Assembly: GCA_965655095.1 (NCBI GenBank)
Contig: OZ296649.1
Coordinates: forward strand, 29,636,001-29,700,000
Direction: 5' to 3'
Length of the DNA: 64,000 nucleotides
Origin: Haplodiscus bocki
Taxonomy: Eukaryota
Below are positions 1 to 64,000 of this stretch, piece by piece. Position 1 is the first letter of the stretch. Each line of letters starts with the position of its first letter. The notes beneath the pieces are model-generated. The model was not told the origin of the DNA. It did not search any database and saw only the letters and a list, made by a program, of their open reading frames with translations. The position numbers and the translations under genes were made by a program.

Positions 1-49
1 AGACTGGATGACAAGCAAGTGGCAGAGGACTTTCAAGAAGAAGAGATCT

Positions 50-956
50 CATAGTTAAAATTCGAGAAATTATATATAAGAAAAGACTAGCAGCCTAGGG
101 AAGCATTTCAAACCTGCAAGAAGCCAGTTTCCTGTCTCGAGTGAACATTGAAACTTTCCTATTGAGTAAAAACTCACATACGAAGTAAAGACAATACAGA
201 AGACATTTTCCCCGTTTGAAAGTTGTTGCTTTCTTTTTTATAGAGATTTAGTGTTTTGATTTAAGTTATGTAGACAGACTAGCTAAAAACAGCAGTTGTG
301 TTGAATACCTTCGTGTCAGTGTTATTGTACTCTCACGAAACTCAGATTCAGCCCATGCGAACAAAGAGTGTGGAGGAGACTGCTCGAACATTTGGTCGCA
401 TGATCACCAAAACCAAATTCTGATGACGGAGCCAAGATCAACGGAGCTTTCAAAAATGTTCTGTCAAACCAAAGGCAATGACACTTACAACACAAACTTT
501 CAAACGAAATCGGCACTTGCACAGCTCAATATTCGATCTCTCGAGAACATCATGTATAAAAGTTTGAATAACAAATGGTTTTCTCGCTACATAAACGAAT
601 TACAGTCTTTCGTTATGGCAATCTTTTCTGGAATCAATGGCGTAACCGAATTGGCAACGAACAAGGTCTCGACGAAGCATGTTACAAATTTGGTTCCGCG
701 GACAGCGGGAGAGTTGAGTAAACTGGACAGAAAACCCAATTTGAAGCCAGGAGACAAACTTCCAATAGCGAAGGAATGTATACCGTTCCAAAAAGTGTAC
801 AAACAATGCTTCAATGCTTCACCGACGAAGTATTCCAGATTTACAAAAATGCAACCTTCAACGCACCCACTTCTTTGCTGGTTGACTCTGAAGAAGGAGA
901 CATTCATGGGATCTTTATCGGACCAAAGTCGACAAAAACTCGGTAGAAATGGATGA
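50..956 (+). pseudogene. Polinton/Maverick retroviral-like (rve, DDE) integrase, disrupted
   Basis: Manual translation across frameshifts gives IEI*CFDLSYVDRLAK..EYLRVSVIVLS (cf. EIWSxDLAxVDKLAK..KYLLVAVDVLS) and TFGRMITKTK. ORF 423-956 gives FCQTKGNDTYNTNFQTKSALAQLNIRSLENIMYK..KPNLKPGDKLPIAKECIPFQKVYKQCF (cf. KSAFAERxIRSLK..KFKxGDxVRIxK..FxKGYxxxF). Multiple stops and frameshifts; boundaries approximate. Confidence 0.85.
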
Positions 957-1797
957 GTTTGAGTTATACTTAAAGTCAACCGGTTCAATGGATCCTTATC
1001 GACAAAACAGTATATCATGCTTTCGCCTCGTGCTCGCAGAAGATATACAAACAAAGGGGATTGGAGATTGGCCTTGGCAGAATTAATTTTCCCAACAAGT
1101 ATCAAAAATGTTACCCCCAAAGAATACACAAGAAAATGTCCTTTCTGTTTTTTATCATTAATTGGCGATACAACCTCAGCAGGCGTAGTTGGGGAACATG
1201 AGGATTGGTCAAACCATGCCATTTTTCTTGTTGGCGAATACAATACTGTCAAGGATGGTGTCTTGCGTATACGTCTTGCGGTTGCTGAAACCACGAGACG
1301 CTTTGTTACCACTAGCACTGAAGAAGAGTGTGTAGAGTTCAAGTTTGCAGATGGTTATAGAATAAGTGGCGTGCCAGAAGTCTGTTCGACGAATTAGGTT
1401 TCAAGGGAATGCGAGATCCCAAACGAGGTGGGTTTTTTATTGGTAACAATGACAAAGTGAAGAAGCAAACATAACCTGTCAAAGGTCATTATCTGGCAGA
1501 TATTACAGCATGAGCCAACATTTTCCTTCGCTAACTATAATATCAACGAACACCAGCATATAGCTGGAATTAAAGCACCCGTTCTCTGTGTGATTGATAC
1601 AGAAAGACGCCTAACAAACGGTAACCTACAAATCCCCTCTGCAAGGAAACTTTAATCTTTTCTAGATTTGCAGTTTTAGAAGCTAGTTTTTGACACAATC
1701 AGTTGATTTGTTTCTGAATTTTGCTGTGTCAAGAGAGTACGTGCTAATTGTTGGAACCGGTTGCGTTGCTGAAACATTGAAGTTTTGCAAACTTTAA
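949..1797 (+). pseudogene. Polinton minor capsid (penton-like) protein, disrupted
   Basis: Starts MDEFELYLKSTGSMDPYRQNSISCFR, then GDWRLALAELIFPTSIKNV (cf. GEWEVGLAEIxYP). The C-terminal part reads HQHIAGIKAPVLCVIDTERRLTNGNLQI..GTGCVAETLKFCKL*, matching Polinton penton N- and C-terminal motifs. Confidence 0.75.
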
Positions 1798-1798
1798 A

Positions 1799-2150
1799 AT
1801 GCAGTCTCGTTAATCCCAGCAAGCAGTGATGCCTCACTTTTCGGTCGACACAAGACAGAGAAGAAGTGGTTTGGGATCCGTGGCCGCCGGAGTTGGACGG
1901 GTTGCGTTACTTTTGGCAAAACAAAGTACTTCTACCCGCTGTCAAATCAATAAAGAATAGTTGTTTAATCACAGTTTACAAGAAATGATGGATGTTGCAG
2001 CGAAAGAAAAACTCCCAAACAAATCCCGAACTCAGCTGTGCAAAAAAAGTGAAAAAGTAAATCGGAGGGAGTGCAGCAGTCAAAAAGAGTAAACAAGTGA
2101 AGAGAAACAATCGACAAAAGATGAAGCTACAGAGAAGTTCGTCAAATTTC
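1799..2150 (+). pseudogene. Small basic Polinton core/pVII-like protein with a GxG-type motif, disrupted
   Basis: MQSR*SQQAVMPHFSVDTRQRRSGLGSVAAGVGRVALLLAK resembles the QRGSGLG motif of the small virion proteins found between capsid genes in Polintons. A K/R-rich tail follows. End approximate. Confidence 0.5.
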
Positions 2151-2179
2151 TTTTCACGAATAAAACTTGTTACCTTACG

Positions 2180-3460
2180 TTTAATCTGTTGAAACATCAC
2201 ACTGTTCATTGGATATATTTGAGCGTACCCCTCTTCTGATTACTTTCAACACATATTTCGATTGGAAAATTGGTCCAGTATAGTATATGCTCCAAAACGA
2301 CCAACACTAGATTTCAAACTGATTGGAGATCCAAACAATTTCATCGATCTGCAGAACATCTATCTCGAACTGAATTGTAGGATTCTCCGACCTAATGATG
2401 ACAAACTGGAACACAATGCAGGTAAAGCTGCGGCCACTGATTCAACGTTTTTTGTTGAAACTACTCTACATTCTTTTTTTCTCTGAGTGTAGTATCACTG
2501 CGAAAGGCATCAAAATTTCCTCTGCTAATGACAATTACTCCCAAAAAGAATTCATTGAAACAGAATTTTCACACAGTCGGGAAGCCAAAGATGTTTAATT
2601 GAAATGTCAAGGATATTCCTATGAAGAGCAAACTGATTACTTTACTAAAAGCGTTTTCACTACAGGGACAGCTAAAACGTGGGAGTCCGCAGAGGTTTCT
2701 GTCGTTGGAAAATTTGTGTTGAACTTTTCCTCATGTGACAAACACCTGATAAGTGGAGTTACAATGAGGATTTCGTTCCTCAGAAACTGACCTGAATATG
2801 CGCTAGTTTGCGATGATGAAACAGAAGATGATGAAATCGGGACAATGCGAGTCATTTTATACGTTCGAAAAATGACAGTAAGTGACAACGTTTACACAGC
2901 CATTGAGATTACATTAACCAAAATCCCTGCTCTTTGCCTTTATACTGAGATCATACTCAAACATTTTATCATTCCCACAGGGGTGCAGAGCTGGAGTCAG
3001 GAACAGGTATGAATCAGGGAGCCAATTCGAATTTTGAAAATAGCTATGGCAAAAACGAGGCCCTTCTGGGAGCCGAGCGCGTATATCTTTCCATTCCTAA
3101 AAATTCAACTGGAAAAGCATTACAGATTATCGTAATGGTTATCTTGTTGCCGGAACTCCACTCCAAACACAGAACGATAGGAAACTCTACATTATTGCGC
3201 CTGAAGCTCTGGCTTTCGGAGAACATGGTAATGGATTTCCTTACAATGGGTATACAAATCACTATATTTTAACGTTCGACCAAAGCAGTAAACAACAAGC
3301 ATCTCTGAACATCTTTACCCAGAAGTGACAAAATGGATCTATGTCTATTAGCTTAAGGTTTGCAGCACAACTAACAAACACTGTAGAATTCTTTTTCCTA
3401 GGTGAACTGTCTTCTACTAAATACATTGATTCTTCTCGGAAGGTTTCCAGTAATAATTTC
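2180..3460 (+). pseudogene. Polinton major capsid protein (double jelly-roll, hexon-like), disrupted
   Basis: Consecutive fragments: SLDIFERTP, PTLDFKLIGDPNNFIDLQNIYLELNCRI, LHSFFSECSIT..ISSANDNYSQKEFIETEFSH, CDKHLISGVTMRISFLRN, LYVRKMTVSD, ISLRFAAQLTNTVEFFFLGELSSTKYIDSSRKV. About 420 codons in total, as expected for this MCP. Confidence 0.85.
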
Positions 3461-3489
3461 TTGAACACTAAGCTAGAAACCAGGCGTTC

Positions 3490-3915
3490 ATGGAGAGTAC
3501 CAAAGTTTTGCAACAATATACGAAGTGTATGTACCCCGGACATCGACTTCTGGGGGTACTTTCTGCCGATGCATCTCCTATCCCACTCAGCGGGAACACT
3601 CTCAATATTGTGAACTCCGAAAATTCTGATGAGGACGGGTGGCATTGGCTCTTAATATCTAGCAAACACGGAGTCTTTCTATCCGGTGAGCCATTGGGCT
3701 TAAACCTGGATGCCTAGAGGGCAGTTAACGGGCGCCTAACTTATGCAAAATTTAGTTGCGGAGATCTAATTCCAAAAAACCTTCTCAACCAACTACATCG
3801 ACGTTATGTGAACTTTGTTGTCTATACATTGCTTAAAATGCTTGCAGTGGCTACTACCCTGGAAAACCGCTAACCAATAAAGAACGCTTATTACGATTTG
3901 TAAAACCTTTATAAA
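3490..3915 (+). pseudogene. Polinton adenain-like cysteine (maturation) protease, disrupted
   Basis: LLGVLSADASP..IVNSENSDEDGWHWLLI (catalytic His), SGEPLG (degenerate FxDxxG), and QPTTSTLCELCCLYIA at ~3786-3833 (Q..S..CG.YC catalytic Cys motif). Confidence 0.8.
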
Positions 3916-6812
3916 CTTTTTTAAACTTCACTCACCTCAAATTCAACAAGTTTTCAAGATCTTTTATTTTCAATACAGGTCGAATAAAAAAAAAGCTAGC
4001 ATTCCTTTGTTTATGGTACCAAAGTTTAAAACATAACTATCAACCGTCCTTTGAAACAAACTTGCATGTGACCAGCAAGTATCAGGCTGACATTACTAAG
4101 AGAAACTGGAGACACGTCGCTGGTTTTTGCTGATCTGTCATTTCTGTTTCTCACACTGGGGACTCGTTTGCGTATTGGTTTCGTGTTTTGGAAAAATGGG
4201 CTGTTGTGTTCCAGATTCCTGTTTTATTTGACTGTTCGATTAAGTTTCCCAAACATTTCGCCATTCAACTTTAAGTAACGAGTAGTGTGTATCAGAGCCC
4301 AGAACGTTGAGTAAAAACATGGCACAGCGTATCCCTTTCGTCGCTTTTCGAAATTTGGATCTTGATACTAAGAGAAAATGGTAATCGTTTTGCTCAAGGT
4401 CAAACCATTCCCTTTCCTCAGAGTGTCAACCAAAAGCATAACAGATGTCATTTTTGAATTTCCCCTCATGGGGTTCTTGAAAACAAATAAAATAGCAAAA
4501 TTGTTTCTAAAGTTCTTGAAAAAATCGGGCGTCTTTCATACAAAAGCCTCAACCAAGTTTAGAAGCTGATAACAAAATTGAATCGGAATTAGTATCAATC
4601 ACTAAACAAATATATGGTTTCAAAAAGTTCTTGGCATGAAAGAATGAGTTTACGAAAGAAGATGTATGTTCACAGGCATATACATTTAAATGATTAATTA
4701 TGTAGAGTTACTGCCAGAAAAAATTAATCTTAGAATCTGAAATAATTTTCTACTTTGCATTGCGTCGTCTTCTCTTGGCCTTGGTTGCATTCCATTGTTC
4801 TCTTTTTTGTTAATCAACCGACTAAACTCAGATGCAGTGAGTGGAAGTCGCTGATCCGGATAATACTCATCATCGACACCTTGTTTTGAAAAGTTTCAGA
4901 AACAATTAGGTCCCATTGTTAGGATACGTTTTTGATTCTAACTCGTATTTGAAGCCCCTCAGTTTTTGGAACATCAATGTAGCTATCCCGGAAATTGATG
5001 TCAGTACTGGCATAGAACCTACAATTCAAGATTCTTGCACAGTCAGGCAGATTGGAGCAGGAACGTGTTTTCTACGGAACGTATGAAGTTAAATGATACA
5101 AACTGTTAAATTAAAACCACACACAGAATGCTTGATGTATAGGGCTTAAATTTTAATGTTAGAAGGGAGTTGTTTGATTTGTTGACAAGCAGTGGCAGTG
5201 ATATTAATTGCCAAACAAAAAGGAGAAGGAAAATTAGTTCAAAATACTGTGAATTCAGGATCGTACAGGGACTTCCTTCACTACTTGTAAACAAATTTCA
5301 TCTTTCGCCTAGACAAAAACCTTGATTGTGGAGAAATGAGATGATTAGGGCCACTATTCGTAATACGATTGGTAAAATTGATTAAAACCAGTCAGAGCTG
5401 GTGGTCTCGACAAGTACTTGTAAACAAACCGTCTAATGTCTAAATATTACATGTAGAGTGAAAAAACTATCTCAATTTTGTCACCATTCGAACTTTCTTT
5501 TCTCAAAAACTAATTAATTTTCAGAAAAAACGTTGAAATGACAATTGAATACCTCTTTAAATTTTTTTTAATAGTGATTTTTCACTTTCGATACTTCACG
5601 AAGCCTGACTTCAATTATTCAAGATTGTAAACACTTAAAATTCATAGAATGAAAACAAGAATTCAAACATTCACCAGCTATTTTAGTTCCTATCGAAATT
5701 TTTTTCACAATAAATCATTCAATAAATTGGAGGAGATTGTCAGAGAAGAGAAATCAGATGACGATTGGAGCGGTAAAATTTCCATATCCAAACCTAAAGA
5801 CATATTTGATCTGTTGAAGAGCCAGAGCGTCCGACCTAACATTGTCAACTGTTTTGGGACTGTAGGCCTGTCAGAGGAAAAGTGTCCTGTAGGTACGAGT
5901 GTTGACGGATTCCGTTTACCTGTTAGTGTTCCCGAAGTCTTATTCCGCTTCGTTTGTGAGGACATACCCTAATCCGAGAAGCAGTTGTGTAAAATGTTGG
6001 ACTTACAAACCTTAGAGTTGTAATGCGAGACGAAGAGCAAATCGCAATCTCCACGCCTGAAATAAGTAAGACCGCCATTTCTTTTTTCAACCCCTCCTTG
6101 TCAAGGTAGTAAAGAGGACAGTACAGAAATTATTCAGCTTCAAACTCCTGTGAAGTTAGGGTCTTGCTACTCGCCTGAAAGCCCACGGCTCCAAAAAAGA
6201 AGAAATGGGAAATGGGAAAACCGTCACATATTTTCATCAGAAGAAAAGATAGTAATTGTTGAAAATGTTTAAACTACATATTAGTTGACAACAACATTTA
6301 TGATTGACTTCTAGATTTTCCGATATCCAACAAAAATTTCTTTTCTAAATAATTTTAAAAACCACAGCATGGCTGATTACCATTTTGAGGAATTTTAGTT
6401 GAAATAAATTGATCTAACTCTTCCCATCTAAAACAAAACAAAACCAGTCATGCATTATTTGCAGTGAGCGGATGGCAGTTAAACAAGGACATACAAACTT
6501 CAAAGAAATTGCTCGTGTGATGCTAGTCAGGTTTGAGTTGCAGAGTAGTAAAATTGATATTAAAAGAACAAAAGCCATCAGCCAAAGTTCTTTTTGAGGA
6601 AACACTAGAACGAGAGGAATTTGTTTTCAGACTGAGACAAAGGACGCTATCTAAAACAGCCAGAACTCCTTCAATGGTAACGTAATTGATGAGAGAACCT
6701 ACTTTTAGCCTGCAGCGTTAGTCAACAAAACAGAAATCATAAACAAAAAGGTAAAAATTTTTTACTATCTCAGATTTTCCGAATCAGTTCAATAAACTCA
6801 CCAGCGAAAAGG

Positions 6813-9800
6813 ATGATAAACTGTGATCTTTGTAGGAAAACAAATTCAATTAAAAAAAATGTACACCGGCATCTTCGCAACATTCATTACATTGAAACTT
6901 CGAAGTCAGAGCGAAGAAACTGCATGGAATGTCCTTCCAAAATTTATTCCTTGGCAGTAATGAAAAAACACGTTGAAGAAAACCACTTTACAGCACAACA
7001 GAAACTTTGCATATACTGCAAAAGTCTCTTGTCTGACACAAAAACTTTCAATAAACATTCACAAGAAGTTCATTTGTTGCCTCCAGTTACGCAAATGCAA
7101 AATTGGGTAGGCCAATTACCTCAAGCGTCTGTGTTCAGTTAAACAGTACAGACGTGCTTCCGAGAAGCGAATGGTGATCTTGATTTCCTACAATTTATGG
7201 TAGGCAGAAAGCAAATAAGTGATGAGATTATAGAAGAAGCTGTTTGAGCAGAACCGAAAAATTGCAGCTATCGGCAAAAGTCAAATTTCAAAAACGTTGT
7301 TTGGAAGATGAAGACAAAACCGATAACAAGATTCATGTGAACTCCATAATGGAAACAGTCTACGTGGAGGAGAGACTCATTGAGGACATTGAGGAACATT
7401 TTTTCACGATGTTGGATCAAATGTTACTGAATCTGTTCAGTTCACGGAAATGGGTGGATGCTCAAAGACTTCAATTTTCTCTGCGTTAAACTAGATTACT
7501 ATGTCCAAGTTCGAGGTTCATCCGACCATGCATTGCCAAGCGACCTTCAAAGTATAAGTTATTTGTGGAACATATGGAATCGGAAAGATAACGTTTGCTT
7601 CCTTTACTGTTACGTGGCCACTTGGTGTTTGGTTACGCTCAGAGTCTGTTTTTACTGTCAGTTGGGGAATGAGAACGAACTAAGGAACAAATAGTCCTTG
7701 TAGTCCAATGACACATCAACCAACTGGCAATTCTTAAATGCCGACGGCTTTGAATCAAACTCCAAAGTTTGAAAACTTGAACAAAGTCCCAGTGAAAGTA
7801 TCCCGTTACCAGAAGAAAGATCTTACGCCAATGTGAGTATCCAAATGACAGGAATTACCATTCATCTTAGACCTTCTTCTTCTTAACTATAATCAATCTT
7901 ACCATAATTTTTTCATCAAAGACTTGAAAATTTTTTTGAGCAGTCTAAAATAACAAGTTCTACGATGCAATAGCGAAAAATGGCGTGACTATTTTCTTGT
8001 TTGCTACACAGCTGAAATATGTGACAGACATAATGAGACTTGAAGGCAAAACCAAGCAACCACCAATAAGTTACCAGACGAAACGAAAACCGACCTACAA
8101 TTTCGAGACTATCAGAATAGGTGGTTCGCAACATGTGTCATGTATTCTGGGTTTGAGTGGCTCGTCCTATCCGTATTAACATGTTCCAAACTGCTAATAG
8201 TAGTTCAAGTGAGATCCTAGGTAGGCATGCACTTTGTGGAACTTGCTCGGTTGTTATTGGGCACAACAATTCATAACACTTTTCATTCAAATTGGAAAGT
8301 TTGTCTATTTGAATGCAAAGTTTCGTCACAGAAATTTGAAAAAAAACTGACAAATTACATTTACGAAAAGAAACAGTTACATCGAAACTACACAAGATAA
8401 GTACATTTTCCATCCAATTAGTGCTGGAGTTGTTAACAACATTCAGGTTAAAGTGATAGAGTTTTAGATCATTGTATTGGCAGCGGAAGGTTCTTGCTTT
8501 TTTCTCACAGTGAATGCAAACTAAAACAACGCACAATAGCTACATTCCGATATTCGCTCATAATCTTTGGATTTAGGATTTACATTTCAATTGCAAAAAT
8601 CTAAACTCCTTCCTTGAAGATAGTAAAATTCAAATTATTCCAACAACCGCCGAAAAATACATATCGCTTTCGATTGGTAATAAAGTTGCATCTTAATCGT
8701 CGAGGGGTTGAATGACATTTCTACGAATATTTACGTTCACTCGACTCTTATAGGTATTTGGTTTCATCTCTGGACAAACTTGTGAGTTTTTTACCTGCAG
8801 AAAACTTCAAATTATTGGACAATCATTTTCCTCAACAATGTTCCGACGGTTTGCAACTATTCCATCAGAAAAGATTTAACCCCTACTCTTGTTCCGATTT
8901 CCATGAAAACTTCAAGGAAATATCTTTGCCCAATGTAGAAAAATTGACAGACTCTCTCTAATACAATCGAGTGTCAATTATTCTACAGCATTTTTAACAT
9001 TAAACGGAGGTTTTTCAAATGTTTGGTTGTCAAAATCTTGGTAGTTACCACGACCTATACGTAACAACGGACACTTCGCTATTTGCTTGTGTGGCTGAGC
9101 AGTTTCGAAAAGTTACACACTCGACTTATGGATTGGATAATGTTCAGAATTACACCTGTTCTCATCTTTCTGTCGATGCTTCACTAAAAACCTAAAAAAA
9201 AGACAAGCAAGAATTGAATTGTTCGAAGACCGTGGTCATTTGGAGATGGCTGAGAACTTGATCGGAAGTGGTGTCTCTTGAGTGTTTTCGAAGCGTTCAG
9301 CTACGATGAACAACAATTACTTGGAAGGATTTGACGAGACGAAAGCGAGATTAAATGGTCCCTCATGGATGCAAACAACATTTATGGTGGAAATATGCAA
9401 ACATTTCCACATCCTTTGAGCGATTTTGATTTTGTGGATGTTGGAAAGAGCTCGATTTTTTAAACTCCAAACAACTCTGCAATTGGTTTTGTATTAGAAG
9501 TCGATATGGACATATGGACTATTATGATGCACTTCAAAACATGCACAAAGGCTCTCCAGTGGCTCCAACGCAGGAGAAAAATGTTTGCAAATTGTTTTGC
9601 GAGTATCAAGTGGGTCTATTGGATCCAGTATTCAACAGACATGTTGCCACGCCACAGCTTGTACAGACGGTATTTGCAAGAACAAATACAACGTGCATCA
9701 CATTTCCATAAAGCTCTACGTGGATCTTGGTCTCAAAGTTACTAAACTACATCAGGTCCATCAGTTCAGTCAATTCAGTCAGCAAACGTGGTTCAATCCC

Positions 9801-10830
9801 ATATCACCCGGAACACCAGAATGCAAACTCATCCAAAGAACAAGTCCGAAGCGTCATTTTATAACCTATGAACAATTCTTGTTATGGTAAAACTCTTGAA
9901 AGCAAACGAAATAGAGTCAACCTAAAGTTAGTTAAGACAAGGAATTTCATCCTTAAAAACTCTGATAAAATTTTGCTTAAATCAGTCAACATGCTCGACG
10001 CAAACCTGGTTGCACATCAAGTTGCAGAGGACAATTATACTGGAAAACGCCAGTTGTCGTGGACGCTTGCATAATCGATCTTGCCAAGTTGCATATGTAT
10101 TAATTCCATTACAAGGTAAACATAAAACACCAACATCAGTACTTTTAACCCAGAGACTAAAACAAAAAATCCGGCGAAATTTCTACAAATATGGTATGAT
10201 TTTATGATCTTTGGGTGTCACGGCGAATTGATCTAGAGGTAATGACAAAACGTTCGGAAGCCGGCGGTAAGATTTTTGAAACAGTCTAAGTCCACTGAAA
10301 AACTTTTTTGTTTCTAGTTGATGAAGATGACATTCGACTGCTCACCATTGTGTTCCGATATTGATTCTCGGTTTTATGAGATCGATGGACAAGTTTCTAT
10401 GAGACTGAAGCCAACCACACCATGCTACGTGGTCATTTCAACTTCTCTGCCTATACGAAAGACAGTCCTCTTCATTAAGACACAAACAAGATGATCACAC
10501 ACAAATTCAGAGATGAGATGGCGGAAATGTCACTCGAGAAGTCGTTGGTTTCAAACCCAAGATATATTCAATAGTTTAAGAGAACCAACAGAAGATGTCA
10601 ACCAAAAGCATTTCTCGATTCGCTCAAATATTACAGAAGCATGATGTCTCCAAAAGTGATGTAGTGAGTGGTCACCACATGAGGTCAAACAACATAGGAA
10701 TTGGCTCTTCAAAACAACTGCTCCAAACGATTTGAAACAACAGTAATTTCGAGTGCCTCCAATGACAAGCTTTTAAAACAAAATGATGGCATACATTCTC
10801 GTTTTTACGGCCACTACGAAGAAAGAGACT
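6813..10830 (+). pseudogene. Protein-primed family B DNA polymerase (pPolB) of Polinton with N-terminal C2H2 zinc fingers and an EndoVII-like insert; disrupted; putative intron 10116-10317
   Basis: Three C2H2 motifs (6813-7142); RGSSDHALP..NRKDNVCFLYC (7458-7694); CWSC..VLDHCIGSGRF..HSECKLK (~8420-8525); SSLDKLVSFL; YHDLYVTTDT. Polymerase motif A MDANNIYGG (9365), motif B MNNSCYGKT (9868), motif C CSDIDS (10351, cf. YSDTDS), and C-terminal NDGIHSRFYGHY. Confidence 0.9.
10116..10317 (+). other. Putative 202-bp GT-AG spliceosomal intron in pPolB
   Basis: The junctions read AAG|GTAAAC...ttttttgtttctAG|TTG. Removal gives in-frame LAKLHMY*FHYK-LMKMTFDCSPLCSDIDS, restoring normal spacing to motif C. 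Confidence 0.7.
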
Positions 10831-11444
10831 GGCAAGTGCATGGAGAGATCCTGGCCGACGATGACCAAGGAGATGAGGAGCGGAAGGGAACCCCACAAGT
10901 AGTCCAACCTCGTCTACTAAAATCAGGGAATTCACAATTTCACCTGCTAGCAACATCCCATTGTTTTCAAACTTTGATGGTGACCATGAACGAGGCAACT
11001 ATGAAGTTCAAACACAAATCTCAGATAAGATATTCAACTCTCTTGACCCTGGAGTGCATCAACGATGTCACTGGGGAGTGAACTGGAAGAAGCCGTTCAC
11101 TTTGAGGAAAAAACAACTGCATATGCAAGTCCTAGACAAAGAAAAACTTTCATTGACGACAAAGCTGGAAAAGATTCCTTTTGAGACTTCAATTCAGAGT
11201 ATGTCTATGGATGTGACTATCAACTATATAAATAACACCTCTCCGTGGAAGTTTCTTTCCATTTTCGATGTCCCCCAACCCAAGAGAAGACGAGTTGTAA
11301 ACATTTCAAGTGACACTGGGTAAACATTGTTCCTACAAACGGATTTGCGCAGAGCGTTATGATAATGTTTTCCATCGTAAACGTTGAGAAAAAAACTTGA
11401 AGTGCTTCTTTTCACGTAGATAACACCCACCCCTGAAAATGAGC

Positions 11445-12340
11445 ACAAAAAACTTCTGTCAAAGTGCGATCGGAAAAAACCTCTGTGAAAGAGTGCACGG
11501 AAAAATCCCATGTGAAAAAAAGGCGGGCTGAAGAAGGTTCTGCAAAGAAGTGCACGGAAAAAGCCCATCCGAAGGAGCGAACGGAAGAAAGCCGCTGTGA
11601 AAGAACGCACGGAAAAAACGGACGTAAAAGAGCGCACGGAAAAACCCCAGCCGAAATGGCACATGGAAGAAGTGCCGGCAAAGGAGCACACGGAAGCAGC
11701 ACCTGCGATGGAGAACACGGAAAGGGATCCTGCGATGGAGAACACGGAAGGAGCGCCGGCAAAAGAGAGCACGGAAAAAGCCCCCGCAGACGAACACACG
11801 GAGAAAAGGCCCTGCAAAAAAGCGCATGGAAAAATATGCTGTGACGGAGCGCACAGAAAAACCCCTGTGATAGAGCGCGCGGAAAAAACCCCTGCAGAAG
11901 AGTGACAGAAAACGCCCCTCTGAGAAAGCGGAAGACAAAACGACAAAACCCACACGGTATGGCGCACGGAAGAAACCACAGCAGAAGAGCGCAAGAAAAA
12001 AACCCTTTCAAGCGAGCAAACAGGAAAAGCCCCAACGAAAGAGCGCACGGAAAAAGTTCTGCGAAGGAGCGCACGGAAATAGCCCCTGCGAGAGAGCATA
12101 ATGAGAAATTCCTGTTAAATAGCATACAGAAAAGTCCTTTGAAAGAGCGCACCGAAAAACCTTCTGTGAAATGTTGCACGGAAAAATCCCCTTTGAAGCG
12201 GCGCAAGGGAAAACCCACTGCGAAAAAGAGCTCTGAAAAGCCCTTGCGAAAAAGCTTACTGTAGCGCCCCTGCGAGATAATGTTGAGAAAAGGTACTGCA
12301 AAACTGTACGAAAAAAATCGTGCGGAGAGTGCTGAGGAAA
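11445..12340. repeat. Degenerate 27-bp minisatellite (~33 copies), consensus approximately AAAAACCCCTGCGAAAGAGCGCACGG(A)
   Basis: CACGGAAAAA-like motif recurs every ~27 bp. It translates to 9-aa repeats (KERTEKTDV/KEHTEAAPA/MENTEGAPA). Confidence 0.9.
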
Positions 12341-12968
12341 CATTCATGGAATGGAAAGTGGAAAAAATAATTTCAATAAATTTCCAGCCTCGCACAACAC
12401 CCATCGAGGCAGAGCCGGTATAAGATTCCCGAAGATGACAAAGCTAGATGTTGGTGGTTCTGGAAACACCATGAAGGTGCCTTTTACATCAGTTATCTGT
12501 TTCGTTTTGATTTAAAATTGATGAGTCGAATTGAACACAGATTACAGACGATTTTTAGCATGCTTAGACGATCAAATATAGGGTTGAAAACCATCCTGGA
12601 GCGATATAGATCGTTGGGTATGACCTTGTTATCAAAAAAAACACCGACTAAAGGATATCAAACTTTTCAAAAACTCAAATGCATAACTAATCAAGAAATG
12701 ATTTGTAGGATTTGAATGATACTCGGCTTGTTGTTAAGCAGGCAATGTAGATGGTCATCGGCGAAAAGATCAATCAAAACTGCTAAATAACTTGATTTTT
12801 AGGTTGAAAGTTTCTAGGAGAGTTGTTGAAAAGAAAAGGATTAGTTTAGCATATCAATTGAGCTTGACAGTTTTATATGATGTACGGATCCGGAGTGTCC
12901 ATCAAAGCAGTCACTAAATTGAGCGGCATCAAATTTTTGAAGCAAATTGCATAAACTAACTCCAAGTG

Positions 12969-13358
12969 TTATCTGTCACAATCTCCCATGGTTCTTAGAA
13001 CACAATCTTCGATTCCTGTCAATCGTAGGTTTTTTGCAATGGGATGGGCTGCCATTCCTACTCCCTCCACTGCAGGTTTGATAATGACCTTCACATGTTC
13101 ACACTTCGCCGTAACCCTGGAGGCGAACGTTCTGAAATTGCCGTAGACCCAGCTTCCGCGTATCACTCTGAGTTTTCGAAAAAGCGGAGGTTGTTGTTAC
13201 GCTGATTGTTAGCTTTTTATTCTCCTTGGTTTTTTGACCCATCCCGAACCAACTGTTCTTGTCACCTATCGCCACGACAGATTTGTACCGGGCTCTGTTA
13301 GTCCCGTCAGGTGGCATATTCTGTAAAAGCATCGTTTTAATAATTTCCTCCTGATAAC
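12969..13358 (-). pseudogene. RPS2: Highly divergent 40S ribosomal protein S2 (uS5)-like exon, frameshifted
   Basis: EEIIKTMLLQ..RARYKSVVAIGDKNSWFGMG and VIRGSWVYG..RVTAKCEHVKVIIKPAVEGVGMAAHPIAKNLRLTGIEDC align with RPS2 RTRFKAFVAIGD..GHVGLG and [36 protein letters not shown]. There is a one-base frameshift in the A5 run at ~13179-13183 and a tttcag acceptor just upstream of 13358. Confidence 0.75.
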
Positions 13359-14386
13359 CTGAAACATAACTCTTTCATTCACATTGAATTGTTCGAAAGA
13401 GGGTAGTTCGTTTTATGGTTAGTAGTTGCAATCAGCTTTTCTCGCTTTGTACAAAACTCTTTACATGTTGGTTGGGAAATTCGAGAGTTTGCGGAGGCTT
13501 TTCAAGTATCTATTCTCTAACCGCGTAATTAACAGTTGTGCTTATTATTAGTAATGAAGAAAAAAAGAAAAGACAATGTTGACTTGCTTGTCGTCCCGAT
13601 TTCGATAGCAGTTTGACTGTTGGTGGCAGTATCGCTTTCGTTAGCTGAATGACTTCCGGTAGCCGTATTAATTTTGGGTAGCTGTGTGACTGTGTAGCTG
13701 TATAACTTTTGTGTATCTTTGACTTTTGTTTCGTTGTACGACTATTGTGTAGATAATATGTTTTTACAGCTGAGGAATGCTGGCGGTTTTGAAAGTTAGG
13801 TCAGGTTAGGAATGCTCGCATTGGTGTTTACATAATGACTTTAAAGAAGCACCGTCCAAATTTGAAGAGTAAAGTTAGTAGATGCGCGGATGGACGCTTC
13901 TTCACCTAGGTCGCTAAGTTAACAAACTTGGAATACCAGTAGTCTAGCCTAGGCTACATGTAACTTTTGTTTGCAAGCTGAGATTCACCCGCGAAATACC
14001 TGTTTTGGTTTACAGATTCACCCGCGAAAAGGTTGACTTAATTTTGGGATGGGGGTGCGAAAAACCATGTGAATCCCTATACTACTGCTGACGTCGGTTG
14101 ATATCGACCGTTCACTAAGCAATTTTTGTTAACCTGAAGTAGAGTGTTAACCGGTGTTTGAGGGTGAGGTAAACCTAGGTCTGATTGAGAAATTTCGAAC
14201 TCCCCATGCTGCGGGTCCCGACATGAACTCTAAAAATAGTTTACTACTAGAAAGATTGTAATAGTTAGGGGTAGGGTTTTAGGCAACTTTCATCCAGCCA
14301 CTTTTCCAGTGCCAGCGGATCGGTTATTCCATTCAGTTTGTAACAATATAATTGACTCTGAGTTCCTTTTCAGGTCAGAGCATGCC

Positions 14387-14668
14387 ATGGCAATGAAAGC
14401 GGTCAATATAGAAGAGGTCAAATTGAGCTGCTCCGGACAGTCATGCAGCCTTAAACGTTGTCATTCTTTAGAAGCAAACGAGCACTATGTTTCAAAGCGC
14501 AGCGTGAAATGCCATTCTGTTCTTTGGTCAATTGAGAATTTTTCAGTATGTCTGCAAGATGAAAAACTCGAGAGCCCAATTTTCGAATTTGGAGGTGTGA
14601 GATGGGCGAGTCACATTTATCCAAAAGGAATGGTCGGAGATCAAGCAATTCAGAATAATTATGTGCAG
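14387..14668 (+). CDS. MATH-BTB (SPOP-like) gene, coding exon 1 (MATH domain N-terminal half)
   Basis: Acceptor ttttcag at 14373, ATG at 14387, peptide HSVLWSIENFS..LESPIFEFGGVRWASHIYPKG, donor CAG|gttagg (phase 0). Confidence 0.85.
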
Positions 14669-14797
14669 GTTAGGGAGCTCCTAGCATAAAAAAATGCATA
14701 CCTAATTGAAAAGACTGATAACTAAAATAATGGCAAAGCAAAATTATTGCAAGATCAATTGTTTACTTTTTGAACCGTAATATGTTTCTGCTTTTAG

Positions 14798-15148
14798 GTA
14801 TTCGTGAAGGTGATTCAGTTCTCTTCCAATCAAACTTTGAAATTTGAACTTGCAATTGTGGACAAAGATGGAAATCTTTGTTTCACCAAAAAGACCCCGC
14901 CCAAACGTCTCGAAGGTGCTAATCAGTTTGGCGTTTGCTTCAAAAAATTTATGTCCCACGAATATCTGAGTGACACTGACAAGTATTCTCCAAATGACAT
15001 TTTGACAGTTCATCATAAAATAATTCTTATATCTGAATCAGAGACGTCAAAACTTGAGTGCACCTCTCCCAGAAAGCCGTCTGTCGATAGCAGATTGTGT
15101 GATGACTGGGGCGCCCTTCTAAAATCAGGCCAATGTGCTGATTTTAAG
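14798..15148 (+). CDS. MATH-BTB (SPOP-like) gene, coding exon 2 (MATH C-terminal half and linker)
   Basis: Acceptor cttttag|GTA, peptide FGVCFKKFMSHEYL..NDILTVHHKI..LCDDWGALLKSGQCADFK, donor AAG|gttaga (phase 0). In frame with exons 1 and 3. Confidence 0.85.
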
Positions 15149-16082
15149 GTTAGAGCAAGTCATATTGTTGTTTTTTGGCATTTTTTAAATTTTTTATTAT
15201 AGCAATTTCCAAATTTACCGTAGAATGCCATTAATATACAACATTTTCTCAAAAAGTTGTTCCCGCAAGAACTTAGGGTTTTAGTATACAAAATCAAGGA
15301 AGTATCATTTCGAGTTTTCAGGAAAATTGTGAATAATTTTTTTGGCTTGAATTACAATTTTTTCAACGTTTGTTCCCTAAGTTGTAAGGTGGAAAATATC
15401 CCGGAGTTTGCCGGGTGTCTTCTCCGATCCATTCAAAACTACTATGGGATGTTCTTAAATATGGTTGTCGTAATTTGGCGGGAAATTGACTTCGCTTGCT
15501 TGCTTTGCAGGTGCAGTAAATGAAAAGAAAATAAATGATTAAGCTGTGAACTATCAAGCAAAGATAACTGGATAACCTATTTGGTGTCAATTAATTGCTG
15601 ATATATGACAGTAATATCTTTCCCTAATCATTTTTCGCTGACAATTAATCTTCGAATTGCGTTCATCCACTGCTGAATGGAAATCTTAGTAAATGTAGAA
15701 AACACCTGAGGGCAAAGATTTCTGTTTTCTTATTTTTATGCTGAAAAAGTTTAGTTTAGTAGCAAATTTAGAGAAACATTGATTGCGTATTTTTCCAAAT
15801 TTGTTTTTTCCGAAGACTATCGATCGGATTGCAACCATACAGTGCTCTTCCGCGAGCCCGCAATTTGGAGAATTATTATGAGTGTCGAAATAATGATCAG
15901 TAGTAACTTCTAATATGCGATGCAGTTTTTCAAAATTGACGCGATAGAGTTTGCATCCATTATGATAGGATGCATAGAATGATAGGATTATTGAATTATG
16001 ATAGGGTGATGGAAAAATATGTTCGCCACTTATGAACTGCGTTCGCTGTAAACTTGATTTCAATTAATGTTTCTGTTGATAG

Positions 16083-16288
16083 ATAATGGTGGATTCTCGA
16101 GAAGTTCCCACGCACAAAGCTGTGCTAGTGGCAAGATCTCCTGTGTTCAAAGCAATGTTAGGTCACCCCAACACAACTGAAAGTACGAGCAACTCCATGA
16201 CAATTGATGATTGCAAATACGCTCCTTTTTGCATTTTCCTGAAATATTTATACACCGGCAATCTTTTCGATACAGTCCTCGATGACAG
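16083..16288 (+). CDS. MATH-BTB (SPOP-like) gene, coding exon 3 (BTB/POZ domain N-terminal part)
   Basis: Acceptor gatag|ATA, peptide IMVDSREVPTHKAVLVARSPVFKAML..TIDDCKYAPFCIFLKYLYTG (classic BTB), donor AG|gttagt (phase 2). Confidence 0.85.
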
Positions 16289-17469
16289 GTTAGTTTTTCA
16301 TACTTTTCCAAAAAATATCCCGTAATCAACTGCACATGTAAAACTTCTTAGGATTCGTTGTGATTGGCTGCGCAAGTGTATTACGGCTTAGTTTTTACTT
16401 TTTTCCAATCGTTTGAAACTGGAATTTGTTTTCAAATTTGAAAGTGCTGTCAATTTTGAAAAATTCCGGCATCGTTTCTGCCGACAAAAATTTGCGCTCC
16501 TTTTTTTGCGTAGAATTGTGCCTTTCAACTTGTAGAAAATTGAACTTTCAGGTGATTTCTGTGCAAAACGCCCTAACAATCTTGTTTTCGGGACAGAACT
16601 CCTGTTTTCGATCTCATATAAAAAGTGCATTGTTGAGTCCAAAATATTAATTCCATATAAATTTTTCAATCTTTTGAATGTTGCAAAATCTATTAACTTC
16701 TATTCAAAAAATCGGAGATATTTTTCTCGCGTTTTCCGTGGAAACTTTTCTCATTGACTAATGCCTACCTAACTCTGATTAGGCCTATCTAGCTCTGATT
16801 GAACTAGTCGCTTTCTGAAGAGTCTGAGGAGTTGCCGGGATTGTGAATTTCGACGTTTTTGCGTGCGAAATATCTTAACGTGTATTCGAAATATCTTAAA
16901 TGAATTTACTTACGTTACACGTCGAAACTGTTTTTCTCTAACTACTGGTTGGATCGGGTCCATCCGAAACGGGTTCAACTATTTGTTTTTTGGAGCTTTT
17001 GGGAAGCAGCTGGGTCATGTTATTCATATTTTATCGCCTAATAGCGTAATTTGTGTTTTAAAAATCAAAGTTGTTTTTCCTAAGATGTTCGTAAAACTTT
17101 TTGTCACTAACTATTGTTCGGATTGCGTACCTCTTCGGGGCATTCAAAATGTCTTTGCCTAGCAATGTAGGAATTGTAGTTGTTTTCTCACTTCTATGAT
17201 CACTATCTGAATTTCAATCGAGGAAGTCTTCGGATTTTTTCTGCTTCTTTTCTAAGGAAATTACTCTTCGGATTGCGTCCATCGAGCACTAGGTCAAATT
17301 CTGGGTGCTTAGAGACTCTAAATAGTAGCAGGGGTAATCTACTTCAGCCTCTCAGCGAAATGGTTGGACTCGTGTTAACTATAACATGCTTTAATAGATA
17401 GTTCTTGACTTATACTTTGAATTTGACATTTCTTTGTTTTTCCAGGTGTTTTATTGGCGACTAAGGATT

Positions 17470-19100
17470 GTTTCTCGCGTAATGCCTGATGCTTGTGCAT
17501 TGCTGATCAATTCAATTGCTTCTGTTGATTTTTTTAACCGAAGAACATATAGTATTGTAGAAGCCTTCACAACCTCATCTGTTACTCTCAAGGGAGTTCT
17601 CGATACATTCACACCAATGACGATTTGCGGGATCATAAACAAAATTAAGACTACGACGACTGTAACTAATGATGGGGTCCCTGTCGCTTTGTTGAATTTT
17701 CATCCCGATCTTTTTGCTTCGCATCTTTATCCTGTAGTTGCATCAGTTGTATTGACGCTCAAGTTCCCTTCTGGAAAGTGTGACAATATACCTCTTCACA
17801 TGGAAGGTCCCAAACAGACTATTGAGAACTATCGTCACATCAGCCTCTTACCTAAAGTTTCTCTTGTCTTTGAACCTATTCTTTTTGATTACATGTGCTC
17901 AGCCTCTAAAGACAACATGAATGCGAAGTAGTGTGGTTTTCAAACTAAGCGTGGGGCAGTGCTGCAACTTCTCAACTACTTTGAAACTATATACACTCAA
18001 CAATCTGATGTCCTATATATTTTGTACATTGACTATGCGAAGGCTTTTTGATAAAGTGCCTCGAAAATTTAATCAAAAAGATCCATTCCTTTGGTTTGCT
18101 GATGAGTTCTCCACTTCACTGACCTCTTATCTAAATGATAGGTCACAAAAAATCTCAGTTCATGGACAATTTTCATTTCCGCTGGACGTCCTGAGTGGTG
18201 TGCTGCAAGGCTCAATTCTTGGTCCTCTTCTCTTTCTATTATTCATTGATGACCTTCCTGCGATCTTCCTCGATGCTGTTGCATGGCTGTTTGCTGATGA
18301 CTTTAAGCTTCTCTTCAATACGGCTTACTTTCATTATGATCTCACCAGACTACACAACTGGAACATATCCAACGATGTTGGCTAACCTTTCAAAAACACG
18401 AACGTTGCACTTTAGGTCTGCCTCTGATGTTATTTTGAAAAACACGAGTTTGGAGAATGTTGCGATGCAAAAGGACCTGGGTGCAACAATCTCTTCTAAC
18501 CTAAATTGGGACAATCATGTTGATGTACGATTTAGTAAAGAAAGAAACTCATTTTCCTCCTCAACAGTTATTTACCTTCGAAGACACCATCTAGAACGAA
18601 ATACAAGTTCTACGAGTGTATGGCCTTATCTGTGCTTATCTGCGGTTGTGCTATTTACACTTTTGGTGTGGCTGCATTGGAAAGTCTGAAATCTTTTCGA
18701 ATTTTTTTTCAAATGGATTTTCGGAACAAGAAAGTTACGAGGTTATTCTGCAGAACAATAATGTTCTTGCCTTTGTCTATCATTTCGAATGTAAATTTCT
18801 GACGCTACTTAAAAATCTGTTGCTTGGCAACTGTAAAGATGATACTGGTAAGATTGTGGCCTTCAATTTTAAGCCTAGTAATTAATGACGTTGTGCCTAT
18901 AATCCTCTACATTTATCGTCAGTTCCTAAAGTTTCTTACTTTAACAGAGCTGCTATATCACATATTTATTTGCATAGACATCCTATAATCAGTGAGCCCA
19001 ACCTCTCTTGCATTATAAAAGTGAAAAAATTTCATTTTCAAAAAGGTTCATTTATAATTATCCATGTACATACTTTGTTTTTGCTGCCATAATTGTTCTT
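17470..19100 (+). mobile_element. 5'-truncated non-LTR retrotransposon (CR1/L2-like) reverse transcriptase remnant
   Basis: ENYRHISLLPKVSLVFE, YIDYAKAF/DKVP, GVLQGSILGPLLFLLFIDDL, LFADDFKL, KDLGATISSNLNWDNHV. Frameshifted; no endonuclease domain seen. Confidence 0.9.
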
Positions 19101-19160
19101 TTTTTGAGAAGTTTGCTTTATGTATTCAAATCTGGTTGCCTGTATACGTAATTAAGTCTT

Positions 19161-19195
19161 TCTCTATATATCTCTCTCTCCTCTCTCTCTCCCTC
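19161..19195. repeat. (CT)n/(TA)n microsatellite
   Basis: tctctatatatctctctctcctctctctctccctc. Confidence 0.8.
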
Positions 19196-20309
19196 AGTAC
19201 TATACAACTGAATTGCTTTTGAACAGCTGCATATTCCAGTCTTGTTTTCAAGTGAAATTTTGTTTTTCTTTCAGTGTTGGCACAAATAAGTTTCGAAAAT
19301 GAAGTGATCAGTTTCTGCTTGTTGGCAATACAATCGATGCCGTTTTTCACCTTCGCTTCAATAAGTCTGTCCGAAACGCAGCTTTGCTTCTGTTAAACTT
19401 GCGTCAAGCTATTTTTATGGAATGGGATCGTTTGAGCCGTCATCCGGTACGTTCAAAACTTGCATCGGTTGCTCAGCTGTTCACCAACACGCGAGCGGAA
19501 ATTTGGCAGTATATTGATTTGGTTTGTTAGTTCAGCTTGCCCTGCAAGCGCTTGATGGGAAGTAATCAAGTTGGTGAGCAGTGGATCATCAGGCAAAGAT
19601 AAGTGTCTAACTGAACTAGCGTTGAATAAATGCTGATATATCGGCTGTAAATTTTAAGCTTTCGTTTTTCGCTGGCATTTGTTCTTCAGACTGCATCCAC
19701 ACAGTGCTAAATAGAAAGGTTACTCAGGTAGAAGATTCCCAGGGGAAAGTTTTTCTGGTTTCGTAAATTTAGTGCAGATAAAGTTGTGTAGTGGGCAAAT
19801 TCATTGAACGTTTTGGATTGTGGCCACCTAGTGCTCGTTCCGAATTCCGCAATATTTTGAGTTTGTGTGGTATCGAAGATGCCCAATTTTTGACTTTTAA
19901 TATTCAAAGAGTGACTAGTTTTTGAATTTAGACGATTTCAGGACTTCGGGGAAATTTTATTTTAAGAATTACTTATAGTGCTACTTGGTTTTCTTACTTT
20001 TTCCTACCAAAGTTTGCGGGCTTGTCTGACTTGGGGATTTTCGTGTGTCATGAAACTTTCAACAATTTTTCAAAAATGCGGCGGAGCAGCGTGCGAGTAC
20101 GGGATGGACCATACGGAACATCATAGTGGCGCTGAGGGTGCGCAAGTAAAAAAGATTTTTTCCTATTAGCCAACCTATTTACTTATACACTTGTAATCCT
20201 CAGGACATTTCTAATTCCGTTCTCCCAATTCGCGGGGAAGTGACGTGTTAGTTGGTGAACTTTTGTGTTTATCCCAAAAATCTTTTGAATTTCTATCCGC
20301 CTAAGCGGC

Positions 20310-20860
20310 TTTGTTTTCAATTGTGTTTTTCTCGATTACCGGCTGGGTTGTTGCACTCCAATGCTCTTTCGAAAGCACGTTGTATCGAGCATCTTTCGCA
20401 ACGCATGGATGTCCTATTTCTTACGTTTCACGCGAATCATCTCGTATCTTGAAAATAGGAATTCTTTGGCTTGCTTCTCTTTTCAAAGTCGTTTTTCTCG
20501 AGAGCTACGGGTTGGATTGCAGTCATTCAGTGCTCATTCGGAAAGGCGCTATATTGGAAATCTTCGACAACGCAGGGTTATCGCGTTTCATAGTCCCGGG
20601 AATTAGCTTGACTTGTAACTCGGAAGTCAAAAAATGTTCACTTTCTTCTTTTTTCAAAGTTGTTTTTCTCGAAGACTACCGGTTGTGTAGAAGTAGGCAT
20701 TTTGGAGGGGACTCTGCGAAGTAGCAGGGATGTCCTGTTCTTTACTTTTCACGCCAATTAGCTCAATTTTTAGTTAGAAAATCCTCAGAAATTTCTGCTT
20801 TTATTGGACTATTGTTCTCGTCAAAGCCTATCGGTTGGATTCCGACCATCTAATTCTTTT
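20310..20860. repeat. Degenerate tandem repeat, ~165-bp period
   Basis: Motif gtttttctcg..tac(c/g)ggttgg recurs at ~20325, 20490, 20660 and 20815; ggatgtcct..tttcacgc recurs at ~20407 and ~20728. Confidence 0.55.
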
Positions 20861-21504
20861 ACATAAATCAGCCAAAAAATATTTTGCCAAGTATCATTGA
20901 CGGGCCCGTACTATACTTTCGGCGGTATTTGTATCTTTAAATTCGACAATTCGATTACAAATACAATTCGGAAGGTCATTTCCAGACTATTTGCTAAAAT
21001 ATGAAGACCTTTTCTTGAACATCAGCAGTCGTTTCTGTAGAAAAACATGGTCGCCCGAATGTGAACAGAAATGAAGTATTGGTCTTTCATTACCCTCAGC
21101 AATTTTGGACGTATTCCTAAAATACTTGACCATCTTGTCTGTGACCGCTAAGTGGTAGCCTCAACCTGGAATGAAAAAAAATTAGATTTTATAGAAGAAA
21201 TGAGAGACCACCACCTGTTCCGAGTTCGGTGTCTGATAATTGCTGACTAAGTTCATTATCAATAGTTGTTGCCGGGTCAGTTTGCGTTGTAATATTTTAC
21301 GAATCAAAATCTTGAATTCAGTCGTCTGTTTTGTCTTTTTAGTTGGAGCTTTTACTTTAGTTAGAAAAAGCCGACTCTTGTAGTCACTTTGTTTTTTTTA
21401 TTTAAGATCACAACGAATTGTCTTCTTTCCCTGGCATAATATTTTAAAGCATGCAAGTACAGTCTATCACAAGCACGGGCAACTACTCACAAACATCAAA
21501 AGGT

Positions 21505-22080
21505 GCATTTATGAAATTTTCTCTTCTCGGCACTGTGAGACAAAAAAAATTCGGATATCACCCTTGTACATAAATCTTTTCGGTTTTGACACCAGAAACT
21601 TTCTGAAACACCAGAAGGACCCCTCACGAATTTTTTCTGTGACCCGAAAAGTTTTCGACATCTTTTTTCTGATACCGTCTTCTACGGTTTACCGAAATTT
21701 TCGCGCCCGACAAATGGTCAACGCCAGAAATTCTCAGAACACTCAAGAACTTTTCATAGACAAAAAAAAATCTCGTGCAAAAATCGTGGTACCCCCCTCC
21801 CATGTATAAAGTTTTCCGATACCAGAAGCTTTCAGAAACACCAAAAGGTTCTCGTACGTATTTTTTCGGTATTGTTGAACAAAAATTTACCTACGAAAGT
21901 CGTGATACCCGTTTTACGCATAAATTTTTTCGATAACACCATTTTTCCAAAACACCAAAAGGGCCCCCTCACGAATTTTCTCTGTAACACGAGTTTCTTG
22001 TGACAACGTGACAACCCCGTCTGTTGTTTACCGAAGTTTTCGTGCACGACAGATGGGCAGCGCCAACCTTGAACTGTTCT
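21505..22080. repeat. Degenerate ~115-120-bp tandem repeat / interspersed repeat fragment
   Basis: Recurring ccagaa..gaaacacca(g/a)aagg..cccctcacgaattt (~21590, 21820, 21940), cgtg(g/a)taccc, and tttaccgaa..tttcg..cgaca.atgg..cgcca (~21688, ~22027). Confidence 0.65.
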
Positions 22081-23824
22081 CCGCTTGTTTAATTTACCGC
22101 GGCATCGTGCCAATTCATTGAAATGCTTGTGCCTTGGCGCTTTGTCTAATACAAATGTGCGCTGTCACCGTGGTTGAGTAGCCAATATGTCTGGGTTCAA
22201 ATGTCTGCATTGCCATTTATTTTTGTTTTCGTATGAATTCCTCAAATTTTTCTACAGCACAGTCGGTAGAAAGAGTGTTCTTAAGCGCTACGTACGGATT
22301 GGAATCCCAGTTTTTACCTAAATTTTTCAAACTTCAGTATGGCGACTTTCAGAATCGTTTTTCTACTACAAAAAGTACCAGCTAGATTTCTATCAAGGTT
22401 TCAATTTAGAAATTTCTGCTTGTGAAGCGTGGTTCAATAGCGAAATATCTTTTCACAATTCTTGCATCGGAAATCCGACGGATCAAATTTACTGAAAAAT
22501 GGAAACAGTTATGATTTTCCTACTTTTTTTCCTACTTTTATGATTTCCCTACTTTCGAACTTAGTTTTCCCCTAGATAGTGGCTGGTTGTCATCCACAAA
22601 CGTCCTAATCAACACTTTTCGTTTTCGCGAGTCCTTCAGTGCTACTATCTTGTCATCAAGTTCGTTGCATCAGGAACATTGTTCACTGAGTTTATCTCTA
22701 AGTAAAACACCGTGGATTTTTCCCAAAATTCAAAGTTACCATTCTACAGACTCACTGACTGTATTTGTCCACCAATGTGTTAATCGACAAGTTTCTACCT
22801 GTAAGTAGTTTTTGAATTATCAAATGTTGTTTCGTTCCCTCCAACGAAGACATGTTAGGCCGAAAATTGCATTCGTATGATTCGTCTTGAATTTCCAACC
22901 CGATTTTCTTCAAACCTGAAGCTGGATTTTTCCATTGAGCTCTCAATTCACAGTTATCCACTTGTAGAAGATGATTCATTAACATTACGTTGGGCTACGT
23001 TCAAAGCAGCATTAATTTTTCCGGAAAGCACGGCTGATCTTCACAGATTGTTCCTGCCTTGAACGACTCAGAGGATCTTCGCAGTGGCCCAACCAATTTC
23101 GAGATTTTACACGGCTTTCTCTGCTTCTTACAGCCGTGCTCTAGCAGATTACATGTCTATGCGGTTTGCTTTTTCACTGGCATGCGTATCCATGACCATT
23201 TTCCTCTTTAAGCATCAGCTTCACGCTGTTCCGGCGCCGGTAGCTAACCTTTTTCAAAAAACATCTCTAGCGGTTCTTCCGCAACAAGCACGGCCGATTC
23301 TTACATTGTTCCTGCCTTAAACGACGGCGATAATAACTCAACGAAAGGTCTTTTGGACATGAAAAATGCTGAATTCCTGGCCATCAAGGGGTTGGCCTGC
23401 GAAGTTCTTGTTCGAAGTGACACAGAAACTACTTGATGCTTTCCTGCTCCGAACCCATTGTATCCCGATTTAACCCACGTGTATACATCTGCGACCTAAT
23501 TTTAAACTGTTTTCACCCTCTACCGGTGTTCCGTCAGCGAGATTGGCACTTCGGATACTTCGGTACCGAGACTTTATCGTTTGTTTCAACCCACAGTGTT
23601 TTTTCCACCGAGAACGTTAGGTCCACGGTGTTTGTTTTGTTTGATGAATTTTTGAAGTTTCAGGTTTTCCTTGAACTCTGTTGAGGTGAGTTTTTGTGCG
23701 TTTCCGTGGTCCTCCACGAGATTCATTTCTCTTCCCCTGGTCTTTCCGGGAGCTGGGTTTGTGTAGCCCTGCTGCGCGTTCCGTGACTCTTTCACGAGAC
23801 TTCTGTGTTTTTGCAACAGCTCTT

Positions 23825-26800
23825 AAACCCCTCGTGTCCTGTTCTGTTATGCAAATTGATTGTCGTGTTTAAATCCACGCGAGCTTTCCTCTGAGCTCTG
23901 CTAACGTCACGTAGTCTTACCAAGCATTAAAAGTTTCATTCTTCTTTAAATTTTTTGACCTAGTTGGTGAATTTGTTGTTTCAGGTCTCGTCTTCCAGGT
24001 GCCATCTTGCGCTGCTGATGCTAATTGTGGATCCGTTGTCTTCCTGTTGGAGACACAACCTGACCATCTTCGCCTGTACCGTCAAACTGAAACCCTTCGC
24101 GTGTGCCTAGCTTTCGATTTCCATGGGCAGTCCTTATTTGTGCCGATGTCAACAATCTGGAGCCCGCCGAAGCCGATGACATCCTTTTCTATTAAAACAG
24201 AGCCAATGAATTTCAGATGCGTCCCCTGTCCGCTTCGCCCATCCCCACTTTAGTTGTGCCGGATGTTCGGCTTTTTGCGACTTTAACTTCTATGCTGACC
24301 CCATCCGTCTCCTGTTTTACCGACTCGACTGTCGACCGTGAATTTGTTGCCCTTCTCAAGGATACCGATGAACTGGATGACCTTCAAAATACTCTTGGCG
24401 CTGAAAGAGCGCTTTCTCCGCCTCGGAAACAAATTTCACCGCCTTCGGGAAAGATTGGATATCACGATGAAAGAATTAGAGGCGAAGGTTACTGAAAGCA
24501 ACATACTTGAACGGAATGCCAAGAACCTTAAAGCAAAACTGTGACTGATCTTCGACATGCAGTCAATCAACGAGATTCCGGCCATTTCTGGCGCCTTTGC
24601 AACCCGCGACCTATTTACGAATGGTGGAACTAGAATGATGCGAGGACCCATTTCGTTGAAGGAGTGGACTGTCCAACGGACTTGTTTTCATTTTTTTATC
24701 ACCTGTACATTTGTACGCACATACATATGAATCACTGTTTTTATGCAATTGCAGTAATATTCCAATCCCTTGATACAAAATAACGACTGGGAATAGGCCT
24801 GAAATCAAAAATGCATTTTTCTTTCTTTTATGTCGTCCCAACACGCTTTCATCACCTTTCTTCGTTCCCAATGAGTAATAGACTAAATGCACGTGACTTG
24901 TCACATGAGCTCACCTAAATCGATTTCCAGTTTCAGAATACCTTCGTATTGAAGTTTTTTCTTTGCAACTCATCCCTTATTTTAGCTGCCAATTCTTGTG
25001 CATCAAGTTAGACGCGTGAGCTCCTTACCGACAAATATCATGCTTTCTGGATTTTCTCTAGTGATCATACGAGCAGAAAACATCAACACTATAAACATTG
25101 CAACGATGTTTGGGTTTTTTTCGTCAAGTTGATTCATTTTTGCTTTTTTAACTGTTTTTTGATGACAAAATCAAACGTCTCAAGAAGAATTTTAGCAAGG
25201 TTTACTTGAACCAAAGGGCTTCCGCGGATGGGGACGCTGCACTACGTTACAGGCCCATTGGATCCGAAAAGATTATCTAATTTGGTTAAATCCTGGTTCA
25301 GTAAGGAATCTTCGTTGCATGGTCTTTCAACCAGCTGAGTGCCCCTTGTATCTTGTATCCTCAATATAAAAAAGCAGAAGGGGGAAGCAGTCGTTTCTTT
25401 AAAGAAAATTGAAGCAGTTTGGCCCTGGCAAAACGTTCATTTCGAGGAAAGCGTATGGTGTGTTTAGTTTTTGAAAAAATTAGTAACAATGTAATTCTCC
25501 GCTCATACCATTTAGTTTTGGAACCAGTGCTTCCATGAAAAAGTTCAGTTTCATTTCTCTGTTAAGAAAGTTACCTCGCAAACATCTCGTCTGCTGTTGG
25601 TTTTTATATGAATTGATTTGCGTGGTTAAATCCACCGTAGCTTTCCTCCGAACCCTGCTAACGTCACGTGGTCTTACCATACGTTACGACTTCTATTATT
25701 TTTTAGTTTTCTGACACAGAATTGATGAATTTGTTGTTTGAGGTCTTCTCTTTCAGGTGCATCTTGCGCCTCTGATGCTACTTGTGGATCCATTTTCTTC
25801 CTGTTGGAGCCACAAAGCGGTTATCTCCTTCGCCTGTACCGCCAAACTGAAACCCTTCGCGTGTGCCCAGCTTTCGGTTCCCAGGAGCAGTGCTTCTTTG
25901 TACCGATGTCAACAATCTGGAGCCCGCCGGATCGGATGACTTCCTTCGCTGTTAATACAGAGCCAATGAAATTCAGATGAGTCTCTTGTCCGCTTCGCCC
26001 ATCCTTCCTCTAGTTATTCCTGGTACTCGGCATTTTGCGAGGCTAACCTCTCCTATACCGACCCGATCCGCCTCATGTTTTACCGACTCGACTGTTGACC
26101 GTGAATTTGTTGCCCTTCTCAAGGATACCGATAAACTGGATTCCTTTCGAGTTTTGCTTGGCGCTGAAGGAGCGCTTTCTCCGCCTCGAAGACAAATTCC
26201 ACCGCCTTCGTGAAATTTTGGCGATGACGATGAAAAAACTAGAGATGAAGGTTATTGACAACACCATACTTGAACGGAATGCCAAGGTCCTTAAAGCAAT
26301 TCCTACTGATCTTCGACAAGATATTGACATTGAGGGTCTTGAAGCCGATCGTGGCTGAGTTTCAATGATACATGAGCCATGACATTGTGGCAACTTTGTA
26401 CCACAGATCCCTGATTTCTTCATAAAGTATACCCCTCTACTGTCTTCTACAGGCGTTTAGGTTGCAGCCGATATTCCTCCTTGCCGACGCTAAACAAAGT
26501 TCCATATTTTGATTCCTTCATGACATACCGACAAGCATCCACACTTCTACCTCTACATAGCTCAACGGCTCAATGATGTTCTATCAAAGTTTGTCTAACA
26601 ATCGCAGCTGGCGAAGATGGAATTGCTGTGCCATTAGTGCAGTTAACCGAAGCAATTAAGGTTATTTCTGTCGCCTTTGCAAGACCCGCCCCTAATACGA
26701 GTTGAGTGATGATCATTGGAACTAAAATAGTGCAAGGACCCTTTTCCTTGAAAGAGGGGACTTTGGAACGGACTTATTTTCAAACAATTTTTTCATCACC

Positions 26801-29800
26801 TGTGCAATTGTACGCACATACATATGAATCACTTTTTTTTATGCAATTGCAGTACTAATTCAATCCCTTGATGCAAAATAACGACTGCAAATACGCCTGA
26901 AATCAAAAAGTATTTATCTTTCTTTTAATTTGTCCCAACACGTTTTCATCACCTTTCTTCGTTCCCAATGAGTAATAGACTAAATGCACGTGACTTGTCA
27001 CATGAGCTCACCTAAATCGATTTGCAGTTTTAGAAAAACATCGTATTGAAGTTTTTTCTTTGCAACTCATCCCTATTTTAGCTGCCAATCCTTGTGCATC
27101 AAACTAGACCCGTAAGCGCCTTACCGACAAATATCTTGCTTTCTGGATTTTCTGTACTTATCATACGAGCAGAAAACATCAACACTATAAATATTGCAAC
27201 GATGTTTGGGTTTTTCTTCGTCAAGTTGATTCATTTTTGCTTTTTTACGATTTTTTGGTGACAACATCAAACGTTTTGAGACGAATTTTAGCCAAGTTTA
27301 CTTGAAACGAATGGCTCCATCGGATGGGGACGCTGCGCTACGTTATAGGCCCATTGGATTCGAAAAGATGATCTAATTTGGTTAAATTCTCGTTCAGTAA
27401 GGAATCTTCGTTGTATGGTCTTTCAACTAGCTGAGTGCCCCTTCTATCTTGTATCCTCAATATAAAAAAAGCAGAAAGGGGAAGCAGTCGTTTCTTTAAA
27501 GAAAATTGAATGAGTATGGCCCTGGCAAAACGTCGATTTCGAGGATAGCGTATAGTGTGTTTAGTTTTTTTTAAAAAAATAGTAACAAAGTACTTCTCCG
27601 TTTATACCATTTAGTTTTGGAACCAGTGCTTCCATGAAAAAGTTCAGTTTGTTTTCTCTGTTAAGAAAGTTACGTCGTGAACCCCTCGTGTGCTGTTGGT
27701 TTTTATATAAATTGATTTTCGTTGTTAAACCAACCGTAGCTTCCCTCCGAACTCTGCTTGCGTCGCGTGGTCTTAGCATACGTTACGACTTCTATTCTTT
27801 TTTAGTTTTCTGACACAGAATTGATGAATTTGTTGTTTGAGGTCTTCTTTTTCAGGTGCATCTTGTGCCTCTGATGCTACTTGTGTATCCATTTTTTCCT
27901 GTTGGAGCCACAAACCGGTTATCTCCTTTGCCTGTACCCTCAAACTGAAACCCCTCGCGTGTGCCCAGCTTTCGGTTGCCAGGAGCAGTCCTTCTTTGTA
28001 CCGATGTCAACAATGTGGAGCCTGGCGGATCGGATGACTTCCTTCGCTGTTAATACAGAACCAATGAAATTCAGATGAGTCTCTTGTCCGCTTCGCCCAT
28101 CCTTCCTCTAGTTATTCCGGGTACTCGGCTTTTTGCGAGGCTAACCTCTCCTATAGCGACCCGATCCGTCTCATGTTTTGCCGACTCGACTGTCGACCGT
28201 GAATTTGCTGCCCTTCTCAAGGATACCGATAAACTGGATTCCTTTGAATTACTCTTGGCGCTGAAAGAGCGCTTTCTCCGCCTCCAAAAAACAAATTCCG
28301 TCGCCTTCGTGAAATTTTGGCGATGACGATGAAAAAACTAGAGGCGAAGGTTATTGACAACGGCATACTTGAACGGAATGCCAAGGTCCTTAAAGTAATT
28401 CCTACTGATCTTCGACAAGATATTGACATTGAGGGTCTTGAAGCCGACCGTGGCTGAGTTTCAATGATCCATGAACCATGACCTTGTTGCACCTTTGTAC
28501 CACAGTTCCCGGATTTCTTCATAAAGTATACCCCTCAAAAGTCTTCTACAAGCGTTTAGGTTGCAGTCGATATTCCTCCTTGCCGTCGCTCAACAAAATT
28601 CCATACTTTGATTCCTTCATGTCATACCGACAAGCGTCCACACTTCTAGCTCCACATAGCTCAACGCCTCAATGAAATTCTATCAAAATTTGTCTGACAA
28701 TCGCAGCCGCCGAACATGCAATTGCTGTGCCCTTAGTGCAGTTGACCGAAGAAATTATGATTATTTCTGTCACCTTTGCAAGCCCCGCCCCTAATACGAG
28801 TTGTGTGATTATTCTTGGAACTAAAATGGTGCAAGGACCCATTTCCTTGAAAGAGGGGAGTTTGGAACGCACTTATTTTCAAACAATTAAACAGTTTTTT
28901 CATCACCTGTGCAATTGTTCGCACATACATATGAATCACTTTTAGTCCAACTGCAGTATTAATTCAATCCCTTGATGCAAAATAACGACTGGGAATACGC
29001 CTGAAATCAAAAAGTGTATATCTTTCTTTCAATTTGTCCCAACACGCTTTCATCACCTTTCTTCGTTCCCAATGAGTAATAGACTAAACGCACGTGACTT
29101 GTCACATGAGCTCACCTAAATCGATTTGCAGTTTTAGAATACCTTCGTATTGAAGTTTTTTCTTTGCAACTCATCCCTTATTTTAGCTGCCAATTCTTGT
29201 GCATCAAGTTAGACGCGTAAGCTCATTACCGACAAATATCATGCTTTTTGGTTTTTCTCTAGTCATCATACGAGCAGAAAACATCAACACTATAAATATT
29301 GCAACGATGTTTGGGTTTTTTTCGTCAAGTTGATTCATTTTTGCTTTTTTAACTGTTTTTTGATGACAAAATCAAACGTTTTAAGACGAACTTTTGCCAA
29401 CTTTACCTGAAAGAAATGGCTTCCTCGCATGTGGACGTTGCGCTACGTTATAAGCCTATTGGATCCGACAAGATGATCGAATTTGGTTAAATCTTCGTTC
29501 AGTAAGGAATCTTCGTTGTATGGTCTTTCAACCAGGTGAGTGCCCCCTGTATCTTGTATCCTCAATAAAAAAAGCAGAAGGGAACGAAGTCGTTTCTTTA
29601 AAGAAAAATTAAGGAGTTTCGCCCTGGTAACACGTTCGGGTCGAGGATAGCGTATAGTGTGTTTAGTTTTTTAAATTAGTAACAAAGTAATTCTCCGTTT
29701 ATACCATTTAGTTTTGGAACCAGTGCTTCCATGAAAAAGTTCAGTTTGGTTTCTCTGTCAATAAAGTTACCTCGCAAACCCCTCGTGTGCTGTTGGTTTT

Positions 29801-32800
29801 TATATAAATTGATTTTCGTGGTCAAATCCACCGTGGCTTCCCTCCGAACTCTGCTTGCGTCACGTGGTCTTACCATACTTTACGACTTCTATTCTTTTTC
29901 AGCTTTCTGACACAGAATTGATGAATTTGTTGTTTCATGTCTTCTCTTCCAGGTGCGTCTTGCGCTGCTGATGCTATTTGTGGATCCGTTTTCTTCCTGT
30001 TGGAGCCACAAACCGGTTATATCCTTCGCGTGTACCCTCAAACTGAAACCCTTCGCGTGTGCCCAGCTTTCGGTTCCCAGGAGCAGTCCTCCTTTGTACC
30101 GATGTCAACAATCTGGAGCCCGGCGGATCGGATGACTTCCTTCGCTGGTAATGCAGAGCCAATGAAATTCAAATGAGTCTCTTATCCGCTTCGCCCATCC
30201 TTGCTCTAGTTTTTCCGGGTACTCGGCATTTTGCGAGGCTAACCTCTCCTATACCGACCCGATCCGTCTCATGTTTTACCGACTCGACTGTTGACCGTGA
30301 ATTTGCTGCCCTTCTTAAGGAGACCGATGAACTGAATTCCTTTCGAATTACTCTTGCTGCTGAAATGAGCGCTTTCTCCGCCTCCAAAAAACAAATTCCG
30401 TCGCCTTCGTGAAATTTTGGCGCTGACGATGAAAAAACTAGAGTTGAAGGTTATTGACAACACCATACTTGAACGGAATGCCAAGTTCCTTAAAGCAATT
30501 CTTACTGATCTCCGACAAGATATTGACATTGAGGGTCTTGAAACCGATCGAGGCTGAGTTTCACAGTTCCTTTGTACCACAGTTCCCGGATTTCTTGATA
30601 ACAAAATTCCATGATCAGGTTCCTTCAGGCATACCGACAAGCATCCACACTTCTACCTCCACTTAGCTCAATGGCTCAATGAAGTTCTATCAAAATTTGT
30701 CTGACATTCGCAGCCGGCGAACATGGAATTGCTGTGCCATTAGTGCAGTTAACCGAAGCAATTAAGGTTATTTCTGTCGCCTTTGCAAGCCCCGCCCCTA
30801 ATACGAGTTGTGTGATCATTATTGGAACTAAAATGGTGCAAGGGCCAATTTCCTTGAAAGAGGGCATTTTGAAACGGACTTATTTTAAAACATTTTTTTC
30901 ATCACCTGTACAACTGTACGCACATCTATATGAATTACTTTTTTTATGCAATTGCAGTAATAGTTCAATCCCTTGATGCAAAATGACGACTGGGAATACG
31001 CCTGAAATCAAAATGTGTATATCTTTTTTTCAATTTGTCCCAACACGTTTTCATCACCTTTCTTCGTTCCCAATGAGTAATAGACTAAACGCACGTGACT
31101 TGTAACCTGTGCTCACCTGAATCGATTTGCAGTTTTAGAATAACATCGTATTGAATTTTTTTCTTTGCAACTCATCCCCTATTTTAGCTGCCAATCCTTG
31201 TGCACCAAACTAGACCCGTAAGCGCCTTACCGACAAATATATTGCTTTCTGGATTTTCTCCACTTATCATACGAGCAGAAAACATCAACACTATAAACAT
31301 TGCAACGATGTTTGGGTTTTTCTTCGTCAAGTTGATCCATTTTTGCTTTTTTACGTAATTTTGATGACAAAATCAAGCGTTTTAAGACGAATTTTTGCCA
31401 ACTTTACCTGAAAGAAATGGCTTCCTCGCATGTGGACGTTGCGCTACGTTATAAGCCTACTGGATCCGACAAGATGATCGAATTTGGTTAAATCTTCGTT
31501 CAGTAAGGAATCTTCGTTGTATGGTGTTTCAACCAGGTGAGTGCCCCTTGTATCTTGTATCATCAATAAAAAAAGCAGAAGGGGACGAAGTCGTTTCTTT
31601 AAAGAAAAATTAAGGAGTTGCGCCGTGGTAACACGTTCGGGTCGAGGATAGCGTATAGTGTGTTTAGTTTTTAAAAAAATTAGTAACAAACTAATTCTCC
31701 GTTTATACCATTTAGTTTTGGAACCAGTGCTTCCATGAAAAAGTTCAGTTTGGTTTCTCTGTCAATAAAGTTACCTCGCAAACCCCTCGTGTGCTGTTGG
31801 TTTTTATATAAATTGATTTTCGTGGTCAAATCCACCGTGGCTTCCCTCCGAACTCTGCTTGCGTCACGTGGTCTTACCATACTTTACGACTTCTATTCTT
31901 TTTCAGCTTTCTGACACAGAATTGATGAATTTGTTGTTTCATGTCTTCTCTTCCAGGTGCGTCTTGCGCTGCTGATGCTATTTGTGGATCCGTTTTCTTC
32001 CTGTTGGAGCCACAAACCGGTTATATCCTTCGCGTGTACCCTCAAACTGAAACCCTTCGCGTGTGCCCAGCTTTCGGTTCCCAGGAGCAGTCCTCCTTTG
32101 TACCGATGTCAACAATCTGGAGCCCGGCGGATCGGATGACTTCCTTCGCTGGTAATGCAGAGCCAATGAAATTCAAATGAGTCTCTTATCCGCTTCGCCC
32201 ATCCTTGCTCTAGTTTTTCCGGGTACTCGGCATTTTGCGAGGCTAACCTCTCCTATACCGACCCGATCCGTCTCATGTTTTACCGACTCGACTGTTGACC
32301 GTGAATTTGCTGCCCTTCTTAAGGAGACCGATGAACTGAATTCCTTTCGAATTACTCTTGCTGCTGAAATGAGCGCTTTCTCCGCCTCCAAAAAACAAAT
32401 TCCGTCGCCTTCGTGAAATTTTGGCGCTGACGATGAAAAAACTAGAGTTGAAGGTTATTGACAACACCATACTTGAACGGAATGCCAAGTTCCTTAAAGC
32501 AATTCTTACTGATCTCCGACAAGATATTGACATTGAGGGTCTTGAAACCGATCGAGGCTGAGTTTCACAGTTCCTTTGTACCACAGTTCCCGGATTTCTT
32601 GATAACAAAATTCCATGATCAGGTTCCTTCAGGCATACCGACAAGCATCCACACTTCTACCTCCACTTAGCTCAATGGCTCAATGAAGTTCTATCAAAAT
32701 TTGTCTGACATTCGCAGCCGGCGAACATGGAATTGCTGTGCCATTAGTGCAGTTAACCGAAGCAATTAAGGTTATTTCTGTCGCCTTTGCAAGCCCCGCC

Positions 32801-35800
32801 CCTAATACGAGTTGTGTGATCATTATTGGAACTAAAATGGTGCAAGGGCCAATTTCCTTGAAAGAGGGCATTTTGAAACGGACTTATTTTAAAACATTTT
32901 TTTCATCACCTGTACAACTGTACGCACATCTATATGAATTACTTTTTTTATGCAATTGCAGTAATAGTTCAATCCCTTGATGCAAAATGACGACTGGGAA
33001 TACGCCTGAAATCAAAATGTGTATATCTTTTTTTCAATTTGTCCCAACACGTTTTCATCACCTTTCTTCGTTCCCAATGAGTAATAGACTAAACGCACGT
33101 GACTTGTAACCTGTGCTCACCTGAATCGATTTGCAGTTTTAGAATAACATCGTATTGAATTTTTTTCTTTGCAACTCATCCCCTATTTTAGCTGCCAATC
33201 CTTGTGCACCAAACTAGACCCGTAAGCGCCTTACCGACAAATATATTGCTTTCTGGATTTTCTCCACTTATCATACGAGCAGAAAACATCAACACTATAA
33301 ACATTGCAACGATGTTTGGGTTTTTCTTCGTCAAGTTGATCCATTTTTGCTTTTTTACGTAATTTTGATGACAAAATCAAGCGTTTTAAGACGAATTTTT
33401 GCCAACTTTACCTGAAAGAAATGGCTTCCTCGCATGTGGACGTTGCGCTACGTTATAAGCCTACTGGATCCGACAAGATGATCGAATTTGGTTAAATCTT
33501 CGTTCAGTAAGGAATCTTCGTTGTATGGTGTTTCAACCAGGTGAGTGCCCCTTGTATCTTGTATCATCAATAAAAAAAGCAGAAGGGGACGAAGTCGTTT
33601 CTTTAAAGAAAAATTAAGGAGTTGCGCCGTGGTAACACGTTCGGGTCGAGGATAGCGTATAGTGTGTTTAGTTTTTAAAAAAATTAGTAACAAACTAATT
33701 CTCCGTTTATACCATTTAGTTTTGGAACCAGTGCTTCCATGAAAAAATTCAGTTTGGTTTCTCTGTTAAAGTTATCTCGCAAACCCCTCGTGTGCTGTTG
33801 GTTTTTATATAAATTGATTTTCGTGGTCAAATCCACCGTAGCTTCCCTCCGAACTCTGCTTGCGTCACGTGGTCTTACCATACTTTACGACTTCTATTCT
33901 TTTTCAGTTTTCTGACACAGAATTGATGAATTTGTTGTTTCAGGTCTTCTCTTCCAGATGCGTCTTGCGCTGCTGATGCCAATTGTGGATCCGTTTTCTT
34001 CCTGTTGGAGCCACAAACCGGTTATCTCCTTCGCCTGTACCCTCAAACCGAAACCTTTGGCGTGTGGCCAGCTTTCGGTTCCCAGGAACAGTCCTCCTTT
34101 GTACCGATGTCAACAATCTGGAGCCCGGCGGATCGGATGACTTCCTTCGCTGGTAATGCAGAGCCAATGAAATTCAAATGAGTCTCTTATCCGCTTCGCC
34201 CATCCTTGCTCTAGTTTTTCCGGGTACTCGGCATTTTGCGAGGCTAACCTCTCCTATACCGACCCGATCCGTCTCATGTTTTACCGACTCGACTGTTGAC
34301 CGTGAATTTGCTGCCCTTCTTAAGGAGACCGATGAACTGAATTCCTTTCGAATTACTCTTGCTGCTGAAATGAGCGCTTTCTCCGCCTCCAAAAAACAAA
34401 TTCCGTCGCCTTCGTGAAATTTTGGCGCTGACGATGAAAAAACTAGAGTTGAAGGTTATTGACAACACCATACTTGAACGGAATGCCAAGTTCCTTAAAG
34501 CAATTCTTACTGATCTCCGACAAGATATTGACATTGAGGGTCTTGAAACCGATCGAGGCTGAGTTTCACAGTTCCTTTGTACCACAGTTCCCGGATTTCT
34601 TGATAACAAAATTCCATGATCAGGTTCCTTCAGGCATACCGACAAGCATCCACACTTCTACCTCCACTTAGCTCAATGGCTCAATGAAGTTCTATCAAAA
34701 TTTGTCTGACATTCGCAGCCGGCGAACATGGAATTGCTGTGCCATTAGTGCAGTTAACCGAAGCAATTAAGGTTATTTCTGTCGCCTTTGCAAGCCCCGC
34801 CCCTAATACGAGTTGTGTGATCATTATTGGAACTAAAATGGTGCAAGGGCCAATTTCCTTGAAAGAGGGCATTTTGGAACGGACTTATTTTAAAACATTT
34901 TTTTCATCACCTGTACAACTGTACGCACATCTATATGAATTACTTTTTTTATGCAATTGCAGTAATAGTTCAATCCCTTGATGCAAAATGACGACTGGGA
35001 ATACGCCTGAAATCAAAATGTGTATATCTTTTTTTCAATTTGTCCCAACACGTTTTCGTCACCTTTCTTCGTTCCCAATGAGTAATAGACTAAACGCACG
35101 TGACTTGTAACCTGTGCTCACCTGAATCGATTTGCAGTTTTAGAATAACATCGTATTGAATTTTTTTCTTTGCAACTCATCCCCTATTTTAGCTGCCAAT
35201 CCTTGTGCACCAAACTAGACCCGTAAGCGCCTTACCGACAAATATATTGCTTTCTGGATTTTCTCCACTTATCATACGAGCAGAAAACATCAACACTATA
35301 AACATTGCAACGATGTTTGGGTTTTTCTTCGTCAAGTTGATCCATTTTTGCTTTTTTACGTAATTTTGATGACAAAATCAAGCGTTTTAAGACGAATTTT
35401 TGCCAACTTTACCTGAAAGAAATGGCTTCCTCGCATGTGGACGTTGCGCTACGTTATAAGCCTACTGGATCCGACAAGATGATCGAATTTGGTTGAATCT
35501 TCGTTCAGTAAGGAATCTTCGTTGTATGGTGTTTCAACCAGGTGAGTGCCCCTTGTATCTTGTATCATCAATAAAAAAAGCAGAAGGGGACGAAGTCGTT
35601 TCTTTAAAGAAAAATTAAGGAGTTGCGCCGTGGTAACACGTTCGGGTCGAGGATAGCGTATAGTGTGTTTAGTTTTTAAAAAAATTTATAACAAACTAAT
35701 TCTCCGTTTATACCATTTAGTTTTGGAACCAGTGCTTCCATGAAAAAATTCAGTTTGGTTTCTCTGTTAAAGTTATCTCGCAAACCCCTCGTGTGCTGTT

Positions 35801-38800
35801 GGTTTTTATATAAATTGATTTTCGTGGTCAAATCCACCGTAGCTTCCCTCCGAACTCTGCTTGCGTCACGTGGTCTTACCATACTTTACGACTTCTATTC
35901 TTTTTCAGTTTTCTGACACAGAATTGATGAATTTGTTGTTTCAGGTCTTCTCTTCCAGATGCGTCTTGCGCTGCTGATGCCAATTGTGGATCCGTTTTCT
36001 TCCTGTTGGAGCCACAAACCGGTTATCTCCTTCGCCTGTACCCTCAAACCGAAACCTTTGGCGTGTGGCCAGCTTTCGGTTCCCAGGAGCAGTCCTTTGT
36101 GCCGATGTCAACAATCTAAAACCCACCGGATCCGATGACTTCCTTCGCTGTTAATAAAGAGCGAATGATATTCAGATGCGTCTCTTGTCCGCTTCGCGCA
36201 TCCTTCCTCTAGTAATGCCGGATTCTCGGCATTTTGCGAGTCTAACCTCTCCTATACCGACCCGATCCGTCTCATGTTTTACCGACTCGACTGTTCACCG
36301 TGAATTTGTTGCCCTTTTCAAGGATACCGATAAACTTGATTCCTTTCGAATTACTCTTGCCGCTGAAGTGAGCGCTTTTTCCGCCTCCAAAGAACAATTT
36401 CCATCGCCTTGGGGAAATTTTGGCGCTGACGATGAAAAAACTAGAGTTGAAGGTTATTGACAACACCATACTTGAACGGAATGCCAAGTTCCTTAAAGCA
36501 ATTCTTACTGATCTCCGACAAGATATTGACATTGAGGGTCTTGAAACCGATCGAAGCTGAGTTCACAGTTCCTTTGTACCACAGTTCCCGGATTTCTTGA
36601 TAACAAAATTCCATGATTAGGTTCCTTCATGGCATACCGACAAGCATCCACACTTCTACCTCCACTTAGCTCAATGAAGTTCTATCAAAATTTGTCTCAC
36701 AATCGCAGCCGGCGAACATGGAATTGCTGTTCCATTAGTGCAGTTAACCGAAGCAGTTAAGGTTATTTCTGTCGCCTTTGCAAGCCCCGCCCCTAATACG
36801 AGTTGTGTGATCATCATTGGAACTAAAATGGTGGAAGGACCCACTTCCTTGGAAGAGGGCATTTTGGAACGGACTTATTTTAAAACAATTTTTTCATCAC
36901 CTGTACAATTGTACGCACATCTATACGAATTACTTTTTTTATGCAATTGCAGTAATAGTTCAATCCCTTGATGCAAAAAGACGACTGGGAATACGCCTGA
37001 AATCAAAAAGTGTATATCTTTCTTTCAATTTGTCCCAACACGCTTTCACCTTTCTTCGTTCCCAATGAGTATTAGACTAAACGCACGTGACTTGTAACCT
37101 GTGCTCACCTGAATCGATTTGCAGTTTTAGAATAACATCATACTGATTTTTTTTCTTTGCAACTCATCCCCTATTTTAGCTGCCAATCCTTGTGCACCAA
37201 ACTAGACCCGTAAGCGCCTTACCGACAAATATCTTGCTTTCTGGATTTTCTCCACTTATCATACGAGCAGAAAACATCAACACTATAAACATGGCAACGA
37301 TGTTTGGGTTTTTCTTCGTCAAGTTGATCCATTTTTGCTTTTTTACGTAATTTTGATGACAAAGTCAAACGTTTTAAGACGAATTTTTGCCAACTTTACG
37401 TGAAAGAAATGGCTTCCTCGCATGTGGACGTTGCGCTACGTTATAAGCCTATTGGATGCGACAAGATGATCGAATTTGGTTAAATCTTCGTTCAGTAAGG
37501 AATCCTCGTTGTATGGTCTTTCAACCAGGTGAGTACCCCTTGTATCTTGTATCCTCAATAAAAAAGCAGAAGGCGGAAGAAGTCGTTTCTTTAAAGAAAA
37601 TTGAAGGAGTTTGGCCCTGGTAAAACGTTCGGGTCGAGGACAGAGTATAGTGTGTTTAGTTTTTTTTAAAAAAATAGTAACAAAATACTTCTCCGTTTAT
37701 ACCATTTAGTTTTGGAACCAGTGCTTGCATGAAAAAGTTCAGTTTGTTTTCTCTGTTAAGAAAGTTACGTCGTAAACCCCTCGTTTCCTGTTGGTTTTTA
37801 AATAAATCGATTTTCGTGGTTAAATCCACCGTAGCTTTCGCTTTCCTTCGAACTCTGCTGACGTCACGTGGTCTTACCATACTTTACGACTTCTATTCTT
37901 TTTCAGTTTTCTGACACAGAATTGATGAATTTGTTGTTTCAGGTCTTCTCCTCCAGGTGCGTCTTGCGCTGCTGATGCTAATTGTGGATCCGTTTTCTTC
38001 CTGTCGGAGCCACAAACCGGTTATCTGTTTCGCCTGTACCCTCAAACTGAAACCCTTTGCGTGTGCGCAGCTTTCGGTTCCCAGGAGCAGTCCTTTGTGC
38101 CGATGTCAACAATCTAAAACCCACCGGATCCGATGACTTCCTTCGCTGTTAATAAAGAGCGAATGAAATTCAGATGCGTCTCTTGTCCGCTTCGCGCATC
38201 CTTCCTCTAGTAATGCCGGATTCTCGGCATTTTGCGAGTCTAACCTCTCCTTTACCGACCCAATCCGTCTCATGTTTTACCGACTCGACTGTTGACCGTG
38301 AATTTGCTGCCCTTCTTAAGGATACCGATTAACTGGATTCCTTTCGAATTACTCTTGCTGCTGAAATGAGCGCTTTCTCCGCCTCCAAAAAACAAATTCC
38401 ATCGCCTTCGTGAAATTTTGGCGATGACGATGAAAAAACTAGAGATGAAGGTTATTGACAACACCATACTTGAACGGAATGCCAAGTTCCTTAAAGCAAT
38501 TCTTTCTGATCTTCGACAAGATATTGACATTGAGGGTCTTGAAACCGATCGAAGCTGAGTTTCACAGTTCCTTTGTACCACAGTTCCCGGATTTCTTGAT
38601 AACAAAATTCCATGATTAGGTTCCTTCATGGCATACCGACAAGCATCCACACTTCTACCTCCACTTAGCTCAATGGCTGAATGAAGTTCTATCAAAGTTT
38701 GTCTGACAATCGCAGCCGGCGAACATGGAATTGCTGTGCCATTAGTGCAGTTAACCGAAGCAATTAAGGTTATTTCTGTCGCCTTTGCAAGCCCCGCCCC

Positions 38801-41800
38801 TAATACGAGTTGTGTGATCATTATTGGAACTAAAATGGTGCAAGGACCCATTTCCTTGAAAGAGGGCATTTTGAAACGGAATTATTTTAAAACAATTTTT
38901 TCATCACCTGTACAATTGTACGCACATCTATACGAATTACTTTTTTATGCAATTGCAGTAATAGTTCAATCCCTTGATGCAAAATAACGACTGGGAATAC
39001 GCCTCAAATCAAAAAGTATGTATCTTTCTTTTAATTTGTCCCAACACGCTTTCATCACCTTTCTTCGTTCCCACTGGTAATAGACTAAACGCACGTGACT
39101 TGTCACATGTGCTTACCTGAGTCGATTTGCAGTTTTAGAATAACATCGTATTGAATTTTGTTTTTTTTTTGCAACTCTGCCAATCCTTGTGCACCAAACT
39201 AGACCCGTAAGCGCCTTACCGACAAATATCTTGCTTTCTAGATTTTCTCCACTTATCATACGAGCAGAAAACATCAACATTATAAACATTGCAACGATGT
39301 TTGGGTTTTTCTTCGTCAAGTTGATCCATTTTTGCTTTTTTACGTAATTTTGATGACAAAGTCAAACGTTTTAAGACGAATTTTTGCCAACTTTACGTGA
39401 AAGAAATGGCTTCCTCGCATGTGGACGTTGCGCTACGTTATAAGCCTATTGGATCCGACAAGATGATCGAATTTGGTTAAATCTTCGTTCAGTAAGGAAT
39501 CCTCGTTGTATGGTCTTTCAACCAGGTGAGTACCCCTTGTATCTTGTATCCTCAATAAAAAAGCAGAAGGCGGAAGAAGTCGTTTCTTTAAAGAAAATTG
39601 AAGGAGTTTGGCCCTGGTAAAACGTTCGGGTCGAGGACAGAGTATAGTGTGTTTAGTTTTTTTTAAAAAAATAGTAACAAAATACTTCTCCGTTTATACC
39701 ATTTAGTTTTGGAACCAGTGCTTCCATGAAAAAGTTCAGTTTGTTTTCTCTGTTAAGAAAGTTACGTCGTAAACCCCTCGTTTCCTGTTGGTTTTTAAAT
39801 AAATCGATTTTCGTGGTTAAATCCACCGTAGCTTTCGCTTTCCTTCGAACTCTGCTGACGTCACGTGGTCTTACCATACTTTACGACTTCTATTCTTTTT
39901 CAGTTTTCTGACACAGAATTGATGAATTTGTTGTTTCAGGTCTTCTCCTCCAGGTGCGTCTTGCGCTGCTGATGCTAATTGTGGATCCGTTTTCTTCCTG
40001 TCGGAGCCACAAACCGGTTATCTGTTTCGCCTGTACCCTCAAACTGAAACCCTTTGCGTGTGCGCAGCTTTCGGTTCCCAGGAGCAGTCCTTTGTGCCGA
40101 TGTCAACAATCTAAAACCCACCGGATCCGATGACTTCCTTCGCTGTTAATAAAGAGCGAATGATATTCAGATGCGTCTCTTGTCCGCTTCGCGCATCCTT
40201 CCTCTAGTAATGCCGGATTCTCGGCATTTTGCGAGTCTAACCTCTCCTTTACCGACCCAATCCGTCTCATGTTTTACCGACTCGACTGTTGACCGTGAAT
40301 TTGCTGCCCTTCTTAAGGATACCGATTAACTGGATTCCTTTCGAATTACTCTTGCTGCTGAAATGAGCGCTTTCTCCGCCTCCAAAAAACAAATTCCATC
40401 GCCTTCGTGAAATTTTGGCGATGACGATGAAAAAACTAGAGATGAAGGTTATTGACAACACCATACTTGAACGGAATGCCAAGTTCCTTAAAGCAATTCT
40501 TTCTGATCTTCGACAAGATATTGACATTGAGGGTCTTGAAACCGATCGAAGCTGAGTTTCACAGTTCCTTTGTACCACAGTTCCCGGATTTCTTGATAAC
40601 AAAATTCCATGATTAGGTTCCTTCATGGCATACCGACAAGCATCCACACTTCTACCTCCACTTAGCTCAATGGCTGAATGAAGTTCTATCAAAGTTTGTC
40701 TGACAATCGCAGCCGGCGAACATGGAATTGCTGTGCCATTAGTGCAGTTAACCGAAGCAATTAAGGTTATTTCTGTCGCCTTTGCAAGCCCCGCCCCTAA
40801 TACGAGTTGTGTGATCATTATTGGAACTAAAATGGTGCAAGGACCCATTTCCTTGAAAGAGGGCATTTTGAAACGGAATTATTTTAAAACAATTTTTTCA
40901 TCACCTGTACAATTGTACGCACATCTATACGAATTACTTTTTTATGCAATTGCAGTAATAGTTCAATCCCTTGATGCAAAATAACGACTGGGAATACGCC
41001 TCAAATCAAAAAGTATGTATCTTTCTTTTAATTTGTCCCAACACGCTTTCATCACCTTTCTTCGTTCCCACTGAGTAATAGACTAAACGCACGTGACTTG
41101 TCACATGTGCTTACCTGAGTCGATTTGCAGTTTTAGAATAACATCGTATTGAATTTTTTTTTTTGCAACTCTGCCAATCCTTGTGCACCAAACTAGACCC
41201 GTAAGCGCCTTACCGACAAATATCTTGCTTTCTGGATTTTCTCCACTTATCATACGAGCAGAAAACATCAACACTATAAACATTGCAACGATGTTTGGGT
41301 TTTTCTTCGTCAAGTGGATCCATTTTTGCTTTTTTACGTAATTTTCATGACAAAATCGAACGTTTTAAGACGAATTTTTGCCAACTTCACCTGAAAGAAA
41401 TGGCTTCCTCGCATGTGGACGTTGCGCTACGTTATAAGCCTACTGGATCCGACAAGATGATCGAATTTGGTTAAATCTTCGTTCAGTAGGGAATCCTCGT
41501 TGTATGGTCTTTCAACCAGGTGAGTACCCCTTGTATCTTGTATCCTCAATAAAAAAGCAGAAGGCGGAAGAAGTCGTTTCTTTAAAGAAAATTGAAGGAG
41601 TTTGGCCCTGGTAAAACGTTCGGGTCGAGGACAGAGTATAGTGTGTTTAGTTTTTTTTTAAAAAATAGTAACAAAATACTTCTCCGTTTATACCATTTAG
41701 TTTTGGAACCAGTGCTTCCATGAAAAAGTTCAGTTTGTTTTCTCTGTTAAGAAAGTTACGTCGTAAACCCCTCGTTTCCTGTTGGTTTTTAAATAAATCG

Positions 41801-44800
41801 ATTTTCGTGGTTAAATCCACCGTAGCTTTCGCTTTCCTTCGAACTCTGCTGACGTCACGTGGTCTTACCATACTTTACGACTTCTATTCTTTTTCAGTTT
41901 TCTGACACAGAATTGATGAATTTGTTGTTTCAGGTCTTCTCCTCCAGGTGCGTCTTGCGCTGCTGATGCTAATTGTGGATCCGTTTTCTTCCTGTCGGAG
42001 CCACAAACCGGTTATCTGTTTCGCCTGTACCCTCAAACTGAAACCCTTTGCGTTGCGCAGCTTTCGGTTCCCAGGAGCAGTCCTTCGTGCCGATGTCAAC
42101 AATCTAAAACCCACCGGATCCGATGACTTCCTTCGCTGTTAATAAAGAGCGAATGAAATTCAGATGCGTCTCTTGTCCGCTTCGCGCATCCTTCCTCTAG
42201 TAATGCCGGATTCTCGGCATTTTGCGAGTCTAACCTCTCCTTTACCGACCCAATCCGTCTCATGTTTTACCGACTCGACTGTTGACCGTGAATTTGCTGC
42301 CCTTCTTAAGGATACCGATAAACTGGATTCCTTTCGAATTACTCTTGCTGCTGAAATGAGCGCTTTCTCCGCCTCCAAAAAACAAATTCCATCGCCTTCG
42401 TGAAATTTTGGCGATGACGATGAAAAAACTAGAGATGAAGGTTATTGACAATACCATACTTGAACGGAATGCCAAGTTCCTTAAAGCAATTCTTTCTGAT
42501 CTTCGACAAGATATTGACATTGAGGGTCTTGAAACCGATCGAAGCTGAGTTTCACAGTTCCTTTGTACCACAGTTCCCGGATTTCTTGATAACAAAATTC
42601 CATGATTAGGTTCCTTCATGCCATACCGACAAGCATCCACAGTTCTACCTCCACATAGCTCAACGGCTCAATGAAGTTCTATCAAAGTTTGTCTGACAAT
42701 CGCAGCTGGCGAAGATGGAATTGCTGTGCCATTAGTGTAGTTAACCGAAGCAATTAAGGTTATTTCTGTCGCCTTTGCAAGCCCCGCCCCTAATACGAGT
42801 TGTGTGATCATTATTGGAACTAAAATGGTGCAAGGACCCATTTCCTTGAAAGAGGGCATTTTGGAACGGACTTATTTTGAAACATTTGTTTCATCACCTG
42901 TACAATTGTACGCACATCTATATGAATTACTTTTTTTATGCAATTGCAGTAATAGTTCAATCCCTTGATGCAAAGTGACGACTGGGAGTACGACTGAAAT
43001 CAAAAAGTGTATGTCTTTCTTTCAATTTGTCCCAACACGCTTTCATCACCTTTCTTCGTTCCCAATGAGTAATAGACTGAACGCACGTGACTTGTAACCT
43101 GTGCTCACCTGAATCGATTTGCAGTTTTAGAATAACATCGTATTGAATTTTTTTCTTTGCAACTCTGCCAATCCTTGTGCACCAAACTAGACCCGTAAGC
43201 GCCTTACCGACAAATATCTTGCTTTCTAGATTTTCTCCACTTATCATACGAGCAGAAAACATCAACATTATAAACATTGCAACGATGTTTGGGTTTTTCT
43301 TCGTCAAGTTGATCCATTTTTGCTTTTTTACGTGATTTTGATGACAAAATCAAACGTTTTAAGACGAATTTTTGCCAACTTTACCTGAAAGAAATGGCTT
43401 CCTCGCATGTGGACGTTGCGCTACGTTATAAGCCCACTGGATCCGACAAGATGATCGAATTTGGTTAAATCTTCGTTCAGTAAGGAATCCTCGTTGTATG
43501 GTCTTTCAACCAGGTGAGTACCCCTTGTATCTTGTATCCTCAATAAAAAAGCAGAAGGCGGAAGAAGTCGTTTCTTCAAAGAAAATTGAAGGAGTTTGGC
43601 CCTGGTAAAACGTTCGGGTCGAGGATAGAGTATAGTGTGTTTAGTTTTTTTGAAAAAATAGTAACAAAGTACTTCTCCGTTTATACCATTTAGTTTTGGA
43701 ACCAGTGCTTCCATGAAAAAGTTCAGTTTGTTTTCTCTGTCAAGAAAGTTACGTCGTAAACCCCTCGTTTCCTGTTGGTTTTTAAATAAATCGATTTTCG
43801 TGGTTAAATCCACCGTAGCTTTCGCTTTCCTCCGAACTCTGCTGACGTCACGTGGTCTTACCATACTTTACGACTTCTATTCTTTTTCAGTTTCCTAACA
43901 CAGAATTGATGATTTTGTTGTTTCAGGTCTTCTCCTCCAGGTGCGTCTTGCGCTGCTGATGCTAATTGTGGATCCGTTTTCTTCCTGTACGAGCCACAAA
44001 CCGGTTATCTCCTTCGCCTGTACCCTCAAACTGAAACCCTTTGCGTGTGCCCAGCTTTCGGTTCCCAGGAGCAGTCGTTTGTGCCGATGTCAACAATCTA
44101 AAACCCACCGGATCCGATGACTTCCTTCGCTGTTAATAAAGAGCGAATGAAATTCAGATGCGTCTCTTGTCCGCTTCGCGCATCCTTCCTCTAGTAATGC
44201 CGGATTCTCGGCATTTTGCGAGTCTAACCTCTCCTTTACCGACCCAATCCGTCTCATGTTTTACCGACTCGACTGTTGACCGTGAATTTGCTGCCCTTCT
44301 TAAGGATACCGATAAACTGGATTCCTTTCGAATTACTCTTGCTGCTGAAATGAGCGCTTTCTCCGCCTCCAAAAAACAAATTCCATCGCCTTCGTGAAAT
44401 TTTGGCGATGACGATGAAAAAACTAGAGATGAAGGTTATTGACAACACCATACTTGAACGGAATGCCAAGTTCCTTAAAGCAATTCTTACTGATCTTCGA
44501 CAAGATATTGACATTGAGGGTCTTGAAACCGATCGAAGCTGAGTTCACAGTTCCTTTGTACCACAGTTCCCGGATTTCTTGATAACAAAATTCCATGATT
44601 AGGTTCCTTCATGGCATACCGACAAGCATCCACACTTCTACCTCCACTTAGCTCAATGGCTCAATGAAGTTCTATCAAAATTTGTCTGACAATCGCAGCC
44701 GGCGAACATGGAATTGCTTTGCCATTAGTGCAGTTAACCGAAGCAATTAAGGTTATTTCTGTCGCCTTTGCAAGCCCCGCCCCTAATACGAGTTGTGTGA

Positions 44801-47800
44801 TCATTATTGGAACTAAAATGGTGCAAGGACCCATTTCCTTGAAAGAGGGCATTTTGAAACGGACTTATTTTAAAACAATTTTTTCATCACGTCTACAATT
44901 GTACGCACATCTATACGAATTACTTTTTTATGCAATTGCAGTAATAGTTCAATCCCTTGATGCAAAATGACGAATAGGAATACGCCTGAAATCAAAAAGT
45001 GTGTATCTTTCTTTCAATTTGTCCCAACACGCTTTCATCACCTTTCTTCGTTCCCAATGAGTAATAGACTAAAAGCTCGTGACTTGTAACCTGTGCTCAC
45101 CTGAATCGATTTGCAGTTTCAGAATACCTTCGTATTGAAGTTTTTTCTTTGCAAATCTGCCAATCCTTGTGCACCAAACTAGACCCGTAAGCGCCTTACC
45201 GACAAATATCTTGCTTTCTGGATTTTCTCCACTTATCATACGAGCAGAAAACATCAACACTATAAACATGGCAACGATGTTTGGGTTTTTCTTCGTCAAG
45301 TTGATCCATTTTTGCTTTTTTACGTAATTTTGATGACAAAATCAAACGTTTTAAGACGAATTTTTGCCAACTTCACCTGAAAGAAATGGCTTCCTCGCAT
45401 GTGGACGTTGCGCTACGTTATAAGCCTATTGGATCCGACAAGATGATCGAATTTGGTTAAATCTTCGTTCAGTAAGTAATCCTCGTTGTATGGTCTTTCA
45501 ACCAGGAGAGTACCCCTTGTATCTTGTATCCTCAAGAAAAAAGCAGAAGGCGGAAGAAGTCGTTTCTTTAAAGAAAATTGAAGGAGTTTGGCCCTGGTAA
45601 AACGTTCGGGTCGAGGATAGAGTATAGTGTGTTTAGTTTTTTTAAAAAAATAGTAACAAAGTACTTCTCCGTTTATACCATTTAGTTTTGGAACCAGTGC
45701 TTCCATGAAAAAGTTCAGTTTGTTTTCTCTGTTAAGAAAGTTACGTCGTGAACCCCTCGTTTCCTGTTGGTTTTTAAATAAATCGATTTTCGTGGTTAAA
45801 TCCACCGTAGCTTTCCTCCGAATTCTGCTGACGTCACGTGGTCTTACCAAACGTTACGACTTCTATTCTTTTTCAGTCTCCTCACACAGAATTGATGATT
45901 TTGTTGTTTCAGGTCTTCTCCTCCAGGTGCGTCTTGCGCTGCTGATGCTAATTGTGGATCCGTTTTCTTCCTGTTGGAGCCACAAACCGGTTATCTCCTT
46001 CGCCTGTACCCTCAAACTGAAACCCTTTGCGTGTGCCCAGCTTTCGGTTCCCAGGAGCAGTCGTTTGTGCCGATGTCAACAATCTAAAACCCACCGGATC
46101 CGATGAATTCCTTCGCTGTTAATAAAGAGCGAATGAAATTCAGATGCGTCTCTTGTCCGCTTCGCGCATCCTTCCTCTAGTAATGCCGGATTCTCGGCAT
46201 TTTGCGAGTCTAACCTCTCCTTTACCGACCCAATCCGTCTCATGTTTTACCGACTCGACTGTTGACCGTGAATTTGCTGCCCTTCTTAAGGATACCGATA
46301 AACTGCGTTCCTTTCGAATTACTCCTGCTGCTGAAATGAGCGCTTTCTCCGCGTCCAAAAAACAAATTCCATCGCCTTCGTGAAATTTTGGCGATGACGA
46401 TGAAAAAACTAGAGATGAAGGTTATTGACAACACCATACTTGAACGGAATGCCAAGTTCCTTAAAGCAATTCTTACTGATCTTCGACAAGATATTGACAT
46501 TGAGGGTCTTGAAACCGATCGAAGCTGAGTTTCACAGTTCCTTTGTACCACAGTTCCCGGATTTCTTGATAACAAAATTTCATGATTAGGTTCCTTCATG
46601 GCATACCGACAAGCATCCACACTTCTACCTCCACTTAGCTCAATGGCTCAATGAAGTTCTATCAAAATTTGTCTGACAATCGCAGCCCGCGAACATGGAA
46701 TTGCTGTGCCATTAGTGCAGTTAACCGAAGCAATTAAGGTTATTTCTGTCGCCTTTGCAAGCCCCGCCCCTAATACGAGTTGTGTGATCATTATTGGAAC
46801 TAAAATGGTGCAAGGACCCATTTCCTTGAAAGAGGGCATTTTGGAACGGACTTATTTTAAAACATGTTTTTCATCACCTGTACAATTGTACGCACATCTA
46901 TACGAATTACTTTTTTTATGCAATTGCAGTAATAGTTCAATCCCTTGATGCAAAATGACGACTGGGAATACGCCTGAAATCAAAAAGTGTATATCTTTCT
47001 TTCAATTTGTCCCAACACGCTTTCATCACCTTTCTTCGTTCCCAATGAGTAATAGACTAAACGCACGTGACTTGTAACCTGTGCTCACCTAAATCGATTT
47101 GCAGTTTTAGAATAACATCGTATTGAATTTTTTTTGCAACTCTGCCAATCCTTGTGCACCAAACTAGACCCGTTGCGCCTTACCGACAAATATCTTGCTT
47201 TCTGGATTTCCTCCACTTATCATACGAGCAGAAAACATCAACACTATAAACATTGCAACAATGTTTGGGTTTTTCTTCGTCAAGTTGATCCATTTTTGCT
47301 TTTTTACGTAATTTCGATGACAAAATCAAACGTTTTAAGACGAATTTTTGCCAACTTTACCTGAAAGAAATGGCTTCCTCGCATGTGGACGTTGCGCTAC
47401 GTTATAAGCCTATTGGATCCGACAAGATGATCGAATTTGGTTAAATCTTCGTTCAGTAAGGAATCCTCGTTGTATGGTCTTTCAACCAGGTGAGTACCCC
47501 TTGTATCTTGTATCCTCAATAAAAAAGCAGGCGGAAGAAGTCGTTTCTTTAAAGAAAATTGAAGGAGTTTGGCCCTGGTAAAACGTTCGGGTCGAGGATA
47601 GAGTATAGTGTGTTTAGTTTTTTTAAAAAAATAGTAACAAAGTACTTCTCCGTTTATACCATTTAGTTTTGGAACCAGTGCTTCCATGAAAAAGTTCAGT
47701 TTGTTTTCTCTGTTAAGAAAGTTACGTCGTGAACCCCTCGTTTCCTGTTGGTTTTTAAATAAATCGATTTTCGTGGTTAAATCCACCGTAGCTTTCCTCC

Positions 47801-50800
47801 GAATTCTGCTGACGTCACGTGGTCTTACCAAACGTTACGATTTCTATTCTTTTTCATTTTTCTGACACAGAATTGATGAATTTGTTGTTTCAGGTCTTCT
47901 CTTCCAGGTGTGTCTTGCGTTGCTGATGCTGATTGGGGATCCGTTTTCGTCCTGTTGGAGCCACAAACCGGTTATCTTCTTCGCCTGTACCCTCAAACTG
48001 AAACCCTTCGCGTGTGCCCAGCTTTCGGTTCCCAGGAGCAGTCCTTTGTGCCGATGTCAACAATCTGTATCCCACCGGATCCGATGACTTCCTTCGCTGT
48101 TAATACATAGCGAATGAAAATCAGATGCGTCTCTTGTCCGCTTCGCCCATCCTTCCTTTAGTAATGCCGGATAATCGGCATTTTGCGAGGCTAACCTCTC
48201 CTATACCGACCCGATCCGTCTCATGTTTTACCGACTCGACTGTTGACCGTGAATTTGTTGCCCTTCTCAAGGATACCGATAAACTGGATTCCTTTCGAAT
48301 TTTTCTTGGCGCTGAAGTGAGCGTTTTCTCCACCTCCAAAAAACAAATTCCACCGGCTTCGGGAAATTTTGGAGATGACGATGAGAAATCTAGAGATGAA
48401 GGTTATTGACAACACCATACTTGAACGGAATACCAATGTCCCTAAAGGAATTCTTACTGATCTTCGACAAGATATTGACATTGAGGGTCTTGAAGCCGAT
48501 CGTGGCTGGGTTTCAATGATCCATGACCTTGTGGCACCTTTGTACCACAGTTCCCAGATTTCCTGATAAAGTATACCCCTCAGCTGTCTTCTACAAGCGT
48601 TTAGGTTGCAGCCGATATTCCTCCTTGCCGACGCTCAACAAAATTCCATATTTTGATTCCTTCATGCCATACCGACAGGCATCCACACTTCTACCTCCAC
48701 TTAGCTCAATGGCTCAATGAAGTTCTATCAAAGTTTGTCTGACAATCGCAGCCGGCGAACATGGAATTGCTGTGCCATTAGTGCAGTTAACCGAAGCGAT
48801 TAAGGTTATTTCTGTCGCCTTTGCAAGCCCCGCCCCTAATACGAGTTGTGTGATCATTATTGGAACTAAAATGGTGCAAGGACCCATTTCCTTGAAAGAG
48901 GGCATTTTGGAACGGACTTATTTTAAAACAATTTTTTCATCACCTGTACAATTGTACGCACATCTATACGAATTACTTTTTTTATGCAATTGCAGTAATA
49001 GTTCAATCCCTTGATGCAAAATGACGACTGGGATTACGCCTGAAATCAAAAAGTGTATATCTTTCTTTCAATTTGTCCCAACACGCTTTCATCACCTTTC
49101 TTCGTTCCCAATGAGTAATAGACTGAACGCACGTGACTTGTAACCTGTGCTCACCTGAATCGATTTGCAGTTTTAGAATAACATCATACTGATTTTTTTT
49201 CTTTGCAACTCATCCCCTATTTTAGCTGCCAATCCTTGTGCACCAGACTAGACCCGTAAGCGCCTTACCGACAAATATCTTGCTTTCTGGATTTTCTCCA
49301 CTTATCATACGAGCAGAAAACATCAACACTATAAACATTGCAACGATGTTTGGGTTTTTCTTCGTGAAGTTGATCCATTTTTGCTTTTTTACGTAATTTT
49401 GATGACAAAATCAAACGTTTTAAGACGAATTTTTGCCAACTTCACCTGAAAGAAATGGCTTCCTCGCATGTGGACGTTGCGCTACGTTATAAGCCTATTG
49501 GATCCGACAAGATGATCGAATTTGGTTAAATCTTCGTTCAGTAAGGAATCCTCGTTGTATGGTCTTTCAACCAGGTGAGTACCCCTTGTATCTTGTATCC
49601 TCAATAAAAAAGCAGAAGGCGGAAGAAGTCGTTTCTTTAAAGAAAATTGAAGGAGTTTGGCCCTGGTAAAACGTTCGGGTCGAGGATAGAGTATAGTGTG
49701 TTTAGTTTTTTTAAAAAAATAGTAACAAAGTACTTCTCCGTTTATACCATTTAGTTTTGGAGCCAGTGCTTCCATGAAAAAGTTCAGTTTGTTTTCTCTG
49801 TTAAGAAAGTTACGTCGTGAACCCCTCGTTTCCTGTTGGTTTTTAAATAAATCGATTTTCGTGGTTAAATCCACCGTAGTTTTCCTCCGAATTCTGCTGA
49901 CGTCACGTGGTCTCACCAAACGTTACGATTTCTATTCTTTTTCATTTTTCTGACGCAGAATTGATAAATTTGTTGTTTCAGTTCTTCTCTTCCAGGTGTG
50001 TCTTGCGTTGCTGATGCTGATTGGGGATCCGTTTTCTTCCTGTTGGAGCCACAAACCGGTTATCTCCTTCGCCTGTACCCTCAAACTGAAACCCTTCGCG
50101 TGTGCCCAGCTTTCGGTTCCCAGGAGCAGTCCTTTGTGCCGATGTCAACAATCTGTATCCCACCGGATCCGATGACTTCCTTCGCTGTTAATACATAGCG
50201 AATGAAAATCAGATGCGTCTCTTGTCCGCTTCGCCCATCCTTCCTTTAGTAATGCCGGATAATCGGCATTTTGCGAGGCTAACCTCTCCTATACCGACCC
50301 GATCCGTCTCATGTTTTACCGACTCTACTGTTGACCGTGAATTTGTTGCCCTTCTCAAGGATACCGATAAACTGGATTCCTTTCGAATTTTTCTTGGCGC
50401 TGAAGTGAGCGCTTTCTCCGCCTCCAAAAAACAACTTCCACCGCCTCCGGGGAATTTTGGAGATGACGATGAGAAATCTAGAGATGAAGGTTATTGACAA
50501 CACCATACTTGAACGGATTACCAATGTCCCTAAAGCAATTCTTACTGATCTTCGACAAGATATTGACATTGAGGGTCTTGAAGCCGATCGTGGCTGGGTT
50601 TCAATGATCCATGACCTTGTGGCACCTTTGTACCACAGTTCCCGGATTTCCTGATAAAGTATACCCCTCAGCTGTCTTCTACAAGCGTTTAGGTTGCAGC
50701 CGATATTCCTTGCCGACGCTCAACAAAATTCCATATTTTGATTCCTTCATGCCATACCGACAGGCATCCACACTTCTACCTCCACATGGCTCAACGGCTC

Positions 50801-53800
50801 AATGATGTTCTATCAAAGTTTGTCTAACAATCGCAGCTCGCGAAGATGGATTTGCTGTGCCATTAGTGCAGTTAACCGAAGCAATTAAGGTTATTTCTGT
50901 CGCCTTTGCAAGCCCCGCCCCTAATACGAGTTGAGTGATGATTATTGGAACTAAAATGGTGCAAGGACCCATTTACTTGAAAGAGGTTACTTTGGAACGG
51001 ACTTATTTTAAAACAATTTTTTCATCACCTGTACAATTGTACGCGCATATATCTGAATCACTTTTTTAATGCAATTGCAGTAATAATTCAATCCCTTGAT
51101 GCAAAATAACGACTGGGAATACGCCTCAAATCAAAAAGTATGTATCTTTCTTTTAATTTGTCCCAACACGCTTTCATCACCTTTCTTCGTTCCCAATGAG
51201 TAATAGACTAAACGCACGTGACTTGTAACCTGTGCTCACCTGAATCGATTTGCAGTTTTAGAAAAACATCGTATTGAATTTTTTTCTTTGCAACTCATCC
51301 CCTATTTTAGCTGCCAATCCTTGTGCACCAAACTAGACCCGTAAGCGCCTTACCGATAAATATCTTGCTTTCTGGATTTTCTCCACTTATCATACGAGCA
51401 GAAAACATCAACACTATAAACATTGCAACGATGTTTGGGTTTTTCTTCGTCAATTGATCCATTTTTGCTTTTTTACGTAATTTTGATGACAAAATCAAAC
51501 GTTTTAAGACGAACTTTTGCCAACTTTACCTGAAAGAAATGGCTTCCTCGCATGTGGACGTTGCGCTACGTTATAAGCCTATTGGATCCGACAAGATGAT
51601 CGAATTTGGTTAAATCTTCGTTCAGTAAGGAATCCTCGTTGTATGGTCTTTCAACCAGGTGAGTACCCCTTGTATCTTGTATCCTCAATAAAAAAGCAGA
51701 AGGCGGAAGAAGTCGTTTCTTCAAAGAAAATTGAAGGAGTTTGGCCCTGGTAAAACGTTCGGGTCGAGGATAGAGTATAGTGTGTTTAGTTTTTTTAAAA
51801 GAATAGTAACAAAGTACTTCTCCGTTTATACCATTTAGTTTTGGAACCAGTGCTTGCATGAAAAAGTTCTGTTTGTTTTCTCTGTTAAGAAAGTTACGTC
51901 GTGAACCCCTCGTTTCCTGTTGGTTTTTAAATAAATCGATTTTCGTGGTTAAATCCACCGTAGCTTTCCTCCGAATTCTGCTGACGTCACGTGGTCTTAC
52001 CAAACGTTACGATTTCTATTCTTTTTCATTTTTCTGACACAGAATTGATAAATTTGTTGTTTCAGTTCTTCTCTTCCAGGTGTGTCTTGCGTTGCTGATG
52101 CTGATTGGGGATCCGTTTTCTTCCTGTTGGAGCCACAAACCGGTTATCTCCTTCGCCTGTACCCTCAAACTGAAACCCTTCGCGTGTGCCCAGCTTTCGG
52201 TTCCCAGGAGCAGTCCTTTGTGCCGATGTCAACAATCTGTATCCCACCGGATCCGATGACTTCCTTCGCTGTTAATACATAGCGAATGAAAATCAGATGC
52301 GTCTCTTGTCCGCTTCGCCCATCCTTCCTTTAGTAATGCCGGATAATCGGCATTTTGCGAGGCTAACCTCTCCTATACCGACCCGATCCGTCTCATGTTT
52401 TACCGACTCGACTGTTGACCGTGAATTTGTTGCCCTTCTCAAGGATACCGATAAACTGGATTCCTTTCGAATTTTTCTTGGCGCTGAAGTGAGCGCTTTC
52501 TCCGCCTCCAAAAAACAACTTCCACCGCCTCCGGGAAATTTTGGAGATGACGATGAGAAATCTAGAGATGAAGGTTATTGACAACACCATACTTGAACGG
52601 ATTACCAATGTCCCTAAAGCAATTCTTACTGATCTTCGACAAGATATTGACATTGAGGGTCTTGAAGCCGATCGTGGCTGAGTTTCAATGATCCATGACC
52701 TTGTGGCACCTTTGTACCACAGTTCCCGGATTTCCTGATAAAGTATACCCCTCAGCTGTCTTCTACAAGCGTTTAGGTTGCAGTCGATATTCCTCCTTGC
52801 CGACGCTAAACAAAGTTCCATATTTTGATTCCTTCATGCCATACCGACAAGCATCCACACTTCTGCCTCCACATAGCTCAACGGCTCAATGATGTTCTAT
52901 CAAAGTTTGTCTAACAATCGCAGCTCGCGAAGATGGAATTGCTGTGCCATTAGTGCAGTTAACCGAAGCAATTAAGGGTATTTCTGTCGCCTTTGCAAGC
53001 CCCGCCCCTAATACGAGTTGAGTGATGATTATTGGAACTAGAATGGTGCAAGGACCCATTTACTTGAAAGAGGTTACTTCGGAACGGACTTATTTTAAAA
53101 CAATTTTTTCATCACCTGTACAATTGTACGCACATCTATACGAATTACTTTTTTTTTATGCAATTGCAGTAATAGTTCAATCCCTTGATGCAAAATGACG
53201 ACTGGGAATACGCCTGAAATCAAAAAGTGTAAATCTTTCCTTCAATTTGTCCCAACACGCTTTCATCACCTTTCTTCGTTCCCAATGAGTAATAGACTAA
53301 ACGCACGTGACTTGTAACCTGTGCTCACCTGAATCGATTTGCAGTTTTAGAATAATATCATACTGAATTTTTTTCTTTGCAACTCATCCCCTATTTTAGC
53401 TGCCAATCCTTGTGCACCAAACTAGAACCGTAATCGCCTTACCGACAAATATCTTGCTTTCTGGATTTCCTCCACTTATCATACGAGCAGAAAACATCAA
53501 CACTATAAACATTGCAACAATGTTTGGGTTTTTCTTCGTCAAGTTGATCCATTTTTGCTTTTTTACGTAATTTGGATGACAAAATCAAACGTTTTAAGAC
53601 GAATTTTTGCCAACTTTACCTGAAAGAAATGGCTTCCTCGCATGTGGACGTTGCGCTACGTTATAAGCCTATTGGATCCGACAAGATGATCGAATTTGGT
53701 TAAATCTTCGTTCAGTAAGGAATCCTCGTTGTATGGTCTTTCAACCAGGTGAGTACCCCTTGTATCTTGTATCCTCAATAAAAAAGCAGAAGGCGGAAGA

Positions 53801-56800
53801 AGTCGTTTCTTTAAAGAAAATTGAAGGAGTTTGGCCCTGGTAAAACGTTCGGGTCGAGGATAGAGTCTAGTGTGTTTAGTTTTTTTTAAAAAAAAATAGT
53901 AACAAAGTACTTCTCCGTTTATACCATTTAGTTTTGGAACCAGTGCTTCCATGAAAAAGTTCAGTTTGTTTTCTTTGTTAAGAAAGTTACGTCGTGAACC
54001 CCTCGTTTCCTGTTGGTTTTTAAATAAATCGATTTTCGTGGTTAAATCCACCGTAGCTTTCCTCCGAATTCTGCTGACGTCACGTGGTCTTACCAAACGT
54101 TACGATTTCTATTCTCTTTCATTTTTCTGACACAGAATTGATGAATTTGTTGTTTCAGTTCTTCTCTTCCAGGTGTGTCTTGCGTTGCTGATGCTGATTG
54201 GGGATCCGTTTTCTTCCTGTTGGAGCCACAAACCGGTTGTCTCCTTCGCCTGTACCCTCAAACTGAAACCCTTCGCGTGTGCCCAGCTTTCGGTTCCAAG
54301 GAGCAGTCCTTTGTGCCGATGTCAACAATCTGTATCCCACCGGATCCGATGACTTCCTTCGCTGTTAATACATAGCGAATGAAAATCAGATGCGTCTCTT
54401 GTCCGCTTCGCCCATCCTTCCTTTAGTAATGCCGGATAATCGGCATTTTGCGAGGCTAACCTCTCCTATACCGACCCGATCCGTCTCATGTTTTACCGAC
54501 TCGATTGTTGACCGTGAATTTGTTGCCCTTCTCAAGGATACCGATAAACTGGATTCCTTTCGAATTTTTCTTGGCGCTGAAGTGAGCGCTTTCTCCGCCT
54601 CCAAAAAACAACTTCCACCGCCTCCGGGAAATTTTGGAGATGACGATGAGAAATCTAGAGATGAAGGTTATTGACAACACCATACTTGAACGGATTACCA
54701 ATGTCCCTAAAGCAATTCTTACTTATCTTCGACAAGATATTGACATTGAGGGTCTTGAAGCCGATCGTGGCTGAGTTTCAATGATCCATGATCTTGTGGC
54801 ACCTTTGTACCACAGTTCCCGGATTTCCTGATAAAGTATACCCCTCAGCTGTCTTCTACAAGCGTTTAGGTTGCAGTCGATATTCCTCCTTGCCGACGCT
54901 AAACAAAGTTCCATATTTTGATTCCTTCATGCCGTACCGACAAGCATCCACAATTCTACCTCCACATAGCTCAACGGCTCAATGATGTTCTATCAAAGTT
55001 TGTCTAACAATCGCAGCTCGCGAAGATGGAATTGCTGTGCCATTAGTGCAGTTAACCGAAGCAATTAAGGGTATTTCTGTCGCCTTTGCAAGCCCCGCCC
55101 CTAATACGAGTTGAGTGATGATTATTGGAACTAGAATGGTGCAAGGACCCATTTACTTGAAAGAGGTTACTTCGGAACGGACTTATTTTAAAACAATTTT
55201 TTCATCACCTGTACAATTGTACGCACATCTATACGAATTACTTTTTTTTTATGCAATTGCAGTAATAGTTCAATCCCTTGATGCAAAATGACGACTGGGA
55301 ATACGCCTGAAATCAAAAAGTGTAAATCTTTCCTTCAATTTGTCCCAACACGCTTTCATCACCTTTCTTCGTTCCCAATGAGTAATAGACTAAACGCACG
55401 TGACTTGTAACCTGTGCTCACCTGAATCGATTTGCAGTTTTAGAATAATATCATACTGAATTTTTTTCTTTGCAACTCATCCCCTATTTTAGCTGCCAAT
55501 CCTTGTGCACCAAACTAGAACCGTAATCGCCTTACCGACAAATATCTTGCTTTCTGGATTTCCTCCACTTATCATACGAGCAGAAAACATCAACACTATA
55601 AACATTGCAACAATGTTTGGGTTTTTCTTCGTCAAGTTGATCCATTTTTGCTTTTTTACGTAATTTGGATGACAAAATCAAACGTTTTAAGACGAATTTT
55701 TGCCAACTTTACCTGAAAGAAATGGCTTCCTCGCATGTGGACGTTGCGCTACGTTATAAGCCTATTGGATCCGACAAGATGATCGAATTTGGTTAAATCT
55801 TCGTTCAGTAAGGAATCCTCGTTGTATGGTCTTTCAACCAGGTGAGTACCCCTTGTATCTTGTATCCTCAATAAAAAAGCAGAAGGCGGAAGAAGTCGTT
55901 TCTTTAAAGAAAATTGAAGGAGTTTGGCCCTGGTAAAACGTTCGGGTCGAGGATAGAGTCTAGTGTGTTTAGTTTTTTTTTAAAAAAAATAGTAACAAAG
56001 TACTTCTCCGTTTATACCATTTAGTTTTGGAACCAGTGCTTCCATGAAAAAGTTCAGTTTGTTTTCTTTGTTAAGAAAGTTACGTCGTGAACCCCTCGTT
56101 TCCTGTTGGTTTTTAAATAAATCGATTTTCGTGGTTAAATCCACCGTAGCTTTCCTCCGAATTCTGCTGACGTCACGTGGTCTTACCAAACGTTACGATT
56201 TCTATTCTCTTTCATTTTTCTGACACAGAATTGATGAATTTGTTGTTTCAGTTCTTCTCTTCCAGGTGTGTCTTGCGTTGCTGATGCTGATTGGGGATCC
56301 GTTTTCTTCCTGTTGGAGCCACAAACCGGTTGTCTCCTTCGCCTGTACCCTCAAACTGAAACCCTTCGCGTGTGCCCAGCTTTCGGTTCCAAGGAGCAGT
56401 CCTTTGTGCCGATGTCAACAATCTGTATCCCACCGGATCCGATGACTTCCTTCGCTGTTAATACATAGCGAATGAAAATCAGATGCGTCTCTTGTCCGCT
56501 TCGCCCATCCTTCCTTTAGTAATGCCGGATAATCGGCATTTTGCGAGGCTAACCTCTCCTATACCGACCCGATCCGTCTCATGTTTTACCGACTCGATTG
56601 TTGACCGTGAATTTGTTGCCCTTCTCAAGGATACCGATAAACTGGATTCCTTTCGAATTTTTCTTGGCGCTGAAGTGAGCGCTTTCTCCGCCTCCAAAAA
56701 ACAACTTCCACCGCCTCCGGGAAATTTTGGAGATGACGATGAGAAATCTAGAGATGAAGGTTATTGACAACACCATACTTGAACGGATTACCAATGTCCC

Positions 56801-59800
56801 TAAAGCAATTCTTACTTATCTTCGACAAGATATTGACATTGAGGGTCTTGAAGCCGATCGTGGCTGAGTTTCAATGATCCATGATCTTGTGGCACCTTTG
56901 TACCACAGTTCCCGGATTTCCTGATAAAGTATACCCCTCAGCTGTCTTCTACAAGCGTTTAGGTTGCAGTCGATATTCCTCCTTGCCGACGCTAAACAAA
57001 GTTCCATATTTTGATTCCTTCATGCCGTACCGACAAGCATCCACAATTCTACCTCCACATAGCTCAACGGCTCAATGATGTTCTATCAAAGTTTGTCTAA
57101 CAATCGCAGCTCGCGAAGATGGATTTGCTGTGCCATTAGTGCAGTTAACCGAAGCAATTAAGGTTATTTCTGTCGCCTTTGCAAGCCCCGCCCCTAATAC
57201 GAGTTGAGTGATGATTATTGGAACTAAAATGGTGCAAGGACCCATTTACTTGAAAGAGGTTACTTTGGAACGGACTTATTTTAAAACAATTTTTTCATCA
57301 CCTGTACAATTGTACGCGCATATATCTGAATCACTTTTTTAATGCAATTGCAGTAATAATTCAATCCCTTGATGCAAAATAACGACTGGGAATACGCCTC
57401 AAATCAAAAAGTATGTATTTTTCTTTTAATTTGTCCCAACACGCTTTCATCACCTTTCTTCGTTCCCAATGAGTAATAGACTAAACGCACGTGACTTGTA
57501 ACCTGTGCTCACCTGAATCGATTTGCAGTTTTAGAAAAACATCGTATTGAATTTTTTTCTTTGCAACTCATCCCCTATTTTAGCTGCCAATCCTTGTGCA
57601 CCAAACTAGACCCGTAAGCGCCTTACCGATAAATATCTTGCTTTCTGGATTTTCTCCACTTATCATACGAGCAGAAAACATCAACACTATAAACATTGCA
57701 ACGATGTTTGGGTTTTTCTTCGTCAATTGATCCATTTTTGCTTTTTTACGTAATTTTGATGACAAAATCAAACGTTTTAAGACGAACTTTTGCCAACTTT
57801 ACCTGAAAGAAATGGCTTCCTCGCATGTGGACGTTGCGCTACGTTATAAGCCTATTGGATCCGACAAGATGATCGAATTTGGTTAAATCTTCGTTCAGTA
57901 AGGAATCCTCGTTGTATGGTCTTTCAACCAGGTGAGTACCCCTTGTATCTTGTATCCTCAATAAAAAAGCAGAAGGCGGAAGAAGTCGTTTCTTTAAAGA
58001 AAATTGAAGGAGTTTGGCCCTGGTAAAACGTTCGGGTCGAGGATAGAGTCTAGTGTGTTTAGTTTTTTTTAAAAAAAATAGTAACAAAGTACTTCTCCGT
58101 TTATACCATTTAGTTTTGGAACCAGTGCTTCCATGAAAAAGTTCAGTTTGTTTTCTTTGTTAAGAAAGTTACGTCGTGAACCCCTCGTTTCCTGTTGGTT
58201 TTTAAATAAATCGATTTTCGTGGTTAAATCCACCGTAGCTTTCCTCCGAATTCTGCTGACGTCACGTGGTCTTACCAAACGTTACGATTTCTATTCTTTT
58301 TCATTTTTCTGACACAGAATTGATAAATTTGTTGTTTCAGTTCTTCTCTTCCAGGTGTGTCTTGCGTTGCTGATGCTGATTGGGGATCCGTTTTCTTCCT
58401 GTTGGAGCCACAAACCGGTTATCTCCTTCGCCTGTACCCTCAAACTGAAACCCTTCGCGTGTGCCCAGCTTTCGGTTCCCAGGAGCAGTCCTTTGTGCCG
58501 ATGTCAACAATCTGTATCCCACCGGATCCGATGACTTCCTTCGCTGTTAATACATAGCGAATGAAAATCAGATGCGTCTCTTGTCCGCTTCGCCCATCCT
58601 TCCTTTAGTAATGCCGGATAATCGGCATTTTGCGAGGCTAACCTCTCCTATACCGACCCGATCCGTCTCATGTTTTACCGACTCGATTGTTGACCGTGAA
58701 TTTGTTTCCCTTCTCAAGGATACCGATAAACTGGATTCCTTTCGAATTTTTCTTGGCGCTGAAGTGAGCGCTTTCTCCGCCTCCAAAAAACAACTTCCAC
58801 CGCCTCCGGGAAATTTTGGAGATGATGATGAGAAATCTAGAGATGAAGGTTATTGACAACACCATACTTGAACGGATTACCAATGTCCCTAAAGCAATTC
58901 TTACTTATCTTCGACAAGTTATTGACATTGAGGGTCTTGAAGCCGATCGTGGCTGAGTTTCAATGATCCATGATCTTGTGGCACCTTTGTACCACAGTTC
59001 CCGGATTTCCTGATAAAGTATACCCCTCAGCTGTCTTCTACAAGCGTTTAGGTTCCAGTCGATATTCCTCCTTGCCGACGCTAAACAAAGTTCCATATTT
59101 TGATTCCTTCATGCCATACCGATAAGCATCCACACTTCTACCTCCACATAGCTCAACGGCTCAATGATGTTCTATCAAAGTTTGTCTAACAATCGCAGCT
59201 CGCGAAGATGGAATTGCTGTGCCATTAGTGCAGTTAACCGAAGCAATTAAGGTTATTTCTGTCGCCTTTGCAAGCCCCGCCCCTAATACGAGTTGAGTGA
59301 TGATTATTGGAACTAAAATGGTGCAAGGACCCATTTACTTGAAAGAGGTTACTTTGGAACGGACTTATTTTAAAACAATTTTTTCATCACCTGTACAATT
59401 GTACGCGCATATATCTGAATCACTTTTTTAATGCAATTGCAGTAATAATTCAATCCCTTGATGCAAAATAACGACTGGGAATACGCCTCAAATCAAAAAG
59501 TATGTATCTTTCTTTTAATTTGTCCCAACACGCTTTCATCACCTTTCTTCGTTCCCAATGAGTAATAGACTAAACGCACGTGACTTGTAACCTGTGCTCA
59601 CCTGAATCGATTTGCAGTTTTAGAAAAACATCGTATTGAATTTTTTTCTTTGCAACTTATCCCCTATTTTAGCTGCCAATCCTTGTGCACCAAACTAGAC
59701 CCGTAAGCGCCTTACCGATAAATATCTTGCTTTCTGGATTTTCTCCACTTATCATACGAGCAGAAAACATCAACACTATAAACATTGCAACGATGTTTGG

Positions 59801-62800
59801 GTTTTTCTTCGTCAATTGATCCATTTTTGCTTTTTTACGTAATTTTGATGACAAAATCAAACGTTTTAAGACGAACTTTTGCCAACTTTACCTGAAAGAA
59901 ATGGCTTCCTCGCATGTGGACGTTGCGCTACGTTATAAGCCTATTGGATCCGACAAGATGATCGAATTTGGTTAAATCTTCGTTCAGTAAGGAATCCTCG
60001 TTGTATGGTCTTTCAACCAGGTGAGTACCCCTTGTATCTTGTATCCTCAATAAAAAAGCAGAAGGCGGAAGAAGTCGTTTCTTCAAAGAAAATTGAAGGA
60101 GTTTGGCCCTGGTAAAACGTTCGGGTCGAGGATAGAGTATAGTGTGTTTAGTTTTTTTGAAAAAATAGTAACAAAGTACTTCTCCGTTTATACCATTCAG
60201 TTTTGGAACCAGTGCTTCCATGAAAAAGTTCAGTTTGTTTTCTCTGTTGAGAAAGTTACGTCGTGAACCCCTCGTTTCCTGTTGGTTTTTAAATAATACG
60301 ATTTTCGTGGTTAAATCCACCGTAGCTTTCCTCCGAACTCTGCTGTCGTCACGTGCTCTTACCAAACGTTACGATTTCTATTCTTTTTCATTTTTCTGAC
60401 ACAGAATTGATAAATTTGTTGTTTCAGTTCTTCTCTTCCAGGTGTGTCTTGCGTTGCTGATGCTGATTGGGGATCCGTTTTCTTCCTGTTGGAGCCACAA
60501 AACGGTTATCTCCTTCGCCTGTACCCTCAAACTGAAACCCTTCGCGTGTGCCCAGCTTTCGGTTCCCAGGAGCAGTCCTTTGTGCCGATGTCAACAATCT
60601 GTATCCCACCGGATCCGATGACTTCCTTCGCTGTTAATACATAGCGAATGAAAATCAGATGCGTCTCTTGTCCGCTTCGCCCATCCTTCCTTTAATAATG
60701 CCGGATAATCGGCATTTTGCGAGGCTAACCTCTCCTATACCGACCCGATCCGTCTCATGTTTTACCGACTCGACTGTTGACCGTGAATTTGTTGCCCTTC
60801 TCAAGGATACCGATAAACTGGATTCCTTTCGAATTTTTCTTGGCGCTGAAGTGAGCGCTTTCTCCGCCTCCAAAAAACAACTTCCACCGCCTCCGGGAAA
60901 TTTTGGAGATGACGATGAGAAATCTAGAGATGAAGGTTATTGACAACACCATACTTGAACGGATTACCAATGTCCCTAAAGCAATTCTTACTGATCTTCG
61001 ACAAGATATTGACATTGAGGGTCTTGAAGCCGATCGTGGCTGAGTTTCAATGATCCATGACCTTGTGGCACCTTTGTACCACAGTTCCCGGATTTCCTGA
61101 TAAAGTATACCCCTCAGCTGTCTTCTACAAGCGTTTAGGTTGCAGTCGATATTCCTCCTTGCCGACGCTAAACAAAGTTCCATATTTTGATTCCTTCATG
61201 CCATACCGACAAGCATCCACACTTCTACCTCCACATAGCTCAACGGCTCAATGATGTTCTATCAAAGTTTGTCTAACAATCGCAGCTCGCGAAGATGGAA
61301 TTGCTGTGCCATTAGTGCAGTTAACCGAAGCAATTAAGGTTATTTCTGTCGCCTTTGCAAGCCCCGCCCCTAATACGAGTTGAGTGATGATTATTGGAAC
61401 TAAAATGGTGCAAGGACCCATTTACTTGAAAGAGGTTACTTTGGAACGGACTTATTTTGAAACAATTTTTTCATCACCTGTACAATTGTACGCACATATA
61501 TCTGAATCACTTTTTTAATGCAATTGCAGTAATAATTCAATCCCTTGATGCAAAATAACGACTGGGAATACGCCTGAAATCAAAAAGTATGTATCTTTCT
61601 TTTAATTTGTCCCAATACGCTTTCATCACCCTTCTTCGTTCCCAATGAGTAATAGACTAAACGCACGTGACTTGTAACCTGTGCTCACCTGAATCGATTT
61701 GCAGTTTCAGAAAAACATCGTATTGAATTTTTTTCTTTGCAACTCATCCCCTATTTTAGCTGCCAATCCTTGTGCACCAAACTAGACCCGTAAGCGCCTT
61801 ACCGATAAATATCTTGCTTTCTGGATTTTCTCCACTTATCATACGAGCAGAAAACATCAACACTATAAACATTGCAACAATGTTTGGGTTTTTCTTCGTC
61901 AAGTTGATCCATTTTTGCTTTTTTACGTAATTTCGATGACAAAATCAAACGTTTTAAGACGAACTTTTGCCAACTTTACCTGAAAGAAATGGCTCCCTCG
62001 CATGTGGACGTTGCGCTACGTTATAAGCCTATTGGATGCGACAAGATGATCGAATTTGGTTAAATCTTCGTTCAGTAAGGAATCTTCGTTGTATGGTCTT
62101 TCAACCAGGTGAGTGCCCCCTGTATCTTGTATCCTCAATAAAAAGAGGAGAGTGGGAAGAAGTCGTTTCTTAAAAGAAAAATTAAGGAGTTTCACCCTGG
62201 TGAAACGTTCGGTTCGAGGATAGAGTCTAGTGTGTTTAGTTTTTTTAAAAAAATAGTAACAAAGTACTTCTCCGTTTATACCATTTAGTTTTGGAACCAG
62301 TGCTTCCATGAAAAAGTTTAGTTTGTTTTCTCAGTTAAGTTACGTCGTAAACCCCTCGTTTCCTGTTGGTTTTGATTTAAATTGAAATTCGTGGTTAAAT
62401 CCACCGTAGCTTTCCTCCGAACTCTGCTGACGTCGTGTGGTCTTACCAAACGTTACGATTTCTATTCTTTTTCAGTTTTCTGACACAGAATTGATGAATT
62501 TGTTGTTTCAGCTCTTCTCTTCCAGGTGTGTCTTGCGTTGCTGATCCTAATTGTGGATCCGTTTTCTTCCTGTTGGAGCCACAACCCGGTCATCTCCGTC
62601 GCTTGTACCCTCAAACTGAAACCCTTCGCGTGTGCCCAGCTTTCGGTTCCCAGGAGCAGTCCTTTGTGCCGATGTCAATAATCTGTAGCCCACCGGATCC
62701 GATGACTTCCTTCGCTGTTTATACAGAGCGAATGGAATTCAGATGCCTCTCTTGTTCGCTTCGCCCATCCTTCCTTTAGTAATGCCGGATAATCGGCATT

Positions 62801-64000
62801 TTGCGAGGCTAACCTCTCCTATACCGACCCGATCCGTCTCATGTTTTACCGACTCGACTGTTCACCGTGAATTTGTTGCCCTTCTCAAGGATACCGATAA
62901 ACTTGATTCCTTTCGAATTTTTCTTGGCGCTGAAGTGAGCGCTTTTTCCGCCTCCAAAAAACAAATTCCACCGCCTTCGGGAAATTTTAAAGATGACGAT
63001 GAGAAATCTAGAGATGAAGGTAATTGACAACACCATACTTGAACGGAATACCAATGTCCCTAAAGCAATTCTTACTGATCTTCGACAAGATATTGACATT
63101 GAGGGTCTTGAAGCCGATCGTGGCTGAGTTTCAATGATCCATGACCTTGTGGCACCTTTGTACCACAGTTCCCGGATTTCCTCATAAAGTATACCCCTCA
63201 GCTGTCTTCTACAAGCGTTTAGGTTGCAGCCGATATTCCTCCTTGCCGACGCTCAACAAAATTCCATATATTGATTCCTTCATGCCATGCCGACAAGCAT
63301 CCACACTTCTACCTCCACATAGCTCAACGGCTCAATGAAGTTCTATCAAAGTTTGTCTGACAATCGCAGCCGGCGAACATGGAATTGCTGTGCAGTTAGT
63401 GCAGTTAACCGAAGCGATTAAGGTTATTTCTGTCGCCTTTGCAAGCCCCGCCCCTAATACGAGTTGTGTGATCATTATTGGAACTAAAATGGTGCAGGGA
63501 CCCATTTCCTTGAAAGAGGGCATTTTGGAACGGACTTATTTTAAAACAATTTTTTTCATCACCTGTACAATTGTACGCACATATATCTGAATCACTTTTT
63601 TAATGCAATTGCAGTAATAATTCAATCCCTTGATGCAAAATAACGACTGGGAATACGCCTGAAATCAAAAAGTATGTATCTTTCTTTTAATTTGTCCCAA
63701 TACACTTTCATCACCTTTCTTCGTTCCCAATGAGTAATAGACTAAACGCACGTGACTTGTAATCTGTGCTCACCTGAATCGATTTGCAGTTTTAGAAAAA
63801 CATCGTATTGAATTTTTTTCTTTGCAACTCATCCCCTATTTTAGCTGCCAATCCTTGTGCACCAAACTAGACCCATAAGCGCCTTACCGATAAATATCTT
63901 GCTTTCTGGATTTTCTCCACTTATCATACGAGCAGAAAACATCAACACTATAAACATTGCAACGATGTTTGGGTTTTTCTTCGTCAAGTTGATCCATTTT
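23825..64000. repeat. Macrosatellite: ~20 head-to-tail monomers of ~2.0-2.1 kb, continuing past the window end
   Basis: The equivalent minus-strand ORF start recurs at 25680, 27779, 29876, 31880, 33881, 35882, 37880, 39877, 41871, 43864, 45850, 47831, 49919, 52003, 54096, 56189, 58278 and 60365 (periods 1981-2099 bp). The first copy (from ~23825) is more diverged and ~1.76 kb. Confidence 0.97.

Follow-up and report, generated by a model that had tools for sequence, protein, structure and literature searches.

The 64,000 nucleotides of Haplodiscus bocki DNA analysed here (the window) contain the greater part of a Polinton/Maverick element of about 18 kb, whose left end lies about 4.1 kb upstream of the window start and whose right end falls at position 14086. 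Members of this family carry terminal inverted repeats (TIRs) of about 72 bp, AGTAGT...ACTACT, and are flanked by 6-bp target duplications, of which four of the six positions still agree around the window copy. This copy is a dead fossil: it is 79-80% identical to a young copy, and both exons of its polymerase gene, pPolB, carry many stops and frameshifts. The features of the element are given below in window positions.

1..14086, +: decayed Polinton/Maverick copy, about 18 kb, collinear with sister copies
66..943, +: retroviral-like integrase gene, broken (tblastn; Pfam rve PF00665, E 3e-9 in a young copy, above cut-off)
2167..3487, +: probable double-jelly-roll (DJR) major capsid protein gene, broken (tblastn; Atlas score 0.98)
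3406..3911, +: adenain-like cysteine protease gene, broken (tblastn; Atlas score 0.98, PF00770 in 62% of members)
6813..10115, +: pPolB exon 1, with zinc fingers, endonuclease-VII-like domain and polymerase to motif B plus the TPR2-side linker (Pfam DNA_pol_B_2 and Endonuclease_7 in sister copies; window pieces)
10113..10121, +: putative 5' splice site AAG/GTAAAC (GTRAG in 23/30 copies)
10116..10317, +: probable phase-0 GT-AG intron, 202 nt in the window and 181-208 nt in 30 copies (sequence, sister copies)
10286..10290, +: candidate branch site about 30 nt upstream of the acceptor (CTNA in 25/29 copies)
10303..10317, +: polypyrimidine tract and YAG acceptor (pyrimidines make up 0.73 on average of the 13 nt preceding YAG)
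10318..11320, +: pPolB exon 2 (337 codons in a young copy), with motif C (YxDTDS in young copies, decayed in the window) and the C-terminus
11447..12255, no strand: 27-bp tandem array within the element, its length differing among copies
12903..13350, -: ribosomal-protein-S5-like cargo gene, decayed in the window (PF03719 E 1.4e-10 and PF00333 E 3e-8 in a young copy; window match)
14015..14086, no strand: right TIR, about 72 bp (comparison with sister copies)

The polymerase is identified by Pfam family PF03175 (DNA_pol_B_2; E 3e-15, above the curated cut-off). Its start codon at 6813 is taken from reading of the sequence, and the domain order of exon 1, apart from the Pfam matches, is presumably as listed. 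A young copy also encodes an A32-like ATPase (Pox_A32, E 2.6e-4, slightly short of the Pfam cut-off) with a P-loop present in the sequence. For the capsid candidate, a 439-aa ORF, the second Atlas match is a cluster with PF21738 (DJR-like) in 30% of its members, recognition being slightly below threshold, and a fold predicted from the single sequence reaches a pLDDT of 31. In the excerpted accounts of vertebrate (PMC8097293) and nematode (bioRxiv 10.1101/2022.07.12.499685) Polintons/Mavericks, the elements are likewise 15-20 kb long with TIRs and a 6-bp target duplication, and they share pPolB, the rve integrase, the A32-like ATPase, the adenain-like protease and a probable capsid gene.

Several other traits of the element and its surroundings can be recorded here. 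The 27-bp array, which lies between the polymerase and the S5-like gene, ranges from less than 1 kb to more than 8 kb by copy and is often open in several frames. The S5-like gene recurs at 32% identity in a second intron-bearing family, and is thus old cargo. Near the left TIR, a 102-aa ORF with an EGF-like cysteine motif (locus L133:658-963, +) is common to two other families. At L133:3690-5301, a 237-aa ORF shares part of its sequence with the integrase in another frame, an arrangement common to five young copies, whereas the sixth joins the two in one ORF of 537 aa. Many same-strand ORFs overlap in a young copy, and a pyrimidine tract with CAG stands shortly upstream of likely start codons at L133:8304-8975 (-) and at other ORF starts. 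Such CAG-preceded starts and overlapping ORFs suggest that the remaining genes of the element may use further splicing or trans-splicing. None of the 16 first ATGs of a young copy is part of a poxvirus-type TAAATG start. Outside the Polinton, from about 24600 to 64000, the window holds a tandem array with a unit of about 2.0-2.1 kb, whose copies are 88-99% alike.

Position and signals of the insert

Within pPolB, an insert of 202 nt begins with GTAAAC directly 3' of TACAAG and ends with TTTTTTGTTTCTAG directly 5' of TTGATGAAG. It separates exon 1, with the motifs up to B, from exon 2, with catalytic motif C, and it cannot be read through. Motif C (YxDTDS) bears a catalytic aspartate of B-family polymerases. 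The first-pass annotation had taken this insert for a spliceosomal intron, and the ends that it gave are exact, with exon-1 homology stopping at 10115 and exon-2 homology resuming at 10318. Both of its candidate branch sites, CTAAG at 10286 and CTGAA at 10295, are present, and CTNA is found at 10286-10289 in 25 of 29 copies; the polypyrimidine tract that it described is borne out by the mean pyrimidine share of 0.73 before YAG. Excision in phase 0, as it had proposed, restores the frame of intronless homologues and places motif C 11 residues after the junction, as in 50 of the best 120 protein homologues of exon 1. U2 introns are defined by GTRAG, a branch A, a pyrimidine tract and YAG. A GT donor in a GTRAG context, a pyrimidine tract and a YAG acceptor are all present in this family, and are weaker in the second family. 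The acceptor context of the window copy itself, CTAG/TTG, is atypical, exon 2 beginning with GT in 25 of 30 copies.

An internal inverted repeat had also been reported. It is present as 10 A/T-rich nucleotides (10160-10169 with 10304-10313), but it is specific to the window copy. An exact match to its 5' arm is present in only two copies out of 29, and shuffled sequences fold at least as well as the window insert (z +0.91), so that we rejected the repeat as a family feature. A hairpin in the interior of the insert was discarded as well: its apparent conservation was 0.92 versus about 0.8, yet a deletion in one of the young lineages disrupts it.

The insert in sister copies of the element

When the 1.5-Gb genome was searched with the window insert (40 of 44 candidates scored), all 40 matches listed proved to adjoin exon 1 of sister elements, as judged by flank alignment for 30, by a separate analysis for one and by coordinates next to exon-1 matches for nine. 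A second search used a young intron as query (40 of 66 candidates scored), and the additional places listed likewise adjoin exon 1. The dispersed copies that the first-pass annotation had considered are thus absent from the matches listed, all of which lie within the element; neither search listed a stand-alone introner copy, although very diverged solo copies could escape. Nor is the insert unique to the window copy with a target duplication and a MITE match of its own, since it is common to the sister elements.

Thirty copies, including two near-duplicates, could be aligned across the insert. Of the 30, 26 have a GT donor (GTRAG in 23) and 26 an AG acceptor (YAG in 24). The exon bases on either side of the insert are AG in 25 copies and GT in 25, and in-frame stops occur within the insert in all 30. 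Such agreement is not due to chance. An insert shared by other copies, with GT and AG ends kept in most and an interior that changes at the rate of third codon positions, is what the reading as an intron had led one to expect. One variant, at L150 (G000:C5:17370548-17374907), has a 306-nt intron at the same site, and its interior is still related to the main family.

Six young copies were examined. They are 96-98% alike over about 17 kb among the pairs listed, and both exons are uninterrupted in three of the six. All six carry the insert, which is 184 nt long and frame-breaking in three, and 198 nt long and stop-containing in the other three. Perfect 6-bp target duplications, all of them different, flank each of the five young copies with both ends in view. 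Given these differing duplications, the element must have integrated at new sites with the insert already in place. An exact-match search for exon ends lying 0-20 nt apart, as in an intron-less copy, found none; decayed copies would escape it.

Selection on exon 2 points in the same direction. We counted sites at which a young copy is unlike at least 70% of nine copies of the older subfamily. By codon position, these number 14/3/24 over the final 300 codons of exon 1 and 4/4/23 over the initial 200 codons of exon 2 (p 4e-6), whereas the same count within the insert gives 5/6/8. The insert changes at the third-position rate (odds ratio 1.02) and 4.1 times as fast as positions 1 and 2 (p 2e-5); these p values are rough, the older subfamily having been grouped by eye and the sites being non-independent. 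Between two young lineages, exon 2 shows 19 silent and 14 replacement codon differences, and the insert shows a 14-nt length change. By these counts, exon 2, with its third-position bias, is under purifying selection, and it was thus in translation at a time when the gene already had the insert.

It seems appropriate to ask at this point whether an introner or MITE might have entered the gene after integration, and so have no bearing on the active element. The two junctions both carry AG and GTAA, in a manner that resembles a short target duplication, and the insert ends of a young copy can pair over seven bases (z -2.0). However, the end pairing and the repeat are largely given by the splice consensus (GTAAR, TTTACAG) itself, and the older subfamily ends in TTCCCAG without end pairing. 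Furthermore, the site is identical in independent integrations with different target duplications, the 40 of 40 matches listed in each of the two genome searches fall within the element, the inverted repeat arm is kept in just 2 of 29 copies, and the exact-match search found no copy in which 20 nt or less separate the exon ends. With every match inside the element and the inverted repeat unconserved, the recent, introner-like insertion that the first-pass annotation had offered as an alternative finds no support, and we consider a post-integration insertion extremely unlikely. An ancient transposon origin of a single intron gain would fit the AG and GTAA repeat and the end pairing, most of which the splice consensus supplies.

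The same codon in related polymerases

Comparison with other polymerases extends the history of the insert beyond one family. Among the best 120 protein homologues of exon 1, 108 continue into motif C and five end before the site or are frameshifted near it. The remaining seven (70-97% identity) end 10-49 residues past the break between FHY(K/S) and V, in unrelated tails, and cluster members provide two further interrupted variants. V-S follows the break in 9 of 10 interrupted rows, as GTNAGY would encode. Three of the tails overrun into exon 2 in a shifted frame, which implies introns of about 115, 91 and 67 nt as reckoned from protein only; the splice sites of the six external lineages are likewise read from protein tails alone rather than from intron DNA. 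The missing parts are found as separate exon-2 ORFs of 336-360 aa, which are 65-76% identical to the family over their first 160 or so residues. For five exon-2 ORFs, the longest contig is of the same size as that of an exon-1 protein.

In a tree of 74 polymerase rows, computed with FastTree only and with none left out, a single branch of support 100 sets all 10 interrupted rows apart from 63 intronless rows. The sister group of the interrupted clade is intronless and includes a family from the same genome. Within this genome, 40 loci of other families were compared: 25 have an insert (at least 65% identity), 13 lack it (51-61%), with a gap of 0 at the junction, and two could not be scored. 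A second, older family (L184-L203), nearest to the interrupted clade by summed score, has an insert of 123-136 nt at the same codon. Its interior is unrelated to that of the first (scores 14-17 versus shuffled means of 15-16), and its splice ends are poorly kept (GT in 8/20, AG in 12/20) in copies that are about 69% alike. Decay in this family is greater on the donor side than on the acceptor side, with GT in 8 of 20 copies versus exon-2 GT in 15 of 20.

Other collections contributed little. Neither exon 1 nor exon 2 has relatives in viral_contigs, a metagenome scan returned one irrelevant match at 28%, and a search of PDB sequences with exon 2 gave chance matches only. In contigs from four sequencing runs of a single study, whose kind is not recorded, no joint that skips the intron was found, a result that speaks neither for nor against splicing. 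In the P0004 cluster, an identical 1,140-aa exon-1 protein occurs on four contigs of 15.26-15.35 kb, which is the size of an element; these contigs are either collapsed repeats or free genomes. At G000:C12:50392335-50393828, a pPolB match is split by about 535 bases within an open frame of 722 aa that includes its two parts; the intervening bases possibly encode an in-frame inserted domain.

The stand-alone exon-2 ORFs raise the question of whether the gene has been split, such that two polymerase subunits are made, the second from the exon-2 ATG, and the insert is an intergenic spacer. Split B-family polymerases occur in archaea and some phages, and in every interrupted lineage found the ORFs of 336-360 aa begin at an M about 10 residues upstream of motif C. 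Independent translation of exon 2 from this ATG, its second codon, is formally possible, but the same V-M is present in intronless relatives. Moreover, the first part of such a split gene would have no conserved end, as 5-50 unrelated tail residues follow the break and some overrun exon 2 out of frame. GTRAG and the pyrimidine-YAG stand exactly at the boundaries, and AATAAA is lacking within the insert of a young copy. We judge a split gene to be very unlikely.

We give next to no credence to a self-splicing intron, an intein or a recoding element that acts by frameshift or bypass. Group I introns are known in some Polinton-like viruses (PMC12220804, in its excerpted text), but four loci gave no Rfam match at E<=0.5, and none of these mechanisms accords with lengths of about 68-306 nt that differ in phase, with unrelated interiors or with the in-frame stops that all 30 copies contain. 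A 12-nt deletion in one young lineage also removes an arm of the best hairpin.

Probable host splicing of a Polinton replicase

Given these observations, we believe, with a probability of roughly 0.88, that the insert is a functional, inherited U2 GT-AG intron in a Polinton replicase, that it is common to a clade, and that its removal is likely to need the major spliceosome of the host. That the replicase carried a host-spliced intron while the element was active, as the first-pass annotation had proposed, is well supported at the level of sequence by the young copies, the clade-wide position and the selection on exon 2. The common codon across one clade, together with the presence of the insert in young copies, makes it likely that the intron was gained once and then retained through active spread. 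The gain would have taken place in the ancestor of the clade at an AG/GT proto-splice site. The interior would then have drifted neutrally, to lengths of about 68 to 306 nt, while position and ends were conserved. The gene would be transcribed in the nucleus by host RNA polymerase II, and the major spliceosome would remove the intron, constitutively, before a working polymerase is made. Because the intron interrupts the gene just upstream of the catalytic motif, members of the clade probably need host splicing to copy themselves.

A more elaborate possibility is that retention of the intron is regulated. The third intron of the P element provides a model, in which tissue gating restricts activity to the germ line. 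Here, the retained form would lack motif C, and removal in the germ line would license replication. The intron has been lost in none of the 10 interrupted rows, its site cuts off exactly catalytic motif C, and some young copies combine a weaker GTAAAC donor with end-to-end pairing. However, the interior evolves at a neutral rate, the read-through tails are unconserved, no interior motif is conserved across lineages, and plain failure of intron loss explains the same data. A switch of this kind seems to us unlikely. If it did exist, retention would yield a polymerase of about 1,145 residues with N-terminal, endonuclease-like and exonuclease parts but no motif C, and a tissue gate on a virus-like replicase would have been kept across the whole Polinton clade.

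An inherited intron that is removed constitutively, as we favour, can be set beside several known systems. The DNA polymerase gene a185R of chlorovirus PBCV-1 has a spliceosomal intron that is about 89% spliced by RNA-seq ratio, according to the excerpted text of PMC3946568, which cites Grabherr et al. 1992. As in the present case, where splicing is deduced from sequence, a spliceosome-type intron interrupts the family-B DNA polymerase gene of a virus or virus-like element. PBCV-1 is a giant algal virus, whereas the element described here is 18 kb long, integrates and has a polymerase primed by protein, and a common origin is not implied. Chlorovirus PolB is primed by RNA or DNA. Spliceosomal-type introns also lie inside the Maverick-Polinton-like elements of dinoflagellates, where they belong to multi-copy host introner families and about 90% of tests fit insertion after integration (PMC11957031, as excerpted). 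In contrast, the intron described here occupies one site that is inherited via the element lineage, with no copies elsewhere among the matches listed. Polinton-like viruses, those of cryptophytes among them, have group I introns that, as presented in the available part of PMC12220804, are self-splicing, 309-376 nt long, and interrupt a short gene upstream of the capsid gene; they too are introns in a Polinton-like virus gene, unlike the present one in that no Rfam match is found here.

In the excerpted texts, intact vertebrate Mavericks have no introns (PMC8097293), and the core genes of nematode Mavericks are intronless, with introns confined to host-derived cargo genes (bioRxiv 10.1101/2022.07.12.499685), whereas in the present family a core polymerase gene is interrupted. 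Among the titles and abstract openings that we surveyed, no spliceosomal intron in a Polinton polymerase was found, although the original papers of 2006-2007 or Repbase may note such a case. An intron in a viral polymerase has precedent, but we found none for this class of element in the texts consulted.

This matters for how such elements are counted. By the excerpted descriptions, one survey requires intronless core ORFs of any element that it counts as intact (PMC8097293), and another uses plain ORF calling with viral genes assumed to lack introns (bioRxiv 10.1101/2022.05.02.489867). Under either approach, intron-bearing Polintons would be scored as dead, and the protein database does hold the interrupted polymerases as two separate ORFs. 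As an example of intron gain at an AG/GT site, the family is also clean and dated: the same genome contains intronless sister lineages that bracket the event. The data further provide sequence evidence on the site and manner of gene expression in Polintons: an obligatory intron in the replicase would mean nuclear transcription and host splicing for the clade.

What the first reader, a model, noticed from the sequence alone, without database searches (positions are those of the whole stretch)
23825..64000. ~2-kb macrosatellite with spatially ordered sub-families
Seen: two long units (2099, 2097 bp), then nine short units shrinking 2004 to 1981 bp, then long units again (2084-2093 bp). Diagnostic variants occupy contiguous, offset blocks: a gctttc duplication at ~37.8, 39.8, 41.8 and 43.8 kb, and loss of the cccctatttta segment at ~39.2-47.1 kb. 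Neighbours are near-identical (29.9-31.9 vs 31.9-33.9 kb; 54.1-55.0 vs 56.2-57.1 kb). Inference: active local homogenisation by unequal crossover, and probable copy-number polymorphism. A monomer this long is unusual and could mark a centromeric, piRNA-producing or regulatory locus.
Basis: partly seen in the sequence, partly recalled or inferred. Interest (0 to 1): 0.7.

Follow-up and report, generated by a model that had tools for sequence, protein, structure and literature searches.

The report
Satellite built from a provirus tail

Summary
Units start at 23,825 and their lengths are 2099, 2097, then 2004 down to 1981, then 2084-2093 bp.

The array runs past the window to about 104.4 kb: 80.6 kb and 39 full units, at one locus only.

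Each unit has three parts:
- the whole post-env accessory gene (a J-domain protein, now full of stops) of an env-bearing Ty3/gypsy provirus;
- that provirus's complete ~586-bp LTR;
- ~310 bp of DNA found nowhere else in the genome.

The end of env lies directly left of the array, and a provirus body follows it on the right. The likeliest origin is one in-situ tandem duplication across the provirus/host junction, then growth by unequal exchange.

Relatedness follows position (Mantel r 0.48-0.70, 0 of 2000 permutations). Variation shows no codon bias, so the array evolves as non-coding DNA.

An independent assembly has the same unit order. It lacks one or two units at each of five places, has two extra units, and lacks a 12.3-kb distal block. 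That supports copy-number polymorphism.

Nothing supports a centromeric, piRNA or regulatory role.

The next window's reader saw the same satellite (s1-381379). The scan also notes other element-derived arrays in this genome (s1-382652, s1-423485).

The parts
23063..23513 (+). Remnant of the 3' end of a provirus env gene, truncated on its left at 23,063.
   Evidence: tblastx to positions 10,317-10,771 of an intact relative (env ORF 8,421-10,754), 62-71% amino-acid identity. 23,067-23,208 is 91.7% identical to the env end of the downstream provirus.
23514..23824 (+). Spacer between env and the accessory gene. It is contiguous proviral sequence up to the array boundary.
   Evidence: It lies between the env end and the point, 23,820/1, where every unit's homology to the left flank begins.
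23825..25740 (+). Edge unit u01, with an internal deletion of about 300 bp. It is 13-16% diverged from all other units.
   Evidence: It shares the deletion of unit positions 581-887, and 91.5% identity, with the far right edge unit at 123,256-124,959 of the extended sequence.
25741..29936 (+). Two long units, u02 (2099 bp) and u03 (2097 bp).
29937..47891 (+). Nine short units, u04-u12 (2004 down to 1981 bp). All lack an 84-bp piece of the accessory-gene part.
   Evidence: With the second short block (u23-u30, beyond the window) they form one clade with support 100/99.
37834..43829 (+). Block of four consecutive units (u07-u10) carrying the GCTTTC duplication.
37941..47891 (+). Block of five consecutive units (u08-u12) with a 15-bp deletion in the LTR that removes CCCCTATTTTA.
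47892..64000 (+). Seven long units, u13-u19 (2084-2093 bp), and the start of u20. The array runs on for another 40 kb.
49980..50955 (+). Anatomy of one unit (u14): remnant of the accessory J-domain gene, from about codon 10 to the stop. It is pseudogenised.
   Evidence: In the best-kept unit, one frame aligns to residues 98-428 of the intact relative's ORF at 41% identity with 4 stops. BLASTP of the open 213-aa part gives 50% identity, E 3e-58. The relative's ORF has a DnaJ domain, E 2.9e-14.
50604..50721 (+). Stretch holding the 84 bp that are present in long units and absent from short ones.
   Evidence: Long units are collinear with the intact relative, so the long form is ancestral.
50993..51579 (+). 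Complete LTR, about 587 bp.
   Evidence: It starts after the gene's stop and a purine run, and ends at the conserved LTR terminus. It matches the relative's 584-bp LTR in length and its last ~190 bp at 63-75% identity. Dispersed 68-70% matches to this part occur on other chromosomes.
51580..51886 (+). Segment F: ~307 bp of non-proviral DNA that follows the LTR.
   Evidence: There is no similarity to the primer-binding site or leader that follows the LTR in intact elements. It is found only at this locus: 42 candidates, all within the array. At the far right edge unit it continues into unique flank.
51887..52063 (+). About 20 bp of junction filler, then the sequence just upstream of the accessory gene and the gene's first codons (equivalent to 23,825-23,982).

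Best explanation
What it is. The array is a single-locus macrosatellite derived from a retroelement.

The parent. An env-bearing Ty3/gypsy (errantivirus-like) provirus sat at this site. Its order was gag, pol, env, a post-env J-domain accessory gene, then the 3' LTR.

The founding event (inferred). A segment of about 2.09 kb was duplicated in tandem. It ran from about 160 bp upstream of the accessory gene, through the whole 3' LTR, to about 310 bp into the adjacent host DNA. About 20 bp of filler sits at the new joint.

Growth (inferred from pattern). Once two copies existed, unequal sister-chromatid or homologue exchange and gene conversion expanded the array to about 40 units. The same processes keep neighbouring units alike. 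They also produced sub-family blocks, two- and three-unit higher-order repeats, a staircase of nested small indels, and whole-unit differences between haplotypes.

The right end (inferred). Exchange involving the units' LTRs probably also placed a provirus body between the array and its last edge unit.

Function. The accessory gene is dead in every unit and the variation is neutral. The array most likely has no host function and is a by-product of recombination.

Shown: the anatomy of the unit, its restriction to one locus, the positional ordering, the lack of coding constraint, and the difference between assemblies.
For: Unit anatomy.
- Unit positions 1 to ~1000 align in one frame to residues 98-428 of the 428-aa post-env ORF of an intact 12.86-kb element.
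- That element has identical 584-bp LTRs, a primer-binding site, gag, pol in the order PR-RT-RH-IN, an F-like env, and a DnaJ domain in the last ORF.
- An LTR of about 586 bp follows the gene in each unit.
- About 310 bp then follow that exist only at this locus.
- The post-env part of the intact element is 2,089 bp, which matches the long units.

Context.
- The env 3' end lies directly left of the array.
- The last partial unit's LTR runs into primer-binding site, gag and pol. Env and a final edge unit follow, then unique flank.
- The two edge units are sisters.

Family. Homologues of the ORF occur at hundreds of dispersed loci (691 candidates), always after env where checked.

Dynamics.
- Block matrix; Mantel r 0.48-0.70, 0 of 2000 permutations; tree.
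- A 901-bp stretch that is 100% identical inside units that otherwise differ by 2.8%.
- Nested indels.

No constraint.
- Variable sites by codon position are 86/87/79.
- Stops are present in all units.

Polymorphism.
- ENA assembly ERZ26859043 has the same unit order, with flanks 100% and 99.8% identical.
- Its array is 69.6 kb against 80.6 kb, with whole units missing or added at seven places.
- A 35x haplotig in that assembly carries the window genome's distal structure at 99.93% identity.
Against: - The provirus body lies right of the array, not left as a simple duplication at a 3' junction predicts. Only 450 bp of env remain on the left, so further rearrangements must be assumed.
- The last ~137 bp of the downstream provirus's 5' LTR are only about 65-70% identical to the units' LTR. 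That is more diverged than expected if it is the progenitor's partner LTR.
- That segment F is host DNA rests on its uniqueness and its lack of a primer-binding site. No empty site was seen.
- The closest dispersed relatives of the unit's gene are only about 51% identical in protein, so the exact parent family is not represented by an intact copy.
- The differences between assemblies could in part be assembly errors. No raw long reads could be laid (one search had only short-read contigs).
Confidence: 0.8

Rival explanations
1. The unit is a small non-autonomous LTR element (LTR, leader F, accessory gene). Its copies were strung together by LTR-LTR recombination or repeated nested integration, so that neighbouring elements share an LTR.
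For: - Each unit holds exactly one complete LTR and one gene.
- The last unit's LTR serves as the 5' LTR of a provirus body.
- The scan notes another LTR-gag tandem array in this genome (s1-382652, untested).
Against: - F occurs nowhere else in the genome.
- F has no primer-binding site like the family's, and shows no similarity to the leader of intact elements.
- At the right edge, F runs on into unique flank instead of into the gene.
- At the left edge, the unit is contiguous with env.
- No target-site duplications or LTR-LTR joints are seen.
Confidence: 0.06
2. The array is a working locus. Either it is a uni-strand small-RNA (piRNA or siRNA) source directed against this family of env-bearing elements, or it is a centromeric or regulatory satellite.
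For: - About forty same-strand copies of an LTR plus a viral gene, embedded in other element fragments, resemble the make-up of small-RNA source loci.
- There is no evidence from expression data.
Against: - No RNA run holds the stretch.
- The repeat sits at one 80-kb locus, at 29.6 Mb of a 151.7-Mb chromosome, and on no other chromosome. That is unlike a centromeric satellite.
- The units are only about 50% identical in protein, and about 60% in DNA, to the active family members. That is too far for effective small-RNA targeting of those copies.
- Haplotypes differ freely in copy number.
Confidence: 0.1
3. The array, or its fine structure, is an assembly artefact: an over-expanded or collapsed repeat.
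For: - Several neighbouring units are 99.6-100% identical. That is the situation in which assemblers err.
- The two assemblies disagree precisely at such pairs: u04/05, u15/16, u23/24, u26-29 and u36-39.
Against: - An independent assembly reproduces the boundaries, the order of all sub-families and most units at 99.2-100% identity.
- That assembly also has two extra units that are 1.5-3% different from any unit here. Collapse in that assembly cannot create these.
- Short-read contigs from two samples carry the same variants, including the GCTTTC insertion.
Confidence: 0.03
4. It is a tandemly amplified host gene family: the J-domain accessory gene was co-opted and multiplied for dosage.
For: - A 213-215-aa frame is open in three distal units.
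Against: - Those three units are near-copies of each other.
- Their J-domain part has 4 stops and has lost the HPD motif.
- All in-window units have 5-7 stops.
- Variation is equal at the three codon positions.
- The start codon is missing.
Confidence: 0.01

Closest known systems
CRM1TR and CRM4TR, maize tandem repeats derived from centromeric Ty3/gypsy retrotransposons (Sharma et al. 2013, PMC3648361)
   Same: - The monomer is cut out of an LTR plus the adjoining part of a Ty3/gypsy element.
- Distinct variants occupy distinct places, which indicates local homogenisation.
- Gene conversion and illegitimate recombination are invoked.
- Other elements have inserted into the array.
   Different: - The maize monomers are entirely element-derived (LTR plus UTR) and lie in plant centromere regions.
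- Here the unit holds a whole accessory gene, a whole LTR and ~310 bp of non-element flank.
- Here the parent is an env-bearing animal element and there is a single non-centromere-like locus.
Retrotransposon-derived satellites of Lathyrus sativus (Vondrak et al. 2020, PMC7004042)
   Same: Satellite arrays that trace back to LTR retrotransposons and expand locally.
   Different: - There, short tandem arrays already inside dispersed elements expand.
- Here, a 2.1-kb segment across one provirus/host junction was amplified in situ, and the repeat is not carried by dispersed elements.
Classical single-locus macrosatellites of vertebrates with kb-scale units, such as D4Z4, DXZ4 and RS447 (own knowledge; survey of large human tandem repeats in PMC2588610)
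   Same: - Unit of a few kb.
- One locus, tens of copies.
- Copy-number differences between haplotypes.
- Neighbouring units most alike.
   Different: - Several of those carry an intact ORF or defined chromatin roles.
- Here the gene is dead in every unit and no chromatin or expression data exist.
Tandem LTR-internal-LTR arrays made by unequal recombination between LTRs (own knowledge)
   Same: There is one LTR per unit, and a provirus body is attached to the array through a shared LTR.
   Different: The unit boundary is not at an LTR edge. It lies 310 bp outside the LTR on one side and inside the provirus on the other, so the founding event was not LTR-LTR exchange.

Membership tests
Satellite DNA / macrosatellite | Head-to-tail copies in one orientation with a regular period. 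| tested here: met
   Offsets of 1981-2099 bp, all units on the + strand.
Satellite DNA / macrosatellite | Long contiguous array of many units. | tested here: met
   39 full units, 80.6 kb (23,825 to 104,428 of the extended sequence), plus a 3-kb satellite block.
Satellite DNA / macrosatellite | Concerted, position-dependent evolution of units. | tested here: met
   Mantel r 0.48 for all units and 0.64-0.70 for window units, 0 of 2000 permutations. Contiguous clades. A mosaic unit.
Satellite DNA / macrosatellite | Copy number varies between haplotypes or individuals. | tested here: met
   The array in ENA ERZ26859043 contig ctg88696 is 69.6 kb. It has units missing or added at seven places and a 12.3-kb distal indel. 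A haplotig carries the other form. Caveat: these are assemblies, not raw long reads.
LTR-retroelement-derived tandem repeat | The monomer is homologous to parts of an LTR retroelement. | tested here: met
   Accessory gene at 41-50% amino-acid identity, E 3e-58. LTR collinear and of equal length.
LTR-retroelement-derived tandem repeat | The parent family is present as dispersed elements in the same genome. | tested here: met
   691 candidate loci for the gene. Two 12.86-kb copies are 99.8% alike and have LTRs.
LTR-retroelement-derived tandem repeat | The monomer is wholly element-derived. | tested here: not met
   About 310 bp (F) plus about 20 bp of filler per unit match no element and occur only here.
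Env-bearing Ty3/gypsy element (errantivirus-like), as parent | Pol domain order protease, RT, RNase H, integrase; gag with a zinc knuckle. | tested here: met
   Pfam hits on the intact relative.
Env-bearing Ty3/gypsy element (errantivirus-like), as parent | F-type envelope gene after pol. | tested here: inconclusive
   A 778-aa ORF after pol hits Baculo_F at E 2.8e-5 and 23.4 bits, just under the curated cut-off of 24.1. No structure was predicted.
Centromeric satellite | Present at the centromeres of several chromosomes, or Mb-scale. | tested here: not met
   All full-length matches lie at C2:29.66-29.76 Mb.
Centromeric satellite | Bound by the centromeric histone. | not testable with these tools
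   No chromatin data.
Small-RNA (piRNA) source locus | Abundant germline small RNAs map to it. | not testable with these tools
   No RNA run holds the stretch.
Tandemly amplified functional gene | Intact ORF in most units and coding constraint. | tested here: not met
   Stops in every unit. Variable sites are 86/87/79 by codon position.

The most novel reading that the evidence does not exclude
The array is kept as a defence locus. About forty same-strand copies of the LTR plus accessory gene of an env-bearing gypsy lineage would be transcribed from their own LTRs into precursors of small RNAs. Those RNAs would silence that lineage, now without intact copies. Copy number would be under balancing pressure between haplotypes.
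Probability: 0.08. Interest if true: 0.6.

Novelty: new member of a known kind. Interest (0 to 1): 0.4.

Why it matters
The origin of most satellites is lost. Here the founding segment can be read to within a few bases: one breakpoint inside a provirus, the other 310 bp into host DNA.

The un-homogenised edge units, the sub-family blocks and two haplotype versions are all available. That makes the locus a clean natural record of how a macrosatellite is born from a retroelement and then grows and shrinks by unit-scale exchange.

It also warns annotators that this '2-kb satellite' will be masked as LTR or viral sequence, and that the open 213-aa frames in it are relics.

It does not by itself open a new question, because retroelement-derived satellites and polymorphic macrosatellites are both known.

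Tried and rejected
- Tandem Repeats Finder missed the array because its longest period is 500.
- Rfam and tRNA scans found nothing.
- Pfam on the unit's own open frames gave only chance-level hits.
- I first thought the unit might be a reverse-transcribed spliced messenger (LTR, leader, splice joint, accessory gene). A weak alignment ran about 60 bp past the LTR end. The multiple alignment showed no similarity to the primer-binding site or leader after the LTR end, so I dropped this idea.
They are compatible with a plain tree once the duplication register is shifted relative to my unit frame. They are therefore not evidence for conversion on their own.
- Read laying gave only collapsed short-read contigs. 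It could not test copy number, and no RNA run was available.
- The ESM Atlas look-up for the accessory protein gave nothing usable.
- The literature search found no described J-domain accessory gene in LTR elements.
The organism was not identified.
- CpG observed/expected is about 1.0 in the array and in the flanks, so there is no methylation-decay signature.
- Disclosure: the same script used per-column majority letters of the unit alignment as a transient reference for counting substitution types. Nothing of it was printed or saved.
Full report

Yes, in every detail.
- Repeated 20-mers begin abruptly near 23.8 kb and then cover 80-100% of each kilobase to the end of the window. The offsets between repeats peak at 1981-2099 bp.
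- BLAST of one unit against the window puts the first homology at 23,825.
- An anchor search gives unit lengths of 1758, 2099, 2097, 2004, 2001, 2001, 1998, 1997, 1994, 1993, 1986, 1981, 2088, 2084, 2093, 2093, 2089, 2087 and 2084 bp.
- The GCTTTC duplication is present exactly at 37,834, 39,831, 41,825 and 43,818.
- CCCCTATTTTA is absent from exactly the five units u08-u12, as part of a 15-bp deletion.
- Units at 29.9 and 31.9 kb are 99.65% identical.
- 54,100-55,000 and 56,190-57,100 are 100% identical over 901 bp, although the rest of these two units differs by 2.8%. That is a mosaic of the kind left by an exchange inside a unit.
- The steady shrinkage from 2004 to 1981 bp is a staircase of at least 15 small nested or private indels.

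**2. Extent**

- The window is C2:29,636,001-29,700,000 of a 1.5-Gb genome.
- With 80 kb fetched downstream, the array continues to 104,428 of the extended sequence. That is 80.6 kb and 39 full units, with a second block of short units (u23-u30) and two-unit higher-order repeats at the far end.
- Searches of the whole genome with the full unit, its LTR part and its F part find full-length copies only at this locus.

**3. What the unit is**

The scans for known RNA genes were empty: no Rfam family and no tRNA.

The accessory gene.
- The + strand frame at the start of the unit is open for 213-215 aa in three distal units.
- Used as a protein query against the genome, it finds hundreds of dispersed loci (691 candidates). 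There a homologue about 51% identical lies in open frames of 340-428 aa.

The intact relative used as a yardstick.
- Two such loci, on C11 and C12, are 99.8% identical 12.86-kb elements. The C11 copy has 584-bp LTRs that are 100% identical.
- The element has a primer-binding site after the 5' LTR.
- Its ORFs are gag with a zinc knuckle, pol in the order protease, RT, RNase H, integrase, a 778-aa ORF with a borderline Baculo_F match, and a last ORF of 428 codons whose C-terminus is a DnaJ domain (E 2.9e-14).
- This is the env-bearing Ty3/gypsy type that is reported to be widespread in metazoans (PMC13524379). That paper does not mention accessory genes.
- I used this natural copy only as a yardstick for annotation.

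Mapping the unit onto that element.
- In the best-preserved unit, one frame aligns to residues 98-428 of that last ORF. That is the whole protein from its methionine at residue 104. Identity is 41%, there are four stops in the J-domain part, and the HPD motif is lost. The open N-terminal part is 50% identical, E 3e-58.
- After the gene's stop and a purine run comes about 586 bp that is collinear with the relative's LTR and ends at the same conserved terminus. Dispersed 68-70% DNA matches to this part exist on other chromosomes.
- After the LTR end the units do not continue with the primer-binding site and leader seen in intact elements. Instead they continue with about 310 bp, which I call F. 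F occurs nowhere else in the genome.
- About 20 bp of filler then joins F to the sequence about 160 bp upstream of the gene.
- The post-env part of the intact relative (10,772-12,860) is 2,089 bp. That explains the 'unusually long' monomer.

**4. Context**

Left side.
- Directly left of the array, 23,063-23,513 is the 3' end of env, and the sequence is contiguous into the first unit.
- Upstream of 23,063 there is about 1 kb of unique DNA and then a high-copy repeat.

Right side.
- The last partial unit's LTR runs at 104,428 into primer-binding site, leader, gag and pol of a provirus that is 71-81% identical in DNA to the yardstick.
- This region also carries a recent 7.5-kb local duplication that re-inserts 3 kb of array, and a 5.4-kb foreign insertion in pol.
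- Env follows, then a final edge unit (123,256-124,959). This unit shares a ~300-bp deletion and 91.5% identity with the first unit u01. Its F segment runs on into unique flank.

**5. Most likely history (inferred)**

- One tandem duplication across the provirus/host junction founded the repeat. Unequal exchange and conversion then expanded and homogenised it.
- The edges escaped homogenisation, which is why u01 and the right edge unit are 13-16% from the rest.
- An exchange between a unit LTR and a provirus 5' LTR would explain two things: why a provirus body now separates the array from its last unit, and why both edges begin with the same env end.
- Two weak points remain. The body is missing on the left, and the terminal ~137 bp of the downstream 5' LTR are only about 65-70% like the units' LTR.

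**6. Dynamics**

- Divergence rises from 4.2% between neighbours to 7.7% at eight units apart.
- The Mantel correlation is 0.48 for all 40 units and 0.64-0.70 within the window. No permutation out of 2000 reached these values.
- The maximum-likelihood tree resolves contiguous clades: u03-06, u07-12, u13-20 (loosely), u23-30, u31-33, u34/36/38 and u35/37/39/41. The two separated short-unit blocks fall together with support 100/99. So the 84-bp deletion arose once and a block was later moved or split by large-scale exchange.

**7. No coding constraint**

- Variable columns fall 86/87/79 on the three codon positions.
- Diversity is even across the gene, LTR and F parts, at 6-9%.
- The in-window units carry 5-7 stops.

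**8. Independent assembly**

- Proteins predicted from the unit led to ENA assembly ERZ26859043. I walked 97 kb of its contig ctg88696 in overlapping pieces, with no conflicts between pieces.
- The flanks are 100% (left) and 99.8% (right) identical to the window genome, and the order of units is the same.
- Differences in that contig: it lacks one of u04/u05, and it lacks u16, u24, u26-27 and u38-39. It has two extra units, 96.9% like u13 and 98.5% like u20. It also lacks a 12.3-kb distal block. Its array is 69.6 kb.
- A 27.7-kb contig of the same assembly, labelled 35x, carries the window genome's distal structure at 99.93% identity. Both distal alleles therefore appear to exist.
It supports both the assembled order and copy-number polymorphism. 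The caveat is that these are assemblies, and the missing units are those with near-identical neighbours.
- Laid public runs were short-read contigs only. They show the variants in two samples but give neither copy number nor expression.

**9. Function**

- Nothing points to one. There is a single locus, dead genes, neutral variation, free copy-number change, and CpG observed/expected of about 1.0 as in the flanks.
- A small-RNA source role cannot be excluded without RNA data.

**10. Comparison and novelty**

Retroelement-derived tandem repeats (PMC3648361, PMC7004042) and polymorphic macrosatellites are both known, so this is a new member of a known kind. Three features are uncommon:
- the unit spans a provirus/host junction;
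- it contains a whole accessory gene and a whole LTR;
- its founding breakpoints and edge units are still readable.

**11. Limits and rule-related notes**

See the disclosure about under 'tried and rejected'.
- No copy is proposed for any revival.

Noticed in passing
G000:C11:16616688-16617971 (L042:9688-9999 plus L043:3-971); hundreds of other loci: Env-bearing Ty3/gypsy elements of this genome carry a fourth gene after env. It encodes a ~325-aa protein with a coiled-coil-like middle and a C-terminal DnaJ (J) domain (E 2.9e-14). Relatives were found only in unnamed ENA assemblies. Three literature searches found no description of such a gene. Other readers of this scan flagged it repeatedly.
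   Followed up: partly
L041:8012-8731 and L043:1596-2319 (C11): The intact 12.86-kb provirus on C11 is flanked on both sides by a 724-bp direct repeat that is 99.4% identical, immediately outside the LTRs. This is far too long for a target-site duplication. It is not part of the element, because the C12 copy lacks it.
   Followed up: no
window 11447-12255: A degenerate 26-27-bp minisatellite (63-77% matches). It lies inside long open frames on both strands (up to 343 codons).
   Followed up: no
window 14240-15199; also L061:4200-5304 in the right flank of the other assembly: MATH-domain exon-like frames lie left of the array (E 7.5e-7 and 0.0036). Faint BACK/SPOP and weak FLYWCH hits lie right of it. 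The array may sit inside a MATH-BTB gene neighbourhood.
   Followed up: no
window 17398-18686 and 21336-22090: A frameshifted reverse-transcriptase (LINE-like) fragment, and a high-copy dispersed repeat with 3,640 first-look candidates.
   Followed up: no
L015:8633 to L016:4039 (extended sequence 112,633-118,039): A 5.4-kb insertion interrupts pol of the provirus right of the array. It carries minus-strand frames of 130-170 codons with no Pfam match. It is present in both assemblies.
   Followed up: no
L014:6565 to L015:8019 (extended sequence 100,565-112,019): A recent 7.5-kb tandem duplication (97-99% identity) spans array units and the provirus 5' part. The second copy has two internal deletions. 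The whole block is absent from the other assembly's main contig but present in its 35x haplotig.
   Followed up: partly
L017:4862-5587 (-) and L018:6414-10000 (-): A MULE transposase fragment (E 3.5e-5) and another, unrelated gypsy-type pol/integrase on the minus strand lie in the right flank.
   Followed up: no
window 47139-47289 and 51484-51748: A run labelled as a different organism (X5, organism B) holds three 118-151-bp contigs at depth 2 that differ from the array by at most one letter. This could be cross-contamination, mislabelling or a very close relative.
   Followed up: no
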